This document shows, one piece after another, positions 1 to 64,000 of a stretch of 64,000 nucleotides of DNA; position 1 is the first letter of the stretch; the number at the start of each line of letters is the position of its first letter. The DNA lies in the IMG/VR virus record IMGVR_UViG_3300030685_000017, positions 1 to 64,000 of that record, one strand, 5' to 3'. The notes under the pieces are model-generated. The model was not told the DNA's origin. It searched no databases and was given only the letters and a program-made list of their open reading frames with translations. This DNA comes from a virus. A program made the translations under genes and the position numbers.

Positions 1-309
1 AAATATAGTGTCGGAGCTATAATTTACATATTCTTTTAAAATATCATTATATAAACAAGTAATTGTTACTTCTTTTTCTCCATCAAATACCATAATATAT
101 TCATTATCAGTAATTTTTCCATTAACTATTTCTATGTCTACATTAAGTTCATAATTTGTATTTTTAGATAACCAATCTACAATTAATGTAATGTCTTCAA
201 AAAAACCAATAATTACATATTTTTTATTTGTATTTAATTTTACTTTTTCTATAATTAAATTACATAATACTCCTGTTTCTTTTACATATAATTCATTTAT
301 CTTTCTCAT
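1..309 (-). CDS. hypothetical protein (runs off the window start)
   Basis: ATG at 309 (MRKINELYVKETGVL...) with an AAGGA RBS; the frame stays open to the window edge. Confidence 0.7.
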   Translation of the reverse strand, partial: MRKINELYVKETGVLCNLIIEKVKLNTNKKYVIIGFFEDITLIVDWLSKNTNYELNVDIEIVNGKITDNEYIMVFDGEKEVTITCLYNDILKEYVNYSSDTIF

Positions 310-339
310 TTTTTATTACATCCTTTTCACTCATATATA

Positions 340-993
340 TTATAAGATTTCTGCAATATCAGTTACAACCAAGTCAGCTATATGATATGAAACCGCTTCG
401 TCTGCAAACATCCACCAATCTTTTCTATAGTTAGCATCATATTCTTTTTCTGTAATTGTAGAATTACTTAATATATATTCTTTCACATGTATTTCTGTTA
501 TTTTTAAAAATTCTGCCGTATCAATCATTTTTCCAGTAGTTCCACCAGCGGAAGTGTATCCATCATGAATTAATACCGTACAATCTTTTAATAAGTATCT
601 TTTTTGTCCTGCTAATAGTAACAAACAACCACTAGAATTACATTTACTTAATCCAATTGTATATACTGGAGTTTTTGAAATTTTAATAATATCACAAATA
701 GCCATTACAGCTTCTAAACTTCCACCATCTGAATTAATATATATTTTAATAGGAATTCTATCTTCAATAGGAATATTTGAACTTTCATCTTCTTTATTCC
801 ATTTAATAATATTATGATAATAATCTACAAAATCATCATTTATTAAACCATTTAGATAAATTTTACGTTCTTTAAGTCTTTCATAATATTCAACTAATTG
901 AGGATCTGGTAATCGTAAATTAGATAATTCTTCCATTCCTTCTGGAATTTCTACCGTTAAAAAATCTTTATTAATGCATTTTCCTTTTTTCAT
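340..993 (-). CDS. clpP: ClpP-like (S14) protease
   Basis: IYINSDGG motif; catalytic Ser in KCNSSG, His in LIHDG and Asp in RKDWW. Confidence 0.9.
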   Translation of the reverse strand: MKKGKCINKDFLTVEIPEGMEELSNLRLPDPQLVEYYERLKERKIYLNGLINDDFVDYYHNIIKWNKEDESSNIPIEDRIPIKIYINSDGGSLEAVMAICDIIKISKTPVYTIGLSKCNSSGCLLLLAGQKRYLLKDCTVLIHDGYTSAGGTTGKMIDTAEFLKITEIHVKEYILSNSTITEKEYDANYRKDWWMFADEAVSYHIADLVVTDIAEIL

Positions 994-1014
994 ATTTTTC
1001 TCTTCCTATTCATT

Positions 1015-2229
1015 TTAATCAATAAACAAAGTACTAAACATAGCAGAAGCTTTACTTCTTATATCTTCTTCAAGATATATACACCCAAAATTCGGATCAT
1101 TTTTAAATGCGTTACACATTTTAATTAATGGATTATCATATGTGCAATTAAATATCGCCTGTTTATAATCCCCAGAAAAGAATATACGACTCTTTTCTCC
1201 TAAGCGAGTACCAATTAAATGTACTTGTTTTTCACTTAAATCTTCTGCTTCGTCACATAATATGATGGTATCATTATATGTAGTACCTTTCATAAAATAA
1301 GGAATAGTAGTTGTTAATATACCTTTTTCTAATAGTTCTTCTAATTCTTGTTCTCCACCATCTAATTGTTGTATAAGTGGTGTAAAATAATTACCTGTTT
1401 TTTCTGCTTGAGTTCCCGGAAGAAACCCTATATCTCTTCCTTCTCCTATAGGTTCTCGGCATCCAAGTACATTAGACTGTTCTCCTTTTTTTACTACTTT
1501 ATAAATTCCCATTTGCATACTTAAAAATGTTTTACCTGATCCTACACCACCAATTATAGCTACAATAGGTATATTAGAATTATTTAACAAATCTAAAGCA
1601 CAACGTTGTAATGAATTTTTACCCTTTACTACTCTACTATCTGGTAATTTTAAAGGAACTAATTTAGTTCCATCATATCTTAATTCTGTAATATTATCTT
1701 GATCTATGTCTCGTATAACAATGTATTCATTAATGCATAATTCATTGTAATCAAGATTTTCCATACAAGCATTTATTTCAGCTGTAGTACCTGATATATA
1801 TTTATATCCTTTGTAAATTGCGTTATCTTTATTTTCTAATTTTTCTACTTTTAATTTAAAAATTTTTTCAGCAATAGTTCTACAACATAAATCATTTGTT
1901 ACAAATATTACATTAGGATCATCCATTGCTTTTACACAAGCCATAATTTTACAATCTGGAGTATCTTGCATACCAAATTCTTCTAAGATAGACAACATAG
2001 ATTTTTGAAAAATGATTACTTTATATTTATTACTATTTCTATCTAATAAATGTATCATTTTTCTAGCCTTATATTTAGTATTTTCGTCCTTATTGTAACT
2101 CACTTTAATATTTTCCAATTCTTGTAAAGTAATTGATGAAATAAAAAAGTCTTCTTTAAAAATATTCTGTTGTAATTCCAGTATTGCATTAGTATCATAA
2201 AATTTTATGTTTATAGCGGAAACACCCAC
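1015..2229 (-). CDS. phoH: PIN domain-PhoH ATPase (PhoH2-like)
   Basis: N-terminal PIN motifs (YDTNAIL, FVTND), Walker A GGVGSGKT, IGFLPG, DEAED, GDYKQ. Confidence 0.9.
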   Translation of the reverse strand: MGVSAINIKFYDTNAILELQQNIFKEDFFISSITLQELENIKVSYNKDENTKYKARKMIHLLDRNSNKYKVIIFQKSMLSILEEFGMQDTPDCKIMACVKAMDDPNVIFVTNDLCCRTIAEKIFKLKVEKLENKDNAIYKGYKYISGTTAEINACMENLDYNELCINEYIVIRDIDQDNITELRYDGTKLVPLKLPDSRVVKGKNSLQRCALDLLNNSNIPIVAIIGGVGSGKTFLSMQMGIYKVVKKGEQSNVLGCREPIGEGRDIGFLPGTQAEKTGNYFTPLIQQLDGGEQELEELLEKGILTTTIPYFMKGTTYNDTIILCDEAEDLSEKQVHLIGTRLGEKSRIFFSGDYKQAIFNCTYDNPLIKMCNAFKNDPNFGCIYLEEDIRSKASAMFSTLFID

Positions 2230-2276
2230 CTTCTATTAGATTACAGAGAAGTCTGTCGTTCTTTTCTGTTAAGATA

Positions 2277-2305
2277 ATAATATCATATTCTTTAATAAAA
2301 AGCAA
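2277..2305 (-). promoter_or_regulatory. sigmaA-type promoter upstream of phoH-clpP
   Basis: TTGCTT-17 bp-TATTAT with extended -10 TG on the minus strand. Confidence 0.6.
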
Positions 2306-2332
2306 TAGATATTCACTTATTTTACAAAGAAA

Positions 2333-2572
2333 TTATTTATTTTCTTTTCTACACCATATATCCCAAATTTCTTTTGTAGCTTCTTTATCAAAAACATAAA
2401 TTATAATAGGTTTTTGAGTTTTAAAATCTTTACTTGGATAAATATCTAATGGAATTAATCCATTATTCCAATAAACAGCCGCCTGTAATGGATTTAGAAT
2501 TCTAATTGTTCTATATGGATTATATTCTTTTTTACTTAAATTTAGATCACTTCTAACCTTAGTAGGTTCCAT
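2333..2572 (-). CDS. hypothetical protein
   Basis: 79-aa ORF with a GAGGAG RBS. Confidence 0.75.
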   Translation of the reverse strand: MEPTKVRSDLNLSKKEYNPYRTIRILNPLQAAVYWNNGLIPLDIYPSKDFKTQKPIIIYVFDKEATKEIWDIWCRKENK

Positions 2573-2601
2573 TTTAATTCTTTTCTCCTCTTATTCAAAC
2601 T

Positions 2602-2642
2602 AAAAAAACGGCGATAATCCACTCTTTAGTGAATTATCGCCC
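2602..2642 (-). terminator. intrinsic terminator
   Basis: GGCGATAATTCACT/AGTGGATTATCGCC stem followed by a T-tract on the minus strand. Confidence 0.75.
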
Positions 2643-2685
2643 AATATAATATTTCTATTATAAGTTTTTAATCAATTCACTGCTA

Positions 2686-2955
2686 TTAAGAAATAATAGC
2701 TCTAATCTGTTCTTGTATATCTACATCAAATGTATCAATATTTGTTAAATCACAAGCTTTTAATTTTTCAGTAGAAATTTCTTTTGTATCTTTTTGTAAA
2801 AAATTATCAACTAATATATCAAAAATATTTTTACAATTTTCCGTATCATACAAATTATACCAACTTGATTTCATTTGTGCATTTGCATCATTACATGTAG
2901 GACAAAAATAATATCCTGCACCACATAAAGCACAATGTCTATTTATTTTTGACAT
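2686..2955 (-). CDS. small Cys-rich (Zn-ribbon-like) protein
   Basis: CALC...YYFCPTC motif; lies directly after the tail tube gene. Confidence 0.7.
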   Translation of the reverse strand: MSKINRHCALCGAGYYFCPTCNDANAQMKSSWYNLYDTENCKNIFDILVDNFLQKDTKEISTEKLKACDLTNIDTFDVDIQEQIRAIIS

Positions 2956-2975
2956 AATTTTTCCTTCTTGATTTA

Positions 2976-3761
2976 TTATGCTTCTTCTGGTACAATCAAT
3001 TTATACAAAACCTTTGAAGTATCGCAATAAGCTTGCTGACAGTTAATTGTAAATGGATGTGTACCATCTGTTGTAAATGTTACATCTACAGCCGCATCAA
3101 GTTTAGCATTTGGAAATACCAGAAATGCATGAATCTGAGTTGTAGGATCACAAACATCAGTACCAAGTACTTCAAGAACAAACTTACCAGCTTTAGGAAA
3201 GTTTACAGCATCTCCAACTACAGCTGTACCAGCTGTAATATTATAATCATACATTACAAGGAACTGTGTTCCTGCTGTTAATCCAAGAGGATAAGTGATA
3301 GTATGCGTACTAGAATCATATACAAATTTAGTTGTAGAAGCAGATGTACCTGCCGCATAAGCTGTACCAAGTGTACCATCACCATTTAAAAGATAAATAG
3401 CTGTGACAGCAGACAGCGGTACATTCTGTAATACTATAGTACCTGTTGACTGATATGTAATTGTCTCAAGAGCCGGTGTTGGAATTGTATTAGTAACAGA
3501 TGCAATTGTTTTATCTACACCATTCTGAGCCGCAAACAGACCAAGATCAAATAATGAGTTATTAGCTGTAAATACAGCTTTCTTACCACGGTTAAACGTG
3601 GTAATAGTAGTACCGAGAGCATCTTTAGCTTCTGCTGTATCAGATGTAATAGCAAGCTTTGGCTCGGTAATTTGGTTAATAGACCACATATAAGAACCAT
3701 CTGACGTAGAAGTCATAATTCCACGCAGAACGTGATCAATAACAAAGTTATTAATATTCAT
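2976..3761 (-). CDS. major tail tube protein (probable)
   Basis: Thr/Ala-rich 261-aa protein with strong RBS, located after the neck genes as in SPbeta-like phages. Confidence 0.7.
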   Translation of the reverse strand: MNINNFVIDHVLRGIMTSTSDGSYMWSINQITEPKLAITSDTAEAKDALGTTITTFNRGKKAVFTANNSLFDLGLFAAQNGVDKTIASVTNTIPTPALETITYQSTGTIVLQNVPLSAVTAIYLLNGDGTLGTAYAAGTSASTTKFVYDSSTHTITYPLGLTAGTQFLVMYDYNITAGTAVVGDAVNFPKAGKFVLEVLGTDVCDPTTQIHAFLVFPNAKLDAAVDVTFTTDGTHPFTINCQQAYCDTSKVLYKLIVPEEA

Positions 3762-3796
3762 AATTTTTCCTCCATAAAAAATAAAATGATTTCAAG

Positions 3797-4567
3797 TTAC
3801 GATTGTTTTTTAGTAATTGCCATTCTCGTCCAATCAAATAACTCGGTATTAATTTTAGAAGTATCTACCATACCACTATAGCTACCTTGAAGTAATGCTA
3901 TACTTGATATATAAATTTGTGCTCCTAAATAGGTATCCATAAATTCAAAAATACCGCATTCTCTTAATTCAGACTTTTTATATTTAAAACCCGGATATCT
4001 CATCATAGCGGATATCATTGGTCTTAATTGTGATGTATAATCTTTAGATTGATTTTTATTTATTTCTTGTCGATCAACAGTAATTAATAATTTTTTTACG
4101 GTTTCTGTAGCTGGTTTTTCAACTTTATGACTTATTCCATTTATTTTATTTATAAAATTAGTTATCTTTGAATAAGCCAAAATATCAATAATAATATTCG
4201 TATGTTTTTCATCATATAATACTATTTGTTTATTTGCTTTATTTTCATCCATAATTAATTTTGATAAATCTAATTCTCCAAAGAAAATACTGGTATCTTC
4301 TTTAGTTAAATTTCGTGTCATAAACAAAAATAATTCATAATCGGTTAAAGTAGAGTAGTCTACTCCCATATCCCATAATCTACTTTTCATTTCACTTGGG
4401 ATACAAGTTAGAGCTCTAACTGTACTGTAATATTTTCGTTCACCAAATTCGATAATTTCTCCTATTGTTGGATGATGAATTGTAATATAATCATTAATTG
4501 TGTAATCTTCCCCGAAATACAATTTTAATTCATCTAAAAAAAGAGATTGATCATCCTTATTTTCCAT
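3797..4567 (-). CDS. virion morphogenesis protein (hypothetical)
   Basis: 256-aa ORF within the head-tail gene block. Confidence 0.6.
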   Translation of the reverse strand: MENKDDQSLFLDELKLYFGEDYTINDYITIHHPTIGEIIEFGERKYYSTVRALTCIPSEMKSRLWDMGVDYSTLTDYELFLFMTRNLTKEDTSIFFGELDLSKLIMDENKANKQIVLYDEKHTNIIIDILAYSKITNFINKINGISHKVEKPATETVKKLLITVDRQEINKNQSKDYTSQLRPMISAMMRYPGFKYKKSELRECGIFEFMDTYLGAQIYISSIALLQGSYSGMVDTSKINTELFDWTRMAITKKQS

Positions 4568-4571
4568 ATTT

Positions 4572-5195
4572 CTATCTCCTGCCAGTATTATTTACAACTA
4601 TATTTCCACTAGTAATATTGTTAGGTGTAACATTCTGAAATACAATTGTACGCATAGCATAAGTTTTATCTAAAATCGAAGGTTCATCAGATACTAATAA
4701 TAATTTTGTGCCAAAACAATTACTATAATTAAATTCATCAATAATAATTTGACCTAATAAATCATGACGCATTGCTCCAATTTCTGATACAATATCATTA
4801 TTATTATTTATGTCGCATAGCACATAAAAAATAATTTGACAATTTTTAAAAAAACCATCCAGATCATCAGATCTTAACTGATTATTTATTTCATAACATA
4901 TAAAATTTTTTACTGTGACTTGAGTTGTACTATTTAAAAAGAAATAAGGAAAAATATTGATATACATATAACTGTCTGATTCATCTTCATTTAATGTTGT
5001 ATTATTAAGTAAGTATAATAATTTTCTGCTATTGGTAGCAGTCTTTAATATATCTTCGGCTTTTGTACTTCTCGTTTGTCCTATTAAATGTTGTTTAATA
5101 ATTTCTTTATAATAGATATTATTTGAATCATAAACAGGGGTATTGTTTAATCCCTTTAAATTTATTAATTCGTTTTTGTCCTGTGCAGTTATCAT
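4572..5195 (-). CDS. putative tail terminator / neck protein
   Basis: Position in the neck block; NIFPY, FICYE and RHDLL segments. Confidence 0.5.
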   Translation of the reverse strand: MITAQDKNELINLKGLNNTPVYDSNNIYYKEIIKQHLIGQTRSTKAEDILKTATNSRKLLYLLNNTTLNEDESDSYMYINIFPYFFLNSTTQVTVKNFICYEINNQLRSDDLDGFFKNCQIIFYVLCDINNNNDIVSEIGAMRHDLLGQIIIDEFNYSNCFGTKLLLVSDEPSILDKTYAMRTIVFQNVTPNNITSGNIVVNNTGRR

Positions 5196-5205
5196 AATAT
5201 ACTCC

Positions 5206-6405
5206 TTATAAACTAATAATTTCTAGTTGCATAATTGCAGTAATTATGTTATTATCATCAGTGACAGAACAATTAATAATTTTTCCCAAATAATTCTCAT
5301 TTCCAGTAAATTTAATTTTAATACTTGAATAATCTGTTCCATTTTGTACAAGAGTAATTAAATTATTTGTAAGATAATTTACATTATCAGTTCCTATAAA
5401 AGTCCACTTGTTTGTTGATATTTTGTAATTTGTTAATTCTGTATTATCTTTATTATAAAACTTTACAGTCATAATTTTATAATTACCATTTACTTTTATA
5501 TTATTATTTGTACTAATTACCTTGCCATAATCTGTTGTCACAATTGTAGTAGGATTATCAGTGGGAATAATATAAGAAGAATAATAATTGGCATACATTT
5601 CATAGGGTGTTTCTTTTATTAATGGAATATAATCTGTTGTAGAATTAAATTTATCTTGTGACAAAATTAATTTATTTATTCCTATCGGATATAAATTTTC
5701 AATTTTTGAAACAGACCATACAAATGGATCTGGTCTTACACTAGAAATAATTAAACGATCATCATAAGTTAAATCATCAGAATATATATTTTTAGGTAAC
5801 CAAAATTGATCATTAGCATCAACTTGTTGAGTCTTACTTCCACTATCTACTCCCGCACCAGAACTATTTTTATTACGCATTACTCCCCACATTTTATGCT
5901 TTATTCCATTTTTAATCCAATGAAAATAATAATTACATCTTAAAATATGATAAGAAATAAATTCTAGTTCCATATCTCTAAAACAAATGAGCCATTTACG
6001 ATAAATACCTTGTTCATCTGGTATATCTAAATACATTCCTATCGGAAATTCCATACCATAAGGAGTTTCATAAAAAGAGTCATAATAAGTTAAACAACAT
6101 GTCTGACTAGGTTTAAATTGAACAATATATTCAACATCTGTAGTAGAAATTGTTGGGTACTGTGTTATAACATATTTACATGATATAGCGGTTTTATTTG
6201 TAGTAACTGTATTATGTTGTATATTATAATTTTTATTAACCTCTGATACGTCGTCGTGCATATAATCATATATATAACAAGGTTTTACTTGTGGATCATA
6301 ATTCCATGTATTTTCTATTATATTAGCAGATTGATTTAGATGTGCATTTGCTACTTTAATAGAACTATTGGGGAGAACAGAAGAATAATTATCCAAAGTA
6401 ATCAT
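5206..6405 (-). CDS. putative head closure protein with beta-rich (Ig-like) C-terminus
   Basis: Position in the neck block; ILRCNYYFHW segment; beta-strand-like C-terminal region. Confidence 0.5.
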   Translation of the reverse strand: MITLDNYSSVLPNSSIKVANAHLNQSANIIENTWNYDPQVKPCYIYDYMHDDVSEVNKNYNIQHNTVTTNKTAISCKYVITQYPTISTTDVEYIVQFKPSQTCCLTYYDSFYETPYGMEFPIGMYLDIPDEQGIYRKWLICFRDMELEFISYHILRCNYYFHWIKNGIKHKMWGVMRNKNSSGAGVDSGSKTQQVDANDQFWLPKNIYSDDLTYDDRLIISSVRPDPFVWSVSKIENLYPIGINKLILSQDKFNSTTDYIPLIKETPYEMYANYYSSYIIPTDNPTTIVTTDYGKVISTNNNIKVNGNYKIMTVKFYNKDNTELTNYKISTNKWTFIGTDNVNYLTNNLITLVQNGTDYSSIKIKFTGNENYLGKIINCSVTDDNNIITAIMQLEIISL

Positions 6406-6407
6406 AT

Positions 6408-6719
6408 CTATTCCTCCCCAAGTTTATCAATAAGATTATGAGCATCTAATATTAATTTCCTATAAAGTTTAAAATCACAATCTGGTTTTAAATATTCATC
6501 ATAAGCCATTTGTAAATCTATCATTAAATCTAATACTTCTATGTCTTTATTTAAAATTTTATGTAATGTGGTAATTTGGGTAAGGACAGTAGTAAAATAT
6601 GCATCTAAAATTTCATTATTATCTTCTTTATATAAAAGTAACCAATGAATTTTATTATGCAATTTTTGCTTATATTTTTCAAATTGTTCGGCGGTAAGTT
6701 CTCCATACATTGTATTCAT
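6408..6719 (-). CDS. hypothetical protein
   Basis: 103-aa ORF tightly packed in the operon. Confidence 0.7.
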   Translation of the reverse strand: MNTMYGELTAEQFEKYKQKLHNKIHWLLLYKEDNNEILDAYFTTVLTQITTLHKILNKDIEVLDLMIDLQMAYDEYLKPDCDFKLYRKLILDAHNLIDKLGEE

Positions 6720-6721
6720 AT

Positions 6722-7192
6722 TTAAGATTTTAAATAAGAATTATTAATATATACATAGTTTTTTATAAGACGATAGAATGCCATCTTAGTTTCTATGTAC
6801 ATTTTTTCTAACTGAGCCATATGGTTTGCTTGAGAAGCCGCCTGTACTTCTCTGCCAGTAATAATAATACCAGCATTCAAATCAGAAAGATATTTTGGAG
6901 TTACCCACTTCCACGCAATACCATTTCCGAAAAGTTCAACTATATAATCCATATCAGAAATATCATCTCCTTGAGATTGAGATAATACACAAGTTATACT
7001 TCTATCTGTTTCATCTAATATAATAGATGAAAATAATTTTCTACATTTAGGATCAGATTTAATTGAAATCAGCCATTCATCTAATAAAAGTTTAGTAGTA
7101 TCTGCATCAGATTCATACTTTGCTTTTAAATCGTAAGCGGAAACCAATGACAAAAATCTTGAATAAACTTTATCATAAGTTATTGTCAACAT
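6722..7192 (-). CDS. putative head-tail adaptor
   Basis: Helical 156-aa protein two genes after the capsid gene; C-terminal SQANHM motif. Confidence 0.55.
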   Translation of the reverse strand: MLTITYDKVYSRFLSLVSAYDLKAKYESDADTTKLLLDEWLISIKSDPKCRKLFSSIILDETDRSITCVLSQSQGDDISDMDYIVELFGNGIAWKWVTPKYLSDLNAGIIITGREVQAASQANHMAQLEKMYIETKMAFYRLIKNYVYINNSYLKS

Positions 7193-7206
7193 GGCATCTC
7201 CTTTAC

Positions 7207-7818
7207 TTAGTTATTAGCTACATAGCTATTCATTAAATCAGTTCCAAGAACTTCATCAACGATTTTAATTTTGTTAATACTATCAAGACTACCGTCTTCA
7301 ATTTTACTCATAGCTATAGATCTAAATGTATTTTTAAGTCCATTTGGAGCTTCTGCTAAAATTCTCTTAAAATTACCAAGATCTAAATTAAAAGCTTCCT
7401 GAATGTCTTCTGGACTATAAAGTTTTGAATAAACTTCTTCATTAACCCCTTGCCATTCTTTAGTTTTAAGCAATTCTTCATCATCAATAATAAAAAGTGG
7501 TGAATAAATATACTGACTTTTAACCAATTTAGCGGCTTTAAGATCTTGATATTCCACAGCAGTTACATCTCCGTAACCGTTCCAAATATACATGTTTTCT
7601 GTTTTTTTGCCAATTAAAATTAATTTTCCTACAGTAATAGATTTACAGGGAATTTCATCTGTTGCGGCATAAACTTTTTCTTTCGCTGATACAGGTGATT
7701 TAACTTCCTCTATTTTAACTTCTTTTACTTCTTTAATTGGTTCTACCTTTACTACTTCTTTTCCTGCTACAATAGTAGCCTTTTTAACTGTACTTTTAGT
7801 TGTATTAGCTGTTGCCAT
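7207..7818 (-). CDS. conserved head-module hypothetical protein
   Basis: ATG at 7818 has an AAGGAG RBS; follows the capsid gene. Confidence 0.7.
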   Translation of the reverse strand: MATANTTKSTVKKATIVAGKEVVKVEPIKEVKEVKIEEVKSPVSAKEKVYAATDEIPCKSITVGKLILIGKKTENMYIWNGYGDVTAVEYQDLKAAKLVKSQYIYSPLFIIDDEELLKTKEWQGVNEEVYSKLYSPEDIQEAFNLDLGNFKRILAEAPNGLKNTFRSIAMSKIEDGSLDSINKIKIVDEVLGTDLMNSYVANN

Positions 7819-7866
7819 AATTTTAATCTCCTTGTAATTCTTCAATTTTTATTTTTATTTTTATAT

Positions 7867-7892
7867 AGCGGAGGAAAATAAATTCCTCCGCT
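7867..7892 (-). terminator. hairpin/terminator after the major capsid gene
   Basis: AGCGGAGGAA/TTCCTCCGCT inverted repeat. Confidence 0.6.
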
Positions 7893-7906
7893 TAACCTAA
7901 CTATAA

Positions 7907-9025
7907 TTATGCTGTAATTGTCCAAATACCGAACAGTCTACTAATGACTACACCAACGCCCATTTTAGCCTGATATTCATATTCAAGCGTTTTATCAACG
8001 TTTGTAGTACCATCAGAAACTTCATTAACCATTGAGTCGCCTTCATTAATAAGTTTAATAAACTTATTATCATTTACATTCGGCATAATCAGTAATTTAG
8101 TATTATCTACAAGTCTAGTAGTAGTATCATTATCAGCAAAAGCCTGTGGAATTTCAAACAGAGTAATTCCTTCAAATGTACCGAGTCTACCTGTAGTATT
8201 TCTTTCCTGTTTCATTTCATTAGAAATCCAGTCAACAAGAGCAAGTTTGGTAAGATTAGAAAGAGCCGCTCTAGTACCCATAATAACTACATCAGTACCA
8301 TTTGCTGTCTGTACATCTTCAACTAACTGCATAAACTGATCTTTAGTAGTAGTAGACAAAGGTGAACTTACCTGCCACTGAGAACCAGCCGGAAGAGAAA
8401 TTCCAACACTTGTTACAGAACTGTAAACCATAGAGTTTACTTTCTTATCAAATGCTTCATATACTTTTTGGATAAACATAGCCCAGTCAATACGACCAGC
8501 CATAAACTGCTCATACTCAGCATAGATTTTAATTCCGTACCAATTTGTTTTAATAGAGTACTCAGCACCTTCTGTAAGTCTCTGTCTCAATAAGTTATGA
8601 TGATTACCAGAAACCTGTGAAACTGTAAGAATCATCTGTGTAGGAGCATAAAAGATATTCTCATCTCCATCATTGATATTCTTTGTCTCTACAAACTGCT
8701 GAAAAAATGGGTTAGCACCCCAACCAGATTGAAGCATATTCTGCAATGTATCTTCAACTACTTCAAATACATCAGTTTTATGTTTACGAATTGCTCTACG
8801 AATTGTTTTTCTATCAGAAGAAGCTTCAATTCCAAGTACATTAAACATAATATTTCTGATCTGATCATTGGCTTCAACTTTTGATACTGTATTTCCTTCA
8901 GCATCAAATATTTCTTTCTTACCGCCTACATCATTCATAAGTTCTGTAAAAGCGGCAAAAGAACATTTACTTTCATCAGCAAATACTGCTGTTGTATGTT
9001 CATTACTAAAATTCATTCTTGACAT
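7907..9025 (-). CDS. major capsid protein
   Basis: 372 aa, strong GGAGG RBS, located after the protease/scaffold and decoration genes. Confidence 0.85.
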   Translation of the reverse strand: MSRMNFSNEHTTAVFADESKCSFAAFTELMNDVGGKKEIFDAEGNTVSKVEANDQIRNIMFNVLGIEASSDRKTIRRAIRKHKTDVFEVVEDTLQNMLQSGWGANPFFQQFVETKNINDGDENIFYAPTQMILTVSQVSGNHHNLLRQRLTEGAEYSIKTNWYGIKIYAEYEQFMAGRIDWAMFIQKVYEAFDKKVNSMVYSSVTSVGISLPAGSQWQVSSPLSTTTKDQFMQLVEDVQTANGTDVVIMGTRAALSNLTKLALVDWISNEMKQERNTTGRLGTFEGITLFEIPQAFADNDTTTRLVDNTKLLIMPNVNDNKFIKLINEGDSMVNEVSDGTTNVDKTLEYEYQAKMGVGVVISRLFGIWTITA

Positions 9026-9047
9026 TATTTTATTCCTCCCTTCTTAA

Positions 9048-9536
9048 TTATGCGCTAATTTTAACCTGTTTAGTAGTAGCATCAACGGTTACAGCGGCAT
9101 CAATAACTGGTGTACCCGAAAATCCTACGGCAGATAACTCAAAGGTATCACCCGGGAACAGCGGATATGAACGAACAACATCACCGTTAGCATTATAAAA
9201 AGCACTATCAGCTTTTATAATACTATTAAATTCATAAGTATTCATAGGTACTGCAAGCAGAAAATAAGCATTTACTGCTGTAAGTACATCTACATAAAAA
9301 TTACCATTACTTGCTTTTTCGTGACGGATTTTACCAGTAAATGTTGTTGCTACTGCTTCTGCATAAATTTCTCCAGTAACATTAGCACCTTTACCTACAA
9401 TAACTCCATTATCATGATCAGCGGTGATTTTAATATTAATACATCCTTCACCACCAACACCTTTAGTAGCAGTAAGGTTAGAACTACCAGCAACAGCATG
9501 TTTAGCCGCTGACAGATTTACTATACTCTGTGCCAT
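9048..9536 (-). CDS. head decoration protein (probable)
   Basis: Small Ala/Val/Gly-rich protein (DNGVIV, GDTFELS) between the scaffold and capsid genes. Confidence 0.65.
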   Translation of the reverse strand: MAQSIVNLSAAKHAVAGSSNLTATKGVGGEGCINIKITADHDNGVIVGKGANVTGEIYAEAVATTFTGKIRHEKASNGNFYVDVLTAVNAYFLLAVPMNTYEFNSIIKADSAFYNANGDVVRSYPLFPGDTFELSAVGFSGTPVIDAAVTVDATTKQVKISA

Positions 9537-9584
9537 ATTTTTTTCCTCCTAATTTAGAACTTAACATAAGTTCAAAAACGTTTA

Positions 9585-11291
9585 TTATTTAGATTTTTCA
9601 AACAATCCACTATAAGAAGCTCTTTTTGTATTTTCTTTAGCTACAGAAAAACCAATTTTATTGGATTTCTTTTTACTTTCTGCTGAAAACACCACATCTA
9701 CTTTATGTGTTTTACTAAAATTACCAAGAATAGCATCAGCTTCTTTAGTAAGCGCTTCAATAGAGTAATTTTCTTTACTTTCTTTTAATTCTTGAAATTC
9801 TTTTACATCTTTTAATTTAGAATAATCTTCTGAATTTAAAACAAGATCTTTTGATTCATTAAGAATTTTGGTTTCACTTGTTTCTTTATAATTTTTTAAT
9901 TCTTCATATGTAGTAGTCATATTATTAAGCTTTGCTTCTTCATCAGAGGTTAAGAAATTAACATATACTTCTTCACGATCCCCCGTAAGATTAAAAGTAT
10001 CATTTCCGCTATCTACATAAGACTGACGATAAAAACGACCATTCCAAAAATCACTCATAACTAGATAACCATCATATACTGTTACACAATAATAAGTATT
10101 ATCACTTTCGCTATAAGTCATATTAACTAAATCTTCCAAAGCACTTATTGTATCATTTAAAGAAATATCAAAATCTTTTGTAATACCTTCTGAATTAGTA
10201 ATAGAATACTTTTTCTTTTTGCTAGTACCCTCTGAACCACCAGAACCGCCACCGCATCCTTCTGTTACTACCGTTTCTGTTTCTGTAACTATAGTATCAG
10301 TTGTAGGCTCTTCTATTACAGCAGATGCATCTGCATTATCTTCTGCTTTAATTTCTGGTTCTACGTCAGTATCGATTTTTGTATCATCTGTATTTTCAAA
10401 TTTTTCTTTAAATAATTTTTCTAAGTCCTCATCAGATAAACCATCTGTTTCAAAAGTAATTTGTTCTTCTGTTACAGCATATTTTTCCATAAGTTCTTTA
10501 ATTGTCATTGATTTATTATTTCCTCCTTTCATCAAAGATTGATTTTTATTAAAACAAGAAATTAATAAATCTATTTTTTCTTGTAGTTCTTTAACATTAA
10601 ATGTTTGATTAACATCTTGAGTTGTATCTGCTGGAACTATATTACTACCTAGCATACCTTCTCCAATTGGATTTCCATTATCATCTTTTCCAAGAATCGT
10701 AACTCCTAAAAATATAAAATCATTTATAACCATCATTTTATTTTTAGCATCATAACTTAAATCGTTAATTGAAATTTCAACACTTACACTACATTTTTGT
10801 TCTCGTCTTAATATATCTGCCGCTTGTGTATAATCTTCATAGATAATTCCATTAATTACTACAAAATTTTTTTGATATTCATCACTAAATACAAGTTTTG
10901 CATCACAACTTTCAGGAATTACACCAACAGGTATTTCATCATAAACTACATTACCATTTTCGTCTTCATGTATATTATGCGAATAAAATTCTGGTTGACC
11001 ATTTACATCATGGATAAATCCAAGAATAGGACGATTTTTTAAAGAAGGGAGAGCATTGGTCATAATATCAGTATTAATAAAGGATTGATTTCTATTTAAC
11101 CCATCATGACAAGCTTCTAATACTACAGGCATTAATCCTTCTGTCATATTATCTACTTCAAATTTTACTTTTCCGGGAATAGAAACAATAATACTGGAAT
11201 ATTCATCTATAGCAGAAAATTTCACATCTTTATTTTTAGAAGTATAAAAATTATATAATGCTTCTAATGACATTAATTTGTGTTTTTCCAT
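9585..11291 (-). CDS. prohead protease / scaffold fusion
   Basis: N-terminal HDGLNRNQS and SVSVEI (HK97-type protease-like) motifs, then an acidic coiled-coil scaffold region. Confidence 0.75.
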   Translation of the reverse strand: MEKHKLMSLEALYNFYTSKNKDVKFSAIDEYSSIIVSIPGKVKFEVDNMTEGLMPVVLEACHDGLNRNQSFINTDIMTNALPSLKNRPILGFIHDVNGQPEFYSHNIHEDENGNVVYDEIPVGVIPESCDAKLVFSDEYQKNFVVINGIIYEDYTQAADILRREQKCSVSVEISINDLSYDAKNKMMVINDFIFLGVTILGKDDNGNPIGEGMLGSNIVPADTTQDVNQTFNVKELQEKIDLLISCFNKNQSLMKGGNNKSMTIKELMEKYAVTEEQITFETDGLSDEDLEKLFKEKFENTDDTKIDTDVEPEIKAEDNADASAVIEEPTTDTIVTETETVVTEGCGGGSGGSEGTSKKKKYSITNSEGITKDFDISLNDTISALEDLVNMTYSESDNTYYCVTVYDGYLVMSDFWNGRFYRQSYVDSGNDTFNLTGDREEVYVNFLTSDEEAKLNNMTTTYEELKNYKETSETKILNESKDLVLNSEDYSKLKDVKEFQELKESKENYSIEALTKEADAILGNFSKTHKVDVVFSAESKKKSNKIGFSVAKENTKRASYSGLFEKSK

Positions 11292-11311
11292 TTTTCCTCC
11301 TTTCTCCCACT

Positions 11312-11500
11312 TTACAAAAACATTTTATTAGAAAAACTAACATCTTCCCCTTGACTAAACTGATACTTTATGCTAGAATTATTAATAAATTTATATCTAT
11401 TTTCTTCCATACCAATATATTCATAACCAGCTTCAATTAATTTATCTTTTACTTCTTTATCATAAGTTAAGATAAAAGTATCCTTTTTTGATTTAATCAT
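11312..11500 (-). CDS. hypothetical protein
   Basis: ATG at 11500 with a GAGGT RBS, between the portal and protease genes. Confidence 0.65.
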   Translation of the reverse strand: MIKSKKDTFILTYDKEVKDKLIEAGYEYIGMEENRYKFINNSSIKYQFSQGEDVSFSNKMFL

Positions 11501-11510
11501 TTTCTTTACC

Positions 11511-13049
11511 TCAATTGTTATTCTTGTTTTGATCTCTTGTCTTTGCACCCTCATCTGTAAGCTTTGTAGTATCTATTGTCGGTGCACCACCAGAGGTGCT
11601 AGTACCACTTTGAGTATTAGATGATTGTAATGGTATAAATTCAGAAGACAAATTCAAACAATTTTCTTCCAAGAAATTAAGACTAAGCGTTTCTAATTCT
11701 GTATAACCATTCAATGTATTTAAAGTTAATTTAACAGGTATTCCATACATTGCATCTTTTTGCAAATCTGCTTTATAAGTAGCCTTATCATATGGAGTAA
11801 CTGCGAGTAATTTAATTCTAGCTGGTTTTGCTACATTATAAGCTATCCAACGATTTAACCAACTTTCAATTTGTGGTCTAATGATAGAGGTAGCGTATAA
11901 AATATCACTAACTATAGCTCCATTCCATGCAGTTCCACCACTAATTGTAGATGAGTTTAATACTTGTGCACCACCAGAAGAGTTATATAAAGTCTTAGTG
12001 GCGTTTTCAATAATATTAATATCAGATGCTTGATCATCTTTAAATGCTATTGCATTTACATCTACAGGAGATAAAATTGCATTTACATATTCTGGTAAAG
12101 CTTCTACAGCTCTATTAAAATACGCTATAGCAGTATCAGGATCTACAGTAAAATCATCCGCATCAGTTGCATCGGTTCTAGTATCCAAACTAAATACCAA
12201 AGTCTTATAAACAGACGCTTCATCTTTTGTAGCCTGTAAATCTTCTGTATCGCATAAATTTATGATAGAATTAAATAATGCCGTATATGGCGGCATTGGC
12301 ATTGTTGGATCATCTATATTTACTTTTATACAAAAACAATTTTCATCAGGCATTGATTGATATTTCATAGTCTGATCTTTTTGATAAGCACTATACATTG
12401 ATACAAATGGATCTCCATAAAATTGTAATTGCTCTTGTCTATTTGTAAAATAACTCATATCCATAGAAAAACTTAATGTACCATCAGTATACATTCCTGT
12501 TACCTTACAATAATTATAAGGCAATGGTAAAATAAATAGACCAGTATCATCATAATAAATACATCCATATGCAGTATCTTCTCTCCAAGCAATAAGATTC
12601 ATTTTTAGAATTTCTGACTGTAAATTAATACTATCAAGAACCCTTGCTGTATTATAAAATTGCTTTAAAGAAGATTGTGTATCATTTGTTTTTGTTAAAT
12701 TTATTAAAGGTATAATACTTCTAAAGTCTGGATTTATCATAGAAGCATTATACCAAATAATTTTTCTATAAGGATTACTTCTTGTGTATAAATATCTACT
12801 TAATTCTACTAATTTTAAATAATAACTAGCAGGATTCTTTAAATAAGTTCTTAAAGTCTCTCTACTAAAAGTAGTGTAAGTACGTGTCTCTGATTTAGAA
12901 GGATTAATTAATTGTAATGTATCTTTTATCTTTTGCGCATAACTACGTATTTCTTCTGCTGAATGAGTTTGAATTACTTCTTTTTTTACAGACGGTCTAC
13001 GTCCGCGTTTAGTAACAGTTCCATTACTTTCTGTCAACTTAACAGGCAT
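11511..13049 (-). CDS. portal protein
   Basis: 512 aa directly downstream of terL; low-complexity C-terminal tail typical of SPbeta-like portals. Confidence 0.8.
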   Translation of the reverse strand: MPVKLTESNGTVTKRGRRPSVKKEVIQTHSAEEIRSYAQKIKDTLQLINPSKSETRTYTTFSRETLRTYLKNPASYYLKLVELSRYLYTRSNPYRKIIWYNASMINPDFRSIIPLINLTKTNDTQSSLKQFYNTARVLDSINLQSEILKMNLIAWREDTAYGCIYYDDTGLFILPLPYNYCKVTGMYTDGTLSFSMDMSYFTNRQEQLQFYGDPFVSMYSAYQKDQTMKYQSMPDENCFCIKVNIDDPTMPMPPYTALFNSIINLCDTEDLQATKDEASVYKTLVFSLDTRTDATDADDFTVDPDTAIAYFNRAVEALPEYVNAILSPVDVNAIAFKDDQASDINIIENATKTLYNSSGGAQVLNSSTISGGTAWNGAIVSDILYATSIIRPQIESWLNRWIAYNVAKPARIKLLAVTPYDKATYKADLQKDAMYGIPVKLTLNTLNGYTELETLSLNFLEENCLNLSSEFIPLQSSNTQSGTSTSGGAPTIDTTKLTDEGAKTRDQNKNNN

Positions 13050-13066
13050 TTATTCTCCTTTCTTTC

Positions 13067-14881
13067 TCAGTCGAACATTTTATATCTTTTTACGGTTCTT
13101 ATCGGTAAAGTATTTCCTAAAATTATTTTTTCTATTTCAGATTTTTCTGGTTTTAATAAACGCTCCAATTGACATTGCACGTAATAGTTGTAAGACATAC
13201 TTGAATATCTATCTTTACGAGTTCCAGATCTTTCAAAAACTCTTACTGTATTACCTGTCGCTTCGTATTCCAAATTAAGTAATTCATTAATAGAAGCTGT
13301 GGTATGAATATAAGATGCTTTTAAATTTACTTGATCTACTGGATTCATTTTTATATAATTTTTAACAGAAGTCTTTAATATTTCATCTGCTTCAAATTCA
13401 GACACTAATAGATTAACTTTATTAAGCTGAAATCCGTTTCTTAAATTTTTAGCTGCGTCACTATTAAAAATAGGAGAACCAAGTATTCCCCAAATTACTT
13501 TATTAGCATTTTTTATTTTACATCTTGAAGCATAATCTTCAAGGGTAGCTCTGTTACTACCTGCGAGTCTTAATTGCTTATCACTGATAGTCATGGCTTT
13601 ATAAGTTACTCCAGTAGCGGGGTCAAATTGATCTCTTATAATAAAATCATATACACCCACTCCAAGACCCTTTATATCCACTGCTATATCTGTACAATTA
13701 TATTCATAAAATAATCTCATGACTCGTAGTCCTAATTCATCTGTAGTCATACCTTCATGACTTTCATAATATAAGAAATTTCCAGTATACGAAGTTTGAC
13801 TAGATTTTATTACATTATTAATCTGTAAGGATGCAGAGTCATTTGCTCTATTTTTAGAAGAAAGCAACGCTATATCTACTGATAAAATACGTCTTTCATT
13901 AGCTAATAATTTAGGTATTTTAAGATCTTTTATATTTTTATATATCTCTGGAGAAAAATAGCTATTCTTTAATTTACGACATTTAGAAACATCATTATAA
14001 TTAAAGAATGATCCGTCAGTATCTCCAAAAAATAAACATTCCAATTCCATTTGAAATTTTAAAGGATCAAAATCAGCTTCAGACATTTCATCTTCTATCT
14101 GACTTCTATCAAACATTTTTTCCTTAATGGAAAGTTGATAAGGTAATGCACAACAAAAATATTTTCTTGTATCATCAAGCATATTTACAAAATATGCCTT
14201 TAATTTATCATATGACCAATGACTTTGATACCAAGCCGAACTCATATAAATTTCTTTATTTCTTTCAAGTAAATCAGCATATTCCGGTTTAGAAATATAC
14301 CCCGGTCTTCTTGGTGCTGTAAGAAATCTACGAAGTACTGTATTAATAACATTAAGATCTACCATACGAAATTCATCAATAATAATAATATTCGCTCTTG
14401 CAGATCTAGCATTGTCAGAAGCAGTAACCACCTTTATATAAGAGCCATTTTTAAATTTACATTCGGCTTTATTTTGACCTATTGTAATAATTTTTATTTC
14501 AGAACGTAGATTTAAAGAACCCCATCCATAGTTTATCATAAAATCATCTTCAATTTTACTTAGTACTTCATTGGCTTGTGATCTACAACTTGATGCAATT
14601 ACAATTTTAGTCCCCGGAAATAATATACATCTAATAACACAAAATAAAGCAGTAAGCCAAGTTTTTCCAGATCCTCTTGCCGCAATATACATAAAATAAT
14701 TTTCATGCATCAAAGCATAAATTAAAATTTTTTGAAATAATGCGAGTTTAATATTTAAAAATTCTTTTACAAAACGTTGAGGATTTTCTCTATAAAAACT
14801 AGCGCGTCTTGCAATTGTAGTCATTACTCTTTTATATTTATCAAGATTTAATTCTTTTTCGCTCTTTTTTTGTTCTGCCAT
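13067..14881 (-). CDS. terL: terminase large subunit
   Basis: Walker A AARGSGKT, Walker B IIIDE, nuclease motifs LSVDIA and KDRYSS. Confidence 0.92.
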   Translation of the reverse strand: MAEQKKSEKELNLDKYKRVMTTIARRASFYRENPQRFVKEFLNIKLALFQKILIYALMHENYFMYIAARGSGKTWLTALFCVIRCILFPGTKIVIASSCRSQANEVLSKIEDDFMINYGWGSLNLRSEIKIITIGQNKAECKFKNGSYIKVVTASDNARSARANIIIIDEFRMVDLNVINTVLRRFLTAPRRPGYISKPEYADLLERNKEIYMSSAWYQSHWSYDKLKAYFVNMLDDTRKYFCCALPYQLSIKEKMFDRSQIEDEMSEADFDPLKFQMELECLFFGDTDGSFFNYNDVSKCRKLKNSYFSPEIYKNIKDLKIPKLLANERRILSVDIALLSSKNRANDSASLQINNVIKSSQTSYTGNFLYYESHEGMTTDELGLRVMRLFYEYNCTDIAVDIKGLGVGVYDFIIRDQFDPATGVTYKAMTISDKQLRLAGSNRATLEDYASRCKIKNANKVIWGILGSPIFNSDAAKNLRNGFQLNKVNLLVSEFEADEILKTSVKNYIKMNPVDQVNLKASYIHTTASINELLNLEYEATGNTVRVFERSGTRKDRYSSMSYNYYVQCQLERLLKPEKSEIEKIILGNTLPIRTVKRYKMFD

Positions 14882-14889
14882 AATATCAC

Positions 14890-16152
14890 CTATTCTTCAT
14901 CTTGGTCAGAACTTCCAAAAATATGATTAAATAAATCTTCTTGATCTGTTTCTTCATTATAATTTGGTTTTTCAACTGTATATTTTTTCATAACTCCATC
15001 ATATAAATTAGAAAAAGCATTTTTAAGTTTTAATACTTTTGCTAAATGACCCCTGAAAAATACATCTATATATAAACCAATTTTATCTATATCTTTAAAC
15101 TGTTCATCTACTTCTGGAATTGGTTCATTTTCTTCCCATTTTTGAATAAGCGTACCAAAAGTTTGTGCTTCTGAAATAGCATCATTTGAATTTTGTTTTG
15201 GTTGCAAATTTCCTGTAGACAATAAATTTTGATAAGTAGCGTCAAGATCTTTAGTACTTTCTGATCTACGAGTTGCTTGTAAAATTTCCCATTGTTTTAA
15301 ACATATTCTTTTAAATATTTCTTCTTGTGCTTTAGTTTTACATTCATGTCTTGAAACCCAATCATCATATTCATTCTGACAATAAATATATGCTTCATCA
15401 GGTAAACCAAAACCAAAGAACTTTTTACTTTTTTCAATTTTATCTACTATTTTATCTTTTAATTCAGTTTCATCTAAATATTCAAGACCACTTACAATAG
15501 TATATTCACCTTCTAAAATATTCTGAAAAGTTAATTTTTTAGAATTAATTGATAAAAATTCTCTATCACTATCATCAAATCCATAAATTCCATATGAAGG
15601 ACAGCATATTATTATTACATATGCATCCCAAATTGATTTATGTCTAGTATTTTTATCATTATAGGAATTAATAGCATCAACTATTTTATTTTTATATAAA
15701 ACAAAATCTGCTTTTTTTGCGGCAGAAAGAAAAGTTTCAAAAGTTTCTTTACTAGTACCGTCAGATGGATTATACCCATTTGCTATTTTATTTAAACAAG
15801 TACTACATATTGGTATTAGACCAGTAGCAGTTTTACTACTAGATAAAAATTCTGATCTAACCGTCATTCTGCCACAATTGTGACACATATATTTTTTCTT
15901 GTAAAGTTCAAATTCATTAAATAATTTATTATATTCATTTCTTACTTTTAAAGCTGTCATTTGTGATGTTTTATCAATCAGACCATCTTTATCTTCTATT
16001 GGTATACCACAAATTTTTTGAGCAAGAAGTTTTTTTGTTTCTTCTTCTTCAAATTTCTTTTTTTCACTAAGAGATTTTTTATCTTCTTTTATTATTTCCC
16101 GTTCTACAAAAGAAACAGCTCGTTCTAAAGCTATACCTTGATCCTTATTCAT
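14890..16152 (-). CDS. Zn-finger protein upstream of terL (terminase small subunit candidate)
   Basis: CHNC...CSTC motifs; occupies the slot immediately upstream of terL. Confidence 0.55.
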   Translation of the reverse strand: MNKDQGIALERAVSFVEREIIKEDKKSLSEKKKFEEEETKKLLAQKICGIPIEDKDGLIDKTSQMTALKVRNEYNKLFNEFELYKKKYMCHNCGRMTVRSEFLSSSKTATGLIPICSTCLNKIANGYNPSDGTSKETFETFLSAAKKADFVLYKNKIVDAINSYNDKNTRHKSIWDAYVIIICCPSYGIYGFDDSDREFLSINSKKLTFQNILEGEYTIVSGLEYLDETELKDKIVDKIEKSKKFFGFGLPDEAYIYCQNEYDDWVSRHECKTKAQEEIFKRICLKQWEILQATRRSESTKDLDATYQNLLSTGNLQPKQNSNDAISEAQTFGTLIQKWEENEPIPEVDEQFKDIDKIGLYIDVFFRGHLAKVLKLKNAFSNLYDGVMKKYTVEKPNYNEETDQEDLFNHIFGSSDQDEE

Positions 16153-16189
16153 CGTTTTATTTCTCCTTTTATTTCTTATATATAAAATT

Positions 16190-16217
16190 TACTGGGAATA
16201 AATTAATATTCCCAGTA
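16190..16217 (-). terminator. hairpin/terminator
   Basis: TACTGGGAATA/TATTCCCAGTA inverted repeat. Confidence 0.55.
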
Positions 16218-16289
16218 ATATATTTTTATTAATTTATTATGAGCTGTAAGTATCACTGTTATACTTTGTGTAGATAAAACAAATATTAA

Positions 16290-18749
16290 TTAGGCAGTAC
16301 GTTTCCACATATAAACTGTAATATATGGTTGTATAATAGAATGATATCCATTTCCACCTTCATAACTAGTATAATCTGTACCTGTTGTTTCATCAGCCGC
16401 ATTATTTCCACCAGAACCACACGATTGTGTATAACTATGATTTTGAAACGAATGTCTATGTTGTGGCATTTCTGCTATGGTCAGTTGATGCGTATATTCT
16501 CCACCAGTAGTTGTAGTTGAAAATGCTCTTTGAGTGCCATTTGTATCAGTTCCTGTACCAGCACCAATCAAAACCCTACCTGATCCATATTGTACCCATG
16601 TTCCAAATCCTAAGTATGTAGATGGATTAGCTGAATTTTCAGTAATTTCTATATGTCCAACAGGATACATTAAATTTGCAACTTGTGTCATAAGACTTAC
16701 TGCATTTACAGCAGAAGATCCAATTTGTCTAATTATTGCCTTACTACCATTATTTGAACGAAATGTTGATGTACAATAACTAAGTATTATTCTTAATTTT
16801 ACAGTTTGATTAGTTGTCGGAGTATAAATAGCATGTATTTCGATATTATCACATTCAGGAACAGTTCTAGTAGATGGAACCAATATACCAACACTTTGAA
16901 AATTTGGTAACAATGATACATTTGTTGTTGCATCTACCCAATCTATTGTATTAAATCCTCCAGTAGCATCTGAATAACTTGTAAAGGCTGGTTCTCCTAT
17001 AAGTTCATAAGTTTTTCCTGCCGATAAAGTAGCAACACCAGTTGTTGTATTATAAGGAATATTACCAGATACAATAGAATTAAATATTAAATCACTATTT
17101 TGTCCCATTCCTGTTACATCTGATGTAATTCTTGCCACATTAAGATAATCCATAGTATTTATTACAGGTGCAGACTGAGATAATACACTTATTTTTATCC
17201 TAGACATTCCTGCCCCATAAATTGTATTTGTTCCGACAATAGTTGTGATTCTTAATTTTACTATGGTATCAACTGTCGTGGTTATAATATGAGATGTACA
17301 ATTTAAAGTACCACAATTATATGTATAGGTAGTAGGTCTTAATACCGTTTGTGCCCCAAGTATAACATTAGATACATCTGCCCAATTAATTCTTATTTCT
17401 CCATTTGCGGCACCAAAATCAGCCATAAAATAGGCTTCTAATAAATATGTTTTTCCTGCTTTTAAGGTAAAATTATTATCAGATAATGATATATCTGAAC
17501 CCGCAAAATTTAATGTTATTGGTGTTATATCTGAAATTGTGGATACAGTTCCTTGAGTTGGCGCTCCATAATAATAACTAGCTTGTGTAAAAACAGTTGT
17601 TCTGTTATCTGCTACAATTATATCATTATATCCATCAGAACGAATAACAACAGATTCACCTTTATTACATAAATAAACAGGATTTGTTGAACCTTCTAAT
17701 AATTCACTTCCGTAAGGTTTTATACAAACTACATTAGATGAATTGTCAACTTTTTTTATTTCTATTAATTTTCCAGTATTACCAGATGCAGTTAATAAAG
17801 TAATGGTTCTAGTAGAAGAAGAACTATCTACTTCTAATGTTGTAAACCACGCATTAGGAGAACCGTCAACATTTAATGTCTGAATAGTATTTATACCACT
17901 ACCAGAACTCCCTAAAGATTCCCAATAAGCAGATTCCGTTGAACCAAAAGTTGTTCCTGTAGTTCTAGCTGATAATGAACGAATAAATTGTCCGATTAAA
18001 AATGATCCATAACTGGTAGTACATTTTCTTACTTCTCCAAGTCTTACAACTGTACTTGCAGACCAATCTAAAACTGTTGAACTATCTGCTATATTTAATT
18101 TATTATTTAAAGCCGTTTGTGTTGCAGTAGAAATTGGCTTATTTGCATCAGAAGTATTATTAACCTGATCAAGACCAATATCTGTTTTAGCTAAAGTTAC
18201 AACACCAGTTTTACCATTTACAGACACAACCTGACTTGATACATTTCCCATTGAAAGCCAATTTGCAGAAATAGAAGGATCTAAATTAGCATTTATCCCA
18301 TAAGCATTTTTAGTATCTGCTTCTATGGCTACCATAAAATCTGAACATAAAGCAAGTGCCAATCTAGCCGCAGTATTTGTAACACCTAAAATTTTAGCAC
18401 CATTTATTGTTAAATATGTTAAATCTACTTTCCCATTTGCATTTAAAGGAACAACGCCATTTGAAGCACCTTTTTGAGATAATGGTATTTGAGCATCATT
18501 CGTAACATTACCCAATCCTATATCAGAAGAAGTAGGCATATGTGATAATTTACCACTTACATTAAGTGTCTCAACTCCATTAGCAATTCCCATTTCTGTA
18601 CGTTTTACTTGTGAATCATTCGTTACATTAGATAAATTAACATCATCTTTTGTTAAACTTACAACTCCGAATCTACCATTTACAGAAGATACCTCAGTTA
18701 TACCAGCATTCATAAGTGATAACGCTCTTGCAATCATATCTATTGCCAT
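16290..18749 (-). CDS. fibre-like virion protein with a gp10/gp12-type C-terminal domain
   Basis: Repeats VxSVNGxxGVV and DIGLxNVxN; C-terminal YPVG...GTW...GRVLIG...HQLTIAEMPQHRH...QPYITVYMWKRTA. Confidence 0.75.
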   Translation of the reverse strand: MAIDMIARALSLMNAGITEVSSVNGRFGVVSLTKDDVNLSNVTNDSQVKRTEMGIANGVETLNVSGKLSHMPTSSDIGLGNVTNDAQIPLSQKGASNGVVPLNANGKVDLTYLTINGAKILGVTNTAARLALALCSDFMVAIEADTKNAYGINANLDPSISANWLSMGNVSSQVVSVNGKTGVVTLAKTDIGLDQVNNTSDANKPISTATQTALNNKLNIADSSTVLDWSASTVVRLGEVRKCTTSYGSFLIGQFIRSLSARTTGTTFGSTESAYWESLGSSGSGINTIQTLNVDGSPNAWFTTLEVDSSSSTRTITLLTASGNTGKLIEIKKVDNSSNVVCIKPYGSELLEGSTNPVYLCNKGESVVIRSDGYNDIIVADNRTTVFTQASYYYGAPTQGTVSTISDITPITLNFAGSDISLSDNNFTLKAGKTYLLEAYFMADFGAANGEIRINWADVSNVILGAQTVLRPTTYTYNCGTLNCTSHIITTTVDTIVKLRITTIVGTNTIYGAGMSRIKISVLSQSAPVINTMDYLNVARITSDVTGMGQNSDLIFNSIVSGNIPYNTTTGVATLSAGKTYELIGEPAFTSYSDATGGFNTIDWVDATTNVSLLPNFQSVGILVPSTRTVPECDNIEIHAIYTPTTNQTVKLRIILSYCTSTFRSNNGSKAIIRQIGSSAVNAVSLMTQVANLMYPVGHIEITENSANPSTYLGFGTWVQYGSGRVLIGAGTGTDTNGTQRAFSTTTTGGEYTHQLTIAEMPQHRHSFQNHSYTQSCGSGGNNAADETTGTDYTSYEGGNGYHSIIQPYITVYMWKRTA

Positions 18750-18751
18750 AA

Positions 18752-19087
18752 TTATTCACCTATTGCTCTTCCATAAACAAATACAGGATCTCCACTGGTA
18801 TCGGTAATATTTACTCTTATTTTATTAAGACCCGCTACTGGAAAATTATAAAAATAATTTGTATCATTTGTAGAAGTTACTATCGAATATGGAATAGATT
18901 CTTTTATAACAGGAATAGATTTATAATTGTTTAAATCTGCTTCACCTTCGAAATTTACAGTAACAGTACCAACAGTTGCGATTTCTATTCTTACACCCTC
19001 CTCATATGATGATACATTAATTTCATTTCCATAACCAGTTGTCGTAGTACCATCGTGGAATTTTATAATTCTTTGAAAGATTGGCAT
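18752..19087 (-). CDS. hypothetical beta-rich virion-associated protein
   Basis: ATG at 19087 with an AAGGAG RBS, directly before the fibre gene. Confidence 0.65.
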   Translation of the reverse strand: MPIFQRIIKFHDGTTTTGYGNEINVSSYEEGVRIEIATVGTVTVNFEGEADLNNYKSIPVIKESIPYSIVTSTNDTNYFYNFPVAGLNKIRVNITDTSGDPVFVYGRAIGE

Positions 19088-19156
19088 GACTAACTCCTTT
19101 CTATGCATAGCATATGAGATTTTTAATAATATAATAAGTTGTCATACTTATTATAG

Positions 19157-19229
19157 AGCCACAGGAAGGAGTCGAACCCTCGACCTTCTCCTTACAAGGG
19201 AGTCGTTCTTCCAACTGAACTACTGTGGC
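19157..19229 (-). tRNA. tRNA-Thr(TGT)
   Basis: Cloverleaf on the minus strand: GCCACAG acceptor stem, anticodon loop CT-TGT-AA, GGTTCGACTCC T arm. Confidence 0.9.
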
Positions 19230-19299
19230 ACAATACCCCTAAAGAATGTTAATCTATCTCTAGGGGTTAAACTCATAATTAAATATGAGTACTTTTTAT

Positions 19300-20352
19300 T
19301 TAATTTAAACAAACTAATTTAGTTTTATCTTTAATAATATTTCCATTTTTATCTTGACAGATATATATAAATCCTTCTTTTTGAGAATTTACAAGCGCTC
19401 CATCTGAATAATTAATGGCTTTTACATCACAGACACAACCTTGTTCATAAATAGTTGTATTACCAATTACATATTCTCCAACTCTATGAGTGTGTGCCAT
19501 AATTAAAGATGTAAAATTGTATCCCTCATTTCTAAAATATAACATTGCTTTTTCAGAAGTTTTTAATATTCCACTAGAAAAAGCAAGAGGGTGACAAAAA
19601 ATAGTTTGTCCAATCTGTGAAAACCAATTATCTGTATATTCAATTTCAACATCATCAATTACTTCAATAAGTGGTTTATATTCAATCTTTGTTCTCTCTA
19701 ATTTGTTATAATGTTTAAATCCATCAACAAAAATTAATTCTAAAGAAGTCTTTGGCATTAATTCAAGTAAATCTGTATCTAAATTCTTAGCAAAATAACT
19801 TTGAAATCTTAAATCATGATTTCCATAATTGATAGATACTTTTTTAGGTTTAATTAATTCTATTAAAGCAAGAATATATTGTCTTGTTTCAATTAATTCT
19901 TCCATTGGACTAACTCTATAAGTTTTCGGAAATTTAGAAATTGCTTGACAATCTGATAAATCTCCATTTAATTGTAATATGTCTACGCACCCAACATAAT
20001 CTTTAAAAGTCTCAACAGGTAATTGAAAAGGTATATGAAAATCACTAATACTCAAAATTCTTTTATAAATACCACTTTCATCTTTAGTACGTTCATAAAT
20101 ACGTCCCATATTAAATGACTTATAATGTTTTCTATAAGTGCTTTCTCCAAAATCATTACCAGTTTCATAATTTAATAATTTGGATATATCCACAGTATTA
20201 ATACCATATAGATTTTTATTTTCAAAAAGTCTCACAAAATAATCGGTATAATCTTCATTCTTTTGTCTTTTAATAACATCCTTAGTATTATCTAAAACAT
20301 TGAAATTTAATTCTTCTTTCGTTTCACTTTCACCATTTTTATAAATATCCAT
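19300..20352 (-). CDS. calcineurin-like metallophosphoesterase
   Basis: SDFH, NGD, GNHD and AHTH motifs. Confidence 0.85.
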   Translation of the reverse strand: MDIYKNGESETKEELNFNVLDNTKDVIKRQKNEDYTDYFVRLFENKNLYGINTVDISKLLNYETGNDFGESTYRKHYKSFNMGRIYERTKDESGIYKRILSISDFHIPFQLPVETFKDYVGCVDILQLNGDLSDCQAISKFPKTYRVSPMEELIETRQYILALIELIKPKKVSINYGNHDLRFQSYFAKNLDTDLLELMPKTSLELIFVDGFKHYNKLERTKIEYKPLIEVIDDVEIEYTDNWFSQIGQTIFCHPLAFSSGILKTSEKAMLYFRNEGYNFTSLIMAHTHRVGEYVIGNTTIYEQGCVCDVKAINYSDGALVNSQKEGFIYICQDKNGNIIKDKTKLVCLN

Positions 20353-20364
20353 ATGTCTCCGTTT

Positions 20365-20553
20365 CTATCCCTTAACGATAATCTGATTTTTATAATCTGT
20401 TAATACTCTGATCAATTTAGAACTTTCTGTTGCAAAGTATGTTGTCTTTTTACCCATACTTCTAGTTCTGTGTAAATCTGTCGTATATACAAAACCTTTA
20501 CCCTGCAAATATTCTTTTTCTCTTTTAGATATCTCTACCATACGCTTCTCCAT
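20365..20553 (-). CDS. hypothetical protein
   Basis: Short ORF overlapping the upstream gene. Confidence 0.6.
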   Translation of the reverse strand: MEKRMVEISKREKEYLQGKGFVYTTDLHRTRSMGKKTTYFATESSKLIRVLTDYKNQIIVKG

Positions 20554-21166
20554 TTAATTCTTTGTTTTTATATTTTTCTTTATAAGCATAAAATTCGTCA
20601 AAATAGAATTTACGATTTTCACTTGTAATTACTTTTTTATCCAACCAATTTAATAATTGTACTTCTCTAATTAAAAAAGTATCTTCCTTAACCACCTTTA
20701 ATTCACAATATCCTCGTGATATATTGTGCTTTAAAGAAGTATCAATATTGGTTACGATATTTACATGATGTTGACAAGCAAATCTTGAACCACTTAATTG
20801 TAATTCTTTATAATTAATACCTTTAGCAATTTTACGTTTTTCTTGATCTTTAGTAGCTATTTTACCATTCGTTGTCCTTAAAATTCTATCTTTCAAATAT
20901 ATTAAACAAATTTGAACGCTTGGTAAGATATTTATAATTAATGGTTTTTCAACATCTTTCAGAATACCTTTTTCAATTATAATTTGTTCTCCTGTATTTA
21001 AAATTTCTTTAATATCTGTTTCTCTAAATCCCGTCTTTTGTGCAATAATATGTATATATTCATTAAAATCAATAAGATCTGCTATTTCTTTTATTCTTTT
21101 AAAATCACTAGGAGTATAATTAATGTTCCTGCGATTATAATTTCTTTTCCTTTTTTCTGTGTCCAT
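20525..21166 (-). CDS. basic protein with an HU/IHF-like N-terminal region
   Basis: FNEYIHIIAQKTGFRETDIKEIL resembles HU helices 1-2; sits next to the RNAP gene, like SPbeta yonN. Confidence 0.45.
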   Translation of the reverse strand: MDTEKRKRNYNRRNINYTPSDFKRIKEIADLIDFNEYIHIIAQKTGFRETDIKEILNTGEQIIIEKGILKDVEKPLIINILPSVQICLIYLKDRILRTTNGKIATKDQEKRKIAKGINYKELQLSGSRFACQHHVNIVTNIDTSLKHNISRGYCELKVVKEDTFLIREVQLLNWLDKKVITSENRKFYFDEFYAYKEKYKNKELNGEAYGRDI

Positions 21167-21229
21167 TTTTCTCTCTCCATAATACACCCATTATACTTTC
21201 TAAAAAGCCGCAGTTATACGGCATATCAA

Positions 21230-21363
21230 AAAATTAATTCGGCAGTTTTTAAGAGTTTTTTATTTATTTTTTATCCCCTTCATATTGCACCTATTAGCTT
21301 TTTGATATATTATAGCATTTATGCGGCTTTTAAGAAATATCTAAAATTAATTCGGCAGTTTTT
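21230..21363. repeat. 21-bp direct repeat AAAATTAATTCGGCAGTTTTT (2 copies)
   Basis: Identical copies at 21230-21250 and 21343-21363. Confidence 0.85.
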
Positions 21364-24055
21364 TGAATTGATCTAAAAACTTAGTTTTATTTGTTTTATA
21401 AAGCATATTTAAAATCTTACGTGTATATTTAACATTTTTACCTTTTGTCAATTTACTAGCACCAACTCCAGTATCTATACCAAATGCAGTTTCAATTAAT
21501 CTATTGATTGTTACTACATTGGTAATTTTTATTTTATTTAACTGGCTAATAAAGTCTTCTGTTACTTTTAAATATTCTTCTAAATTGTCAAGACTAAGTG
21601 CTCGATTATGTTTGATATAATTATCATATTTATTAATTATCGTAATAAATTTCTGCATCTGTCTATTATTTGGTTTACCCACTAACTTAATAAAAAATTC
21701 ATTTATAGGAATAGATATAGAAGTAGAATTATTTTTTATATCATCTAAACATTCTTCTAACCAATTCATTGGACAAGTTAAATCGGAATTAATTCTTTGC
21801 TTAATTTTATTTTTACTTCGTTGTACTTGTTCAAAAGGAATTTCTTTTCCATCTTTTGTATATTTAATTTCTCTAGTATATTTCATAAAAGTCGGAAAAT
21901 CTTTTTTCAAAGTAAGTATATCTCCAGTGGCAGTTATAAAATCTTTTGTACAAACCATAGACGGTAATCTACTTATTCTTGCAATTTCTTGTAAAGCATC
22001 TATTTCATATTCTCTTTTACAACTATCAATTACAACTTGAGCAAGTACACTAAGTATTACAAAATTATTATATAATTCTTTTAGTATTTGCTGATTAGGA
22101 TGTTCTTTTGCAAGTTCTGTCCAATAATAAGTTATAGCTAATTGAGCTAAATTACTAGAATAACCAATTCCCATACGAGATTTAGAAAATTTATTATCCA
22201 TCTCTGCATAATCTGATTTAAGATTTTTATAAGTAATACCACTTTCTTTTAAATCATTTACTATTGTCTTATACTCTAAAAAACATCGTTTAGCATTTAA
22301 CACAATAACAGGATTATCAGTAGCTAAAATAAAATCTGAATCATAATCACATCCGTTCAACCGAGCTTGTATATCTGTATGAATTCCATTAACAGCTATA
22401 GTATTTCTACTTAGACAAATATATTTAGTTAGTCTATCACTACGTTGTTTATCAATATTAAACAAGTAGCAACAATTATTGGGACTATTATGTGGTGATC
22501 TAAATCCCGCTAAGAAAATTTCATTGTCAAATCTAGGTGTATAACATTCTATTGAATCGTGCCTTTGTTTAAATATTTCTCCTTTATCTCCCATTGCATA
22601 TAACAATAATTCATATGGATTACCACATATCGTTAAGTTATCTCCGTTAATAAATATTTTACCTTTACGCATACGTTTTACATATTGCTTAATGATATCA
22701 GTTTTTTCTCTTCTGAAAAAACTACAATTACTAAATTCATGATTTTGTTTATAAAGATCTGCAAGCATTTCATAATTATTAATTTCATTATTGTTCTTGC
22801 GTAAGAACTTTTCAAATTCATTATTATCAGTTTTTAATTTTTCAATATAAGTAACACTATCAGAAGCAATATATCTCATTTCTTCTTCGGTACAGGGTAA
22901 TGTATTAACCATCTGATAACTTAATTGTTGATTATTACCTAGTTTACTTATATGGTCTGTTTTTACTATTCCCCAGATATCTCCATCAGCATGTATTCTA
23001 TCACACCAATATTCATAAGGATTATCTCCCATTAAGTTCATAAACTTTTTCCACTTAATAGCATTATCTGTAGTAATCATTTTAATATCTTTTACAAAAT
23101 GTAATTTACCAAACATATCATGTATTTGATAAGTATTATAATCTAAATTATGTGAGCGACAATAATCTCTAAAAAATAATTGTAAGTTAGATCTAAACCC
23201 ACAAGCTTTAAATAAATGATTTCTAAGTAGAATGGTTGTATTAATAAATTCTGGTAAAATATTATTTTCTACTAAAGCCATTCCATCCCATAATGTACTT
23301 TTTATTTGTGTTTCTTTTTGAGTAACAATACAGTGTTTATTTTTATCTGCCATAACAACATTAGCAATAGCGGTAAAGAAAGAATCTTGATCTTTTAAAA
23401 TTAAGATATCTTCAACCGGTATATGTATACTATCAATAATAGTAGATGTGGTTAAAGGAGCATAAGCAGACATTTCTACGATCTTTGCATTATCTTTATC
23501 CATTTTATCCCCAAGACCAATAGTAAGCCAATCATAAGCTTTCTTATATAACTTAGAATTAATAAACATTACCTGACCAAGTTTAGCTTTAGCGTTAGTA
23601 CGAAATAACATTTCATAATGAATTGTAACATCATTAATCCACTTGTTTAATTCCTTATCAAATTTCTTATAAGTGATATCTACACCATGTTCATAAAAAG
23701 CTGTTCTAATTGCTTCTCGCTTTAATGGAGAATATAGTTCTTTCTTCTGTTCAATATTTTGTAAAGTATTTAAAACTCTTTTTTTGGTATCTTCATCTTG
23801 TACCTGTGATAGAAATCTAGTTAGACGTTTATGTTCTGCATCATAATCTCTACTACCAAAATCATAATCCAAACAGATTATATCTCTAGTACTTTCTTTC
23901 TTATGAACACTTAATCCGTTACGTTGTAAAAAGAAGTTAAACAGACTGTTACTAAACATAGCATCAGTATAAGTGAAGTAATCTCTTATACCAAGATTCA
24001 CATCATATATCATACCAGCTGATATATTCTTAATTTTTAATCCATAAGTAGTCAC
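21347..24055 (-). CDS. yonO: YonO-like single-subunit (double-psi barrel) RNA polymerase
   Basis: 902 aa with WDGMAL, FRSPH and catalytic RLNGCDYDSD (DxDxD); heads the late operon as in SPbeta; GTG start with GGAGG RBS. Confidence 0.88.
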   Translation of the reverse strand: MTTYGLKIKNISAGMIYDVNLGIRDYFTYTDAMFSNSLFNFFLQRNGLSVHKKESTRDIICLDYDFGSRDYDAEHKRLTRFLSQVQDEDTKKRVLNTLQNIEQKKELYSPLKREAIRTAFYEHGVDITYKKFDKELNKWINDVTIHYEMLFRTNAKAKLGQVMFINSKLYKKAYDWLTIGLGDKMDKDNAKIVEMSAYAPLTTSTIIDSIHIPVEDILILKDQDSFFTAIANVVMADKNKHCIVTQKETQIKSTLWDGMALVENNILPEFINTTILLRNHLFKACGFRSNLQLFFRDYCRSHNLDYNTYQIHDMFGKLHFVKDIKMITTDNAIKWKKFMNLMGDNPYEYWCDRIHADGDIWGIVKTDHISKLGNNQQLSYQMVNTLPCTEEEMRYIASDSVTYIEKLKTDNNEFEKFLRKNNNEINNYEMLADLYKQNHEFSNCSFFRREKTDIIKQYVKRMRKGKIFINGDNLTICGNPYELLLYAMGDKGEIFKQRHDSIECYTPRFDNEIFLAGFRSPHNSPNNCCYLFNIDKQRSDRLTKYICLSRNTIAVNGIHTDIQARLNGCDYDSDFILATDNPVIVLNAKRCFLEYKTIVNDLKESGITYKNLKSDYAEMDNKFSKSRMGIGYSSNLAQLAITYYWTELAKEHPNQQILKELYNNFVILSVLAQVVIDSCKREYEIDALQEIARISRLPSMVCTKDFITATGDILTLKKDFPTFMKYTREIKYTKDGKEIPFEQVQRSKNKIKQRINSDLTCPMNWLEECLDDIKNNSTSISIPINEFFIKLVGKPNNRQMQKFITIINKYDNYIKHNRALSLDNLEEYLKVTEDFISQLNKIKITNVVTINRLIETAFGIDTGVGASKLTKGKNVKYTRKILNMLYKTNKTKFLDQFKKLPN

Positions 24056-24189
24056 ATTTTTCCTCCATCTAAATATAGTTTTTTAAAATTTACAAGTTTT
24101 GATGTCAAAATTCCTTTATTTTACGGTAAATGTTATCACTAAAATTTTACTTATATTTACCCAATGCATAGCCAGCTACAAGGCATCTA

Positions 24190-24410
24190 GTATTAACTAT
24201 AATATTAACTATAATATTAACTATTAATAACGATTATATAATAAAAGATATAATAATAAAACATAATATATATAATAAGAAAATTGTTCTATGTGGACGT
24301 AGTTTTGCGAAGCAAAAGTACGTTTACATAAACATTTAACCGCGAACGAATGAACACACGACAGTGTGGAATGAGAGAGCGAGTTAAATATAATAAAAGA
24401 TATAATAATA
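24190..24410. repeat. AT-rich intergenic repeats and hairpins
   Basis: TATTAACTATAA x3; TAATAAAAGATATAATAATA x2; hairpin TATGTGGACGTA...TACGTTTACATA. Confidence 0.7.
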
Positions 24411-24593
24411 GAGAGAGTTAATTATATAAGTATTTAATCTTTTAATATATAAGTAAATTAATATTTTATATTATATTATAACATTTATAATATAATTGAG
24501 AAAAGATACAATAGTTAAAATTATTAGTCATATAATCTTTTGACTTATAGATATAAGTAACTCATGAAAATGAGTGGTAATAATATAACCTTT

Positions 24594-25517
24594 TTACCTT
24601 TTTATATATTTGTCTATTAAATTATATAAAAACTCCATATCATAATCTATTTGTTCTCCTTTTTTATTTATAAAAGACGTATGTTGCTCTATATATGCTT
24701 TAAATTTATTAATGAACATATCATTTAATATTTGTTGATATTCATTTATTTTTTCTTTATCTAATTTTTGTACATCTCTATTTAATAATCTAATTTTCAT
24801 ACAAGAAAATATAGTATCATATTTAGAAAAGAAATTTTTATATTGAATTACTTTATTATGAAAAATTACTTCACAATAATTATTAAGTCCTAAACTCTTT
24901 AACGCTAATTGTTCTATTTCATATATTTCTTCTAATTCCATTTCACTTGCAACATGATTATTTATCATATAGGTATTATATATTTCTATAATTCCTTGTC
25001 GTTCCATTTTATGTAACGCATATTTTATAAAAGTATTAAATCTATTAAAAAGTAAATTAGTAAAATGTCTGGTTTCAAAAATTTTTTCTTCTTTACTTAA
25101 ATTATGACTTTGATAATTAATATTTATTATTCCCAATAATTTTGCTATATCGGTAACAGTATAACATTTATCTTCTAATACATTACATAAAATTGGTATT
25201 GTATATGATACATAACATTTTCTTATATGTTGTACTTTCTTCTTTTCTTTTTTTTCCTTTTCTTTCTTTTTAATTTCTGGTTGTAATTCATATATATCTT
25301 TTACTGTAAGTTGTTGCCCTGAATATCCTAACATTACTACTGAATTAATTATTCTTAATTGCGCCGCTTTAGAACAAGATTTTCCTAATGGAATATTAAG
25401 ATAATTACATAATTCTTTATAATTCTTAAATACTTGTCCTACATATAATAAATGTCTTATTTTTTTTCTTTCCTCTTTTTTTTGTTCTGCTGATAATTTA
25501 CTACTTCTAATGTTCAT
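24594..25517 (-). CDS. basic, putative DNA-binding protein
   Basis: GQVFKNYKELC segment, Lys-rich linker, HTH-like YTVTDIAKLLG; has its own sigmaA promoter. Confidence 0.6.
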   Translation of the reverse strand: MNIRSSKLSAEQKKEERKKIRHLLYVGQVFKNYKELCNYLNIPLGKSCSKAAQLRIINSVVMLGYSGQQLTVKDIYELQPEIKKKEKEKKEKKKVQHIRKCYVSYTIPILCNVLEDKCYTVTDIAKLLGIININYQSHNLSKEEKIFETRHFTNLLFNRFNTFIKYALHKMERQGIIEIYNTYMINNHVASEMELEEIYEIEQLALKSLGLNNYCEVIFHNKVIQYKNFFSKYDTIFSCMKIRLLNRDVQKLDKEKINEYQQILNDMFINKFKAYIEQHTSFINKKGEQIDYDMEFLYNLIDKYIKR

Positions 25518-25565
25518 GTTTCATTTTTTCTCCTTTTTATTTATACAAAACTTGTTTGTGAACTA

Positions 25566-25594
25566 ATTCTATCATATTTTAATTAGAAAGTCAA
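25566..25594 (-). promoter_or_regulatory. sigmaA promoter (leftward)
   Basis: TTGACT-17 bp-TAGAAT with extended -10 TG. Confidence 0.8.
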
Positions 25595-25680
25595 GTAAAA
25601 GTTATAAAAAGTATTACTTACTTATATAATAAAATATTAATAAGTAATGCAAAAATTATTAAAAATATTTCTTTTTTCTC

Positions 25681-25709
25681 TTGACATTTATATATTAATA
25701 TGATAAAAT
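25681..25709 (+). promoter_or_regulatory. sigmaA promoter (rightward)
   Basis: TTGACA-17 bp-TAAAAT with extended -10 TG. Confidence 0.85.
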
Positions 25710-25867
25710 TAACTTAACAATAAAACGAAAGAAAGAGAGGAAACTTATATGCAATTATTCTTATTTTTAATTTTTTTATTTCTATTAATTGTATGTCCAC
25801 CTTTAGGATTTGGTTTATTACTTATAGTATTAGCTTATAAAATTTTTTGTAAATAAGGAGAATAGTA

Positions 25868-26401
25868 ATGTCAGCAAAACCAGATTTTAATATATTAATA
25901 GAAACTTATAGAGGTCAACCAGTTATTAGTTTATTTGAAGTATCTATTATTACTGGTATGACATATAAAACTATTAAAGAAGCCGCAGAATTTTTACAAT
26001 ACTTATTTCAAGGAGAAGATCATTTTCATATTTTTAAATGTAAATTAGATGGTATCAATGTTAATAATTTAAAATATAAAGTAATTATTGATTATTACTA
26101 TGCTGATTTCACTGGAGCTTTAATGATTATAAAATTATGTAAAAACAAGTACGCTAAATATATTGAAGATCGTTATCTAAAAACATTTCAAGAAGCAGTA
26201 AGTCATATAAAAACTTTAAAAGAAGTTGATAGAACCAATTTTAAATTACTTGGACGTGGAGAGGGACATAGATTTTTTAGAACTCAAGATTATATAGAGA
26301 CAAAAGAAAAAGCAACAAGAGAAAAAATCATATGGAGTACTAAAGGACATAGTGGTTGGTCTTATACAGAAAAATCTTTTACGGAGATGACAAAAGAGTG
26401 A
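25868..26401 (+). CDS. hypothetical protein, possibly Rha/antirepressor-like
   Basis: AAGGAG RBS; ISLFEVSIITG...YLKTF weakly recalls the Rha family. Confidence 0.5.
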   Translation: MSAKPDFNILIETYRGQPVISLFEVSIITGMTYKTIKEAAEFLQYLFQGEDHFHIFKCKLDGINVNNLKYKVIIDYYYADFTGALMIIKLCKNKYAKYIEDRYLKTFQEAVSHIKTLKEVDRTNFKLLGRGEGHRFFRTQDYIETKEKATREKIIWSTKGHSGWSYTEKSFTEMTKE

Positions 26402-27469
26402 ATTTAGAAGAAAATATTATTAAAGAAATTGGTAAAAAATCTTTACAATTATTTCAAGCAAGTCTATGTGCTAGTATAGATATAGAAGAATATTCTTGGT
26501 CTTATGATACTTTAAATAAATTAGTATATAATTTAGATAAAGAGAAATATAGCAGATATAGAACACCTACTGTAAATAAAAACTTTTATGAATTAACTTG
26601 TAATATAATGTATTTAATTAAATTATCTGGAAACAATATTATTCAGGTAACTATATATAAAGATAATAATAATAAAATATGTGATTGGAAACACATTAAA
26701 CTTACTTTTTTTAGGAAAAAATAAATATAGACTTAGAGAAATTATTTTACGCAAAGTATTAAATGATAAAAATAAAAATGAAATTAAAGTTAAATATCTT
26801 GGAGAAAAAGTAATTAATTATACTATTAAACCACATGATTTTAAAAATATGGTACTTAAATCAGAAATAAAAGATAGAATTATTAATGGATTGACTTATT
26901 GGAATGAAAAGAAAGAATGGTATAAATCGCATCAACTTGTACATAAAATAGGTGTTCTTCTATATGGTAAACCCGGAACAGGTAAATCTACAATAGCTAG
27001 ATGTATTAGTAATATGTTTGATAATGCTACTATACTTGTTATTAATCCTAATGATATTATGATATCTGTAGCAAAGATATTAGAGGAAAGAAAAAAGAGT
27101 ATTGGAAAACTTATTATACTTATTGAAGATTTTGATATGTATTTTTATGATAGAAGTAAACAAGAAACGGAAGAAACAAAGAAAAAAGCTAATAATCAAA
27201 ATGTTCTTTTTCAAATACTTGATGGAGTGTATTCAACAGAAGATACAATCTATATCGCTACTACTAATTATAAAGATAAAATTAATGCTGGAATGATTAG
27301 ATATGGAAGTTTTGATATTCAAGAAGAAATAGGATACTTTGATAAAGATATGTGTGATCAATTTTGTATTATGATGAATACTAAATTAGATACAGAATAT
27401 CCATCAGAATTAGTAGAACCTGCATGGTTACAAGGTAAAATAATGGAATTAAATAGTAAAAAACAATAA
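26398..27469 (+). pseudogene. BCS1-like AAA ATPase split by a frameshift in a T7 tract
   Basis: The C-terminal ORF has GKPGTGKST, LIEDFD and TTN. Removing one base at about 26706-26712 fuses it to the upstream ORF (GTG 26398). Confidence 0.65.
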
Positions 27470-27544
27470 AAAATATATATTTTTATGTAAAAACTATTAA
27501 AAAACTATTAAAAAGTATATAAAAACAAGGAAAAAAGGATAAAA

Positions 27545-28108
27545 ATGAGAAGAAAACTAGCAATTGCAGTCAATCCTGACGCAAAAAGAGAAGAAAATGA
27601 CTATTATGCAACAGATCCTAATGCAATGAGAATAGTAGTTCCATTGTTAAAAGAATTAGGAATAAGTAATAATATATGGGAATGTTCATGTGGAGAGGGA
27701 CATTTAAGTAAAGTATTAGTTGAACAAGGTTTTAATGTACGCTCCACCGATTTAATTAATAGAGGTTTTGGTGAAGTACAAAACTTTTTAACCCGTACAG
27801 AAAAATGGAATGGTGATATTTTAACTAATCCACCTTTTAAATTAGCAGAAGAATTCGTAGAAAAAAGTATGGAATTATTGGAAGATGGAAATAAAGCTAT
27901 ATTTTTTCTTAAAGTTCAATTCTTAGAAAGTGAATCACGAAAGAAACTTTTTGAAAAATATAATCCTAAATTTGTTATTGTAAATTCTAAACGACAACAA
28001 TGTGCAATGAATGGTGATTTTGAACATTATCATGTAAATACTATATGTTACTGTTGGTTTATTTTTGAAAAAGGATATAAAGGAGATAGTAAATTATTAT
28101 GGGTTTAA
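27545..28108 (+). CDS. small amino-(N6-adenine) DNA methyltransferase-like protein
   Basis: DYYATDP, WECSCGEG (motif I) and TNPPF (motif IV). Confidence 0.8.
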   Translation: MRRKLAIAVNPDAKREENDYYATDPNAMRIVVPLLKELGISNNIWECSCGEGHLSKVLVEQGFNVRSTDLINRGFGEVQNFLTRTEKWNGDILTNPPFKLAEEFVEKSMELLEDGNKAIFFLKVQFLESESRKKLFEKYNPKFVIVNSKRQQCAMNGDFEHYHVNTICYCWFIFEKGYKGDSKLLWV

Positions 28109-28488
28109 TTAAAAAGTATTTAGATAGTTATTATGCATTGGATCATGAAATATTGAATAGTGAAATAAAATTATTAAAAGAAAAAGAAATTAAAGAATTA
28201 ACAATACAAATTAATGATTTAAAAGAAGAAATAAGTCTTATTAAATTTCCTAATGGAAGATTAATATCAAAGTATGTATTTAAAGGAGCACTAAATTATT
28301 TTGTAACAGGCATTGTGTATAATTACAAAAATAAAAATTATATATTACCTACTGATAAGACAGATATAAAAAATAATTATACTTTTATAAGAGAAAATAA
28401 TATGATATATATTTCTTTAGAAGATGAATTTTTTGTTATTAAAAATGAAAATATAATTAGAACAGATAGTAGATGGAGAATAATCTAA
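28099..28488 (+). CDS. hypothetical protein
   Basis: Overlaps the upstream gene; similar to the broken ORF at 39126-39492. Confidence 0.7.
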   Translation: MGLIKKYLDSYYALDHEILNSEIKLLKEKEIKELTIQINDLKEEISLIKFPNGRLISKYVFKGALNYFVTGIVYNYKNKNYILPTDKTDIKNNYTFIRENNMIYISLEDEFFVIKNENIIRTDSRWRII

Positions 28489-28641
28489 AGAAAAGAGAAT
28501 AATACAATGATGATGATATTAAAAAAGAAGATGATTTTGTTAAATTAATGATAGGTTGAATGTATTGTATGATTTCATTAGGTATTACACTTATCGCTTT
28601 ATTAATATTATTTTGTAAAGTATTTTTAAAAAAGGAGAAAA

Positions 28642-28857
28642 ATGTGCGATTTTAGAAATCATAATTTAATAGAAATATATAGGAAAAATAGTTCAGAATT
28701 TAGTGAAGATATTATAGTTAGATGGTGTGTGGATTGTGGTGGAGTTGTAGTAGATGAAGAAATAGATGGAAGATTATATAATCATTATATGAAAATGAAA
28801 TTTTCTAAAATTACTTATGATTATTTAAAAGAGCATAAAGGAGAAAAAATTAAATGA
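28642..28857 (+). CDS. hypothetical protein
   Basis: AAGGAG RBS; VRWCVDCGGVVVD. Confidence 0.75.
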   Translation: MCDFRNHNLIEIYRKNSSEFSEDIIVRWCVDCGGVVVDEEIDGRLYNHYMKMKFSKITYDYLKEHKGEKIK

Positions 28858-29354
28858 TAATATGGATGGCTTTAATTTTATTAATTATTACAGATATTGT
28901 TTTATTTATTCTTAATCGTTGGAGTTATAGTCAACTTGAAAATATAGATGATAATCAAAGAAATGCATATTATAAAATTATTCAGAGGATAGAAAATGTA
29001 CCTGTTATATCTATTTATTTATATCTTGCAATATTAGTAATATGTCTTTGTAGTTGTTTCGCTACTGTTTTATTTTCAAATTATAAATATTCATCATACA
29101 AAGAATGTAAAGAAATTAAAATTTGTAGTATGAATAATACGACAGATAATTATTATAAATTAGATAATGATAATAATAAATATTCTTATATGGAATTGTG
29201 TTCAGATGATAGTAAACAATTTAGTAAATTAGATGCACAGAATACAAAAATTATTAATAATAGTAAAGATAATAAAATAGTATTTTATAAAAGTACCGGA
29301 ATATTAAAAGATCCTTTACTTGGAATATGTTATGATAAAGATACTGAATATTAA
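28854..29354 (+). CDS. membrane protein
   Basis: Two hydrophobic segments; ATGA coupling to the upstream gene. Confidence 0.7.
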   Translation: MIIWMALILLIITDIVLFILNRWSYSQLENIDDNQRNAYYKIIQRIENVPVISIYLYLAILVICLCSCFATVLFSNYKYSSYKECKEIKICSMNNTTDNYYKLDNDNNKYSYMELCSDDSKQFSKLDAQNTKIINNSKDNKIVFYKSTGILKDPLLGICYDKDTEY

Positions 29355-29942
29355 TATAAAATATGTTTAAAGGGAGACAAATAAAATGACGGCACAAGAT
29401 ATTTTTAATATTATAATTATAGTTACAATTATTTTTAGTATAGTATTATTTGTTATACATGATCGTAAAATGGATAAAAAAATTCAGGAATTAGAAAGAA
29501 TAAGAAAACATTATACAAATGGATTGGGAAGATTTGATAATTAAGGGAGATAAATAATATGACAATAAATGAAGAAGTGAAAGAATTAATACATAATAAA
29601 TTTTCAGAAATAGATGATAAATTAGTAGATATAATTAATGATATTGGGAATTTTGATTTAACCAAAAGAAAAGAAATAATGAATAGATTAGAAGAAATAA
29701 GAAAGTGGGTATATTAAAATGACATTTAAAGAAGCTTATATGCAGTGTAAAACATTTGAGAATTTAGATAGAATGGTAAAACGAGATACCAAATTTGCAA
29801 TGGTACTCAATCCGGATAGACTTAGAGTAATTGAAAAAGCAATGAGTGAAACTATTAATGAAAAGGGATGGGAAGAATATGTCAAGTAAAGTGATTGAAA
29901 AATAATTAAATATATGGTATAATTAGATAAAAGGAGAAAGCT

Positions 29943-30717
29943 ATAAAATATATGGGAAGTAAAAGTAGAATTGCTAGATATATAGTACCAATAATTCAAA
30001 AATAAATTGATGATAATCATATTAATACTTATATAGAACCTTTTACTGGTGGTATGAATATTATTGATAAAATTCATTGTGAACAAAGAATAGCAATAGA
30101 TAATAATAAATATTTGATTGCGTTATTTAGACATTTACAATGTGATGGTAAATTATTAGATAGTGTAATATGATGATATACGAAGTACTTATAAAAATAT
30201 AGATTGTAAATATGAAGATTGGTTAATAGATAATATTGGATTTCTAGCTAATTATAATGAAAAATTTTTTGATGGTGGTTATGCTAAAAATGGTATAGAA
30301 AAAATAAAAATGAAAGATGGTATTGTTAAAGAAAGATATAGAGATTATTATCAAGAAGCAAAAAATAATATAGAAGAACAAAGTAAATTAATTAAAGACA
30401 TTATATTAGGTATAGATGATTATAGAGAATGTGTTGCTAATATGGAATATAACTGCGTTATATATTGTGATCCACCTTATGCTAATACAAAGGAATATAA
30501 TAATGCAAAAGGATTTAACTATGACGAATTTTGGGATTTAATGAGAATATGGTCTAAAAATAATATTGTATTAATTAGTGAAGAACATGTACCAAAAGAT
30601 TTTAAATGTATATGGGAAAAAGAAACAAGTAGAAGTATTAAAGCTGGTGATAAAAGTACATCAGTAGAAAAATTATGGAGATACCATTTGGACAATGGAT
30701 CAAAGAAAGAAGATTAA
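29943..30717 (+). pseudogene. Dam/D12-class adenine methyltransferase, disrupted
   Basis: YMGSKSRIA, YIEPFTGG and YCDPPY motifs, interrupted by an in-frame TAA near 30003 and a frameshift near 30170. Confidence 0.85.
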
Positions 30718-30720
30718 ATT

Positions 30721-33098
30721 ATGATATTAAATGTAAATGGATTAACAAAAGAACAAATTTCTTTATTAGAAAGTCAATGTGATAAGTATAAAGCAGAGAA
30801 TGCTAAAACTAAATTTCAGATTGATTATACAAATGGATATGTGGCAACATCACCAACTTATACAAGTGGATTAACTTCAAATATTACAGATAAAACACAG
30901 ATCGATACACTTGGATTATTGGGATTATATCGTGATACAAAAGTAGATTTAGATAAAGTATTAACTAAAATAAAAATTCACGAACAATTAAGACGTTGGA
31001 GTTTACTGTGTAGTGATAAAATTGATTGGACTAATGGAGATCAATTAAAATTTTATATATGTAAAGTTTATCAGGGAGTAAATACTCATGTGGAAATAGT
31101 TTATTCACAAGTGAACGCCGGTAATCATATTTATTTTACTGATAAAGATGTTCTAGTGAGAGCAATACAATCTATTGGTGAACAAAATTTGTTTGATAAT
31201 TATTTTATTCAACTATGAGAATACAAGATATTAAAATTGGAGAATGGTATAGACTTCAAAATACAAGTGGAGAATTTTGTAAATATTATGGATGGGTTAA
31301 AGTGTTGGAAATTTATAAAAAGAATGATTACAATAATCCTCTAAGAAATAAAAAGTCAGTAGTTAAATGTAAACATGTTATTAATAAACGAAATACCGCT
31401 GGATTTATTAGATACTTTAACCCAAAAGAATTAGTAGGTACTAAAGGAGAATAAAATGGATATATATTATTTGAAAGTTAATACACAAAAAGAGTCAGGA
31501 AAAAATTTCTTGGCTCTTTACGGAATAACAGAAAAAGATTTATTTGATAGAAGATACAGGGTAGAACATAGTATATGTGTTACTGTATATGAAGATAGAC
31601 ATACGTTTTATATAACCGCCCCTTGGGGATACGGTGATAGACTAGTTTCCAGAATTATGGAAAATTCTAATGAAGATTTAAGTGAAGTATTATTTGGTTG
31701 GAATATTAATGAAACATATCATGTTAATGGACTTGGTAGTATGGAAGAAAGAGAAGATATAGATGGAAAAAAATGGCTTGAATGGACACAAATTAATATA
31801 GGAACGATTTATAATAAAGATTGAATATAAAAGGAGAAGTAAATGATAAAAGCATATTCTCGTGGATGGGAAATATACTATGATGGAAATAATTGGAGAT
31901 ATACAGATACAAATAAAATTGATAATGATTTAAGATCATGTAAAAATTGTGGTAAATTTACAACAAAAGAAGGATATGATGCTTGTATAGGATATATTGA
32001 TGGAGCAAAATCTGCATGTTGTGGTCATGGAGTTAAAAAGAGTTATATAATTTATTAAAAAAATTTTGAATTAAAAGGAGAAATAAATAAATGAAAACGA
32101 TTTTATATATTTATTTAGGGATTAGCATATTAACATTTATTATGTGTACTTTAGAAGATATAAGTGCAATCCACAGAGCTAAGAGTATTCTAATTAAAAG
32201 GGGTAAATCAGATATTGCTGGAGTAATTCAAACATTTATTAAATTAACGATTATGAGTTTTATTCCGATATTAAACTTAATATTATTAATTACTTTAGTA
32301 TTTGCAGGAGATAAAATAGATAATGAAATTGATAAAATGATTAATGAAGCAAATAAAAATATGGGAGAGGAATAAATGAAAGAAATTAATAAAGCGGAAG
32401 AATTAAAAATTTTGGTATATGATATTGCAAATCAGTTAGAAAATGCAAGACTAAAAATATATCAAACAGAAAAATGTTCATGGGAAGAATTGGGTCAAGA
32501 AATAGATGATAAATTATTTAGTCTTCAAAGTCAGATTAGAAATATATCAGAAGAAATAGGATGGATGGATTTTAAAGTAGATAATATAAATTAAAGGAGA
32601 GAAAATGAATCATAAAAATAGATATTGGGAAATTGGTCAAAAGGAAGATGGAACATTAGTAGGTAAATTATATTTAATAGATAATAATAGTAAAAGATTA
32701 TTATTGAATTTTTGGCAAGATAAAGAAAATAGATCATATTATTATTATGAATCAAAAGAATTTAATTGTGAAGAATTTATTACAGTAAATTCATTAAGAG
32801 AAGCTAAAGAGAAATTTGAAGAGTATGTTATGTTGTGGATAGCTCTTGAAATAGATCATTGGGAAATAATGAAAGAACAATTTAATGAAGAGGAAACGGA
32901 ATAAATCAAATGAATAATAAAATATTTGCTGTAGATATGGATTTAGAACAATTATTAAATAGCATTGGAATAAAAATAAAATATTTTAATATATTTAAAA
33001 AATCAACATATAAAATTTTAAAAGAAATATCTAAAAAATGGAAATATTTAGATAAAGATATTAAAGACGAAATTACAAAATTAATAATGGAAGATTGA
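30721..33098 (+). CDS. run of eight small hypothetical genes (30721, 31215, 31456, 31843, 32091, 32376, 32605, 32910)
   Basis: Tightly packed ORFs with GGAG-type RBS; 32091 has two TM segments and 31843 is Cys-rich. Confidence 0.75.
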
Positions 33099-33117
33099 TA
33101 TTAATAAGGAAAAGATT

Positions 33118-33411
33118 ATGATCATAGAAAATATGGAAAAAGTTATTAGAGAATGCATTGAAAGATATGGCGAAGATAAAAAATCATGTATGGCTACGGA
33201 AGAATGCGCTGAACTAATACAGGCAATAAATAAAGTAAAACGAAAAATTAAAGAAAATAAAGAAGCAATAGATAATTTAATAGAAGAAATTAGTGACGTG
33301 GAAATAATGATAGAACAATTAAAAATTATGTATGGAATAGATGATGGAAAAATAAATCAAATGATGATGGAAAAGTTAGAGAGACAATTGGATAGAATGT
33401 TAAAAGAATGA
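33118..33411 (+). CDS. MazG-like nucleotide pyrophosphohydrolase
   Basis: EECAELIQA...LIEEISDV (ExxE...ExxD) motif. Confidence 0.85.
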   Translation: MIIENMEKVIRECIERYGEDKKSCMATEECAELIQAINKVKRKIKENKEAIDNLIEEISDVEIMIEQLKIMYGIDDGKINQMMMEKLERQLDRMLKE

Positions 33412-33820
33412 TAAATGGATTTACAAATGGAATATAAATGGAATATAAATAGAATGATAGACTTATCTTGGTTCGGTGACGAACTAGGGTAGGTCTTTTT
33501 TAGGTGAGTAAAGGGAAGAATAAGGGTTAAATGGATCAAAATGGAACGATAGGTGGGTTAGTGGAGAAGTATGGGTTGAAGATAAATAAAAGAAAATAGG
33601 GGATGTGAACGTGGATATAAGTTAATAGAAAATGTGAGAGGGTGGAAAAATAGAGTCGATGTGCACGTATGACTGGTTATAGGCTTTGCCAATAAAAAAA
33701 TGACATTCCAGTTTTTTCTACCCCCTATATGTGACTACAAACAATAATAATTGTTTTTCGTCATAAGCTCAAGAATGGCGTATTTACGTTGTGGTAGTTT
33801 TATAGAATTTCATTTTTTCC

Positions 33821-33848
33821 TTTACAAAGGTTTTGTATATGTTACTAT
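33821..33848 (+). promoter_or_regulatory. candidate sigmaA early promoter
   Basis: TTTACA-16 bp-TACTAT with TG, upstream of a long structured leader. Confidence 0.5.
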
Positions 33849-34370
33849 GAATGAGTACTAAAGGTTTTGTAGCAAAAAAGTTTTTACATTGCAAAACGCG
33901 ACACACTGTCTTGTGGTCATACCACGTACATCATATGTCGCTATCCACCCATATAAGACCGATAGTCACTCATGCCGTGGTCATACCACGGCGATCATCA
34001 GACCAGACAGGTGACAAGGTACAGCGTACCCACTCTATACCCATCAGAGCGTCGGCAACACCCTGACAAACAGCATAACTTATTATATTTGCCTACTGGC
34101 AATAGCGACTTGTCCGACAAGCGTACGTTGACCAGACCACCTACGATAAGCTAACCTACTCGCTCATACATCCGCACTCCTTGTAAGTGAAGTGTAACCA
34201 GTCCATGCTGTCGCATAAAGCACAGCAGACGACGGTTTTAATCATAGATGGGGTGACTATCACAGGTCACCTTATCACTCTGGATTGTTCGGCCAACTTG
34301 TAATAGCACAAGCGTTCGAGCATATCCGATTTTTAGTCTGGCATTGACCAGACGGAAAGACAGGTTTTAT

Positions 34371-35300
34371 ATGTCAAAATCTAAACAGTCCACACTTGCA
34401 CCCATTTCAAAACTTGTTGTACCTGTTTCTGTACCGCAGTCAGATAAGCCAATTTCTGCTGATGCACAGGACAAACTTGTTACACCTGTTACACCTGTTC
34501 CAAAAGACAAAACATCCGGACGTTTTAATGTGTCTCTTTTTCAATCTGCTTTTAAAGCTCACCAGTTCGAACAACTGGTTGATTATTCGCTGCTGACATC
34601 AAAGCATATCTCACTGTCAGCCGGTATTGAAAAGTCAATCGCTAACGGTAACAAAATACAAGAAGTCGAGTTACGTCAGCAGTTACACGATCTGGAGACG
34701 TCCGATCTGTATATTAAGATTGTCACGGAAGCCAATAAGGCATTTTTTGATACTCTATCATCGGTTGACATCGAATTGATCAATCTGTACAACGATCGTT
34801 TGAATGTAGGTTTCCACGAACTCTGGCAAGCGTCTTGTTATGCCAAACCCGTAAAGTCACTCATTAAGAAGTTGACTTCTCATATTGGCAGACTGACGGC
34901 GCAGTCCGAGTATTTCAACCCACGTTTTGTAGCACCAATTACAACCTTTTCTATTGGCGCTACTGCCATGAAGTCAGTCGATGAGGTGTTCTTTGCCCTT
35001 GCTGTTAAGGGTTTCACACCTAATGGTAAACTCTCATCATTGCCGGAAAAAGGGTTTATGAGACAGGTATCAAGGTATCTCACATTGACCATTGCGACTT
35101 CATCTGCCTTTATCGACCAAAAGTCGATGAACGATCCCGAGCCAATCACCATTCCGTCAGATTATAAGTACGGAAAGTCTCTTAAAATTGAAGAAAAAGA
35201 AATTCCTCTGACCGATGCACAGTCTACAGTTGTTCAAGACTCTGTGCCGACTCCGTCTCCGGAAGAAACAAAACCAGAAGAAACGACGGCAGTAGCTTAA
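34371..35300 (+). CDS. hypothetical protein (GC-richer; first gene after the composition switch)
   Basis: ATG at 34371; disordered Pro/Thr-rich termini; ends in ...TTAVA. Confidence 0.8.
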   Translation: MSKSKQSTLAPISKLVVPVSVPQSDKPISADAQDKLVTPVTPVPKDKTSGRFNVSLFQSAFKAHQFEQLVDYSLLTSKHISLSAGIEKSIANGNKIQEVELRQQLHDLETSDLYIKIVTEANKAFFDTLSSVDIELINLYNDRLNVGFHELWQASCYAKPVKSLIKKLTSHIGRLTAQSEYFNPRFVAPITTFSIGATAMKSVDEVFFALAVKGFTPNGKLSSLPEKGFMRQVSRYLTLTIATSSAFIDQKSMNDPEPITIPSDYKYGKSLKIEEKEIPLTDAQSTVVQDSVPTPSPEETKPEETTAVA

Positions 35301-35319
35301 TATCTTATATTTTATGTCT

Positions 35320-35356
35320 TAGGGCGGATAACCATCAAAAGTTATCTGTCCTTTTG
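35320..35356 (+). terminator. intrinsic terminator
   Basis: AGGGCGGATAAC/GTTATCTGTCCT stem followed by TTTT. Confidence 0.75.
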
Positions 35357-35480
35357 CGTGAACTTTTTCATTGAGGTTTTTCATACCGCATCTCTTAAGT
35401 AAAAACCTACAACTTTTTGTTTTAACAATACGTTTATGCCATTTCAACGTGTTCTCTTTGAGCACCAGAATAGGAGGATT

Positions 35481-37390
35481 ATGATTCAAAATTCAAAGGG
35501 TAGAGAATGTTTGACTCTTGCTTTATGTGAGAGCAGACACGCATATCCAGAATGGATAACAGGCTCGATATTTCCAGAAAAGATACTCGATCCTACAGAC
35601 ATTTCAGAAAAGGATGAATTTTATCCCCTATTACACGAAGGGGGATATATGTAATGAAAATTGAAGAAAAGACCGAAAATGGTCTGGTAACATCTACTGT
35701 TTACACGGGCACAGCTACAGAAATCCGTGAATTGTATGAAATGATTGAAGCTGAAATTATGAATCATCATTCATATTTACGCATGTATTTGAGACACGCA
35801 CCTAAATTTTTTCAGAAAAAATTATATTGGCTATCAATTGATTCCGGTTCAATTCATATCGGAACAAGAGGTATAGATTTTACTAGTAAATTAGTACTTA
35901 ACACGAAACATGGTCATGTCTATGAATACATGCATTTTGTATTTCCTGATTCATTTTTACTTCTTAGACGTAGCAACGAGTATGAATATCGTATTGTTGA
36001 TAATGCGATACAGTTCAGACGTTTACACACGTCATTTCCATTCATAGTAGATACTTTATTTATGGAACGGTTGTTAAAAATAGACAGCGTGAAAGTGAGA
36101 TTAATATGAGTATGCGTAAATATAACGTTTGTAAAGCTTTCGGCTTTATCATTGAGGATTTTAAAATTCCTTATGGGAGTATTTTTGGACGTGATAACTA
36201 TGGTCTGTACGTTTTCACACGTCCGTCTTATATAAATAAACAGGGTGAACTTCCTGTTTACCGTTTATATCCGTCAGAAGGATGGCAGTGTAATATTGAG
36301 TCCACTCCTACTACATGGCACATTATTGACCATTATCAGACTTTGTGCCTGTCTATGCGTAGTGGTTTTCGTGATCCACGCACAACACTTGCTAAAAAAA
36401 TGTTACAGGCTGATCAACAAATTCATCAGATCGCCATGTGTTGTAAGCGTAAAGAACCACAGAAATATAACACACGTGGTCAATTCGGCTATATGGTGAA
36501 CCCTTTTATAGGGATAGAAAGCGATAAACCGTCACAGATTGATTTGTTTTTAATGGCACATAAGAAAGTACCTAACAACTTAAAACGCGAGAAATAAGCC
36601 AATTAAACAGTAAATAATATACAAGAAACACAGCCTAAACACTGTGTTTTTTTGTGTGCAATGAAATGAGGTAAAATAATGAAATGTCCCTATAGACGTT
36701 TTGAAAATGGAGAGTTTAAAAACTGCATTGGAAAAGAATGTCCGGCAGTAATTGCTGAATCTCATACTGAAAAAGTATTTGAGTATGACAAAACAGAATA
36801 TAGTGGGAATTCATACCATCCATATAATATGATAGAAAGAGAGAAAATCATAACAACTATCATAGGATGCAAATATACTAATTCAGGAATTGCACCCACC
36901 ACACAACAAGATATAATAAAAGTATCTCAAAATGTTGGTGTAACAACGGTTCACAGAGGATTATTTTAACCAAAAGGAGAAAATATAAAAGTTTATATAA
37001 ACTTTGAATATGATCGTTATGATCACAAGTATATTGTAAATGCAACATCCAATGCAGAAGAAGCTAGAATATTTTCTGATATTAATCAAACAGAATTATA
37101 TGAAGATGCATCAAAATTATAAAAGTCAATATTGTTATTGCAACTTTTCAGATGAAATGTGTCATATCTCATTCAATCTTTCTCTTTTAACATCGGAATA
37201 TGATAGCAAAAAAGCAGAAAGCGAATTACAAGATAAATTCAGTTCTATAATTACGCTTGTAGAAAAATTAATTTCTACTAAGCATACAGTAAAAGAAATT
37301 AATAAAACTCTTTCAGAACTTTATCCGAGTATTAAGTATTGTCCTGATGGAATACAGTTGCATGAAGAAGAAGTAATAGATCCATCTTAA
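35481..37390 (+). CDS. hypothetical genes (35481, 35654, 36106, 36679, about 37040)
   Basis: Coupled ORFs, most with RBS-like sequences; no recognisable family. Confidence 0.65.
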
Positions 37391-37487
37391 CAAAATTTGA
37401 TCTGGCACTATACACATCAGACATGAAATATCAGTTAAAATTAGGAATAAAAGGTAAATAATCCTTAAGATTATGGGAGGAATTATT

Positions 37488-38366
37488 ATGTGTGAATTTA
37501 TATCGGGTATTATCTTTAAATCAAAAATTGTATTATGTGATAGAAATAATTCACATTCAGATTTACTTGAGCAATTAGATATTGAAGATACTACAGAAAC
37601 AGCTCGTACATTATTTGTACGAGCTGAACTTATGCCATGTGAGGATGTTAGTGACGAGAGATATGATTCTTCTCTTTTCTCTCATATAAATCGATGGGAA
37701 TTTAATGTAGATCAGGATATCTTACCAGATTGGTTTACAGAAGATCCAGAGAAATATGAAACAGAATTCCGTGACAAAGTTAAAGAGTGGATATCAACTC
37801 ACGTATTCATAAATAAAAAAATGGATGTAAACTTATGTTCAAATAGTATATATCTTATTTATGGAGATTCAGAGTTGACTTCTTCTAATCATTTTTCAAA
37901 TTGCAGTATATATATGTATAATACTTCAATTTTTCATGCAAATTGTCACAATTGTACTTTTATCCTGAATGATAAAGCACAATTAAATAATGTTTGCCGG
38001 AATAGCAGTATTTATATGTATGGTAAATCTCAATGTTCTTGCGAAGATAGTACGGTTTATGTAGATCATAAAGCAGTAGTGACAGCCACCGGAAAAAGTC
38101 ATGTATATATACATTCTCCACAAGTAATAATTAATGCTTATAATTTTACTATTGTTCATGCTGTTAGTAAATATCCTACATTTATTGGTAAACAAAAGCC
38201 TAAAATTAATGCTCATCAATATGCGGTTATTTTATCAAACTACGCAAAAAAATATTTTCAGTTATCTTTATACGATGCCGCTATATTTATTGATGTTAAG
38301 AAGCAAACTGAAAAGAATATGAAAGCAAATGTATTAAAGCAGGAAGGAAAATATTCATGGCAATAG
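37488..38366 (+). CDS. hypothetical protein with a beta-helix-like C-terminus
   Basis: MCEFISG...FVRAEL...VDQDILPDW, followed by repetitive beta segments. Confidence 0.75.
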   Translation: MCEFISGIIFKSKIVLCDRNNSHSDLLEQLDIEDTTETARTLFVRAELMPCEDVSDERYDSSLFSHINRWEFNVDQDILPDWFTEDPEKYETEFRDKVKEWISTHVFINKKMDVNLCSNSIYLIYGDSELTSSNHFSNCSIYMYNTSIFHANCHNCTFILNDKAQLNNVCRNSSIYMYGKSQCSCEDSTVYVDHKAVVTATGKSHVYIHSPQVIINAYNFTIVHAVSKYPTFIGKQKPKINAHQYAVILSNYAKKYFQLSLYDAAIFIDVKKQTEKNMKANVLKQEGKYSWQ

Positions 38367-38923
38367 TAGGACTTATAAAGGAATCAGGCGAAATAATTCT
38401 TGATGAAGAAACAAAAACAGGTTATTTTATGTCGGATTTTACTAGCATTGGATTTATTTATGGTAATGGTAAATATGATTTTTTGGGAAGATATGACTGG
38501 GAAGATAAAGAAACAATAAAAAGTTTCCCTCACACTGTTATCAATAAAATATTTGTAGAAAATTCGAAAGAAGTGATAGAAACAACTTACGTACAAGCAG
38601 AATTAGATATGGGATTTTTATCACATAGTATAACTTTGAATTGGGGTAAACCTGTTTCATCATGGAAATTCCAAGTATGCTATACACAAGATATAGTACC
38701 AGATTGGTACTTGCAACAACCGGCTTTCTATGAAAATAAATTCAGAGAAGCTGTGCAAGGATGGGTTGATCGGCATGTTATTTTTAATCAGCCAGATTTC
38801 AAAATAATAAAACCCGAATATTATATACCTTGGGGTACTACCACAATTTCTGATTTTCCAGCAGGAACTACAATATATGGTAATGGTGCAGATTATATTT
38901 TTGATAAAGGTTTACACGAATAA
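38357..38923 (+). CDS. paralog of the 37488 N-terminal domain
   Basis: YVQAEL...QDIVPDWY...YENKFREAVQGWVDRHV aligns with the upstream gene. Confidence 0.75.
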   Translation: MAIVGLIKESGEIILDEETKTGYFMSDFTSIGFIYGNGKYDFLGRYDWEDKETIKSFPHTVINKIFVENSKEVIETTYVQAELDMGFLSHSITLNWGKPVSSWKFQVCYTQDIVPDWYLQQPAFYENKFREAVQGWVDRHVIFNQPDFKIIKPEYYIPWGTTTISDFPAGTTIYGNGADYIFDKGLHE

Positions 38924-38945
38924 ATAAAAGAAAGGTTATTTTATC

Positions 38946-39107
38946 ATGCAGAATTGTAAAAATTGTTCTGATCGTCACTTAAGTTGTCATTCAACCTGTT
39001 CTGTTTATTTAGATTTTCGCAAGAGAAAAGATGCTGAAAACAAGAAGAAAAAAATTGAAAATGAACAAAATTTTCTGTGTTCTTGTTATCACCCTCTTAT
39101 CGTATAA
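38946..39107 (+). CDS. small Cys-rich protein
   Basis: MQNCKNCSDRHLSCHSTCSVY, with a GAAAGG RBS. Confidence 0.65.
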   Translation: MQNCKNCSDRHLSCHSTCSVYLDFRKRKDAENKKKKIENEQNFLCSCYHPLIV

Positions 39108-39690
39108 TTAAGAAAGGAAGAACTGTGAAAAATTTTATACAAAAATATATAGAACAAAAACAGAATATCGTAAATATCATGGTAAACATTACAAGGTAGG
39201 ATAAGGAAATAACAAGTTTAAGAAATGAAATTTATTACTTAAAACATCCAATTGGAGAAATAGTATTTAATTTTGGAAATTTTTCTCCGGAAACACCATC
39301 AAAAGATACATATTTTATTGTATCTTATCTTTATAAAGGTACATTTTACAAATTATGTACCGCAAAGAAACGGCATAAAAATTATACAATTGAAAGAAAA
39401 GAAGATCAGGCGTTCATTACCATTGGTAAAAAATTTTTTATTGTAGCTAATGGATGTGTTTTTAAATCAGATAAAAATTGGAATTTTAAATGATATTTTA
39501 ATGGTCGTCCTGTGGCGATATGATATGAAAGGAAATTAAATGATTAATAAATATATTGGATTTATACTCATAATTTTTTTATTAATTGTGACATCTGCTT
39601 TAAGTAGTATAATTCAAGGAAGACAGGAAAAAAGGGAAAAAAATATGTTTTTCCAAAACAAAAAATTCTTAGAAGTATGGAGGTTATTAA

Positions 39691-41298
39691 ATGTTACCAA
39701 AATTAAATGTTATAAAAATTAATAAAGGTATGTTAAAAGGATCTTACTTCGTTGACGAATGGGATGCTAAATCAGTCTATAAAGTGCATGACAAACCTCA
39801 TTGTACAACTGTAGTAGAAAAAAATAGTTGCTCTTTGATGGTTAAAGGTGATTACATTAATGATATTTTAAAATGTAATTATGATGATTTCTGGAAATGG
39901 TTTAAAGAGAGTGGTAAAATAATATATGTTTCTTGTAATGATCCGATACAAGCCGCTATTTTTTCATTTTTACTTGGTCAACATCAGCAAGATATAATAT
40001 CAGATTATGAAATAGATTTCACTGGTTTTACCCAGTGGGACAATGATTTTAAATTCATGTATTATACAAATGATGGAGATATTTTATTTAAAGCTTATTT
40101 AGATTTTCCTACTGATAGGGGTAAAGAATTTTCAGATATTTTTCTTTCTTCTCCTCCAGTATTAATAAAAAATTCTCCAAGTAATTTCTGGAATTTTTTC
40201 TTCCACAGTAAAATTGTCCAAGGTGTACATTGTAAAACAAAAAAAGAAGCAATAGAATTCTGTGAAATAGCGAACACTCTTGGACAGAAATGGGGTGATA
40301 GAACTGATTACTCAAAAGATATAACCCGTTGGGAAAATTATAAAAAGGGGACTTATTATTCCAATGATGGCAGATATGGTATAATAGATTATTTCAATGA
40401 AAATAATTATACCATTTATGAGTTTTCTGACATTGTCAGTCAAAAATCAGAAAGCACTACAGCTGTAATAGATACCAAACAAATAAAATCAGATATCAGC
40501 GCACAGAGCGCGGGAAAAGAAAAGGAAGGTAGAAATATGAAAAACAATCTTATGGAAAAAATGATGGAAAGCTTTATGCCGAAGCAGGTATCAGGAGATG
40601 AAGTTGCTTTGACAATGGACGGCAGGATTGCCGTAAAACGTGGGAATGGAGATTATGTGGTGTACAACACCGATACAAAAACAATTGAAAATCAGATGAA
40701 TTTGGTACTGAACGGCGAAGATATCTCAAAGCTGTGTTTCTTCATGCCTACACAGGTCTTGGTAATCGGCGATATTTACAAAGAAAATCAGACGTTCTAT
40801 TGTGTTACCGGTGATACTAACGGCATTGTAAAAACTGTAAATCTGTCAACTGGCAGGGGAGCAAGTTCCGTAAAAGAAACCAATGTAATCTTGGGGACGA
40901 AATTCTTCCAGAAAGTTACTTCTTTATTTAATATGACAAATGGTGCGGCAGGTGGAATGAACCCGATGATGATGGCTATGATGATGGACGGAGACTATTA
41001 TGAATCAGGTGAAAGCACTGACAGTATGTTTAAAATGATTGCTCTTTCACAAATGATGGGTCAGGGTGAAAACACTGGTATGGCGATTAATCCGATGATG
41101 ATGGCTATGATGATGGGTAAATCTTCCGGAGGTGATGGAGATATGATAAAAATGATGATGATGAGCCAGATGATGAGCGGTCAGGGTGTAAATCCTTTTC
41201 AGACCATGTTCGGTGCACAGACTCCGGTATCAGTAAAACCTGAAACCGAAAAGACGAGAAAGAAGTCAACGGAAACCGCAGTTGTAGATGAGAGGTAA
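39691..41298 (+). CDS. multi-domain protein: family-A domain plus Met-rich low-complexity C-terminal part
   Basis: VHCKTKKEAIEFC...YEFSDI domain; internal RBS and ATG at 40537; NPMMMAMMM repeats. Confidence 0.8.
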   Translation: MLPKLNVIKINKGMLKGSYFVDEWDAKSVYKVHDKPHCTTVVEKNSCSLMVKGDYINDILKCNYDDFWKWFKESGKIIYVSCNDPIQAAIFSFLLGQHQQDIISDYEIDFTGFTQWDNDFKFMYYTNDGDILFKAYLDFPTDRGKEFSDIFLSSPPVLIKNSPSNFWNFFFHSKIVQGVHCKTKKEAIEFCEIANTLGQKWGDRTDYSKDITRWENYKKGTYYSNDGRYGIIDYFNENNYTIYEFSDIVSQKSESTTAVIDTKQIKSDISAQSAGKEKEGRNMKNNLMEKMMESFMPKQVSGDEVALTMDGRIAVKRGNGDYVVYNTDTKTIENQMNLVLNGEDISKLCFFMPTQVLVIGDIYKENQTFYCVTGDTNGIVKTVNLSTGRGASSVKETNVILGTKFFQKVTSLFNMTNGAAGGMNPMMMAMMMDGDYYESGESTDSMFKMIALSQMMGQGENTGMAINPMMMAMMMGKSSGGDGDMIKMMMMSQMMSGQGVNPFQTMFGAQTPVSVKPETEKTRKKSTETAVVDER

Positions 41299-41303
41299 AT
41301 TAA

Positions 41304-41630
41304 ATGAAAAAAATGATATTTTCTTGGAAGAAGTTTTGTAATCATCGTTATAAAATGGGTGTTCATTGTAATACTTTGTCAGAAACAAAACAGTTTTGTG
41401 AATTATTAAATCGTCACGGATTAACATGGTGGACTGGTGATAGTTATTTAGAAGGTATTGAAGACAATTGGCAAAGATATAAAGATAGAGTAGTATTTAA
41501 TAATCAAGGAAGTGTAACCTGTTTAGAGAATCATCTTCCTAAAAGGATATATGAATTTTCTGAACTTATACCAGAAGATTTTAAATTTCAAACTGTACAA
41601 CAAAGAACTATGATAAGTCAGAAAGGATAA
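41304..41630 (+). CDS. family-A (VHCxT) protein with C-terminal FxT tag
   Basis: FSWKKF...VHCNT...HGLTW...YEFS; ends FQTVQQR. Confidence 0.85.
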   Translation: MKKMIFSWKKFCNHRYKMGVHCNTLSETKQFCELLNRHGLTWWTGDSYLEGIEDNWQRYKDRVVFNNQGSVTCLENHLPKRIYEFSELIPEDFKFQTVQQRTMISQKG

Positions 41631-41633
41631 AAT

Positions 41634-43023
41634 ATGAATAAAGTATCAGCAGAAATTGTTCAGCATAAAAATCGTCTTGAAGAAATTTTGGGTATGAAAA
41701 TTACTTTAAGTCAACTCTTTGCTATCCGCACTGGATGGAATGTCTTTTATGAAAATCCAGAAGTATACGGAGCTTCGTTAGTAACAGAAATGATTAAATT
41801 ATGTTTATCAAATCAGGAACAAAAGGAGTAAGAACATGAATAAAGATATGTGTTTAACTACTCAAGATCAATTTGTATTTGGGGAGTTGACAAAAGATGG
41901 AACAATTTTTGGTGATGAAATCACTCAACAGATTATTCCGGCTATACAAATAGTAGAAGATAGAATTAAAAGTTTTACTAATTCTGTCATTAATTTATTT
42001 ATTACAGAAAAAGAGTTTTATTCTTTCAATTTATCTGCTGTTATTATAGCATGTAAAGATTGTAATATACCATTAACTTTGTGGTATTATGATACAGTAA
42101 CTAATAACTATGTTTCAAAGGAGATTTTGTCATGACGCTTTCAATTTTCAATAAGAATGGTATTCGCAGAGAAAAACGCGAAGTAGCTTCAATTAAAGAA
42201 GCAAAGCAGATAAGGCATTCATATCTGCGTTTAGGATATCCGTGTCCTAAATTATTTGATGCCAATGGACAGGAAATTAAAGATTTCGCAATCTGTTGAT
42301 TGCAAGAAAGGGTAAATATGAAAGCTAAAATTGTTTCAACAATTTTGGTACTTGGTTTATGTATAGCAATACCAAATATGGTATCTGCTCATACTTCTGA
42401 ACGTTCCAGTTCTGTATTATATATTCATGGAACGTTTTATGATTACGGAGATATTTTTATCTCTGACTCTAGTGAAAAATGGAATATGACAGCCTTTGAT
42501 ATGCCGGAGTATTCATCAGGAACGACAGGAACGGTAGTATTTGACGGATATAATACATCATCTTTTAAAGATGATGATTTTATTACATCTTATCCTGATA
42601 ATTCTGTCTCTATTCCTTATCCTGCTGATTATATTCCCATAGAGGATATTGCAGAATATTCAGATGTTTCTGGTAATATTGTCCTTTACTTAAAGGATGT
42701 ATCATACAGAAATGATGATCCAAAAGACTTATCTTATTCAGAGATACTTAAAACAGTTAGCAAGCGGTAATCCGCTCACTATATAAAATTCAAAGTTAAA
42801 AGAAAGATTAAAGGTAATTAAAATGAAAAAAATCAAAGAGTTCGTAGACAGTTCAGAAGCGGTTCAGGTAACAGTAGCATTCCCGGAAATCGTTGGATCA
42901 GTAACAATACAGGAGATTGAACATCGTCCTACTCCAAAAGATCCACTGGTAAATTCAATCGGAAGAATGTTTAATTTCAAGGTTGATCACAGAACAGGTC
43001 AGGTATCTACAGCTCGTAGATAA
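41634..43023 (+). CDS. hypothetical genes (41634, 41836, 42132, 42318 with signal peptide, 42823)
   Basis: ORFs with RBS; 42318 has a Sec-type signal MKAKIVSTILVLGLCIAIPNMVSA. Confidence 0.7.
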
Positions 43024-43045
43024 ACGAGAGAGGGAGGATATTCAA

Positions 43046-43610
43046 ATGACAAAAGCTACATACAACGGAAGATTGAAAATAATTGCTTATCTTGAATCTT
43101 TCAAAGATAGTAATATAGGTAAAAAGATAGCAGAATTTTGTGCCTGTAATTCTCCCAAGCTTCTGAAAGAAATTAAAGTAATGGTACAGAAAAGTGAATT
43201 TGAGATATGGGTTCAAGATAATTATCCAAAACACGAATCCAGTGTAATGGAACCGTGTTTTTATGATGTGTTACAAAAGAAAATAGATACATATAAACAT
43301 AATTTATATATACAAAGATATACTAAAGCAATCGAAGAAACAAAAGAATTTTTGATAACTTTTAAAAATAGCGAAATAGGACTATTAATTGCTGATTTTT
43401 GTAAAAAAAAATACAAAAGATAAGTTAGAGGTTATTAAATCTAAGTTACTTGATTGTGGATTTACAATTAATATTATTTGCAAAAACAAACGAAAACCAT
43501 ATGCTTCTGATAATTATTTCACACTTGATTTACCGGAAGAAGTATTAAAAAGCAAAAAAAAATGCAGGATGTTTTTACTCTGGATTTATGTATTACTTCG
43601 ATTATTTTGA
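43046..43610 (+). pseudogene. internally repeated protein split at an A9 tract
   Basis: The second copy of the repeat FKxSxIGxxIAxFC continues (NTKDKLEVIK) only in the +1 frame after the A9 at 43403-43411. Confidence 0.6.
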
Positions 43611-43825
43611 TATTGAAGATGATATAAAAGCATATACAATCGAGGAGGAAAAAGAATTAAATCAGTTATTATATGGATTGGTGGAATTATTGTTGTAGTT
43701 GTAATAAGCCTTGCTTTATTATTTGGTACCGGTTACGCTGGGGTATTGTACACTAACGTAATTAGAACAAAACAGGCAAGTGCTAATAATAATACTGCCT
43801 AATCGGCTGATTATTAAATGATTTT

Positions 43826-44050
43826 AAATGTAAGAAAGGGTTGGGATTTGTAAAAAAATCGCCGAGAGCTAAAATGGGCGCTTTGGAAAATACGAGTAAA
43901 TTACCAACAGATTTGAGGGGTTATAGTTAAATGTGTAGTCATTTGTATAACCGCAAGATAAGTGAGGGAAATACTAGTTAGTAGCTAAAGTTAGTATAGT
44001 CCCCGTGGGTTGACTATACGAAAACGTGAAACATTACTTTTCTTACATTT
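43826..44050 (+). ncRNA. unassigned structured RNA, about 225 nt
   Basis: A 12-bp terminal stem AAATGTAAGAAA/TTTCTTACATTT encloses several hairpins; no ORF. Confidence 0.6.
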
Positions 44051-44262
44051 TTAATAAATATTATTTTACCTTGAAAGAGGAGAAAAAAGAAATGAAAATC
44101 GGATTACAAATTCGGCTGAATAACTATGGATATGGATAGTAAATGAATATTTATACATTGTGCTTGGCATCGTATGCTAAATAATAATTTTACAAATTAA
44201 AATGATAAAAATAAATGAAAAACGCTTTTAATTTGATTAAATTCGAAATAAAAGCGTTTTTA

Positions 44263-44335
44263 GGCTCTGTGGTCAAACGGATTAAGACGTTTACCTCTCC
44301 GGTAAAAATTGGGGGTTCGAGTCCTCCCAGAGTCA
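44263..44335 (+). tRNA. tRNA-Glu(CTC), atypical loop CTCTCCG
   Basis: Glu-type body (GGTCAA.CGG.TTAAGAC); anticodon stem TTTAC/GTAAA. Confidence 0.8.
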
Positions 44336-44358
44336 TTTAATCTTAGAAAGGATAATAA

Positions 44359-44664
44359 ATGGATACATTAAAATTTTCTTGGAATAAATTTTGTGATAAT
44401 TCTCATATGTGTGTCTGTTGTGTTACTGAATAAGAAGCACAGAAATTTTGTAAATTAATGGATAAACACGAATTAGAATAGGCTAACGGTGATAGTTACT
44501 TAAATCGTACAAGTTATTTATATCATCCAGAAAATATATGTTATTTTGAAGATGGAACAATGTCTAGTGCTATTTATGCCATTGACCATAATTCAGAATT
44601 CTATTATTATTCACAAATTTTTAAAGCTTCTGTTAATTTTCAAACTTTTAAAGAAAGGATATAA
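44359..44664 (+). pseudogene. family-A gene with two in-frame stops; tag FQTFKER retained
   Basis: TAA at 44431 and TAG at 44479 in an otherwise collinear family-A frame. Confidence 0.85.
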
Positions 44665-44682
44665 ATTGAATATATAATTTTC

Positions 44683-44754
44683 GGCTGATTAGTCAAGTGG
44701 ATAAAACATCACCTTCTCAGGGTGAAAACATGGGTTCAAATCCTATATCAGTCA
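44683..44754 (+). tRNA. tRNA-Glu(CTC)
   Basis: Cloverleaf; anticodon arm TCACC-TTCTCAG-GGTGA; one D-stem mismatch. Confidence 0.8.
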
Positions 44755-44774
44755 TAAAAAAGATTGGAGGAAAA

Positions 44775-45051
44775 ATGATTAAAATTAAATTTCTTTGGAA
44801 AAAGTTTAAAATTATCTTTTTTGGGATAAGATTTAGAAATAATCCAAATGTATGTATTTACTGTAAAACAGAATCAGAAGCAATTCAGTTTTGTAAAATG
44901 ATGGATTAATGGAGATATCATGTTATATGTGGGAGAAGTAATTTTCTCAAAAGAACTTGGGGAGAAAAATCCTGTCTATATTTTATTAGATGTTGTCACA
45001 AATAAATTAGTTTGTTGCACTAAAAAAGCATTTGTTCCAGTTATTGATTAG
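44775..45051 (+). pseudogene. chimeric remnant: family-A N-terminus joined to a fragment paralogous to the 56509 protein
   Basis: IYCKTESEAIQFCKMMD*, then GDIMLYVGEVIFSKELGEKNPVYILLD...KLVCC. Confidence 0.7.
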
Positions 45052-45094
45052 TCTGAAGGCTCAGAATTTATAGGTTCAATCCCTATACTAATCA
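45046..45094 (+). ncRNA. 49-nt tRNA-like element lacking the D arm
   Basis: Acceptor GATTAGT/ACTAATC-A, T arm ATAGG-TTCAATC-CCTAT, single small hairpin CTGA-AGGC-TCAG. Confidence 0.65.
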
Positions 45095-45147
45095 TTTGCG
45101 CAATAGTGCGCGATTTAAGCTACTATAGTAGCAAGAAAGGAGTTATT

Positions 45148-45231
45148 ATGACTAAACCGTATTTTGAAGAAGAAGAGGAAGAAGAACATCCGGTAGATCC
45201 ACGTACTTTGGATCACGAATCAACAAAGTAG
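45148..45231 (+). CDS. 27-aa poly-Glu peptide
   Basis: AAAGGAG RBS; MTKPYFEEEEEEEHPVDPRTLDHESTK. Confidence 0.65.
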   Translation: MTKPYFEEEEEEEHPVDPRTLDHESTK

Positions 45232-45294
45232 TAAAAATGAGGGGGAATAATATTTTAAATTTATTCCCCTATATTATTGACTTTTACTAAATTT

Positions 45295-45775
45295 TATGGT
45301 AATCAGAAAGTAATGCTATAACAACGATTGAAATTAATTATTAAATAATAATTTCACTGTATAATGAAATTTTACAAATTACGCCTATTCTATGTTTTCG
45401 CTTAGTGGTTCATAGAATTAAAACTTAAATAAAATTAAGCATTGAAGAGACTTTTTAATCTCACACTATGGTAAGTGTATAATAGATCAAAATATAATAC
45501 AAATGTTTACTGATTATTTATCATAATTCCACATATGTGGTGATAAGTAATCAGTAGAACAAAGGACTGTAAAGTTTAAAATTTAAAACTCTTAAATCAA
45601 AGTTTAAAAGCTAAAAGATCTTTTATAGCCGTTTCAGGCTTTTAAAGTTTAAACAAAAACGTTCACAGTTAAAAGTTTGATAAAATCTTTCTATTTAAAA
45701 AAGGTTTGGGGTTAGGCGCAAATACCCCGTAAGTACCGCAAAGCTATTATATAGTGATAATATTTATTTTATAAT
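45295..45775 (+). ncRNA. unassigned large structured RNA, about 470 nt
   Basis: ORF-free; many stems including a 16-bp helix (45508-45523/45541-45556) and long-range CGCCTA/TAGGCG pairing; ends at a terminator. Confidence 0.65.
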
Positions 45776-45778
45776 ACT

Positions 45779-45808
45779 AATCCTCATGTTTAAAACATGA
45801 GGATTTTT
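45779..45808 (+). terminator. intrinsic terminator abutting a tRNA
   Basis: AATCCTCATGTT/AACATGAGGATT stem followed by a T-tract. Confidence 0.75.
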
Positions 45809-45809
45809 A

Positions 45810-45881
45810 GGCTCTGTAGTCAAGTGGATAAGACGTTGCATTCTCAGTGCAAAAACGGAAGTTCAAATCTTCCCAGAGTCA
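45810..45881 (+). tRNA. tRNA-Glu(CTC)
   Basis: Cloverleaf; anticodon arm TTGCA-TTCTCAG-TGCAA. Confidence 0.88.
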
Positions 45882-45920
45882 TAAACATAAATAGATTTAT
45901 ATTTGAAAGGAATAATTATA

Positions 45921-46256
45921 ATGACAGATAATATTTCTTTTTGGGAACATTTCTTGAATTACAAAGAATTATCTATATGTACCATTGGTTTTAAACAGGC
46001 TGTTCATTGTAAAACAAAAAGAGAAGCAAAACTATTTTGTAAAATGTTGCATGAGCATGGTAGAAAGTGGTGTGATGGTTCTTCATATTTGTCTACAACA
46101 GAATTTTATTATTATGGAGATAATTCATATTATACTAATGATGGTCATGTTTTTGGTGGAATTTATGTGGAGCAAAAATATATTCCTATTTATGAATTTC
46201 ATGATATTTTTCCTATTAATATTGATTTTCAAACGATAAAACAAAGAGGAGTATAA
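45921..46256 (+). CDS. family-A protein with FxT tag
   Basis: AVHCKTKREAKLFC...HGRKWCDGSSY...YEF; ends FQTIKQR. Confidence 0.85.
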   Translation: MTDNISFWEHFLNYKELSICTIGFKQAVHCKTKREAKLFCKMLHEHGRKWCDGSSYLSTTEFYYYGDNSYYTNDGHVFGGIYVEQKYIPIYEFHDIFPINIDFQTIKQRGV

Positions 46257-46262
46257 AATGAT

Positions 46263-46628
46263 ATGAAAACTGATATTATAGAATGGTATAAAGTAAAAAT
46301 TCAAAATGAAATTAGACAGCAGAGATTAGACCAGTCAACATATATAGCATTACAAATAAAACATATAGATGCTGATAAGTACAGAGATGAAATAGTCTGT
46401 GGTGGGGGAAATATTGCATTTATTTGTAATGGTATGGGTGATATTTACGCTTTAGTAGGTTTATGTGAATATTATAAAATCCCATTTCCCATTTATGAAG
46501 ATTTTATGTATAAAGAACAGACATATCCAATTTATTATTATCGAATAGATAATAATAAAGATACAGTATTTTCTTATAGTACAGATCCAAGAACAGAAGA
46601 AATCTATGATATAATTCATATAGATTAA
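46263..46628 (+). CDS. hypothetical protein
   Basis: 121-aa ORF with a GAGGAG RBS. Confidence 0.7.
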   Translation: MKTDIIEWYKVKIQNEIRQQRLDQSTYIALQIKHIDADKYRDEIVCGGGNIAFICNGMGDIYALVGLCEYYKIPFPIYEDFMYKEQTYPIYYYRIDNNKDTVFSYSTDPRTEEIYDIIHID

Positions 46629-46635
46629 ATATTAA

Positions 46636-46932
46636 GGGCACGCAAAGGTTTCGACAGGGATTAGAACATTATGATTTCGCTCGGTTGATCTCGTTATAGA
46701 TCAAAAAATAAATATAAACGCAAACAAATTACAAGCTGTAGCTTAATTGCTACTCCAAAAAACTTCCGAGATATTACTGGTAGGTTGTTGAGGATTAGAG
46801 ACAAGTAACAGTTTTCCTATTTATGAAAATGGGATGGTGGATTAGGCAGAATTCGTTTTCTCGCCCCTAAACAGCGTAAAGAATTATAAATAGTATAATC
46901 TTTGGACATGGGTTCGATTCCCATCGTGTCCA
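46636..46932 (+). ncRNA. ssrA: tmRNA, tag (A)ANKLQAVA
   Basis: 5' GGGCACG..AAAGGTTTCGAC and 3' GGGTTCGATTCCC..CGTGTCCA with a G3.U pair; resume codon GCA at 46720, TAA at 46744. Confidence 0.92.
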
Positions 46933-46955
46933 GTATAGTTTTACAAGGAGAATAT

Positions 46956-47189
46956 ATGAAATCTTTTAGAATGAAATGTATAGACAACAGAAATAATAAA
47001 ACTGATTATACAATAGGAAAAATATACATTGTTGTTAATGGAATTTTTATGACCGATGGAGAAAATCTAATGCCGACTAACTCATTTGAAGATTGGGAAT
47101 CTTATTCTAGTTCCATATGGGAATTATTACCAGATATTCCAAAAGAATTTTGTACCTTTAAAACTAGAAAGAGGAATATGAACTGTTAA
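46956..47189 (+). CDS. small hypothetical protein with FxT tag
   Basis: AAGGAG RBS; MKSFRMKCID...YTIGKIY; ends FCTFKTR. Confidence 0.8.
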   Translation: MKSFRMKCIDNRNNKTDYTIGKIYIVVNGIFMTDGENLMPTNSFEDWESYSSSIWELLPDIPKEFCTFKTRKRNMNC

Positions 47190-47206
47190 TTTCAAAAACA
47201 GATAAA

Positions 47207-47581
47207 AATATCTTAGAATACTATGAAGAATATTATAAGAATACATCTTATCGTTTAGCTCATTCTTTTTGTTTTATTTGTAATAGTAAGCATGATGTAA
47301 TTATTTTTATATCATGGTGTTTTAAAAATCATATTAAATTTTATGATAATATACAAGATCGAACAAATAAAGCAAAAGTATTAGATTTCTATATAAGACA
47401 ATATAATTATTGTATTAATATACAACATGAATCCTTAATAATAGCTCCAGATGGTGTACCTTATATTGGATGCGTTGGTAATATTTTTAATGTACATTTT
47501 TATGTAAAAGATTTAGCAAGAACCTTTTCACCGTTTGATACAATGAAAGAAAGAATGGTTTTTATGGGAGAGAGCAAATAA
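47207..47581 (+). pseudogene. start-less ORF ending in a tag-like FDTMKER
   Basis: About 120 open codons with no in-frame start; probably frameshifted at the 5' end. Confidence 0.6.
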
Positions 47582-47648
47582 CTAACAATAGCATTCCCTT
47601 TTTATTTATCTGATTAAGTCGTTTATTGTAGCGATAAACGGCTGATTC

Positions 47649-47700
47649 GTGGCTAAGTAAAAGAAATTGGTACTTATCAGTTCAAATCTGAATAGCCACA
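47649..47700 (+). ncRNA. 52-nt tRNA-like element lacking the D arm
   Basis: Acceptor GTGGCTA/TAGCCAC-A, T arm TCAG-TTCAAAT-CTGA, single central hairpin AGTA/TACT. Confidence 0.65.
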
Positions 47701-47718
47701 TATAGAGAGGAAAATAAT

Positions 47719-48018
47719 ATGTTTAAAATAGGCTGTATGGTAAAAATAAAATCATGGGAAAAATTAACTAAAGAAAATACAATTAATGAAGATGGTGATA
47801 TTTTATTATACAATTCAAATGATTATTTCTTTAAAGAAGATAGACAATTATGTGGACAAGTATGTGTTATAGAAAAAAATATAAGCAGATTATGGAAAGG
47901 ATACATAAAAATTAAAGTATTAAAAACAGGAGTAATAAAAATAAGACCTTGGCAGATACTTGAACATTATACTATTAATCCTTTATTTAAAACTTTTAAG
48001 GAAAGAAGAAATGAATAA
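47719..48018 (+). CDS. family-B (FKxGxxVKIKSW; KOW/SH3-like) protein with FxT tag
   Basis: MFKIGCMVKIKSWE...EDGDI; ends FKTFKER. Confidence 0.85.
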   Translation: MFKIGCMVKIKSWEKLTKENTINEDGDILLYNSNDYFFKEDRQLCGQVCVIEKNISRLWKGYIKIKVLKTGVIKIRPWQILEHYTINPLFKTFKERRNE

Positions 48019-49072
48019 TAACTTAATTTGTTTTATAATTGATGATGGAAAAAATTTTATAGCAGTTATTAAAAATCTGCATAAAAATACATCTTTATAT
48101 TTTTCAAATGATACAATAAATTTTGGTCAATTTACAATTATTATTAATGATTTAGGAAAAGAAAATATATTTATGGTTTCAGATTTTACTTTTCCTGAAA
48201 TATGTAATTGGTGTTTATAGCCAGAGAGGAAATATTATGAAACAAATAGAAAAACTGGAACTTATAATAAAGAATTTTACCAAACGTTTTTTAAAAAAGA
48301 GAAGGAGAAAATTTATGGATTTCTTAAATGAGTTAGCCAAAAATATGTCAGAAGAGAACAAAAATAAAATTGCTACCGAACTCGAATTAGGAGGGTGGCA
48401 TTTGGGAGATACTTTTCCTAATAATAAGGAAGTAACAACAGTTCTTTTCTTTATTGAGAATAAAATCCCAATTTTATGTAGAGCCATCTACGATGAAGAA
48501 GTATCCGGTTGGAAAGATGTTCGAAATGATTCTATAGTAAGTAATGTATTGGCTTGGAAATAAGGAAGGATAAATAGATGAACAATAAGAGAAAAATAGG
48601 AAGTACTATAATTTTGGTGTTTGTGTTTGTTTTCTTAGTAATAGTAGACTATAAGTCTATACATAATACTCCAAAACATCAATTGTCGGTACAGCAGAAT
48701 AAACTAATTGAAGTGAAACAGCAGGTAAAAACATATAGTAATCAGGTAGATCAATATCACACTACTATTGATGCATTAACTGTATCGGAAAATGATTTAC
48801 AGGATAAAGTAAATCAGTTAAAGGCTGAAAGCGGTCAGGCTCAATATTTGGTGACATTTGGTATCAAACAGTCTCATGTATTCTGGCAGGTAAAGGATAA
48901 TATCAAAGATTCTATACAGGCATTAGATCTACAGGTTGCTGTTAGTAAAGAATACTATGACAGTGTTCAGATAGGTCAAACGATTAATGATGATTTTCGT
49001 ATGGCATCTTTTGTATTCGACGGTTCTATCGGTAACTGGGATATTACTGTAAAAAACAAAGAAATAAAATAA
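48011..49072 (+). CDS. hypothetical genes (48011, 48237, 48578 membrane-anchored coiled coil)
   Basis: ORFs with RBS; 48578 has an N-terminal TM segment and a heptad-like region. Confidence 0.7.
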
Positions 49073-49080
49073 AGAAATGT

Positions 49081-49159
49081 GTGTCCTTAACTCAATCGGG
49101 AGAGTAGTCGGTTTTATATAGACAAACAGGCTATTTGGGTTCGAATCCCAAAGGATACA
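49081..49159 (+). tRNA. aberrant tRNA-like element (irregular anticodon arm; TTA in one possible fold)
   Basis: Good acceptor, D and T arms; the anticodon stem is imperfect and has two alternative folds. Confidence 0.55.
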
Positions 49160-49161
49160 TT

Positions 49162-49336
49162 GAAATTTGATAAAATGTTGGCTTAGAGGTAGCCATCATC
49201 TAAGGAGTGGGACGAAATTAAAAGTGTGAGATAATATACATGTCTAATTGAACTACTTTTAATGGATAGTAAAAAGTCACCCCGTAAATGGTAAGGATTG
49301 ATTTCCCTTTGGTGTAAAAACACATTATCAAATTTC
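49162..49336 (+). ncRNA. 23S rRNA H43-H44 (L11-binding domain) mimic with an insertion of about 100 nt
   Basis: ATGTTGGCTTAGAGGTAGCCATCATCTAAGGAGT...GTGTAAAAACAC, closed by a perfect 12-bp stem. Confidence 0.75.
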
Positions 49337-49340
49337 TCAT

Positions 49341-49413
49341 TGGGCTATCGCCAAGCGGTAAGGCACAGGACTTTGACTCCTGCATTTCACCAGTTCGAAT
49401 CTGGTTAGCCCAG
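49341..49413 (+). tRNA. tRNA-Gln(TTG)
   Basis: Canonical TGGGCTATCGCCAAGCGGTAAGGC...CT-TTG-AC. Confidence 0.95.
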
Positions 49414-49589
49414 TTCATAAAGAATATATTTAAGGAGGTATTATGAAAAAATCCAATGATAATAATATAATTGATAAATATACTTTATTTTTAATATTAA
49501 CTCCGTTGGTAGGAGTATTTTTAGTAATATTAATGATGCTATTTTTTGTACTTATACTAAAGTATATTATTTAATAAGTGATAAAATTA

Positions 49590-49663
49590 GGGACTATAGC
49601 CAAGAGGTTAAGGCACAAGACTCTGTTTCTTGCAGTTCGTTGGTTCGAATCCAACTAGTCCCA
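49590..49663 (+). tRNA. tRNA-Gln(CTG), pyrimidine at position 37
   Basis: Cloverleaf; anticodon arm CAAGA-CTCTGTT-TCTTG. Confidence 0.85.
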
Positions 49664-49690
49664 TTAGTAAGAAAAGAAAGGAGTATTGAA

Positions 49691-49969
49691 ATGGAATTTT
49701 CATGGGAATATTTTTGTAATGATAATGAAATGGTAGCGGTTCATTGTCCTACTCCAGAAAATGCAAGAAAGTTTTGCAGATTAATGTCTGAACATAATTT
49801 AGTATGGCAGACCGGACGTAATTATTTGGGTAAAAATTTGTGGTATGATCACAAAGAAAAAACTTGTTATACTAATCAAGGTTCTTATTTATCTCTTGAA
49901 GATGCTTATAGTAATTATAATATTTATGAATTTTCAGAAGTAATGCAGGTAGAAGAAAATGACATATAA
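49691..49969 (+). CDS. family-A protein (no tag)
   Basis: MEFSWEYF...AVHCPT...YEFSEV. Confidence 0.85.
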   Translation: MEFSWEYFCNDNEMVAVHCPTPENARKFCRLMSEHNLVWQTGRNYLGKNLWYDHKEKTCYTNQGSYLSLEDAYSNYNIYEFSEVMQVEENDI

Positions 49970-50276
49970 ATTTAAGGTTGGAGATAAAGTTATTTTTAAA
50001 ACATGGAATGAGATGGAAAAAGAATAAGGAATTAATGAAGATGGAAATATTTGTGTACCATGTACATTTATGCGTGAGATGGAACGATCATCATATGGAA
50101 GAATTTTTATTATAACAAGTCAAGAAATAGATAATTATACTTTTAATGGGGAATCATGTCAATTTATAGAATTAACTCCAAATACAGGCTATTCTATTAG
50201 TGCTCAAATGTTAAAACCTGTTATTCCTTTTATTCCCTTTATGACTTTTAAAAATAAAATGAGGTATTCAAAATGA
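49959..50276 (+). pseudogene. family-B gene with an in-frame TAA; tag FMTFKNK
   Basis: MTYKFKVGDKV...MEKE*GINEDG; TAA at 50025 where paralogs have Tyr. Confidence 0.85.
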
Positions 50277-50560
50277 TTTATACTTTTAAAGTTGGAGATA
50301 GAGTTAAGTTTAAATCTAACGAACAAATGTATGGGGTTAAGTGCCCTTCTGGATTTACTAAAGAAATGGGAGATACATTAGGCGGTAAAGAATCTATAAT
50401 TCTACGTATACATCAGGAAAGAGGATATCAATATATTGATATTTCGATGGGTAAAAAACCATATGTAGCATGGAATTTTGATAATTCTATGTTTATTCCT
50501 GTTCCACATCATTTATCTTTTATGACTTTAAAAGAAAAAAGAACAATTTCAAAAAGATAA
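50273..50560 (+). CDS. family-B protein with FxT tag
   Basis: FKVGDRVKFKS; ends FMTLKEK. Confidence 0.85.
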   Translation: MIYTFKVGDRVKFKSNEQMYGVKCPSGFTKEMGDTLGGKESIILRIHQERGYQYIDISMGKKPYVAWNFDNSMFIPVPHHLSFMTLKEKRTISKR

Positions 50561-50619
50561 TTATACATTTTATGCATTATTAATGCATAAATATACATAA
50601 TAAAAGTGGGGATATTAAA

Positions 50620-51274
50620 ATGGAATTCTCATGGAAAGATTTTATAAATAGTTATAAAGAAAATTATAACAGAAATTTTATTGCTTTAAGACAAAATAAG
50701 ATGGAGTGGGAATTTAATGGTGATAAAGAAAATCTGCAACAATTACATAAGATTTTTATAGCAAAAAGAACGTTTTTAATTCATACAGCAAAATTATATG
50801 GATTAAAATTAGAGAAAGATGTATGGGATTCATCTTCTATTGAAGAATATAACACTGCTTTTGTTTTATATAATGATGGTTTATAGAAGAGACTATGATA
50901 TTGTAGAAATATATGGCTTTTCTACTAATCCAGATAAAGCTATGGATATCTCTATTTCTGGACGGATTTGTTTATTTAATCGGTAAGGGAGAAAAATTAG
51001 AATGGGTAAAATAAATCGTTATAATTATGAACAAATTGTTGATAAATCTTTAAAATATACTGAAAAATATTTTGATAAACTTAAAGGTAAAACAATTACT
51101 CCTGAAACAAGAGTTATTGTTATTTCAGAAAATGTCAAGATATTTATTAGACATTTATATATTACTGGATTAGAAATTGTTGTAAATCACAAAGTAAAAT
51201 CTATTGCATTACCAGATCAAAAAAGAAAAATTTGCTTTACAGATCATGAAAATAAATGTTATGATATTTTATAA
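50620..51274 (+). CDS. hypothetical genes 50620 and 51002
   Basis: ORFs with RBS; 50620 shares only the MEFSW start with family A. Confidence 0.65.
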
Positions 51275-51285
51275 GAGGGAATAGT

Positions 51286-51922
51286 ATGAACAAATGGCTT
51301 AAAGAATATGATAAAGGAAAATATTATAAGCATATGGGTATTATTTGTTGTAATGCAGTTCAAGTTACACAAGTATATCAACATAATATACGTTTACGTC
51401 CATTTTTTCATTCTTATGATTTAGAAAAAATGTTAGAGATACTTTCACGTTATGGTATTATAATTATTACAAATCTCAATACCTATTGTGCTACAATATT
51501 AAGTGCAGAACGTACTTATGATATAGTTAAAAAGTATGAAGATGTATTTGAAAAACGTTCTTCTGAATTTCAGACGTTTAGGGAGAAACTGCATGAATAA
51601 ATTATTAAAAATATATACTGATTGCCCAAAAGATCATATGGGCATATGTTGTGTCACGGAAGATCAAATGTTTCGAGTTATGGAGTATAATAGAAATCAT
51701 CATTTGGATTGTCAATCTAATTGTCAATCTACTTCTAATAGATCTTTAAAACAAATATTACATGAGTATAACATGATTATAATAACAAATAGAAATACTT
51801 TTTGCGTTACAATGGCACATGCATCTTTTTGTTATGATACAATATTTACATTTAAAGATGTGTTTACAAGAACAGTTAAACCAGATTTTTTAACTTTAAG
51901 AGAAAAGATAGAATTAAAGTAA
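51286..51922 (+). CDS. tandem paralog pair (51286-51600, 51593-51922), both with FxT tag
   Basis: Shared MNK.LK.Y...HMGI.C...IIITN.NT.C; end FQTFREK and FLTLREK. Confidence 0.85.
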
Positions 51923-52046
51923 GAATAAATCTTTGATTTCATATTGTGATTATGTGATTTATGAATTTTCTGATATTAATAAAATTAATTCTGATTTTTT
52001 TAACCATGAAGAAAAGAAAAGAACTTTAATTGAATATATAATTTTC

Positions 52047-52118
52047 GGCTGATTAGTCAAGTGGATAAGACGCTTATCTCTCCGATAAGAAACATGGGTT
52101 CAAATCCTATATCAGTCA
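52047..52118 (+). tRNA. tRNA-Glu(CTC), atypical loop CTCTCCG
   Basis: Cloverleaf; anticodon stem CTTAT/ATAAG. Confidence 0.82.
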
Positions 52119-52142
52119 TTTGAATAGAAAAGGAGAAGTAAT

Positions 52143-52574
52143 ATGTCATTATTATCAATAATATTGGAGATTTTTTTATATAATATAATAATAATTAGTA
52201 TTTTTTGTTCTTTGAATATTAAAATAAAAGATTATTATAAAGCAAAAACTGATCTTTTTGCATATCTGAATAATGATAATGCTATTTATATGGTTTATAA
52301 ACGTGGATTAATGATACATGGTAAGCATTATAAATATTTAATTGGAGATAAATTTAGATTTGGTAATAATTATGCTATAATAACTGGTTATGATCATTCA
52401 GAATTAGAACTATATGGAGATCTTTATTATATAGTAGAACAATGTAATTCAATGGGGATATCTATTTCTAGTGAATTCTGTATATCAGAAAGAACATTAT
52501 CTCAAGCACAATGGATAAATAAACCAAATAAAAAAGAAGAATTTAAAACCTTTAAGGAGAAAATACGAACATAA
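52143..52574 (+). CDS. membrane-anchored protein with FxT tag
   Basis: N-terminal TM segment; ends FKTFKEK. Confidence 0.8.
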   Translation: MSLLSIILEIFLYNIIIISIFCSLNIKIKDYYKAKTDLFAYLNNDNAIYMVYKRGLMIHGKHYKYLIGDKFRFGNNYAIITGYDHSELELYGDLYYIVEQCNSMGISISSEFCISERTLSQAQWINKPNKKEEFKTFKEKIRT

Positions 52575-52745
52575 TGTTCTGGGTAGGAGAAGTATTAATT
52601 AATAAATTAAATAATAAAAGAGCAAAAGTTATAGAAGCTATTTATAAACGTAATGAAAAACCACTTATTACGGTAGAAATGATAGATGAAAACAAAATAG
52701 TTTATATTACAATTTTTCCAGAAGAATGGAAGGATGGGGAATAAT

Positions 52746-52925
52746 ATGAAAGAAAAAGAATTACAGGAATTAAAGAAGAAAGCAGAAAATTGTGTATTAA
52801 ATTCAGTAATATGCTCTAAATCTGAATTATGTGAAGCATGTCCTAACAATGTTTCGGCATCAGAAGTGTTACGTTTATGTTTGGATTATGAATTTTTAAG
52901 ACATAATTATAATTTATTTGGTTAA
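52746..52925 (+). CDS. small Cys-containing protein
   Basis: ORF with RBS, followed by a GC hairpin and T-tract. Confidence 0.6.
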   Translation: MKEKELQELKKKAENCVLNSVICSKSELCEACPNNVSASEVLRLCLDYEFLRHNYNLFG

Positions 52926-53045
52926 AAATCTGCGAAAGCAGTTTTTTATATAGTAATTGTAGACGGGATTTCTTGATGAAAAGGAGGTTTGCTATGAAGG
53001 GTATTAGAGCACCTAGCATTTTTAGAAAAGTTTTATAAAAAGTAT

Positions 53046-53074
53046 TGACAAAGTAACCGAAACGTGGTAAAATG
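53046..53074 (+). promoter_or_regulatory. near-consensus sigmaA promoter
   Basis: TTGACA-17 bp-TAAAAT with TG. Confidence 0.88.
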
Positions 53075-53126
53075 AACTTACAAAAACAAAGAGCAAAAAG
53101 CTCGCCTAAAAATGGAGGAAATAATT

Positions 53127-53888
53127 ATGTCTAAATCAAAAGAAGTTGGATTCGTAAAAGTTGCACTGGTAAAAATTCTGAAAGCTGATGGAAGTGATTT
53201 TGTTACATCTAAGTTTGCAATTGCTTCTTCAATCGCTGATACTGTATTTGCAGGTTCTCTTGTAACCGTAACTGGTGAGTACAGTGATACTCCGGTACGT
53301 GTCGCAGAAGTTATTACTGCCGATGAGTGTGCAAGAAGATACAAGAATTCCGTGTACAATCATGTTGTATCTCTGCTTAATCCTGATTATGTGGATGACG
53401 ACGAGATTATCGGTCTTACCGCAGAGGATGCTAACACATTTGTACCGGCAAAAGACAAGAAAATCGCTCTTATCTGCGTTATGAAAGCTGATGGTATCAA
53501 GTGGACAAACTACAAACTTGCTATTCCGGCAAGAATGCCTGTAAAAGCAGGAGACATTGTTACAAATGATCTCTTTGACGGTTCTTATCTCAGAGTTCGT
53601 GAGGTAATTACAGCTGACGAGTGCGCTCGTAGATACGAGAAACCGGTAACACATGCAGTACATTCTGTTGTTGTTGATGTACCGGCTGGAGAGAAAGTAT
53701 ATGGTTTGACTCCGAGTGAGAGACCTGAGGATATTGAAGCGGCTACTAAGGCAAGAGATGCGAGAGCATATACTAAAGTTGATCGCAGAACACCAATCTC
53801 TATCGACTTTTCTTCTGTTGGAGAGACAAGTAGAGAAGACGCAATTGTTGCTATCGTTCTTGCGGCAATTGATGCTCTCAAAGATTGA
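53127..53888 (+). CDS. protein with two tandem repeats of about 100 aa
   Basis: KADG...AI...AG...RV.EVITADECARRY occurs twice; GGAGG RBS; own promoter and terminator. Confidence 0.85.
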   Translation: MSKSKEVGFVKVALVKILKADGSDFVTSKFAIASSIADTVFAGSLVTVTGEYSDTPVRVAEVITADECARRYKNSVYNHVVSLLNPDYVDDDEIIGLTAEDANTFVPAKDKKIALICVMKADGIKWTNYKLAIPARMPVKAGDIVTNDLFDGSYLRVREVITADECARRYEKPVTHAVHSVVVDVPAGEKVYGLTPSERPEDIEAATKARDARAYTKVDRRTPISIDFSSVGETSREDAIVAIVLAAIDALKD

Positions 53889-53902
53889 TAATTAATTAAA
53901 TT

Positions 53903-53933
53903 AAAGCGTCTACAGTAATGTAGGCGCTTTTTT
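53903..53933 (+). terminator. intrinsic terminator abutting a tRNA
   Basis: AAGCGTCTACA/TGTAGGCGCTT stem followed by a T-tract. Confidence 0.85.
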
Positions 53934-53934
53934 C

Positions 53935-54006
53935 GGCTGATTAGTCAAGTGGATAAGACGCTTATCTCTCCGATAAGAAACATGGGTTCAAATCCTATAC
54001 CAGTCA
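53935..54006 (+). tRNA. tRNA-Glu(CTC), near-identical to the 52047 copy
   Basis: One substitution in the acceptor stem relative to 52047-52118. Confidence 0.78.
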
Positions 54007-54026
54007 TAAAAAGATTGGAGTATAAA

Positions 54027-54338
54027 ATGTCTGAACAATTTAAAATTGGAGAACGAGTATGAATAAAATCTTGGAAAGAATTAATTAAAGAGTTTCCGTT
54101 AAGAGATTCGACTACTGTATCAATTTATAATAACGTGACAGAATCACATTTATATACGTTTTATACTAAAAATTTTATTGATTTATACAAATATGGGAGA
54201 ATAATTACAATTCAAGATTCATGGAAGGATAGAACTAATGTAATTATTAAAACTGAAATTGAAACAATAATTATTGATATGAAATTAATAACTAAAATAA
54301 ATCCTATATTTATAACATTAAAGGAAAGAAGAAAATAA
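54027..54338 (+). pseudogene. family-B gene with an in-frame TGA; tag FITLKER
   Basis: MSEQFKIGERV*IKSWKEL; TGA at 54060. Confidence 0.8.
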
Positions 54339-54339
54339 A

Positions 54340-54675
54340 ATGAAAATTATCTTAGAAAAACAATTTTGGGAAGAATTTTTAAATCAAAATAATGATATTG
54401 TTGTTTGTTGTCATACAAAAATAGAAGCAGAAACATTCTGTAAATTAATGCACGAACATGGATTAAAATGGAAAAGTGGTAACAGTTATTTAGATATTAA
54501 TAGGTGGAATAATCTATGTATTGATAAAAAATATAGTGTTAATTATACTAATCACGGATGTTACGGTACTTGTCTGGATTTTGAAAAGAGACATGACTAT
54601 ATGATTTATGAATTTTCTGATATTATATTTAAAAAAAATATTTCTTTTTTAACATTAGCTCAAAGGAGTTTATAA
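54340..54675 (+). CDS. family-A protein with tag FLTLAQR
   Basis: FWEEF...CHTKIEAETFC...HGLKWKSGNSY. Confidence 0.85.
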   Translation: MKIILEKQFWEEFLNQNNDIVVCCHTKIEAETFCKLMHEHGLKWKSGNSYLDINRWNNLCIDKKYSVNYTNHGCYGTCLDFEKRHDYMIYEFSDIIFKKNISFLTLAQRSL

Positions 54676-54678
54676 ATT

Positions 54679-54999
54679 ATGATTAATTTAGAAATCTTTT
54701 GGAAACAATTTTGTGATCGTCATAATCATATAGCTGTTAATTGTGTTACTGAATAAGAAGCACAGAAATTTTGTAAATTAATGGATAAACACGAATTAGA
54801 ATGGGCTAACGGTTGTTGTTATAATACAGAAAATACAGGATGGAATTGTTATAATAAATCTATGTGTTATAGTAACAGCGGAACATACTGTAACCTAGAT
54901 GGCTATCGAGTACGTCATTATACTATTTATAAATTTTCTGATATATTTATTACAGATAATTCTAAATTTATGACTGTAAAGCAGAGGAATACAAAATGA
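54679..54999 (+). pseudogene. family-A gene with an in-frame TAA; tag FMTVKQR
   Basis: TAA at 54754, in a segment identical to 44418-44479. Confidence 0.85.
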
Positions 55000-55322
55000 T
55001 AAGTCAAGAGGAATTTTGGAAAAAATTTTGTGAACAAAGATTTCATATGACCGTTCATTGTAAAACAGAACAACAAGCACAACAATTTTGTCAAATGATG
55101 AAAGAGCATGGATTAACATGGAGATCAGGGAATGAACACTTAAAAAATAACACTTATTGGGAAGATTATAAAGAAGATACATGTTATTCTAATGATGGTG
55201 GCTATGGATTTATGGAGTTTTATACAAATTGTGATTATGTGATTTATGAATTTTCTAAGATATTTATTACAAAAAACACTATGTTTATGACTTTTAAGCA
55301 AAAATCATATAAATGCGGATGA
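54996..55322 (+). CDS. family-A protein with tag FMTFKQK
   Basis: VHCKTEQQAQQFC...HGLTWRSG. Confidence 0.85.
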   Translation: MISQEEFWKKFCEQRFHMTVHCKTEQQAQQFCQMMKEHGLTWRSGNEHLKNNTYWEDYKEDTCYSNDGGYGFMEFYTNCDYVIYEFSKIFITKNTMFMTFKQKSYKCG

Positions 55323-55372
55323 AATCTTCCTTTCATTGAATAATAAAATGTACTAAATAATGAGGTAAAAAT

Positions 55373-55684
55373 ATGCATAAAATATTTACGATAGAAAAAT
55401 TTGTGAAAGAAAAAGATAAGCATAAAATGGCTATAATTTGTAAAACAGAGAATGAAGCAAAATTACTTTGTAAAGAACTTGATAAACAGGGGCTTTGTTG
55501 GAGTACTGGAGTGAGTTATGTTGGTAATACTAGGTGGTCTCTATTTAGTCCACAAACTAGAGCTAGATTTTATACAAATAATAATAAAATAGGTATTATT
55601 GGTAACGGAGATATGGAAGGTTTAGATTATTGCTTTTTTACAGAAACTCGAATGAAAAATAGAATTTCAAACATTTTCAAATAG
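55373..55684 (+). CDS. family-A protein; tag present but out of frame
   Basis: AIICKTENEAK; the +1 frame after the A5 at 55655 reads EFQTFSNR. Confidence 0.8.
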   Translation: MHKIFTIEKFVKEKDKHKMAIICKTENEAKLLCKELDKQGLCWSTGVSYVGNTRWSLFSPQTRARFYTNNNKIGIIGNGDMEGLDYCFFTETRMKNRISNIFK

Positions 55685-55789
55685 ACAAGAAAATTCTAAA
55701 TTATAATATAGTTATTGTTCCTGTTATTCTTATAAAATCTAATAATAATGATAATGTGTTTTTTCAAACTTTTAAAGAGAGGATATAGA

Positions 55790-56098
55790 ATGCACACTTT
55801 TACAGCAGGTCAGAAAATAAAAATAAAAAGTTTAAAAAAATTAATAAGACAGTATGGTACAGTACAAAGTATAACTGTCCTTGGTATGAAAACATTTCTA
55901 AATTTACCGGAACGTTCTATGACTTTAGATTATATATCTTGGGTATATGGGTATGAAAAACATTATACAATCATACGTAAAGTGGAATGCGCATATTATG
56001 AAGTAAAAGAACTTTCTAGTGTACATCTAATTCCCGTATCGTTAATAGAACCATGTAATAATTTAAACTTTCAGACTTTTAAAGAAAGGACTGGATAG
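55790..56098 (+). CDS. family-B protein with tag FQTFKER
   Basis: FTAGQKIKIKSL...YG. Confidence 0.8.
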   Translation: MHTFTAGQKIKIKSLKKLIRQYGTVQSITVLGMKTFLNLPERSMTLDYISWVYGYEKHYTIIRKVECAYYEVKELSSVHLIPVSLIEPCNNLNFQTFKERTG

Positions 56099-56102
56099 AA
56101 TT

Positions 56103-56441
56103 ATGACTAGTTTTAAATTTTGGAAAAATTTTAATGATCAAAATTTAGATATCATGATTTCTGTAAAAAATGTATTAGAATATTTTGCTTTATGTAAATT
56201 ATTAACTGATAAAGGATATCATCATGCGGGTGGTGCAAGTTATTTAGAATATGCGTTACAAAACGCAATTACTCATGGAGAAATGCGGGGAATATCTAAT
56301 CATGGATTATATATGATGGCAAGAGTTCCTGCGAATATGTATCGTTATACCATTTATGATTATGAAACAGTCCTATCTTTTATAGGATTAGAAAACACAG
56401 ATTTTTGTACTTTTAAAGATAAAATAAAAGTACTTAAATAG
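56103..56441 (+). CDS. divergent family-A protein with tag FCTFKDK
   Basis: FWKNF...GASY...SNHG...YTIYDY. Confidence 0.8.
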   Translation: MTSFKFWKNFNDQNLDIMISVKNVLEYFALCKLLTDKGYHHAGGASYLEYALQNAITHGEMRGISNHGLYMMARVPANMYRYTIYDYETVLSFIGLENTDFCTFKDKIKVLK

Positions 56442-56508
56442 AATTTATGAATTATTGTAACTTGAAACTTAAAAAAATTATTAAAAAAAAAGAAAAGAGG
56501 ATATTAGA

Positions 56509-58539
56509 ATGGGTCAGAAAGTAATTTATTTAAATAAAGTAATAGAAATTGGTGGAAAATATTATTTCACTTCTCATGAAAAAATGGGAGAAGTTCTTTC
56601 AGTAAGTGAAGATACAAAATCTATGGATGTACAATGGGCTGATGGAACAAAAGAAACTCTTTCAGATGCATTAAATACTATTAAATCCACAGTCGTTATT
56701 GTGGATAATACGGAAGTATATTGTAGTATTACTTCTCGTGTAGCTGAAAAAATGGGAATTCCAATTGAGAAATTTAAGAAAGATCCTACACCGGCAGTAG
56801 AAGAAGGAACAGAAAATATTCCTCCGGTTGAAGAAGAAATGATTAACGCAATGTCTCATAACGGAGATATCATGAGTATTTATGGAGAGGTAACTTTTCC
56901 CGACGAACTGGGAGAAGATCCTGTCTTTATATTACTTGACCCAACAGATGATAAATTGATCTGTTGCAATGTAGAAGCATTCAAAGAGAAATATGTTATA
57001 GAAGAAATAGTTTCTACAACATTGGCAATGAGTGGAAATTGGTCTCCAACTCCCGCAATAGTTAAGGAATTGAATAAACAGATCATAACTTTGCTAACAG
57101 AATATAAGCATAAGGCTAGTTTTGCCGGAGTTCAAAAGAACTTGGAAGTTTGGGCACAAAATAAGGCGGGTCTTGCTAATATGATGAGTAAACATCCGGG
57201 GTGGAATCCTGATAAACTGTGGATTGAAACAGAAGAGCCGTTTGATCTACAGAAAAATCCTGAAAATATACAGATGTTCTTTGATACAATCATAGATAAA
57301 TCTAATGAGGTATTAAAGCTATCTGTATTTGAAGTCGGAGGAGATACATATACTTATGATGAACTTGCAAATTTTGTAAGTGGGATACAACGTTTACTTG
57401 AGTGTGGATTTCAGGCAAAGAATACTTCTGGAAGATATAAAACAATTCTTAATCCGACATATGATACAAAAATGCGTAGTAAAATTGTTGTATCATACGA
57501 TGGTAAAACAGAAGATGAAATAAGAGGGTTTTATAAAGAAATTCATAGAATTTATCACGATGCTGATCAGTATACAAAAGAATCTAAAGATAATTATGAT
57601 AAGATTAAGAGGTTCTGTAATAAATTTAGAGAAATTACAGAAGATTTCATCACGGGAGATCTGAAAATGTGGGTGGATAATTATTTTCCTGAATTATCTG
57701 TTCATGATGGTCAAAAAACTTCAAAAATTGTTCGTAAATTCTTTGATCAATTCCCTGACATTACAGGTATTAAGGGAACTAAAGAAGAAGTTGTTATGGA
57801 TGAGAATGGAGAACACACAACTCGTACAAAGACTATAAATGTATTTGAGATTGCTTTTGCTAAATATTCGGATTCTATTAATCCGGTTGCCGCAAAACGT
57901 AAAGTAATTTTCTCTATCAATCCAATCGACTTTTTAACTGAAAGTTTTGGTGTAAATTGGAGTTCATGCCATACAATTGATAAGCAGAATCTTAGACATG
58001 TTGATTCTTCTCATAATTATCAGGGTATGAATTGTGGAGGTTGTGTATCTTACATGAACGATAGTTGTTCTATTGTAATGTATACGGTTGATGGGAAATA
58101 TAAAGGTAAAGAATTCTGCTTTGAATCTAAAATTCAGAGAAATATCTTCTTTGTTGGAAAAGACTATTTTGTACAGTCAAGACAGTATCCTGATGGTCGT
58201 GATGGAGGACAAAAATCTCTTGCAGAGCAGTTCAGAAAATATTTCATTAAAATGCTGGGCGATTGCACGGAGCTTGAGAACACTAATACTAAATGGAAAA
58301 AAGTTTCAGGTTCAAATGAGTGTTCTAATGTAGCAACAGATTATCAGGGAGCTTTCCATTATCCTGATTATCGAAATGCTTCTGAATGTTCGGTAAGTTA
58401 TTACAAGTATACATCTTCTAAGACGGCAAAAGTAAATGCAAAAGATAAGATTGTCGTTGGATATACTGCATTCAGTATGGTTGATGGAACACCTCTTGAA
58501 AAGAAAGACAGACTTGATAATAAGGGCTGTGAAGATTAA
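56509..58539 (+). CDS. large phage protein of unknown function
   Basis: 676 aa; motif-like C-terminal SINPIDFL, WSSCH, GGCVSY and SRQYP; followed by a terminator. Confidence 0.8.
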   Translation: MGQKVIYLNKVIEIGGKYYFTSHEKMGEVLSVSEDTKSMDVQWADGTKETLSDALNTIKSTVVIVDNTEVYCSITSRVAEKMGIPIEKFKKDPTPAVEEGTENIPPVEEEMINAMSHNGDIMSIYGEVTFPDELGEDPVFILLDPTDDKLICCNVEAFKEKYVIEEIVSTTLAMSGNWSPTPAIVKELNKQIITLLTEYKHKASFAGVQKNLEVWAQNKAGLANMMSKHPGWNPDKLWIETEEPFDLQKNPENIQMFFDTIIDKSNEVLKLSVFEVGGDTYTYDELANFVSGIQRLLECGFQAKNTSGRYKTILNPTYDTKMRSKIVVSYDGKTEDEIRGFYKEIHRIYHDADQYTKESKDNYDKIKRFCNKFREITEDFITGDLKMWVDNYFPELSVHDGQKTSKIVRKFFDQFPDITGIKGTKEEVVMDENGEHTTRTKTINVFEIAFAKYSDSINPVAAKRKVIFSINPIDFLTESFGVNWSSCHTIDKQNLRHVDSSHNYQGMNCGGCVSYMNDSCSIVMYTVDGKYKGKEFCFESKIQRNIFFVGKDYFVQSRQYPDGRDGGQKSLAEQFRKYFIKMLGDCTELENTNTKWKKVSGSNECSNVATDYQGAFHYPDYRNASECSVSYYKYTSSKTAKVNAKDKIVVGYTAFSMVDGTPLEKKDRLDNKGCED

Positions 58540-58551
58540 TAAAAGTTACGC

Positions 58552-58583
58552 AAAAACCGATAGCATAATTACTATCGGTTTTT
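58552..58583 (+). terminator. intrinsic terminator
   Basis: AAAACCGATAG/CTATCGGTTTT inverted repeat. Confidence 0.75.
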
Positions 58584-58644
58584 GCGCTTTCAAATATATA
58601 TAATAGTTATGTATATTTTAGAGCGCAAAATAGAAAGGGTATAT

Positions 58645-61158
58645 ATGGAAAATTTTACTTGGGAGTGGTTTAAAGATCAAAAACAGTCAAAAGCCATTAT
58701 ATGTCACGCATATAATGAAACAGTTATTTTATTTAAGATGTTAGACGCTCTAAATTTAGGTTGGGGATGGAATTTACCTGATAGATCTACAGATGAGATT
58801 ATTGATCCTTACTCTAAGTACAATCCTTGGACAATTGATAGTGATTGTTTATATGTAGATAATAAGGGTGATGCCGTACATACATTAAAATCTGCATTAG
58901 AGCGTTATGAAATTATTATTGATTTTAAAGATATACCGATAGAACTTAAAAATGAATTTTATGATAAACCTATTTTAAATTCTAATAACTTTTTCCAGAG
59001 ATTCGTGGCAGAAAGTTTTAATATAGGAATAACATGTACAAATAAAAAGCAATTTTTACAATTTTTAGTGCTGATTGTTGAAAAGCATCCAGAAATTATT
59101 TTGGATGAATTTTTAAATACACATTTTAATGAAATTATACAAGAAGCTTATTCGGAAGTTAATCGAGTTGCCGCATATAAAAAATATTATTTTTATTGCG
59201 TTTATAATACAGATGATCAGAATATTTGTTATGTGGGATATATTTATGATGAAGATATTAATGGCTTACAATTATGGGAAAAGTTAAATCATTTATATGA
59301 TTTTTATGAAGTATTTCCATATATAACAGAAAGGGTAAATGAGATGAAAAAAGAACATGATGTACCATTTTCTTGGGAAGATTTCTTTAATGATAGTAAT
59401 TATTATTACGTTTATTGCAAAACAAGACAGGAGATATCACAATTTTTTGATTTTCTAATTCAAGCCGGAATAGCTACGTATGTAGAACTGGAAGAAATGA
59501 TTAAAGATAGAGAAGTATTTTTAAATCAGGTTTTAGACGGATCAAAAAATGGTATACTGGTAGATAACCGCGGTGCATGGTACAGTTATCGAGATATAGA
59601 TGCAAGAGATAAATATGTCTATACTTTCGAAGAAGTACTTGAAAACAGTAAGGGAGAACAAATGGACTTTAATCAAGTAGACGAAGTAATAAAGAATGGA
59701 GAAATAGAAATGGATAATACAGAAGAAGTAAAAGAAAAAGAAGTAACAGAAACAAAAGCGACGGGAACTGAAATTACTATAAATACAGTAGTGGATAAAG
59801 AATTACCAATAAAAAATACAGCTTATTCAAGTAAATGTTGGAAAATGAAAGTTACAGCAATTTCTGCTATATCAACAGCTCCAATAGGTAGTGTAATTTT
59901 AAATAAAATTTATGAAGTAAAAGATGGAATTATAATATTGGAAAATGGGATTAAGGCTAAAAAATCTTATTTTTCATATTATAATTTTCATACAGAAGAT
60001 ACAGATTATGGAGATAAGGCTGGTATATCTTGGCAATATATTTATAATTATACAGATACGAAAAAAGAAAAGAAAAAAGAAAAAGTTGTTGACACAGGTA
60101 TACCTTGTAATAAATTTCTTGAAAGATGTTTTAGACCAAAACAGGATAAGCTAAAAGAACAACTTATTAAAGATCTGAAAGAAGTGGGATATGCTCCGAT
60201 AGTTGGTGATGGATATATTTATGCTGTGGGAGATTTTCCTGTTCTTTTAACAGCACATATGGATACGGTTCATAAAAGTGCTCCATATGTAATTGCTATG
60301 GGATATTTAGAAAGAGATAAAAAGAAACTAACTGGAGTAATGTCTCCTCAAGGAATAGGTGGGGATGATCGTTGTGGTATTTATATGATTTTACAATTAG
60401 TGAAAACATATAAATGTTCTATACTTTTTTGTGAAGATGAAGAAATTGGTTGTGTAGGAGTTAAGAAATTTATAAAGTCAATGCCGGGAGTAGTAAATAA
60501 TTTAAAAATTCAATGTAATTATATAATTGAACTTGATCGTAAAGGCAGTGATGATGCTGTATTTTATAATTGTGATAATAAAGATTTTGAGACCTTTATC
60601 ACAACTAAAACTAAATTTAAAAAAGCTTTCGGATCTTGTTCTGATATATCTTATCTTGCACCAGCGGTAGGACTTGCGGCAGTAAATTTCAGTTGTGCTT
60701 ATTATAATCCTCATACGGATGATGAATATGTACTTTTGGAAGAGTTGGAAGAAAATATAGAGGAAATTAAAAAACTTCTTACCATATCAGAAACCTGTGG
60801 CGCATATGATTATATAGAAAAAACTTATAATTATGCCGGTGGTAAAGGTTATACAAATAATTATCATAATTATAATGCAGATGATGCTTATGATGCTGAA
60901 GAGGATTATGCTAAAAGTTATTTCAAACCTGTTAAAGCTACAAAGAAAGATAAAAAGTCTTCTGTTATAAATAAATCAAAACCGAAATCTATTCCTGCGG
61001 ACACTTTAGATATCACTATGGAAGTAATATTTTTTCGTTCTGGTATTGAAACCACTACAGAAGTATCTGGATTCACTAAAGCAGAACTTTGGTTTAATTT
61101 TTTCATGGATAATCCAGATATCTGTTATAACGATGTCTCAGATTACAGTATTTTTTAA
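58645..61158 (+). CDS. M20/M28-type Zn peptidase with N-terminal family-A-like repeats
   Basis: AHMDTV, GGDDRCG, EDEEIG, ELDRKG, SDI and YYNPHT motifs; three FxW/FF...C.T-type domains at the N-terminus. Confidence 0.85.
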   Translation: MENFTWEWFKDQKQSKAIICHAYNETVILFKMLDALNLGWGWNLPDRSTDEIIDPYSKYNPWTIDSDCLYVDNKGDAVHTLKSALERYEIIIDFKDIPIELKNEFYDKPILNSNNFFQRFVAESFNIGITCTNKKQFLQFLVLIVEKHPEIILDEFLNTHFNEIIQEAYSEVNRVAAYKKYYFYCVYNTDDQNICYVGYIYDEDINGLQLWEKLNHLYDFYEVFPYITERVNEMKKEHDVPFSWEDFFNDSNYYYVYCKTRQEISQFFDFLIQAGIATYVELEEMIKDREVFLNQVLDGSKNGILVDNRGAWYSYRDIDARDKYVYTFEEVLENSKGEQMDFNQVDEVIKNGEIEMDNTEEVKEKEVTETKATGTEITINTVVDKELPIKNTAYSSKCWKMKVTAISAISTAPIGSVILNKIYEVKDGIIILENGIKAKKSYFSYYNFHTEDTDYGDKAGISWQYIYNYTDTKKEKKKEKVVDTGIPCNKFLERCFRPKQDKLKEQLIKDLKEVGYAPIVGDGYIYAVGDFPVLLTAHMDTVHKSAPYVIAMGYLERDKKKLTGVMSPQGIGGDDRCGIYMILQLVKTYKCSILFCEDEEIGCVGVKKFIKSMPGVVNNLKIQCNYIIELDRKGSDDAVFYNCDNKDFETFITTKTKFKKAFGSCSDISYLAPAVGLAAVNFSCAYYNPHTDDEYVLLEELEENIEEIKKLLTISETCGAYDYIEKTYNYAGGKGYTNNYHNYNADDAYDAEEDYAKSYFKPVKATKKDKKSSVINKSKPKSIPADTLDITMEVIFFRSGIETTTEVSGFTKAELWFNFFMDNPDICYNDVSDYSIF

Positions 61159-61260
61159 GAAAGAGGTGATATAATGGGTGGAGATAAAACAGTAGGTGGC
61201 TATATTTCTGACATTGATCGTGGTTAAATAATGTATCACAAACATTGTTAAAATTGGAGT

Positions 61261-61326
61261 ACTTAGTTGGTCTAAATGGAAGGACGCTTATGCGTAGAAA
61301 CGTGAGTTCGATTCTCACACTGAGAT
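61261..61326 (+). ncRNA. tRNA-like element with a truncated anticodon arm
   Basis: Acceptor CTTAGT/ACTGAG, D arm GTCT/GGAC, T arm GTGAG-TTCGATT-CTCAC; only a 2-bp anticodon stem. Confidence 0.65.
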
Positions 61327-61342
61327 TATTGGAGGTATATAA

Positions 61343-61678
61343 ATGAGACAATTTAAAGTTGGACAAAAAATTAAAATTAAAAAATTAGAAGAATTAAAAA
61401 AGTATGGTGAAATAGACTGTGATGGTAATTTACGTTTTTATGATAGTGAATGTTATTTTATACGGAAAGATGAATATAAAGCAATAAAAAATAAATATAT
61501 GACCATTACAGATATTCATTATGGTATAAAACAGAAGGGACTTCAATATTTAGGTTTTAACGCAGAAAAAGAATATGATGGATTTTTAACAAATGAAATG
61601 GTAACAACATCAACAAGTGAAAGTCCTTTCTTTATGACTTTCAAAGATATTATACTGAGAATAGATAATGAAAAGTGA
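61343..61678 (+). CDS. family-B protein with tag FMTFKD
   Basis: FKVGQKIKIKK...YGEIDCDG. Confidence 0.85.
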   Translation: MRQFKVGQKIKIKKLEELKKYGEIDCDGNLRFYDSECYFIRKDEYKAIKNKYMTITDIHYGIKQKGLQYLGFNAEKEYDGFLTNEMVTTSTSESPFFMTFKDIILRIDNEK

Positions 61679-61997
61679 TATGAATAAATTTATAGAGCGT
61701 AAAGATGATATTGAAATACTTGTTACAACAAAAGATCAAGCAAGAATTGTTTGTAAATTTATGAAAAGATTAGGTTGGACATGGGAACACGGAACATCAT
61801 ATAATAATACTTATTGGTCTGAATGTATTTCAAGGGTGTATTATGATAATCATGGGGGCGCACATACCGTTCCACATAGTTTGTCAAAAACCACTATTTC
61901 GTTTCAAGAATTTATAGAATTTTTAATATTTTCTAAACATAAGAATTTTTTAACTTTTAAAGAGAAAGAAGAATATACAAATTTTATAAATAGTTAA
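61668..61997 (+). CDS. divergent family-A protein with tag FLTFKEK
   Basis: GWTWEHGTSY...YYDNHG. Confidence 0.8.
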   Translation: MKSDMNKFIERKDDIEILVTTKDQARIVCKFMKRLGWTWEHGTSYNNTYWSECISRVYYDNHGGAHTVPHSLSKTTISFQEFIEFLIFSKHKNFLTFKEKEEYTNFINS

Positions 61998-62021
61998 TAT
62001 AATTAGACAGGAGAGACTACA

Positions 62022-62915
62022 ATGAAATATATAGAAAGATTAAATTATAACAATAAAATAACCATTAAATTAGTGATACCAAGTTCATGTAATGCTCATT
62101 GTCAATTTTGTTATATGAATGATTATAAAGATATAATGAAAAATAATCAACAAGAATTTTTAAATCATTTTATTGATTCTTTGAATTATCTATTAAAAAA
62201 GATCAATAATAAAGATTCTGTGTCTTTAGATATTACTGGAAATGAACCTACATTTGATATAGAATTATTAATAAAAGTATTAAATATGTTGAAGCAATAT
62301 AATATTCAAGATAAAGTTTCTAGGGTTACATTTACAACAAATGGATTTAATCTATTAAAAGTAATTCCATATTTTAAAAATGTGATTAATTATGTTAATA
62401 TTTCAATGCATCATTATAATCAGGAAGAAAGAAATAAAATATTCAAAACGAATACTCCTTCCAATTATGATTATAAATTAATGGTAGATAAATTAGCAGA
62501 TATTGGAATAAAAACATCTTCTACCTGTGTAACATATAAATCTATTGAAAATTTTAAAAAGTTTATGAATATTTATATATCTTTTTGTAAAGAAATTGGT
62601 TTTGTTTCTGTTAGATTTAGGGATAATGTTTTTTGGAAAGATAGTCAATTTGATATTTATATGAATTTAGCTTTGAATGATGATCAATTTGAAGTTATTC
62701 AGTGTGAGAATACTTCCGATAGTAAATGGTGCAGACTTAAAATGAAAGATAAATTTAGAGTCTTTTTTTTACATGGAGTAAAAGATACTTCTTCTGTAAG
62801 TAAAGGAATAGAATATGTAATTGCAGATGATGGAAAATGTTATACTGATTTTTATAAAAAAGAATCGATAGAAAATTATAAATTGTTAATTGGTAAAATA
62901 TACGATATTAAGTGA
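62022..62915 (+). CDS. radical SAM protein
   Basis: CNAHCQFC (CxxxCxxC), TGNEP and TTNG motifs. Confidence 0.9.
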   Translation: MKYIERLNYNNKITIKLVIPSSCNAHCQFCYMNDYKDIMKNNQQEFLNHFIDSLNYLLKKINNKDSVSLDITGNEPTFDIELLIKVLNMLKQYNIQDKVSRVTFTTNGFNLLKVIPYFKNVINYVNISMHHYNQEERNKIFKTNTPSNYDYKLMVDKLADIGIKTSSTCVTYKSIENFKKFMNIYISFCKEIGFVSVRFRDNVFWKDSQFDIYMNLALNDDQFEVIQCENTSDSKWCRLKMKDKFRVFFLHGVKDTSSVSKGIEYVIADDGKCYTDFYKKESIENYKLLIGKIYDIK

Positions 62916-62930
62916 ATGGAGATATAAAAT

Positions 62931-63446
62931 ATGTATAAAAAATTACAATTGATTAAAAATATATATGTAATAGATGCACAAGAAGAAGAAACAGATTTAA
63001 TGATTTACGGAAATATTTCTTTTAAAAGACAAAATCGTAATCATTTTACATTTGTAGTTGGACAAACATATGATTATAAATCAGTTGAGAATGGTATCAT
63101 TATTTTTTCAGATAATCAAAGAAATGATAATGAATTTAAAATTTTGATTCCACAAAAACGAATATTACAGTATGTTTGTGTAAATTAAAAAAAAGGATGA
63201 ATTATTATGACAAAAAGACAAAATGAAAATTTGGATAATTGTTCAAAAGAACAATTAATTAATATAATTAAACAAATGTATTCTAATGAATTTTCGATTT
63301 CTGAAATTTTAATAGATGCTTCTAAACAACATATAGATAATGATGTGGCTTTAGAAAAAATAAGACTACATTTATACAATAATAGTTTTGATTTTTCTAT
63401 TTCTATACCAGAACAAATCAAATATTTTTTAAAGATAAGGAAATAA
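62931..63446 (+). CDS. hypothetical genes 62931 and 63207
   Basis: ORFs with GGAG/AAGGA RBS. Confidence 0.7.
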
Positions 63447-63450
63447 TATT

Positions 63451-63768
63451 ATGATAAATCCATCTAATACTTATTTTTTTAAAGAAGGAGATATGGTAAC
63501 TATAAAATCATGGTCAGAGATGGAAAAAGAATATGGAACTTTTTTTGGGAATATTTGTACACCTTGTCGTTTTAGGCGGGATATGGAATCTTTATGTGGG
63601 TATAGTTTTATAATAAAGGGTATCACAAATTCGCATAGTAATAGATTTGGAAAATATCAAACATTTTTGTTTAAACGTCGTTATTTTATTGATAATTGGA
63701 TGCTTAAACCGTATAAAAGAACAGAATTTATGACATTTAAAGAAAAGTTAAAGGTGGAATTATTATGA
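63451..63768 (+). CDS. family-B protein with tag FMTFKEK
   Basis: FKEGDMVTIKSWSEMEKEYG. Confidence 0.85.
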   Translation: MINPSNTYFFKEGDMVTIKSWSEMEKEYGTFFGNICTPCRFRRDMESLCGYSFIIKGITNSHSNRFGKYQTFLFKRRYFIDNWMLKPYKRTEFMTFKEKLKVELL

Positions 63769-64000
63769 CATATCATTTTAAAATAGGACAGGAAGTTCAG
63801 TTTAAAAGTTGGGAAGAAATGAAAAAAGAATACGGATTAGATGAAGATGAAGATGGAGATATAAAGACACCGATGTGTTTTTGTACAAGAATGAAACATT
63901 TTTGCGGAACGAGCGACATAGTAGAAGAAATTAAGGAATATGAAGATGATTATGGAGGATTTTATCAAAAAATTGTACTTAGTTACTTTAAAAGTAATAG
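63765..64000 (+). CDS. family-B protein (runs off the window end)
   Basis: MTYHFKIGQEVQFKSWEEMKKEYGLDEDEDG, ATGA-coupled to the upstream gene. Confidence 0.8.
   Translation, partial: MTYHFKIGQEVQFKSWEEMKKEYGLDEDEDGDIKTPMCFCTRMKHFCGTSDIVEEIKEYEDDYGGFYQKIVLSYFKSN

Follow-up and report, generated by a model that had tools for sequence, protein, structure and literature searches.

Tagged genes and remnants in the window

About 33 small proteins of one uncultured phage (genome, 124,607 bp), or roughly one gene in five, end in a short tag, F-x-T-F-K-E-R, and appear to represent eight or more unrelated families. In the window (the whole 64,000-nt stretch of DNA analyzed here), all the tagged genes lie on the + strand. 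Family A is represented by genes at 41304-41630 (tag FQTVQQR, 41586-41606), 45903-46256 (FQTIKQR, 46227-46247), 54340-54675 (FLTLAQR, 54646-54666), 54996-55322 (FMTFKQK, 55284-55304), 56103-56441 (FCTFKDK, 56403-56423), and 61668-61997 (FLTFKEK, 61947-61967). The SH3-like family B has genes at 47719-48018 (FKTFKER, 47986-48006), 50273-50560 (FMTLKEK, 50519-50539), 55790-56098 (FQTFKER, 56069-56089), 61343-61678 (FMTFKDI, 61631-61651), and 63451-63768 (FMTFKEK, 63727-63747), and another from 63765 that crosses the window end at 64000 (FQTLKNR, genome position 64050). Family C is a pair, with the first member at 51286-51600 (FQTFREK, 51568-51588) and the second at 51593-51922 (FLTLREK, 51887-51907). 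Three carriers are singletons: a gene at 46902-47189 (FCTFKTR, 47148-47168), an open reading frame (ORF) at 47168-47581 with no ATG, GTG, or TTG start (FDTMKER, 47534-47554), and a gene with a hydrophobic N terminus at 52143-52574 (FKTFKEK, 52542-52562). The tag array extends about 11 kb beyond the window end, with eleven further tagged genes past the one starting at 63765, up to 75.3 kb.

An earlier sequence-only reading of this DNA had listed 20 tag endings and three remnants, and every one was found at its place. Three of the listed carriers are not intact genes, however: the one given from 49959 is a family B copy (49965-50276; FMTFKNK, 50238-50258) with an in-frame TAA at 50025, that from 54679 a family A copy (54682-54999; FMTVKQR, 54967-54987) with a TAA at 54754, and that from 54027 a family B copy (54036-54338; FITLKER, 54309-54329) with a TGA at 54060. 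A fourth broken carrier, with an in-frame TGA at 74091, lies past the window end. The broken copy at 49965-50276 directly follows an untagged family A gene (49640-49969).

Shorter traces also remain. A remnant ORF at 44560-44664 with a family-A-like end (FQTFKER, 44638-44658; 52 open codons) is followed by a tRNA-Glu gene; FLTMK (51997-52011) stands 13 codons past a stop; FQTFSNR (55665-55685) is in the +1 frame at the end of an untagged family A gene (55373-55684); and FQTFKERI, followed by a stop, lies in a 33-codon open stretch (tag, 55762-55782) just 5' of the family B start at 55790. Two larger proteins are untagged. The first (858 amino acids [aa]; 58582-61158) has an N-terminal part that clusters with family A and a C-terminal M20/M28-like metallopeptidase. 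The second (535 aa; 39691-41298) has family-A-like sequence and Met-rich repeats, with a weak tag look-alike, NPFQTMFGA, from 41197, 33 residues before its end.

Position and conservation of the tag

We scanned the window in all six frames with the pattern F-x-T-[FLVIM]-[KRAQ]-[EQDNT]-[RKI] and obtained 22 matches. Twenty-one of them, starting at 41586 to 63727, are on the + strand and in the coding frame, each with a stop codon 1 to 9 residues beyond the tag; the last is a chance match at 13973, immediately after a stop. Genome-wide, 25 of the 27 matches have at least 40 open codons before them and a stop within 10 residues. A test of position and frame bias against shuffled AT-rich controls had been proposed; in simulated DNA, 100 first-order Markov runs gave a mean of 1.94 matches (maximum, 7), with a mean of 0.03 near a stop (maximum, 1). 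With degenerate copies included (FLTFSDR, FQTFSMK, FETFNER, FMTYKER, and FMTL before a stop), there are 33 instances, all at 41.5 to 75.3 kb. In the tagged region, 28 of the 70 called + strand genes have the loose core F-x-T-[FLVIMY] within their last 22 residues, compared to 2 of 111 genes outside that region. Within the 181 called proteins, the six-residue form was found nowhere other than at the C-terminal places of the tag.

In full, the consensus reads N-x-x-F-[MQL]-T-[FL]-K-E-[RK], with 1 to 9 unconserved residues after it. Phe and Thr are kept in 32 of 32 copies (Thr is never Ser, and Phe is never Tyr) when conservation is assessed among paralogs of one genome, where duplication in families A and B carries the tag along. 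Information content has a three-base period: 1.1 to 1.2 bits per base in the Phe codon, 1.15 and 2.54 bits at the AC of Thr, and 0.09 to 0.57 bits at wobble bases. As the sequence-only reading had noted, all four Thr codons occur (17 ACT, 9 ACA, 4 ACC, and 3 ACG; genome usage, 42, 43, 8, and 7%), in line with their usage across the genome. Position 2 is Gln in 9 copies, Met in 7 or 8, and Leu in 7, amino acids whose codons have no bases in common. Beyond the 21 bases, only an Asn at -3 is conserved (15 of 32); the flanks are not. We also searched both strands of the 124.6-kb genome with a DNA profile, at a threshold retaining 29 of the 32 tag copies; the only additional site on either strand was the frameshifted remnant at 55665. 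These are the properties of a short linear peptide motif rather than of a nucleic-acid element. It is the peptide that is under selection, as the earlier reading had suggested from the codons and the constant frame; the codon periodicity, the Thr codon usage, and the near absence of out-of-frame copies bear this out.

Part of the motif carries a load at the RNA level too. The Arg at position 7 is encoded by AGR in 20 of 20 cases, where about 6 or 7 CGN codons would be expected (CGN makes up 33% in the genome), and AAG, GAG, and AGG are overrepresented in the tag, which points to a role as the ribosome-binding site of the next gene. The K-E-R purine run (AAR GAR ARR) doubles as the next gene's Shine-Dalgarno sequence in about 8 to 10 of 33 cases; the downstream Shine-Dalgarno sequence alone does not explain the K-E-R codons. 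These features, and the survival of three or four copies in short or broken ORFs, would suit a 21-base element that enhances ribosome binding or translational coupling, serves in RNA processing, or marks a cassette recombination boundary, and that is translated only incidentally, but we regard this as the least probable reading, and a very improbable one: all 33 copies are in frame before a stop, with none intergenic or on the opposite strand; the next start codon is anywhere from 4 to 164 nt away; and neither the wobble bases nor the middle codon is constrained as DNA, while position 2 favors Met, Gln, and Leu as amino acids. The unconserved flanks argue against a longer recombination module, and the window encodes no RNA complementary to the 21-base element.

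Carrier families and their relatives in other phages

The carriers are small accessory proteins, quick to duplicate and decay. With the tag stripped, hhalign gave a probability of at most 21% over 55 family pairs, and BLAST clustering agreed. At the level of sequence, the carriers thus form at least eight families without detectable homology, in keeping with the sequence-only reading, which had described them as unrelated. In the family B alignment, the sole invariant columns are the Phe and Thr of the tag, and the tag is the best-kept part of the carrier proteins.

Homologs of the two big families, A and B, were found to be without the tail in other phages, a check that the same reading had suggested. 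Among the 149 best family B representatives (from 1.84 billion proteins), no tag occurs beyond those of the tagged phage itself, and a Ruminococcus phage homolog of family A is also tagless. Five related phage records have 0 or 1 pattern match each, compared to 11 in the tagged genome. The tag was therefore probably gained in a single phage lineage and is limited to it.

Families A and B are joined in single proteins of other phages (P0016, P0125, and P0130). In the tagged phage, the untagged 858-aa protein indicates that the same modules exist without the tag when they are fused to an enzyme. Taken together, these fusions suggest that the family A and B modules work together.

A candidate docking peptide and its alternatives

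We modeled one family A protein (54996-55322) and one family B protein (63451-63768) with AlphaFold. The tag falls in a low-confidence C-terminal tail (pLDDT, 51 to 69 over the tag versus 85 to 94 in the domains), and a short helix begins at it. The predicted layout is one of small folded domains followed by a flexible C-terminal tail that bears the tag.

We infer, with about even confidence, that the tag serves as a docking (address) peptide and that one common partner reads it. The tail would be free in solution, with the invariant Phe and the hydrophobic position 4 as anchors and the invariant Thr capping a short amphipathic helix (T-x-x-E); a partner gripping this peptide would handle the whole varied set of proteins together. 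The leading candidate partner, named tentatively and still rather doubtful, is the procapsid interior: by analogy with the capsid-targeting sequence (CTS) of phage T4, the tagged set might be loaded into the head and then injected. The tagged genes are, against this variant, among the early or replication-side + strand genes, outside the structural block, and a family A homolog of a small temperate phage also lies in a nonstructural region. A tag look-alike that ends the putative protease/scaffold protein of the tagged phage (F-S-V-A-K-E-N) has no Thr at the invariant position and came to light post hoc. The next candidates would be a protease or some other hub of the host, or else a hub of the phage itself, holding single domains together; in other phages, the same domains are covalently fused.

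The T4 CTS occupies the N terminus and is cleaved off by the prohead protease. T4 internal proteins are a diverse set with only the CTS in common (PMC3012670), so the earlier statement that no described phage system resembles this one was too strong as to kind. Both the CTS and the tag are short conserved peptides, the sole common feature of diverse, fast-evolving small phage proteins that are, or in our case may be, addressed as a group (PMC3012670); the phage tag differs in being C-terminal and unrelated in sequence. Encapsulin cargo-loading peptides and the capsid-targeting end of the HK97 maturation protease resemble the tag in being short, C-terminal, and flexibly linked. Those peptides dock varied cargo on the inside of an HK97-fold shell, whereas the tag has another sequence and a linker of only about 4 to 8 residues, and for it the capsid protein would be a hypothetical receptor. 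The same order of parts, with a variable binding domain joined by a flexible linker to a short C-terminal docking peptide common to the group, is seen in the protease adaptor SspB, whose C-terminal tethering tail binds ClpX, and in viral adaptors such as the poxvirus ankyrin/PRANC proteins, with their common ligase-docking end; the tag has no sequence likeness to either.

A seven-residue motif might also be a modification or turnover signal. As a degron, the tag would expose the whole early set to a host or phage protease and keep it short-lived, clearing early functions on schedule. C-terminal degrons are well known in phage proteins, and the tag is on an exposed, flexible C-terminal tail bearing aromatic and basic residues, in small accessory genes of the nonstructural part of the genome. 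The phage also encodes its own tmRNA, which puts C-terminal tagging for proteolysis in play in this system. We nevertheless consider turnover unlikely. The tag lies 1 to 9 residues from the C terminus and is followed by unconserved residues, which is a misfit for a signal that reads a free C terminus at a fixed distance; a Thr that is never Ser is stricter than loose protease degrons usually require; and no protease shows a connection to the tag.

Unlikely to a similar degree is that the tag is a leftover of the conserved C-terminal block of domain X (phrog_22292) that has no partner and is retained only to cap a helix, for the sake of folding or solubility. T-x-x-E is a classical helix-capping box. 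Domain X ends many A/B fusion proteins of other phages; among the 149 best family B relatives, 9 have LF-x-[S/C/T]-[I/V]-[K/Q]-W-x-D-x-E-P-C-E-F-R-K-[F/Y]-I, or a sequence close to it, as their end, and one such end, LFQTIKW, overlaps the tag over five positions and is likewise near the C terminus. This likeness is limited to five residues and was noticed post hoc, and tblastn detected no other domain X sequence in the genome (best E value, 0.04). The tag is also better kept than the protein bodies, across differing folds, which a need for folding alone can hardly explain.

Covalent modification, with F-x-T as the substrate motif of an enzyme, is very unlikely. The enzyme could be a kinase or other Thr-modifying enzyme, or the radical SAM protein encoded among the tagged genes (62022-62915), acting with the metallopeptidase encoded at 58582-61158. 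FxSxx-COOH systems pair a radical SAM/SPASM enzyme and a metallopeptidase with variable small proteins that bear a conserved C-terminal peptide (PMC7159879), and the invariant F-x-T, whose Thr is never Ser, fits the aromatic-X-X3 layout of three-residue cyclophane (triceptide) motifs (PMC11499958). Unlike in those systems, the phage tag is not at the very end, and the peptidase belongs to another clan, being M20/M28-like rather than zincin-like. In the radical SAM protein (297 aa), only the three cluster Cys residues are invariant and one more nearly so, which indicates that it has no SPASM-type Cys set; it scores far below all NCBIfam cutoffs, with 19 matches, none to an FxsB-type family. Its family is tightly conserved and occurs at 66 IMG/VR phage loci, and the 20-kb surroundings of these loci contain no tag system (0 or 1 chance match each; 62 of 66 have none). 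A radical SAM enzyme linked to the tag was accordingly rejected (66 loci with the enzyme, 0 with the tag system). Of the 18 phage loci at which ORFs were read, 17 have the peptidase as a standalone protein and the 18th a spurious 51-aa ORF, and no tags were found at the 27 loci scanned (L110 plus 26 peptidase loci). In the relative L111, the radical SAM gene adjoins RtcB.

Occurrence and conservation of the C-terminal tag

A six-frame scan of the window for F-x-T-[FLVIM]-K-[EQ]-[RK] (typically F-x-T-F-K-E-R), the peptide that the sequence-only reading had described as a shared ending of small phage proteins, returned 22 matches. Twenty-one of these lay between 41586 and 63727, all on the plus strand and 1 to 9 residues before a stop codon. 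The whole genome contained 27 strict matches (33 when degenerate copies were counted), and all 33 copies fell between 41.5 and 75.3 kb, in agreement with the earlier remark that no such ending was seen on genes from 1 to 41 kb. Dinucleotide-matched simulated sequences gave a mean of 1.94 motif matches. Near-stop matches following 40 open codons numbered 0.03 in the simulations versus 25 observed, which supports a shared C-terminal tag. Within the region, 28 of the 70 called plus-strand genes have a loose four-residue core among their 22 C-terminal residues, compared with 2 of 111 genes elsewhere in the genome. Apart from the C-terminal copies, the six-residue form was absent from called proteins.

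The evidence points to selection acting on the peptide, as had been proposed from the sequence. The 21 underlying bases show a clear three-base conservation period, with codon positions 1 and 2 kept and the wobble position nearly free. The wobble base of the Thr codon matches the codon usage of the genome, and position 2 favors Gln, Met, and Leu, whose codons have no common bases. Phe and Thr are invariant (32 of 32 copies), and position 4 is hydrophobic in every copy. The copies are also locked in frame: when both genome strands were scanned with a DNA profile built from the tag copies (threshold keeping 29 of 32), no copies were found between genes, in other frames of intact genes, or on the other strand. 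The single extra site was a +1-frame tag at the end of an untagged gene of family A (with family B, one of the two largest tagged families), which marks it as a frameshifted remnant. The flanks of the tag are unconserved except for a frequent Asn three residues upstream.

The residues that follow the motif are mixed, leaving 5 to 13 residues after the Thr, and the stop codons of the tagged genes (TAA, 20; TGA, 9; TAG, 3) are used as in other genes. It is unlikely that the tag is a degradation signal. Whereas ssrA-like degrons lie at a fixed C-terminal distance and have conserved last residues, the tail here comprises 1 to 9 unconserved residues, which argues against a degron read at the free carboxyl end. 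The same short tail, with no hydrophobic span, differs from a sortase LPXTG-like signal, which combines a hydrophobic span with a basic tail.

Carrier proteins, their relatives, and the possible origin of the tag

After removal of the last 18 residues, BLAST clustering separated the carriers into family A (12 members, 8 of them tagged), family B (10 members, all tagged), three pairs, and singletons. Two short "singletons," at 50070 and 54135, were identified by tblastn as fragments of family B. In a profile comparison of 11 tag-stripped groups, no pair exceeded 21% probability. With the two fragments reassigned, these comparisons indicate that the carriers belong to at least eight unrelated families, as the earlier claim of unrelated carriers would have it.

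AlphaFold predicted compact domains for families A and B (mean pLDDT of 82 and 79, respectively), followed by a tail with a pLDDT of 51 to 69 in which a short helix starts at the tag. The sole invariant columns in the family B alignment are the Phe and Thr of the tag. Family B is weakly SH3-like (Foldseek E of about 0.03; Pfam SH3_15 below the cut-off on relatives). Family A had no clear match among solved structures (best Z, 4.3) and matched viral predicted structures of unknown function.

Genes in the tagged array arise and decay rapidly. In four family A or B paralogs, the reading frame is broken by a stop codon (TAA at 50025 and 54754; TGA at 54060 and at genome position 74091), and three or four tags are located in short remnants. 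The tag also closes a 138-codon open frame (47168-47581, plus strand) in which ATG, GTG, and TTG are all missing upstream of the tag. At 47168, this frame has a good ribosome-binding site, AAGAGGAA, followed by a CTG at 47184 that may be an unusual start.

Among 1.84 billion proteins, we found 2,258 representatives of family B at E values up to 0.001; within the best 149 of these, the tag occurred only in this phage's own proteins. A family A homolog in Ruminococcus gnavus phages has two domains in 198 aa and no tag, and five more distant phage relatives have 0 or 1 matches to a pattern that matches this genome 11 times. Homologs thus lack the tail, a point raised by the sequence-only reading, and by these comparisons the tag was acquired within this narrow lineage.

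Elsewhere among phages, A and B occur as parts of a single fused chain (B-A-B-X or A-B-X; e.g., the homologs P0016, P0125, and P0130). Many of these chains end in domain X (phrog_22292), an uncharacterized domain whose final block is strongly conserved. This block, LF-x-[S/C/T]-[I/V]-[K/Q]-W-x-D-x-EP-CEFRK[F/Y]I, was present in 9 of the best 149 family B representatives and overlaps the tag at five positions. The overlap may hint at the origin of the tag, or it may be due to chance. It also favors reading the tag as an inherited vestige, which we consider quite improbable. An ESM Atlas search with the X domain gave no lead.

Searches for close relatives yielded a single 76-base match in the phage collection and no relatives in IMG/VR (676-aa protein as the query) or in metagenome contigs (676-aa protein and DNA polymerase). 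With the polymerase as the query, IMG/VR contained one 11-kb contig (57% identity) without tags. Word-based homolog searches with families A and B returned only this phage's own proteins. The DNA pattern of the tag matched at least 104 stretches in IMG/VR, with a single match in each among the matches listed. Among these listed matches, the peptide was near an open reading frame (ORF) end at 18 loci (three unrelated proteins, one per locus), and none of the 18 had a tag array.

Proposed docking and candidate partners

The tag is a lineage-specific, peptide-level C-terminal short linear motif, borne on a flexible tail by many unrelated small proteins. Docking is the most economical mechanism, and we give docking in general an even chance. 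The Phe and the hydrophobic residue at position 4 would be the anchors for the partner, the Thr and Glu would form a helix-capping box, a known arrangement of these two residues, and a single partner would grip all tagged proteins. A connector role fits two observations: other phages join these domains covalently, and in this phage the domains carry no tag when they are fused to an enzyme.

Short address peptides common to diverse proteins are already known as a kind. Encapsulin cargo peptides and the HK97 protease tail are precedents for procapsid loading. The T4 capsid-targeting sequence is a further precedent, for procapsid loading by a common peptide (PMC3012670). Like that sequence, the tag is a short conserved peptide common to unrelated small proteins (here, 33 copies in at least eight families). 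The T4 sequence, however, is N-terminal and is cut by the prohead protease at hydrophobic-x-Glu, whereas the tag is C-terminal; a hydrophobic-K-E triplet occurs in the sequence of 18 of 32 tag copies. Our search of the open-access literature on shared C-terminal motifs of phage early proteins found nothing relevant. Judging by that search, neither the tag sequence nor its C-terminal placement has been described, and the same is true of its carriers and of its scale, about one phage gene in five. As applied to the kind, the earlier statement that no phage system like this has been described goes too far.

Within the docking estimate, loading into the procapsid is the leading, though tentative, option; the rest is shared by a phage hub and by a host protease or another host hub. 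A 568-aa gene in the protease/scaffold position (9585-11291, minus strand) encodes a protein whose N-terminal third resembles annotated prohead proteases of Tsamsa-like Bacillus phages; Pfam found no family in this candidate. Its C-terminus (..GFSVAKENTKRASYSGLFEKSK) is a weak look-alike of the tag, F-S-V-A-K-E-N, in which the Thr is absent and which was noticed post hoc.

More doubtful is the idea that the carriers form an arsenal of binding modules, small and quick to diversify, among them the SH3-like family B and family A, each plugged by the tag into one machine, either a host AAA+ protease or the procapsid. In the former case, the phage would send chosen host (defense) proteins for destruction; in the latter, the arsenal would be injected along with the DNA. 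Noncovalent docking would in this lineage replace the covalent domain fusions of related phages, and the arsenal would be a phage counterpart of eukaryotic viral adaptor families with one common docking end.

The tagged array shows that a phage lineage can convert multidomain proteins into a kit of single domains with one common connector. If one partner reads the tag, about a fifth of the phage genes are under the control of one handle of seven residues, and a peptide pull-down or mutation of the Phe or Thr would open a large block of "hypothetical" accessory proteins. The tag could also become a portable handle for protein loading or steering in phage engineering.

Two enzymes encoded among the tagged genes were considered as readers of the tag: a 297-aa radical SAM protein (62022-62915, plus strand) and a metallopeptidase that forms the end of an 858-aa untagged protein (58582-61158). 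Their presence recalls the FxSxx-COOH and three-residue cyclophane systems, which pair radical SAM and metallopeptidase enzymes with small proteins that vary in sequence and share a conserved aromatic-X-X motif close to the C-terminus (PMC7159879 and PMC11499958). The tag likewise places an aromatic-X-X3 motif in a conserved C-terminal peptide (F-x-T, 32 of 32). Unlike in FxSxx-COOH, the motif is not at the extreme C-terminus, and no cognate radical SAM/SPASM maturase travels with the tagged proteins. The radical SAM protein has no conserved auxiliary Cys set and scores far below all NCBIfam cut-offs. Its family is tightly conserved (about 300 aa; mean column identity, 62%) and occurs at 66 IMG/VR loci (L111 to L176) on contigs of 7 kb to 361 kb from large uncultured phages. 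No tag system was found in the 20-kb surroundings of these loci (zero matches at 62 and one chance match at 4), and we rejected the enzyme as the tag partner. That the tag is a modification site is very unlikely. At L111, the radical SAM gene adjoins an RtcB-like RNA ligase gene, and an RNA-related role for the family is possible.

In FxSxx-COOH systems, a zincin-like metallopeptidase frees the C-terminal peptide. The metallopeptidase here is M20/M28-like (PepT-like, with weak NCBIfam matches; phrog_4191 and phrog_34186). The peptidase is standalone in 17 of 18 phage loci with ORFs read (the 18th is a spurious 51-aa ORF), and no tags occurred at 27 scanned loci (L110 and 26 peptidase loci). 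Only in this phage is it fused to untagged family-A-like modules. Prediction of a complex between the peptidase domain and the C-terminal 44 residues of one family B protein gave no verdict (score, 0.00) and is neutral on binding.

RNA-level features and gene layout

An RNA-level trace remains in the tag: in roughly 8 to 10 cases, the purine run of the K-E-R codons doubles as the ribosome-binding site of the next gene, and the Arg codon is always AGA or AGG. Even so, a nucleic-acid element is highly improbable given the three-base period, the unconserved flanks, and a tag-to-next-start distance of 4 to 164 nt with all 33 copies in frame. That spacing and frame, with no intergenic copies, argue against a Shine-Dalgarno or translational-coupling element; the downstream Shine-Dalgarno sequence, raised earlier as a possible explanation, overlaps some tags but fails as the sole cause. 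No RNA complementary to the tag is encoded within the window, and an antisense RNA reading was rejected. A programmed -1 frameshift at T-TTT-AAA was rejected on inspection of the sequence, since the -1 frame runs straight into a TAA.

The window covers the initial 64 kb of one contig of 124,607 bp (28% G+C) from a large tailed phage with a 2,763-aa tape-measure protein, terminase, DnaE-type polymerase, RecD/Dda-like helicase, and ribonucleotide reductase. Its major capsid protein shares about 31% identity with the counterparts in large Bacillus, Lactococcus, and Clostridioides siphophages. This uncultured phage is present in public runs labeled peat metagenomes; no RNA runs were among the public runs listed as containing it. 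Structural genes lie on the minus strand at both contig ends, and the plus strand from 26 to 101 kb has replication genes and a long series of small genes, tRNAs, and a tmRNA (46636-46935, plus strand; full-length Rfam match, 91.8 bits; ARAGORN-predicted tag peptide ANKLQAVA). A plus-strand tRNA with anticodon TTA (49080-49160), which would read the TAA stop codon, is surrounded by five tRNA-Glu(CTC) and two tRNA-Gln genes (44263, 44683, 45810, 52047, 53935, 49340, and 49590). Read-through fusion by this tRNA was rejected, as stop usage in tagged genes is ordinary and the in-frame stops of broken copies are both TAA and TGA.

A promoter scan of this AT-rich DNA was uninformative (135 sites versus 130 expected). 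In the interval 53045-53888, the best promoter-like site on the plus strand of the region (TTGACA, 17 nt, TG, TAAAAT) is upstream of a G+C-richer gene, which encodes a 258-aa protein with two similar halves and no database family. The phage's own RtcB-like RNA ligase gene (genome 67897-68787; L004 7897-8787) encodes only 296 aa and covers positions 57 to 339 of a profile with 459 positions, so that a truncated or split gene is possible. A 535-aa protein (39691-41298, plus strand) combines family-A-like sequence with striking Met-rich repeats (..NPMMMAMMM..).
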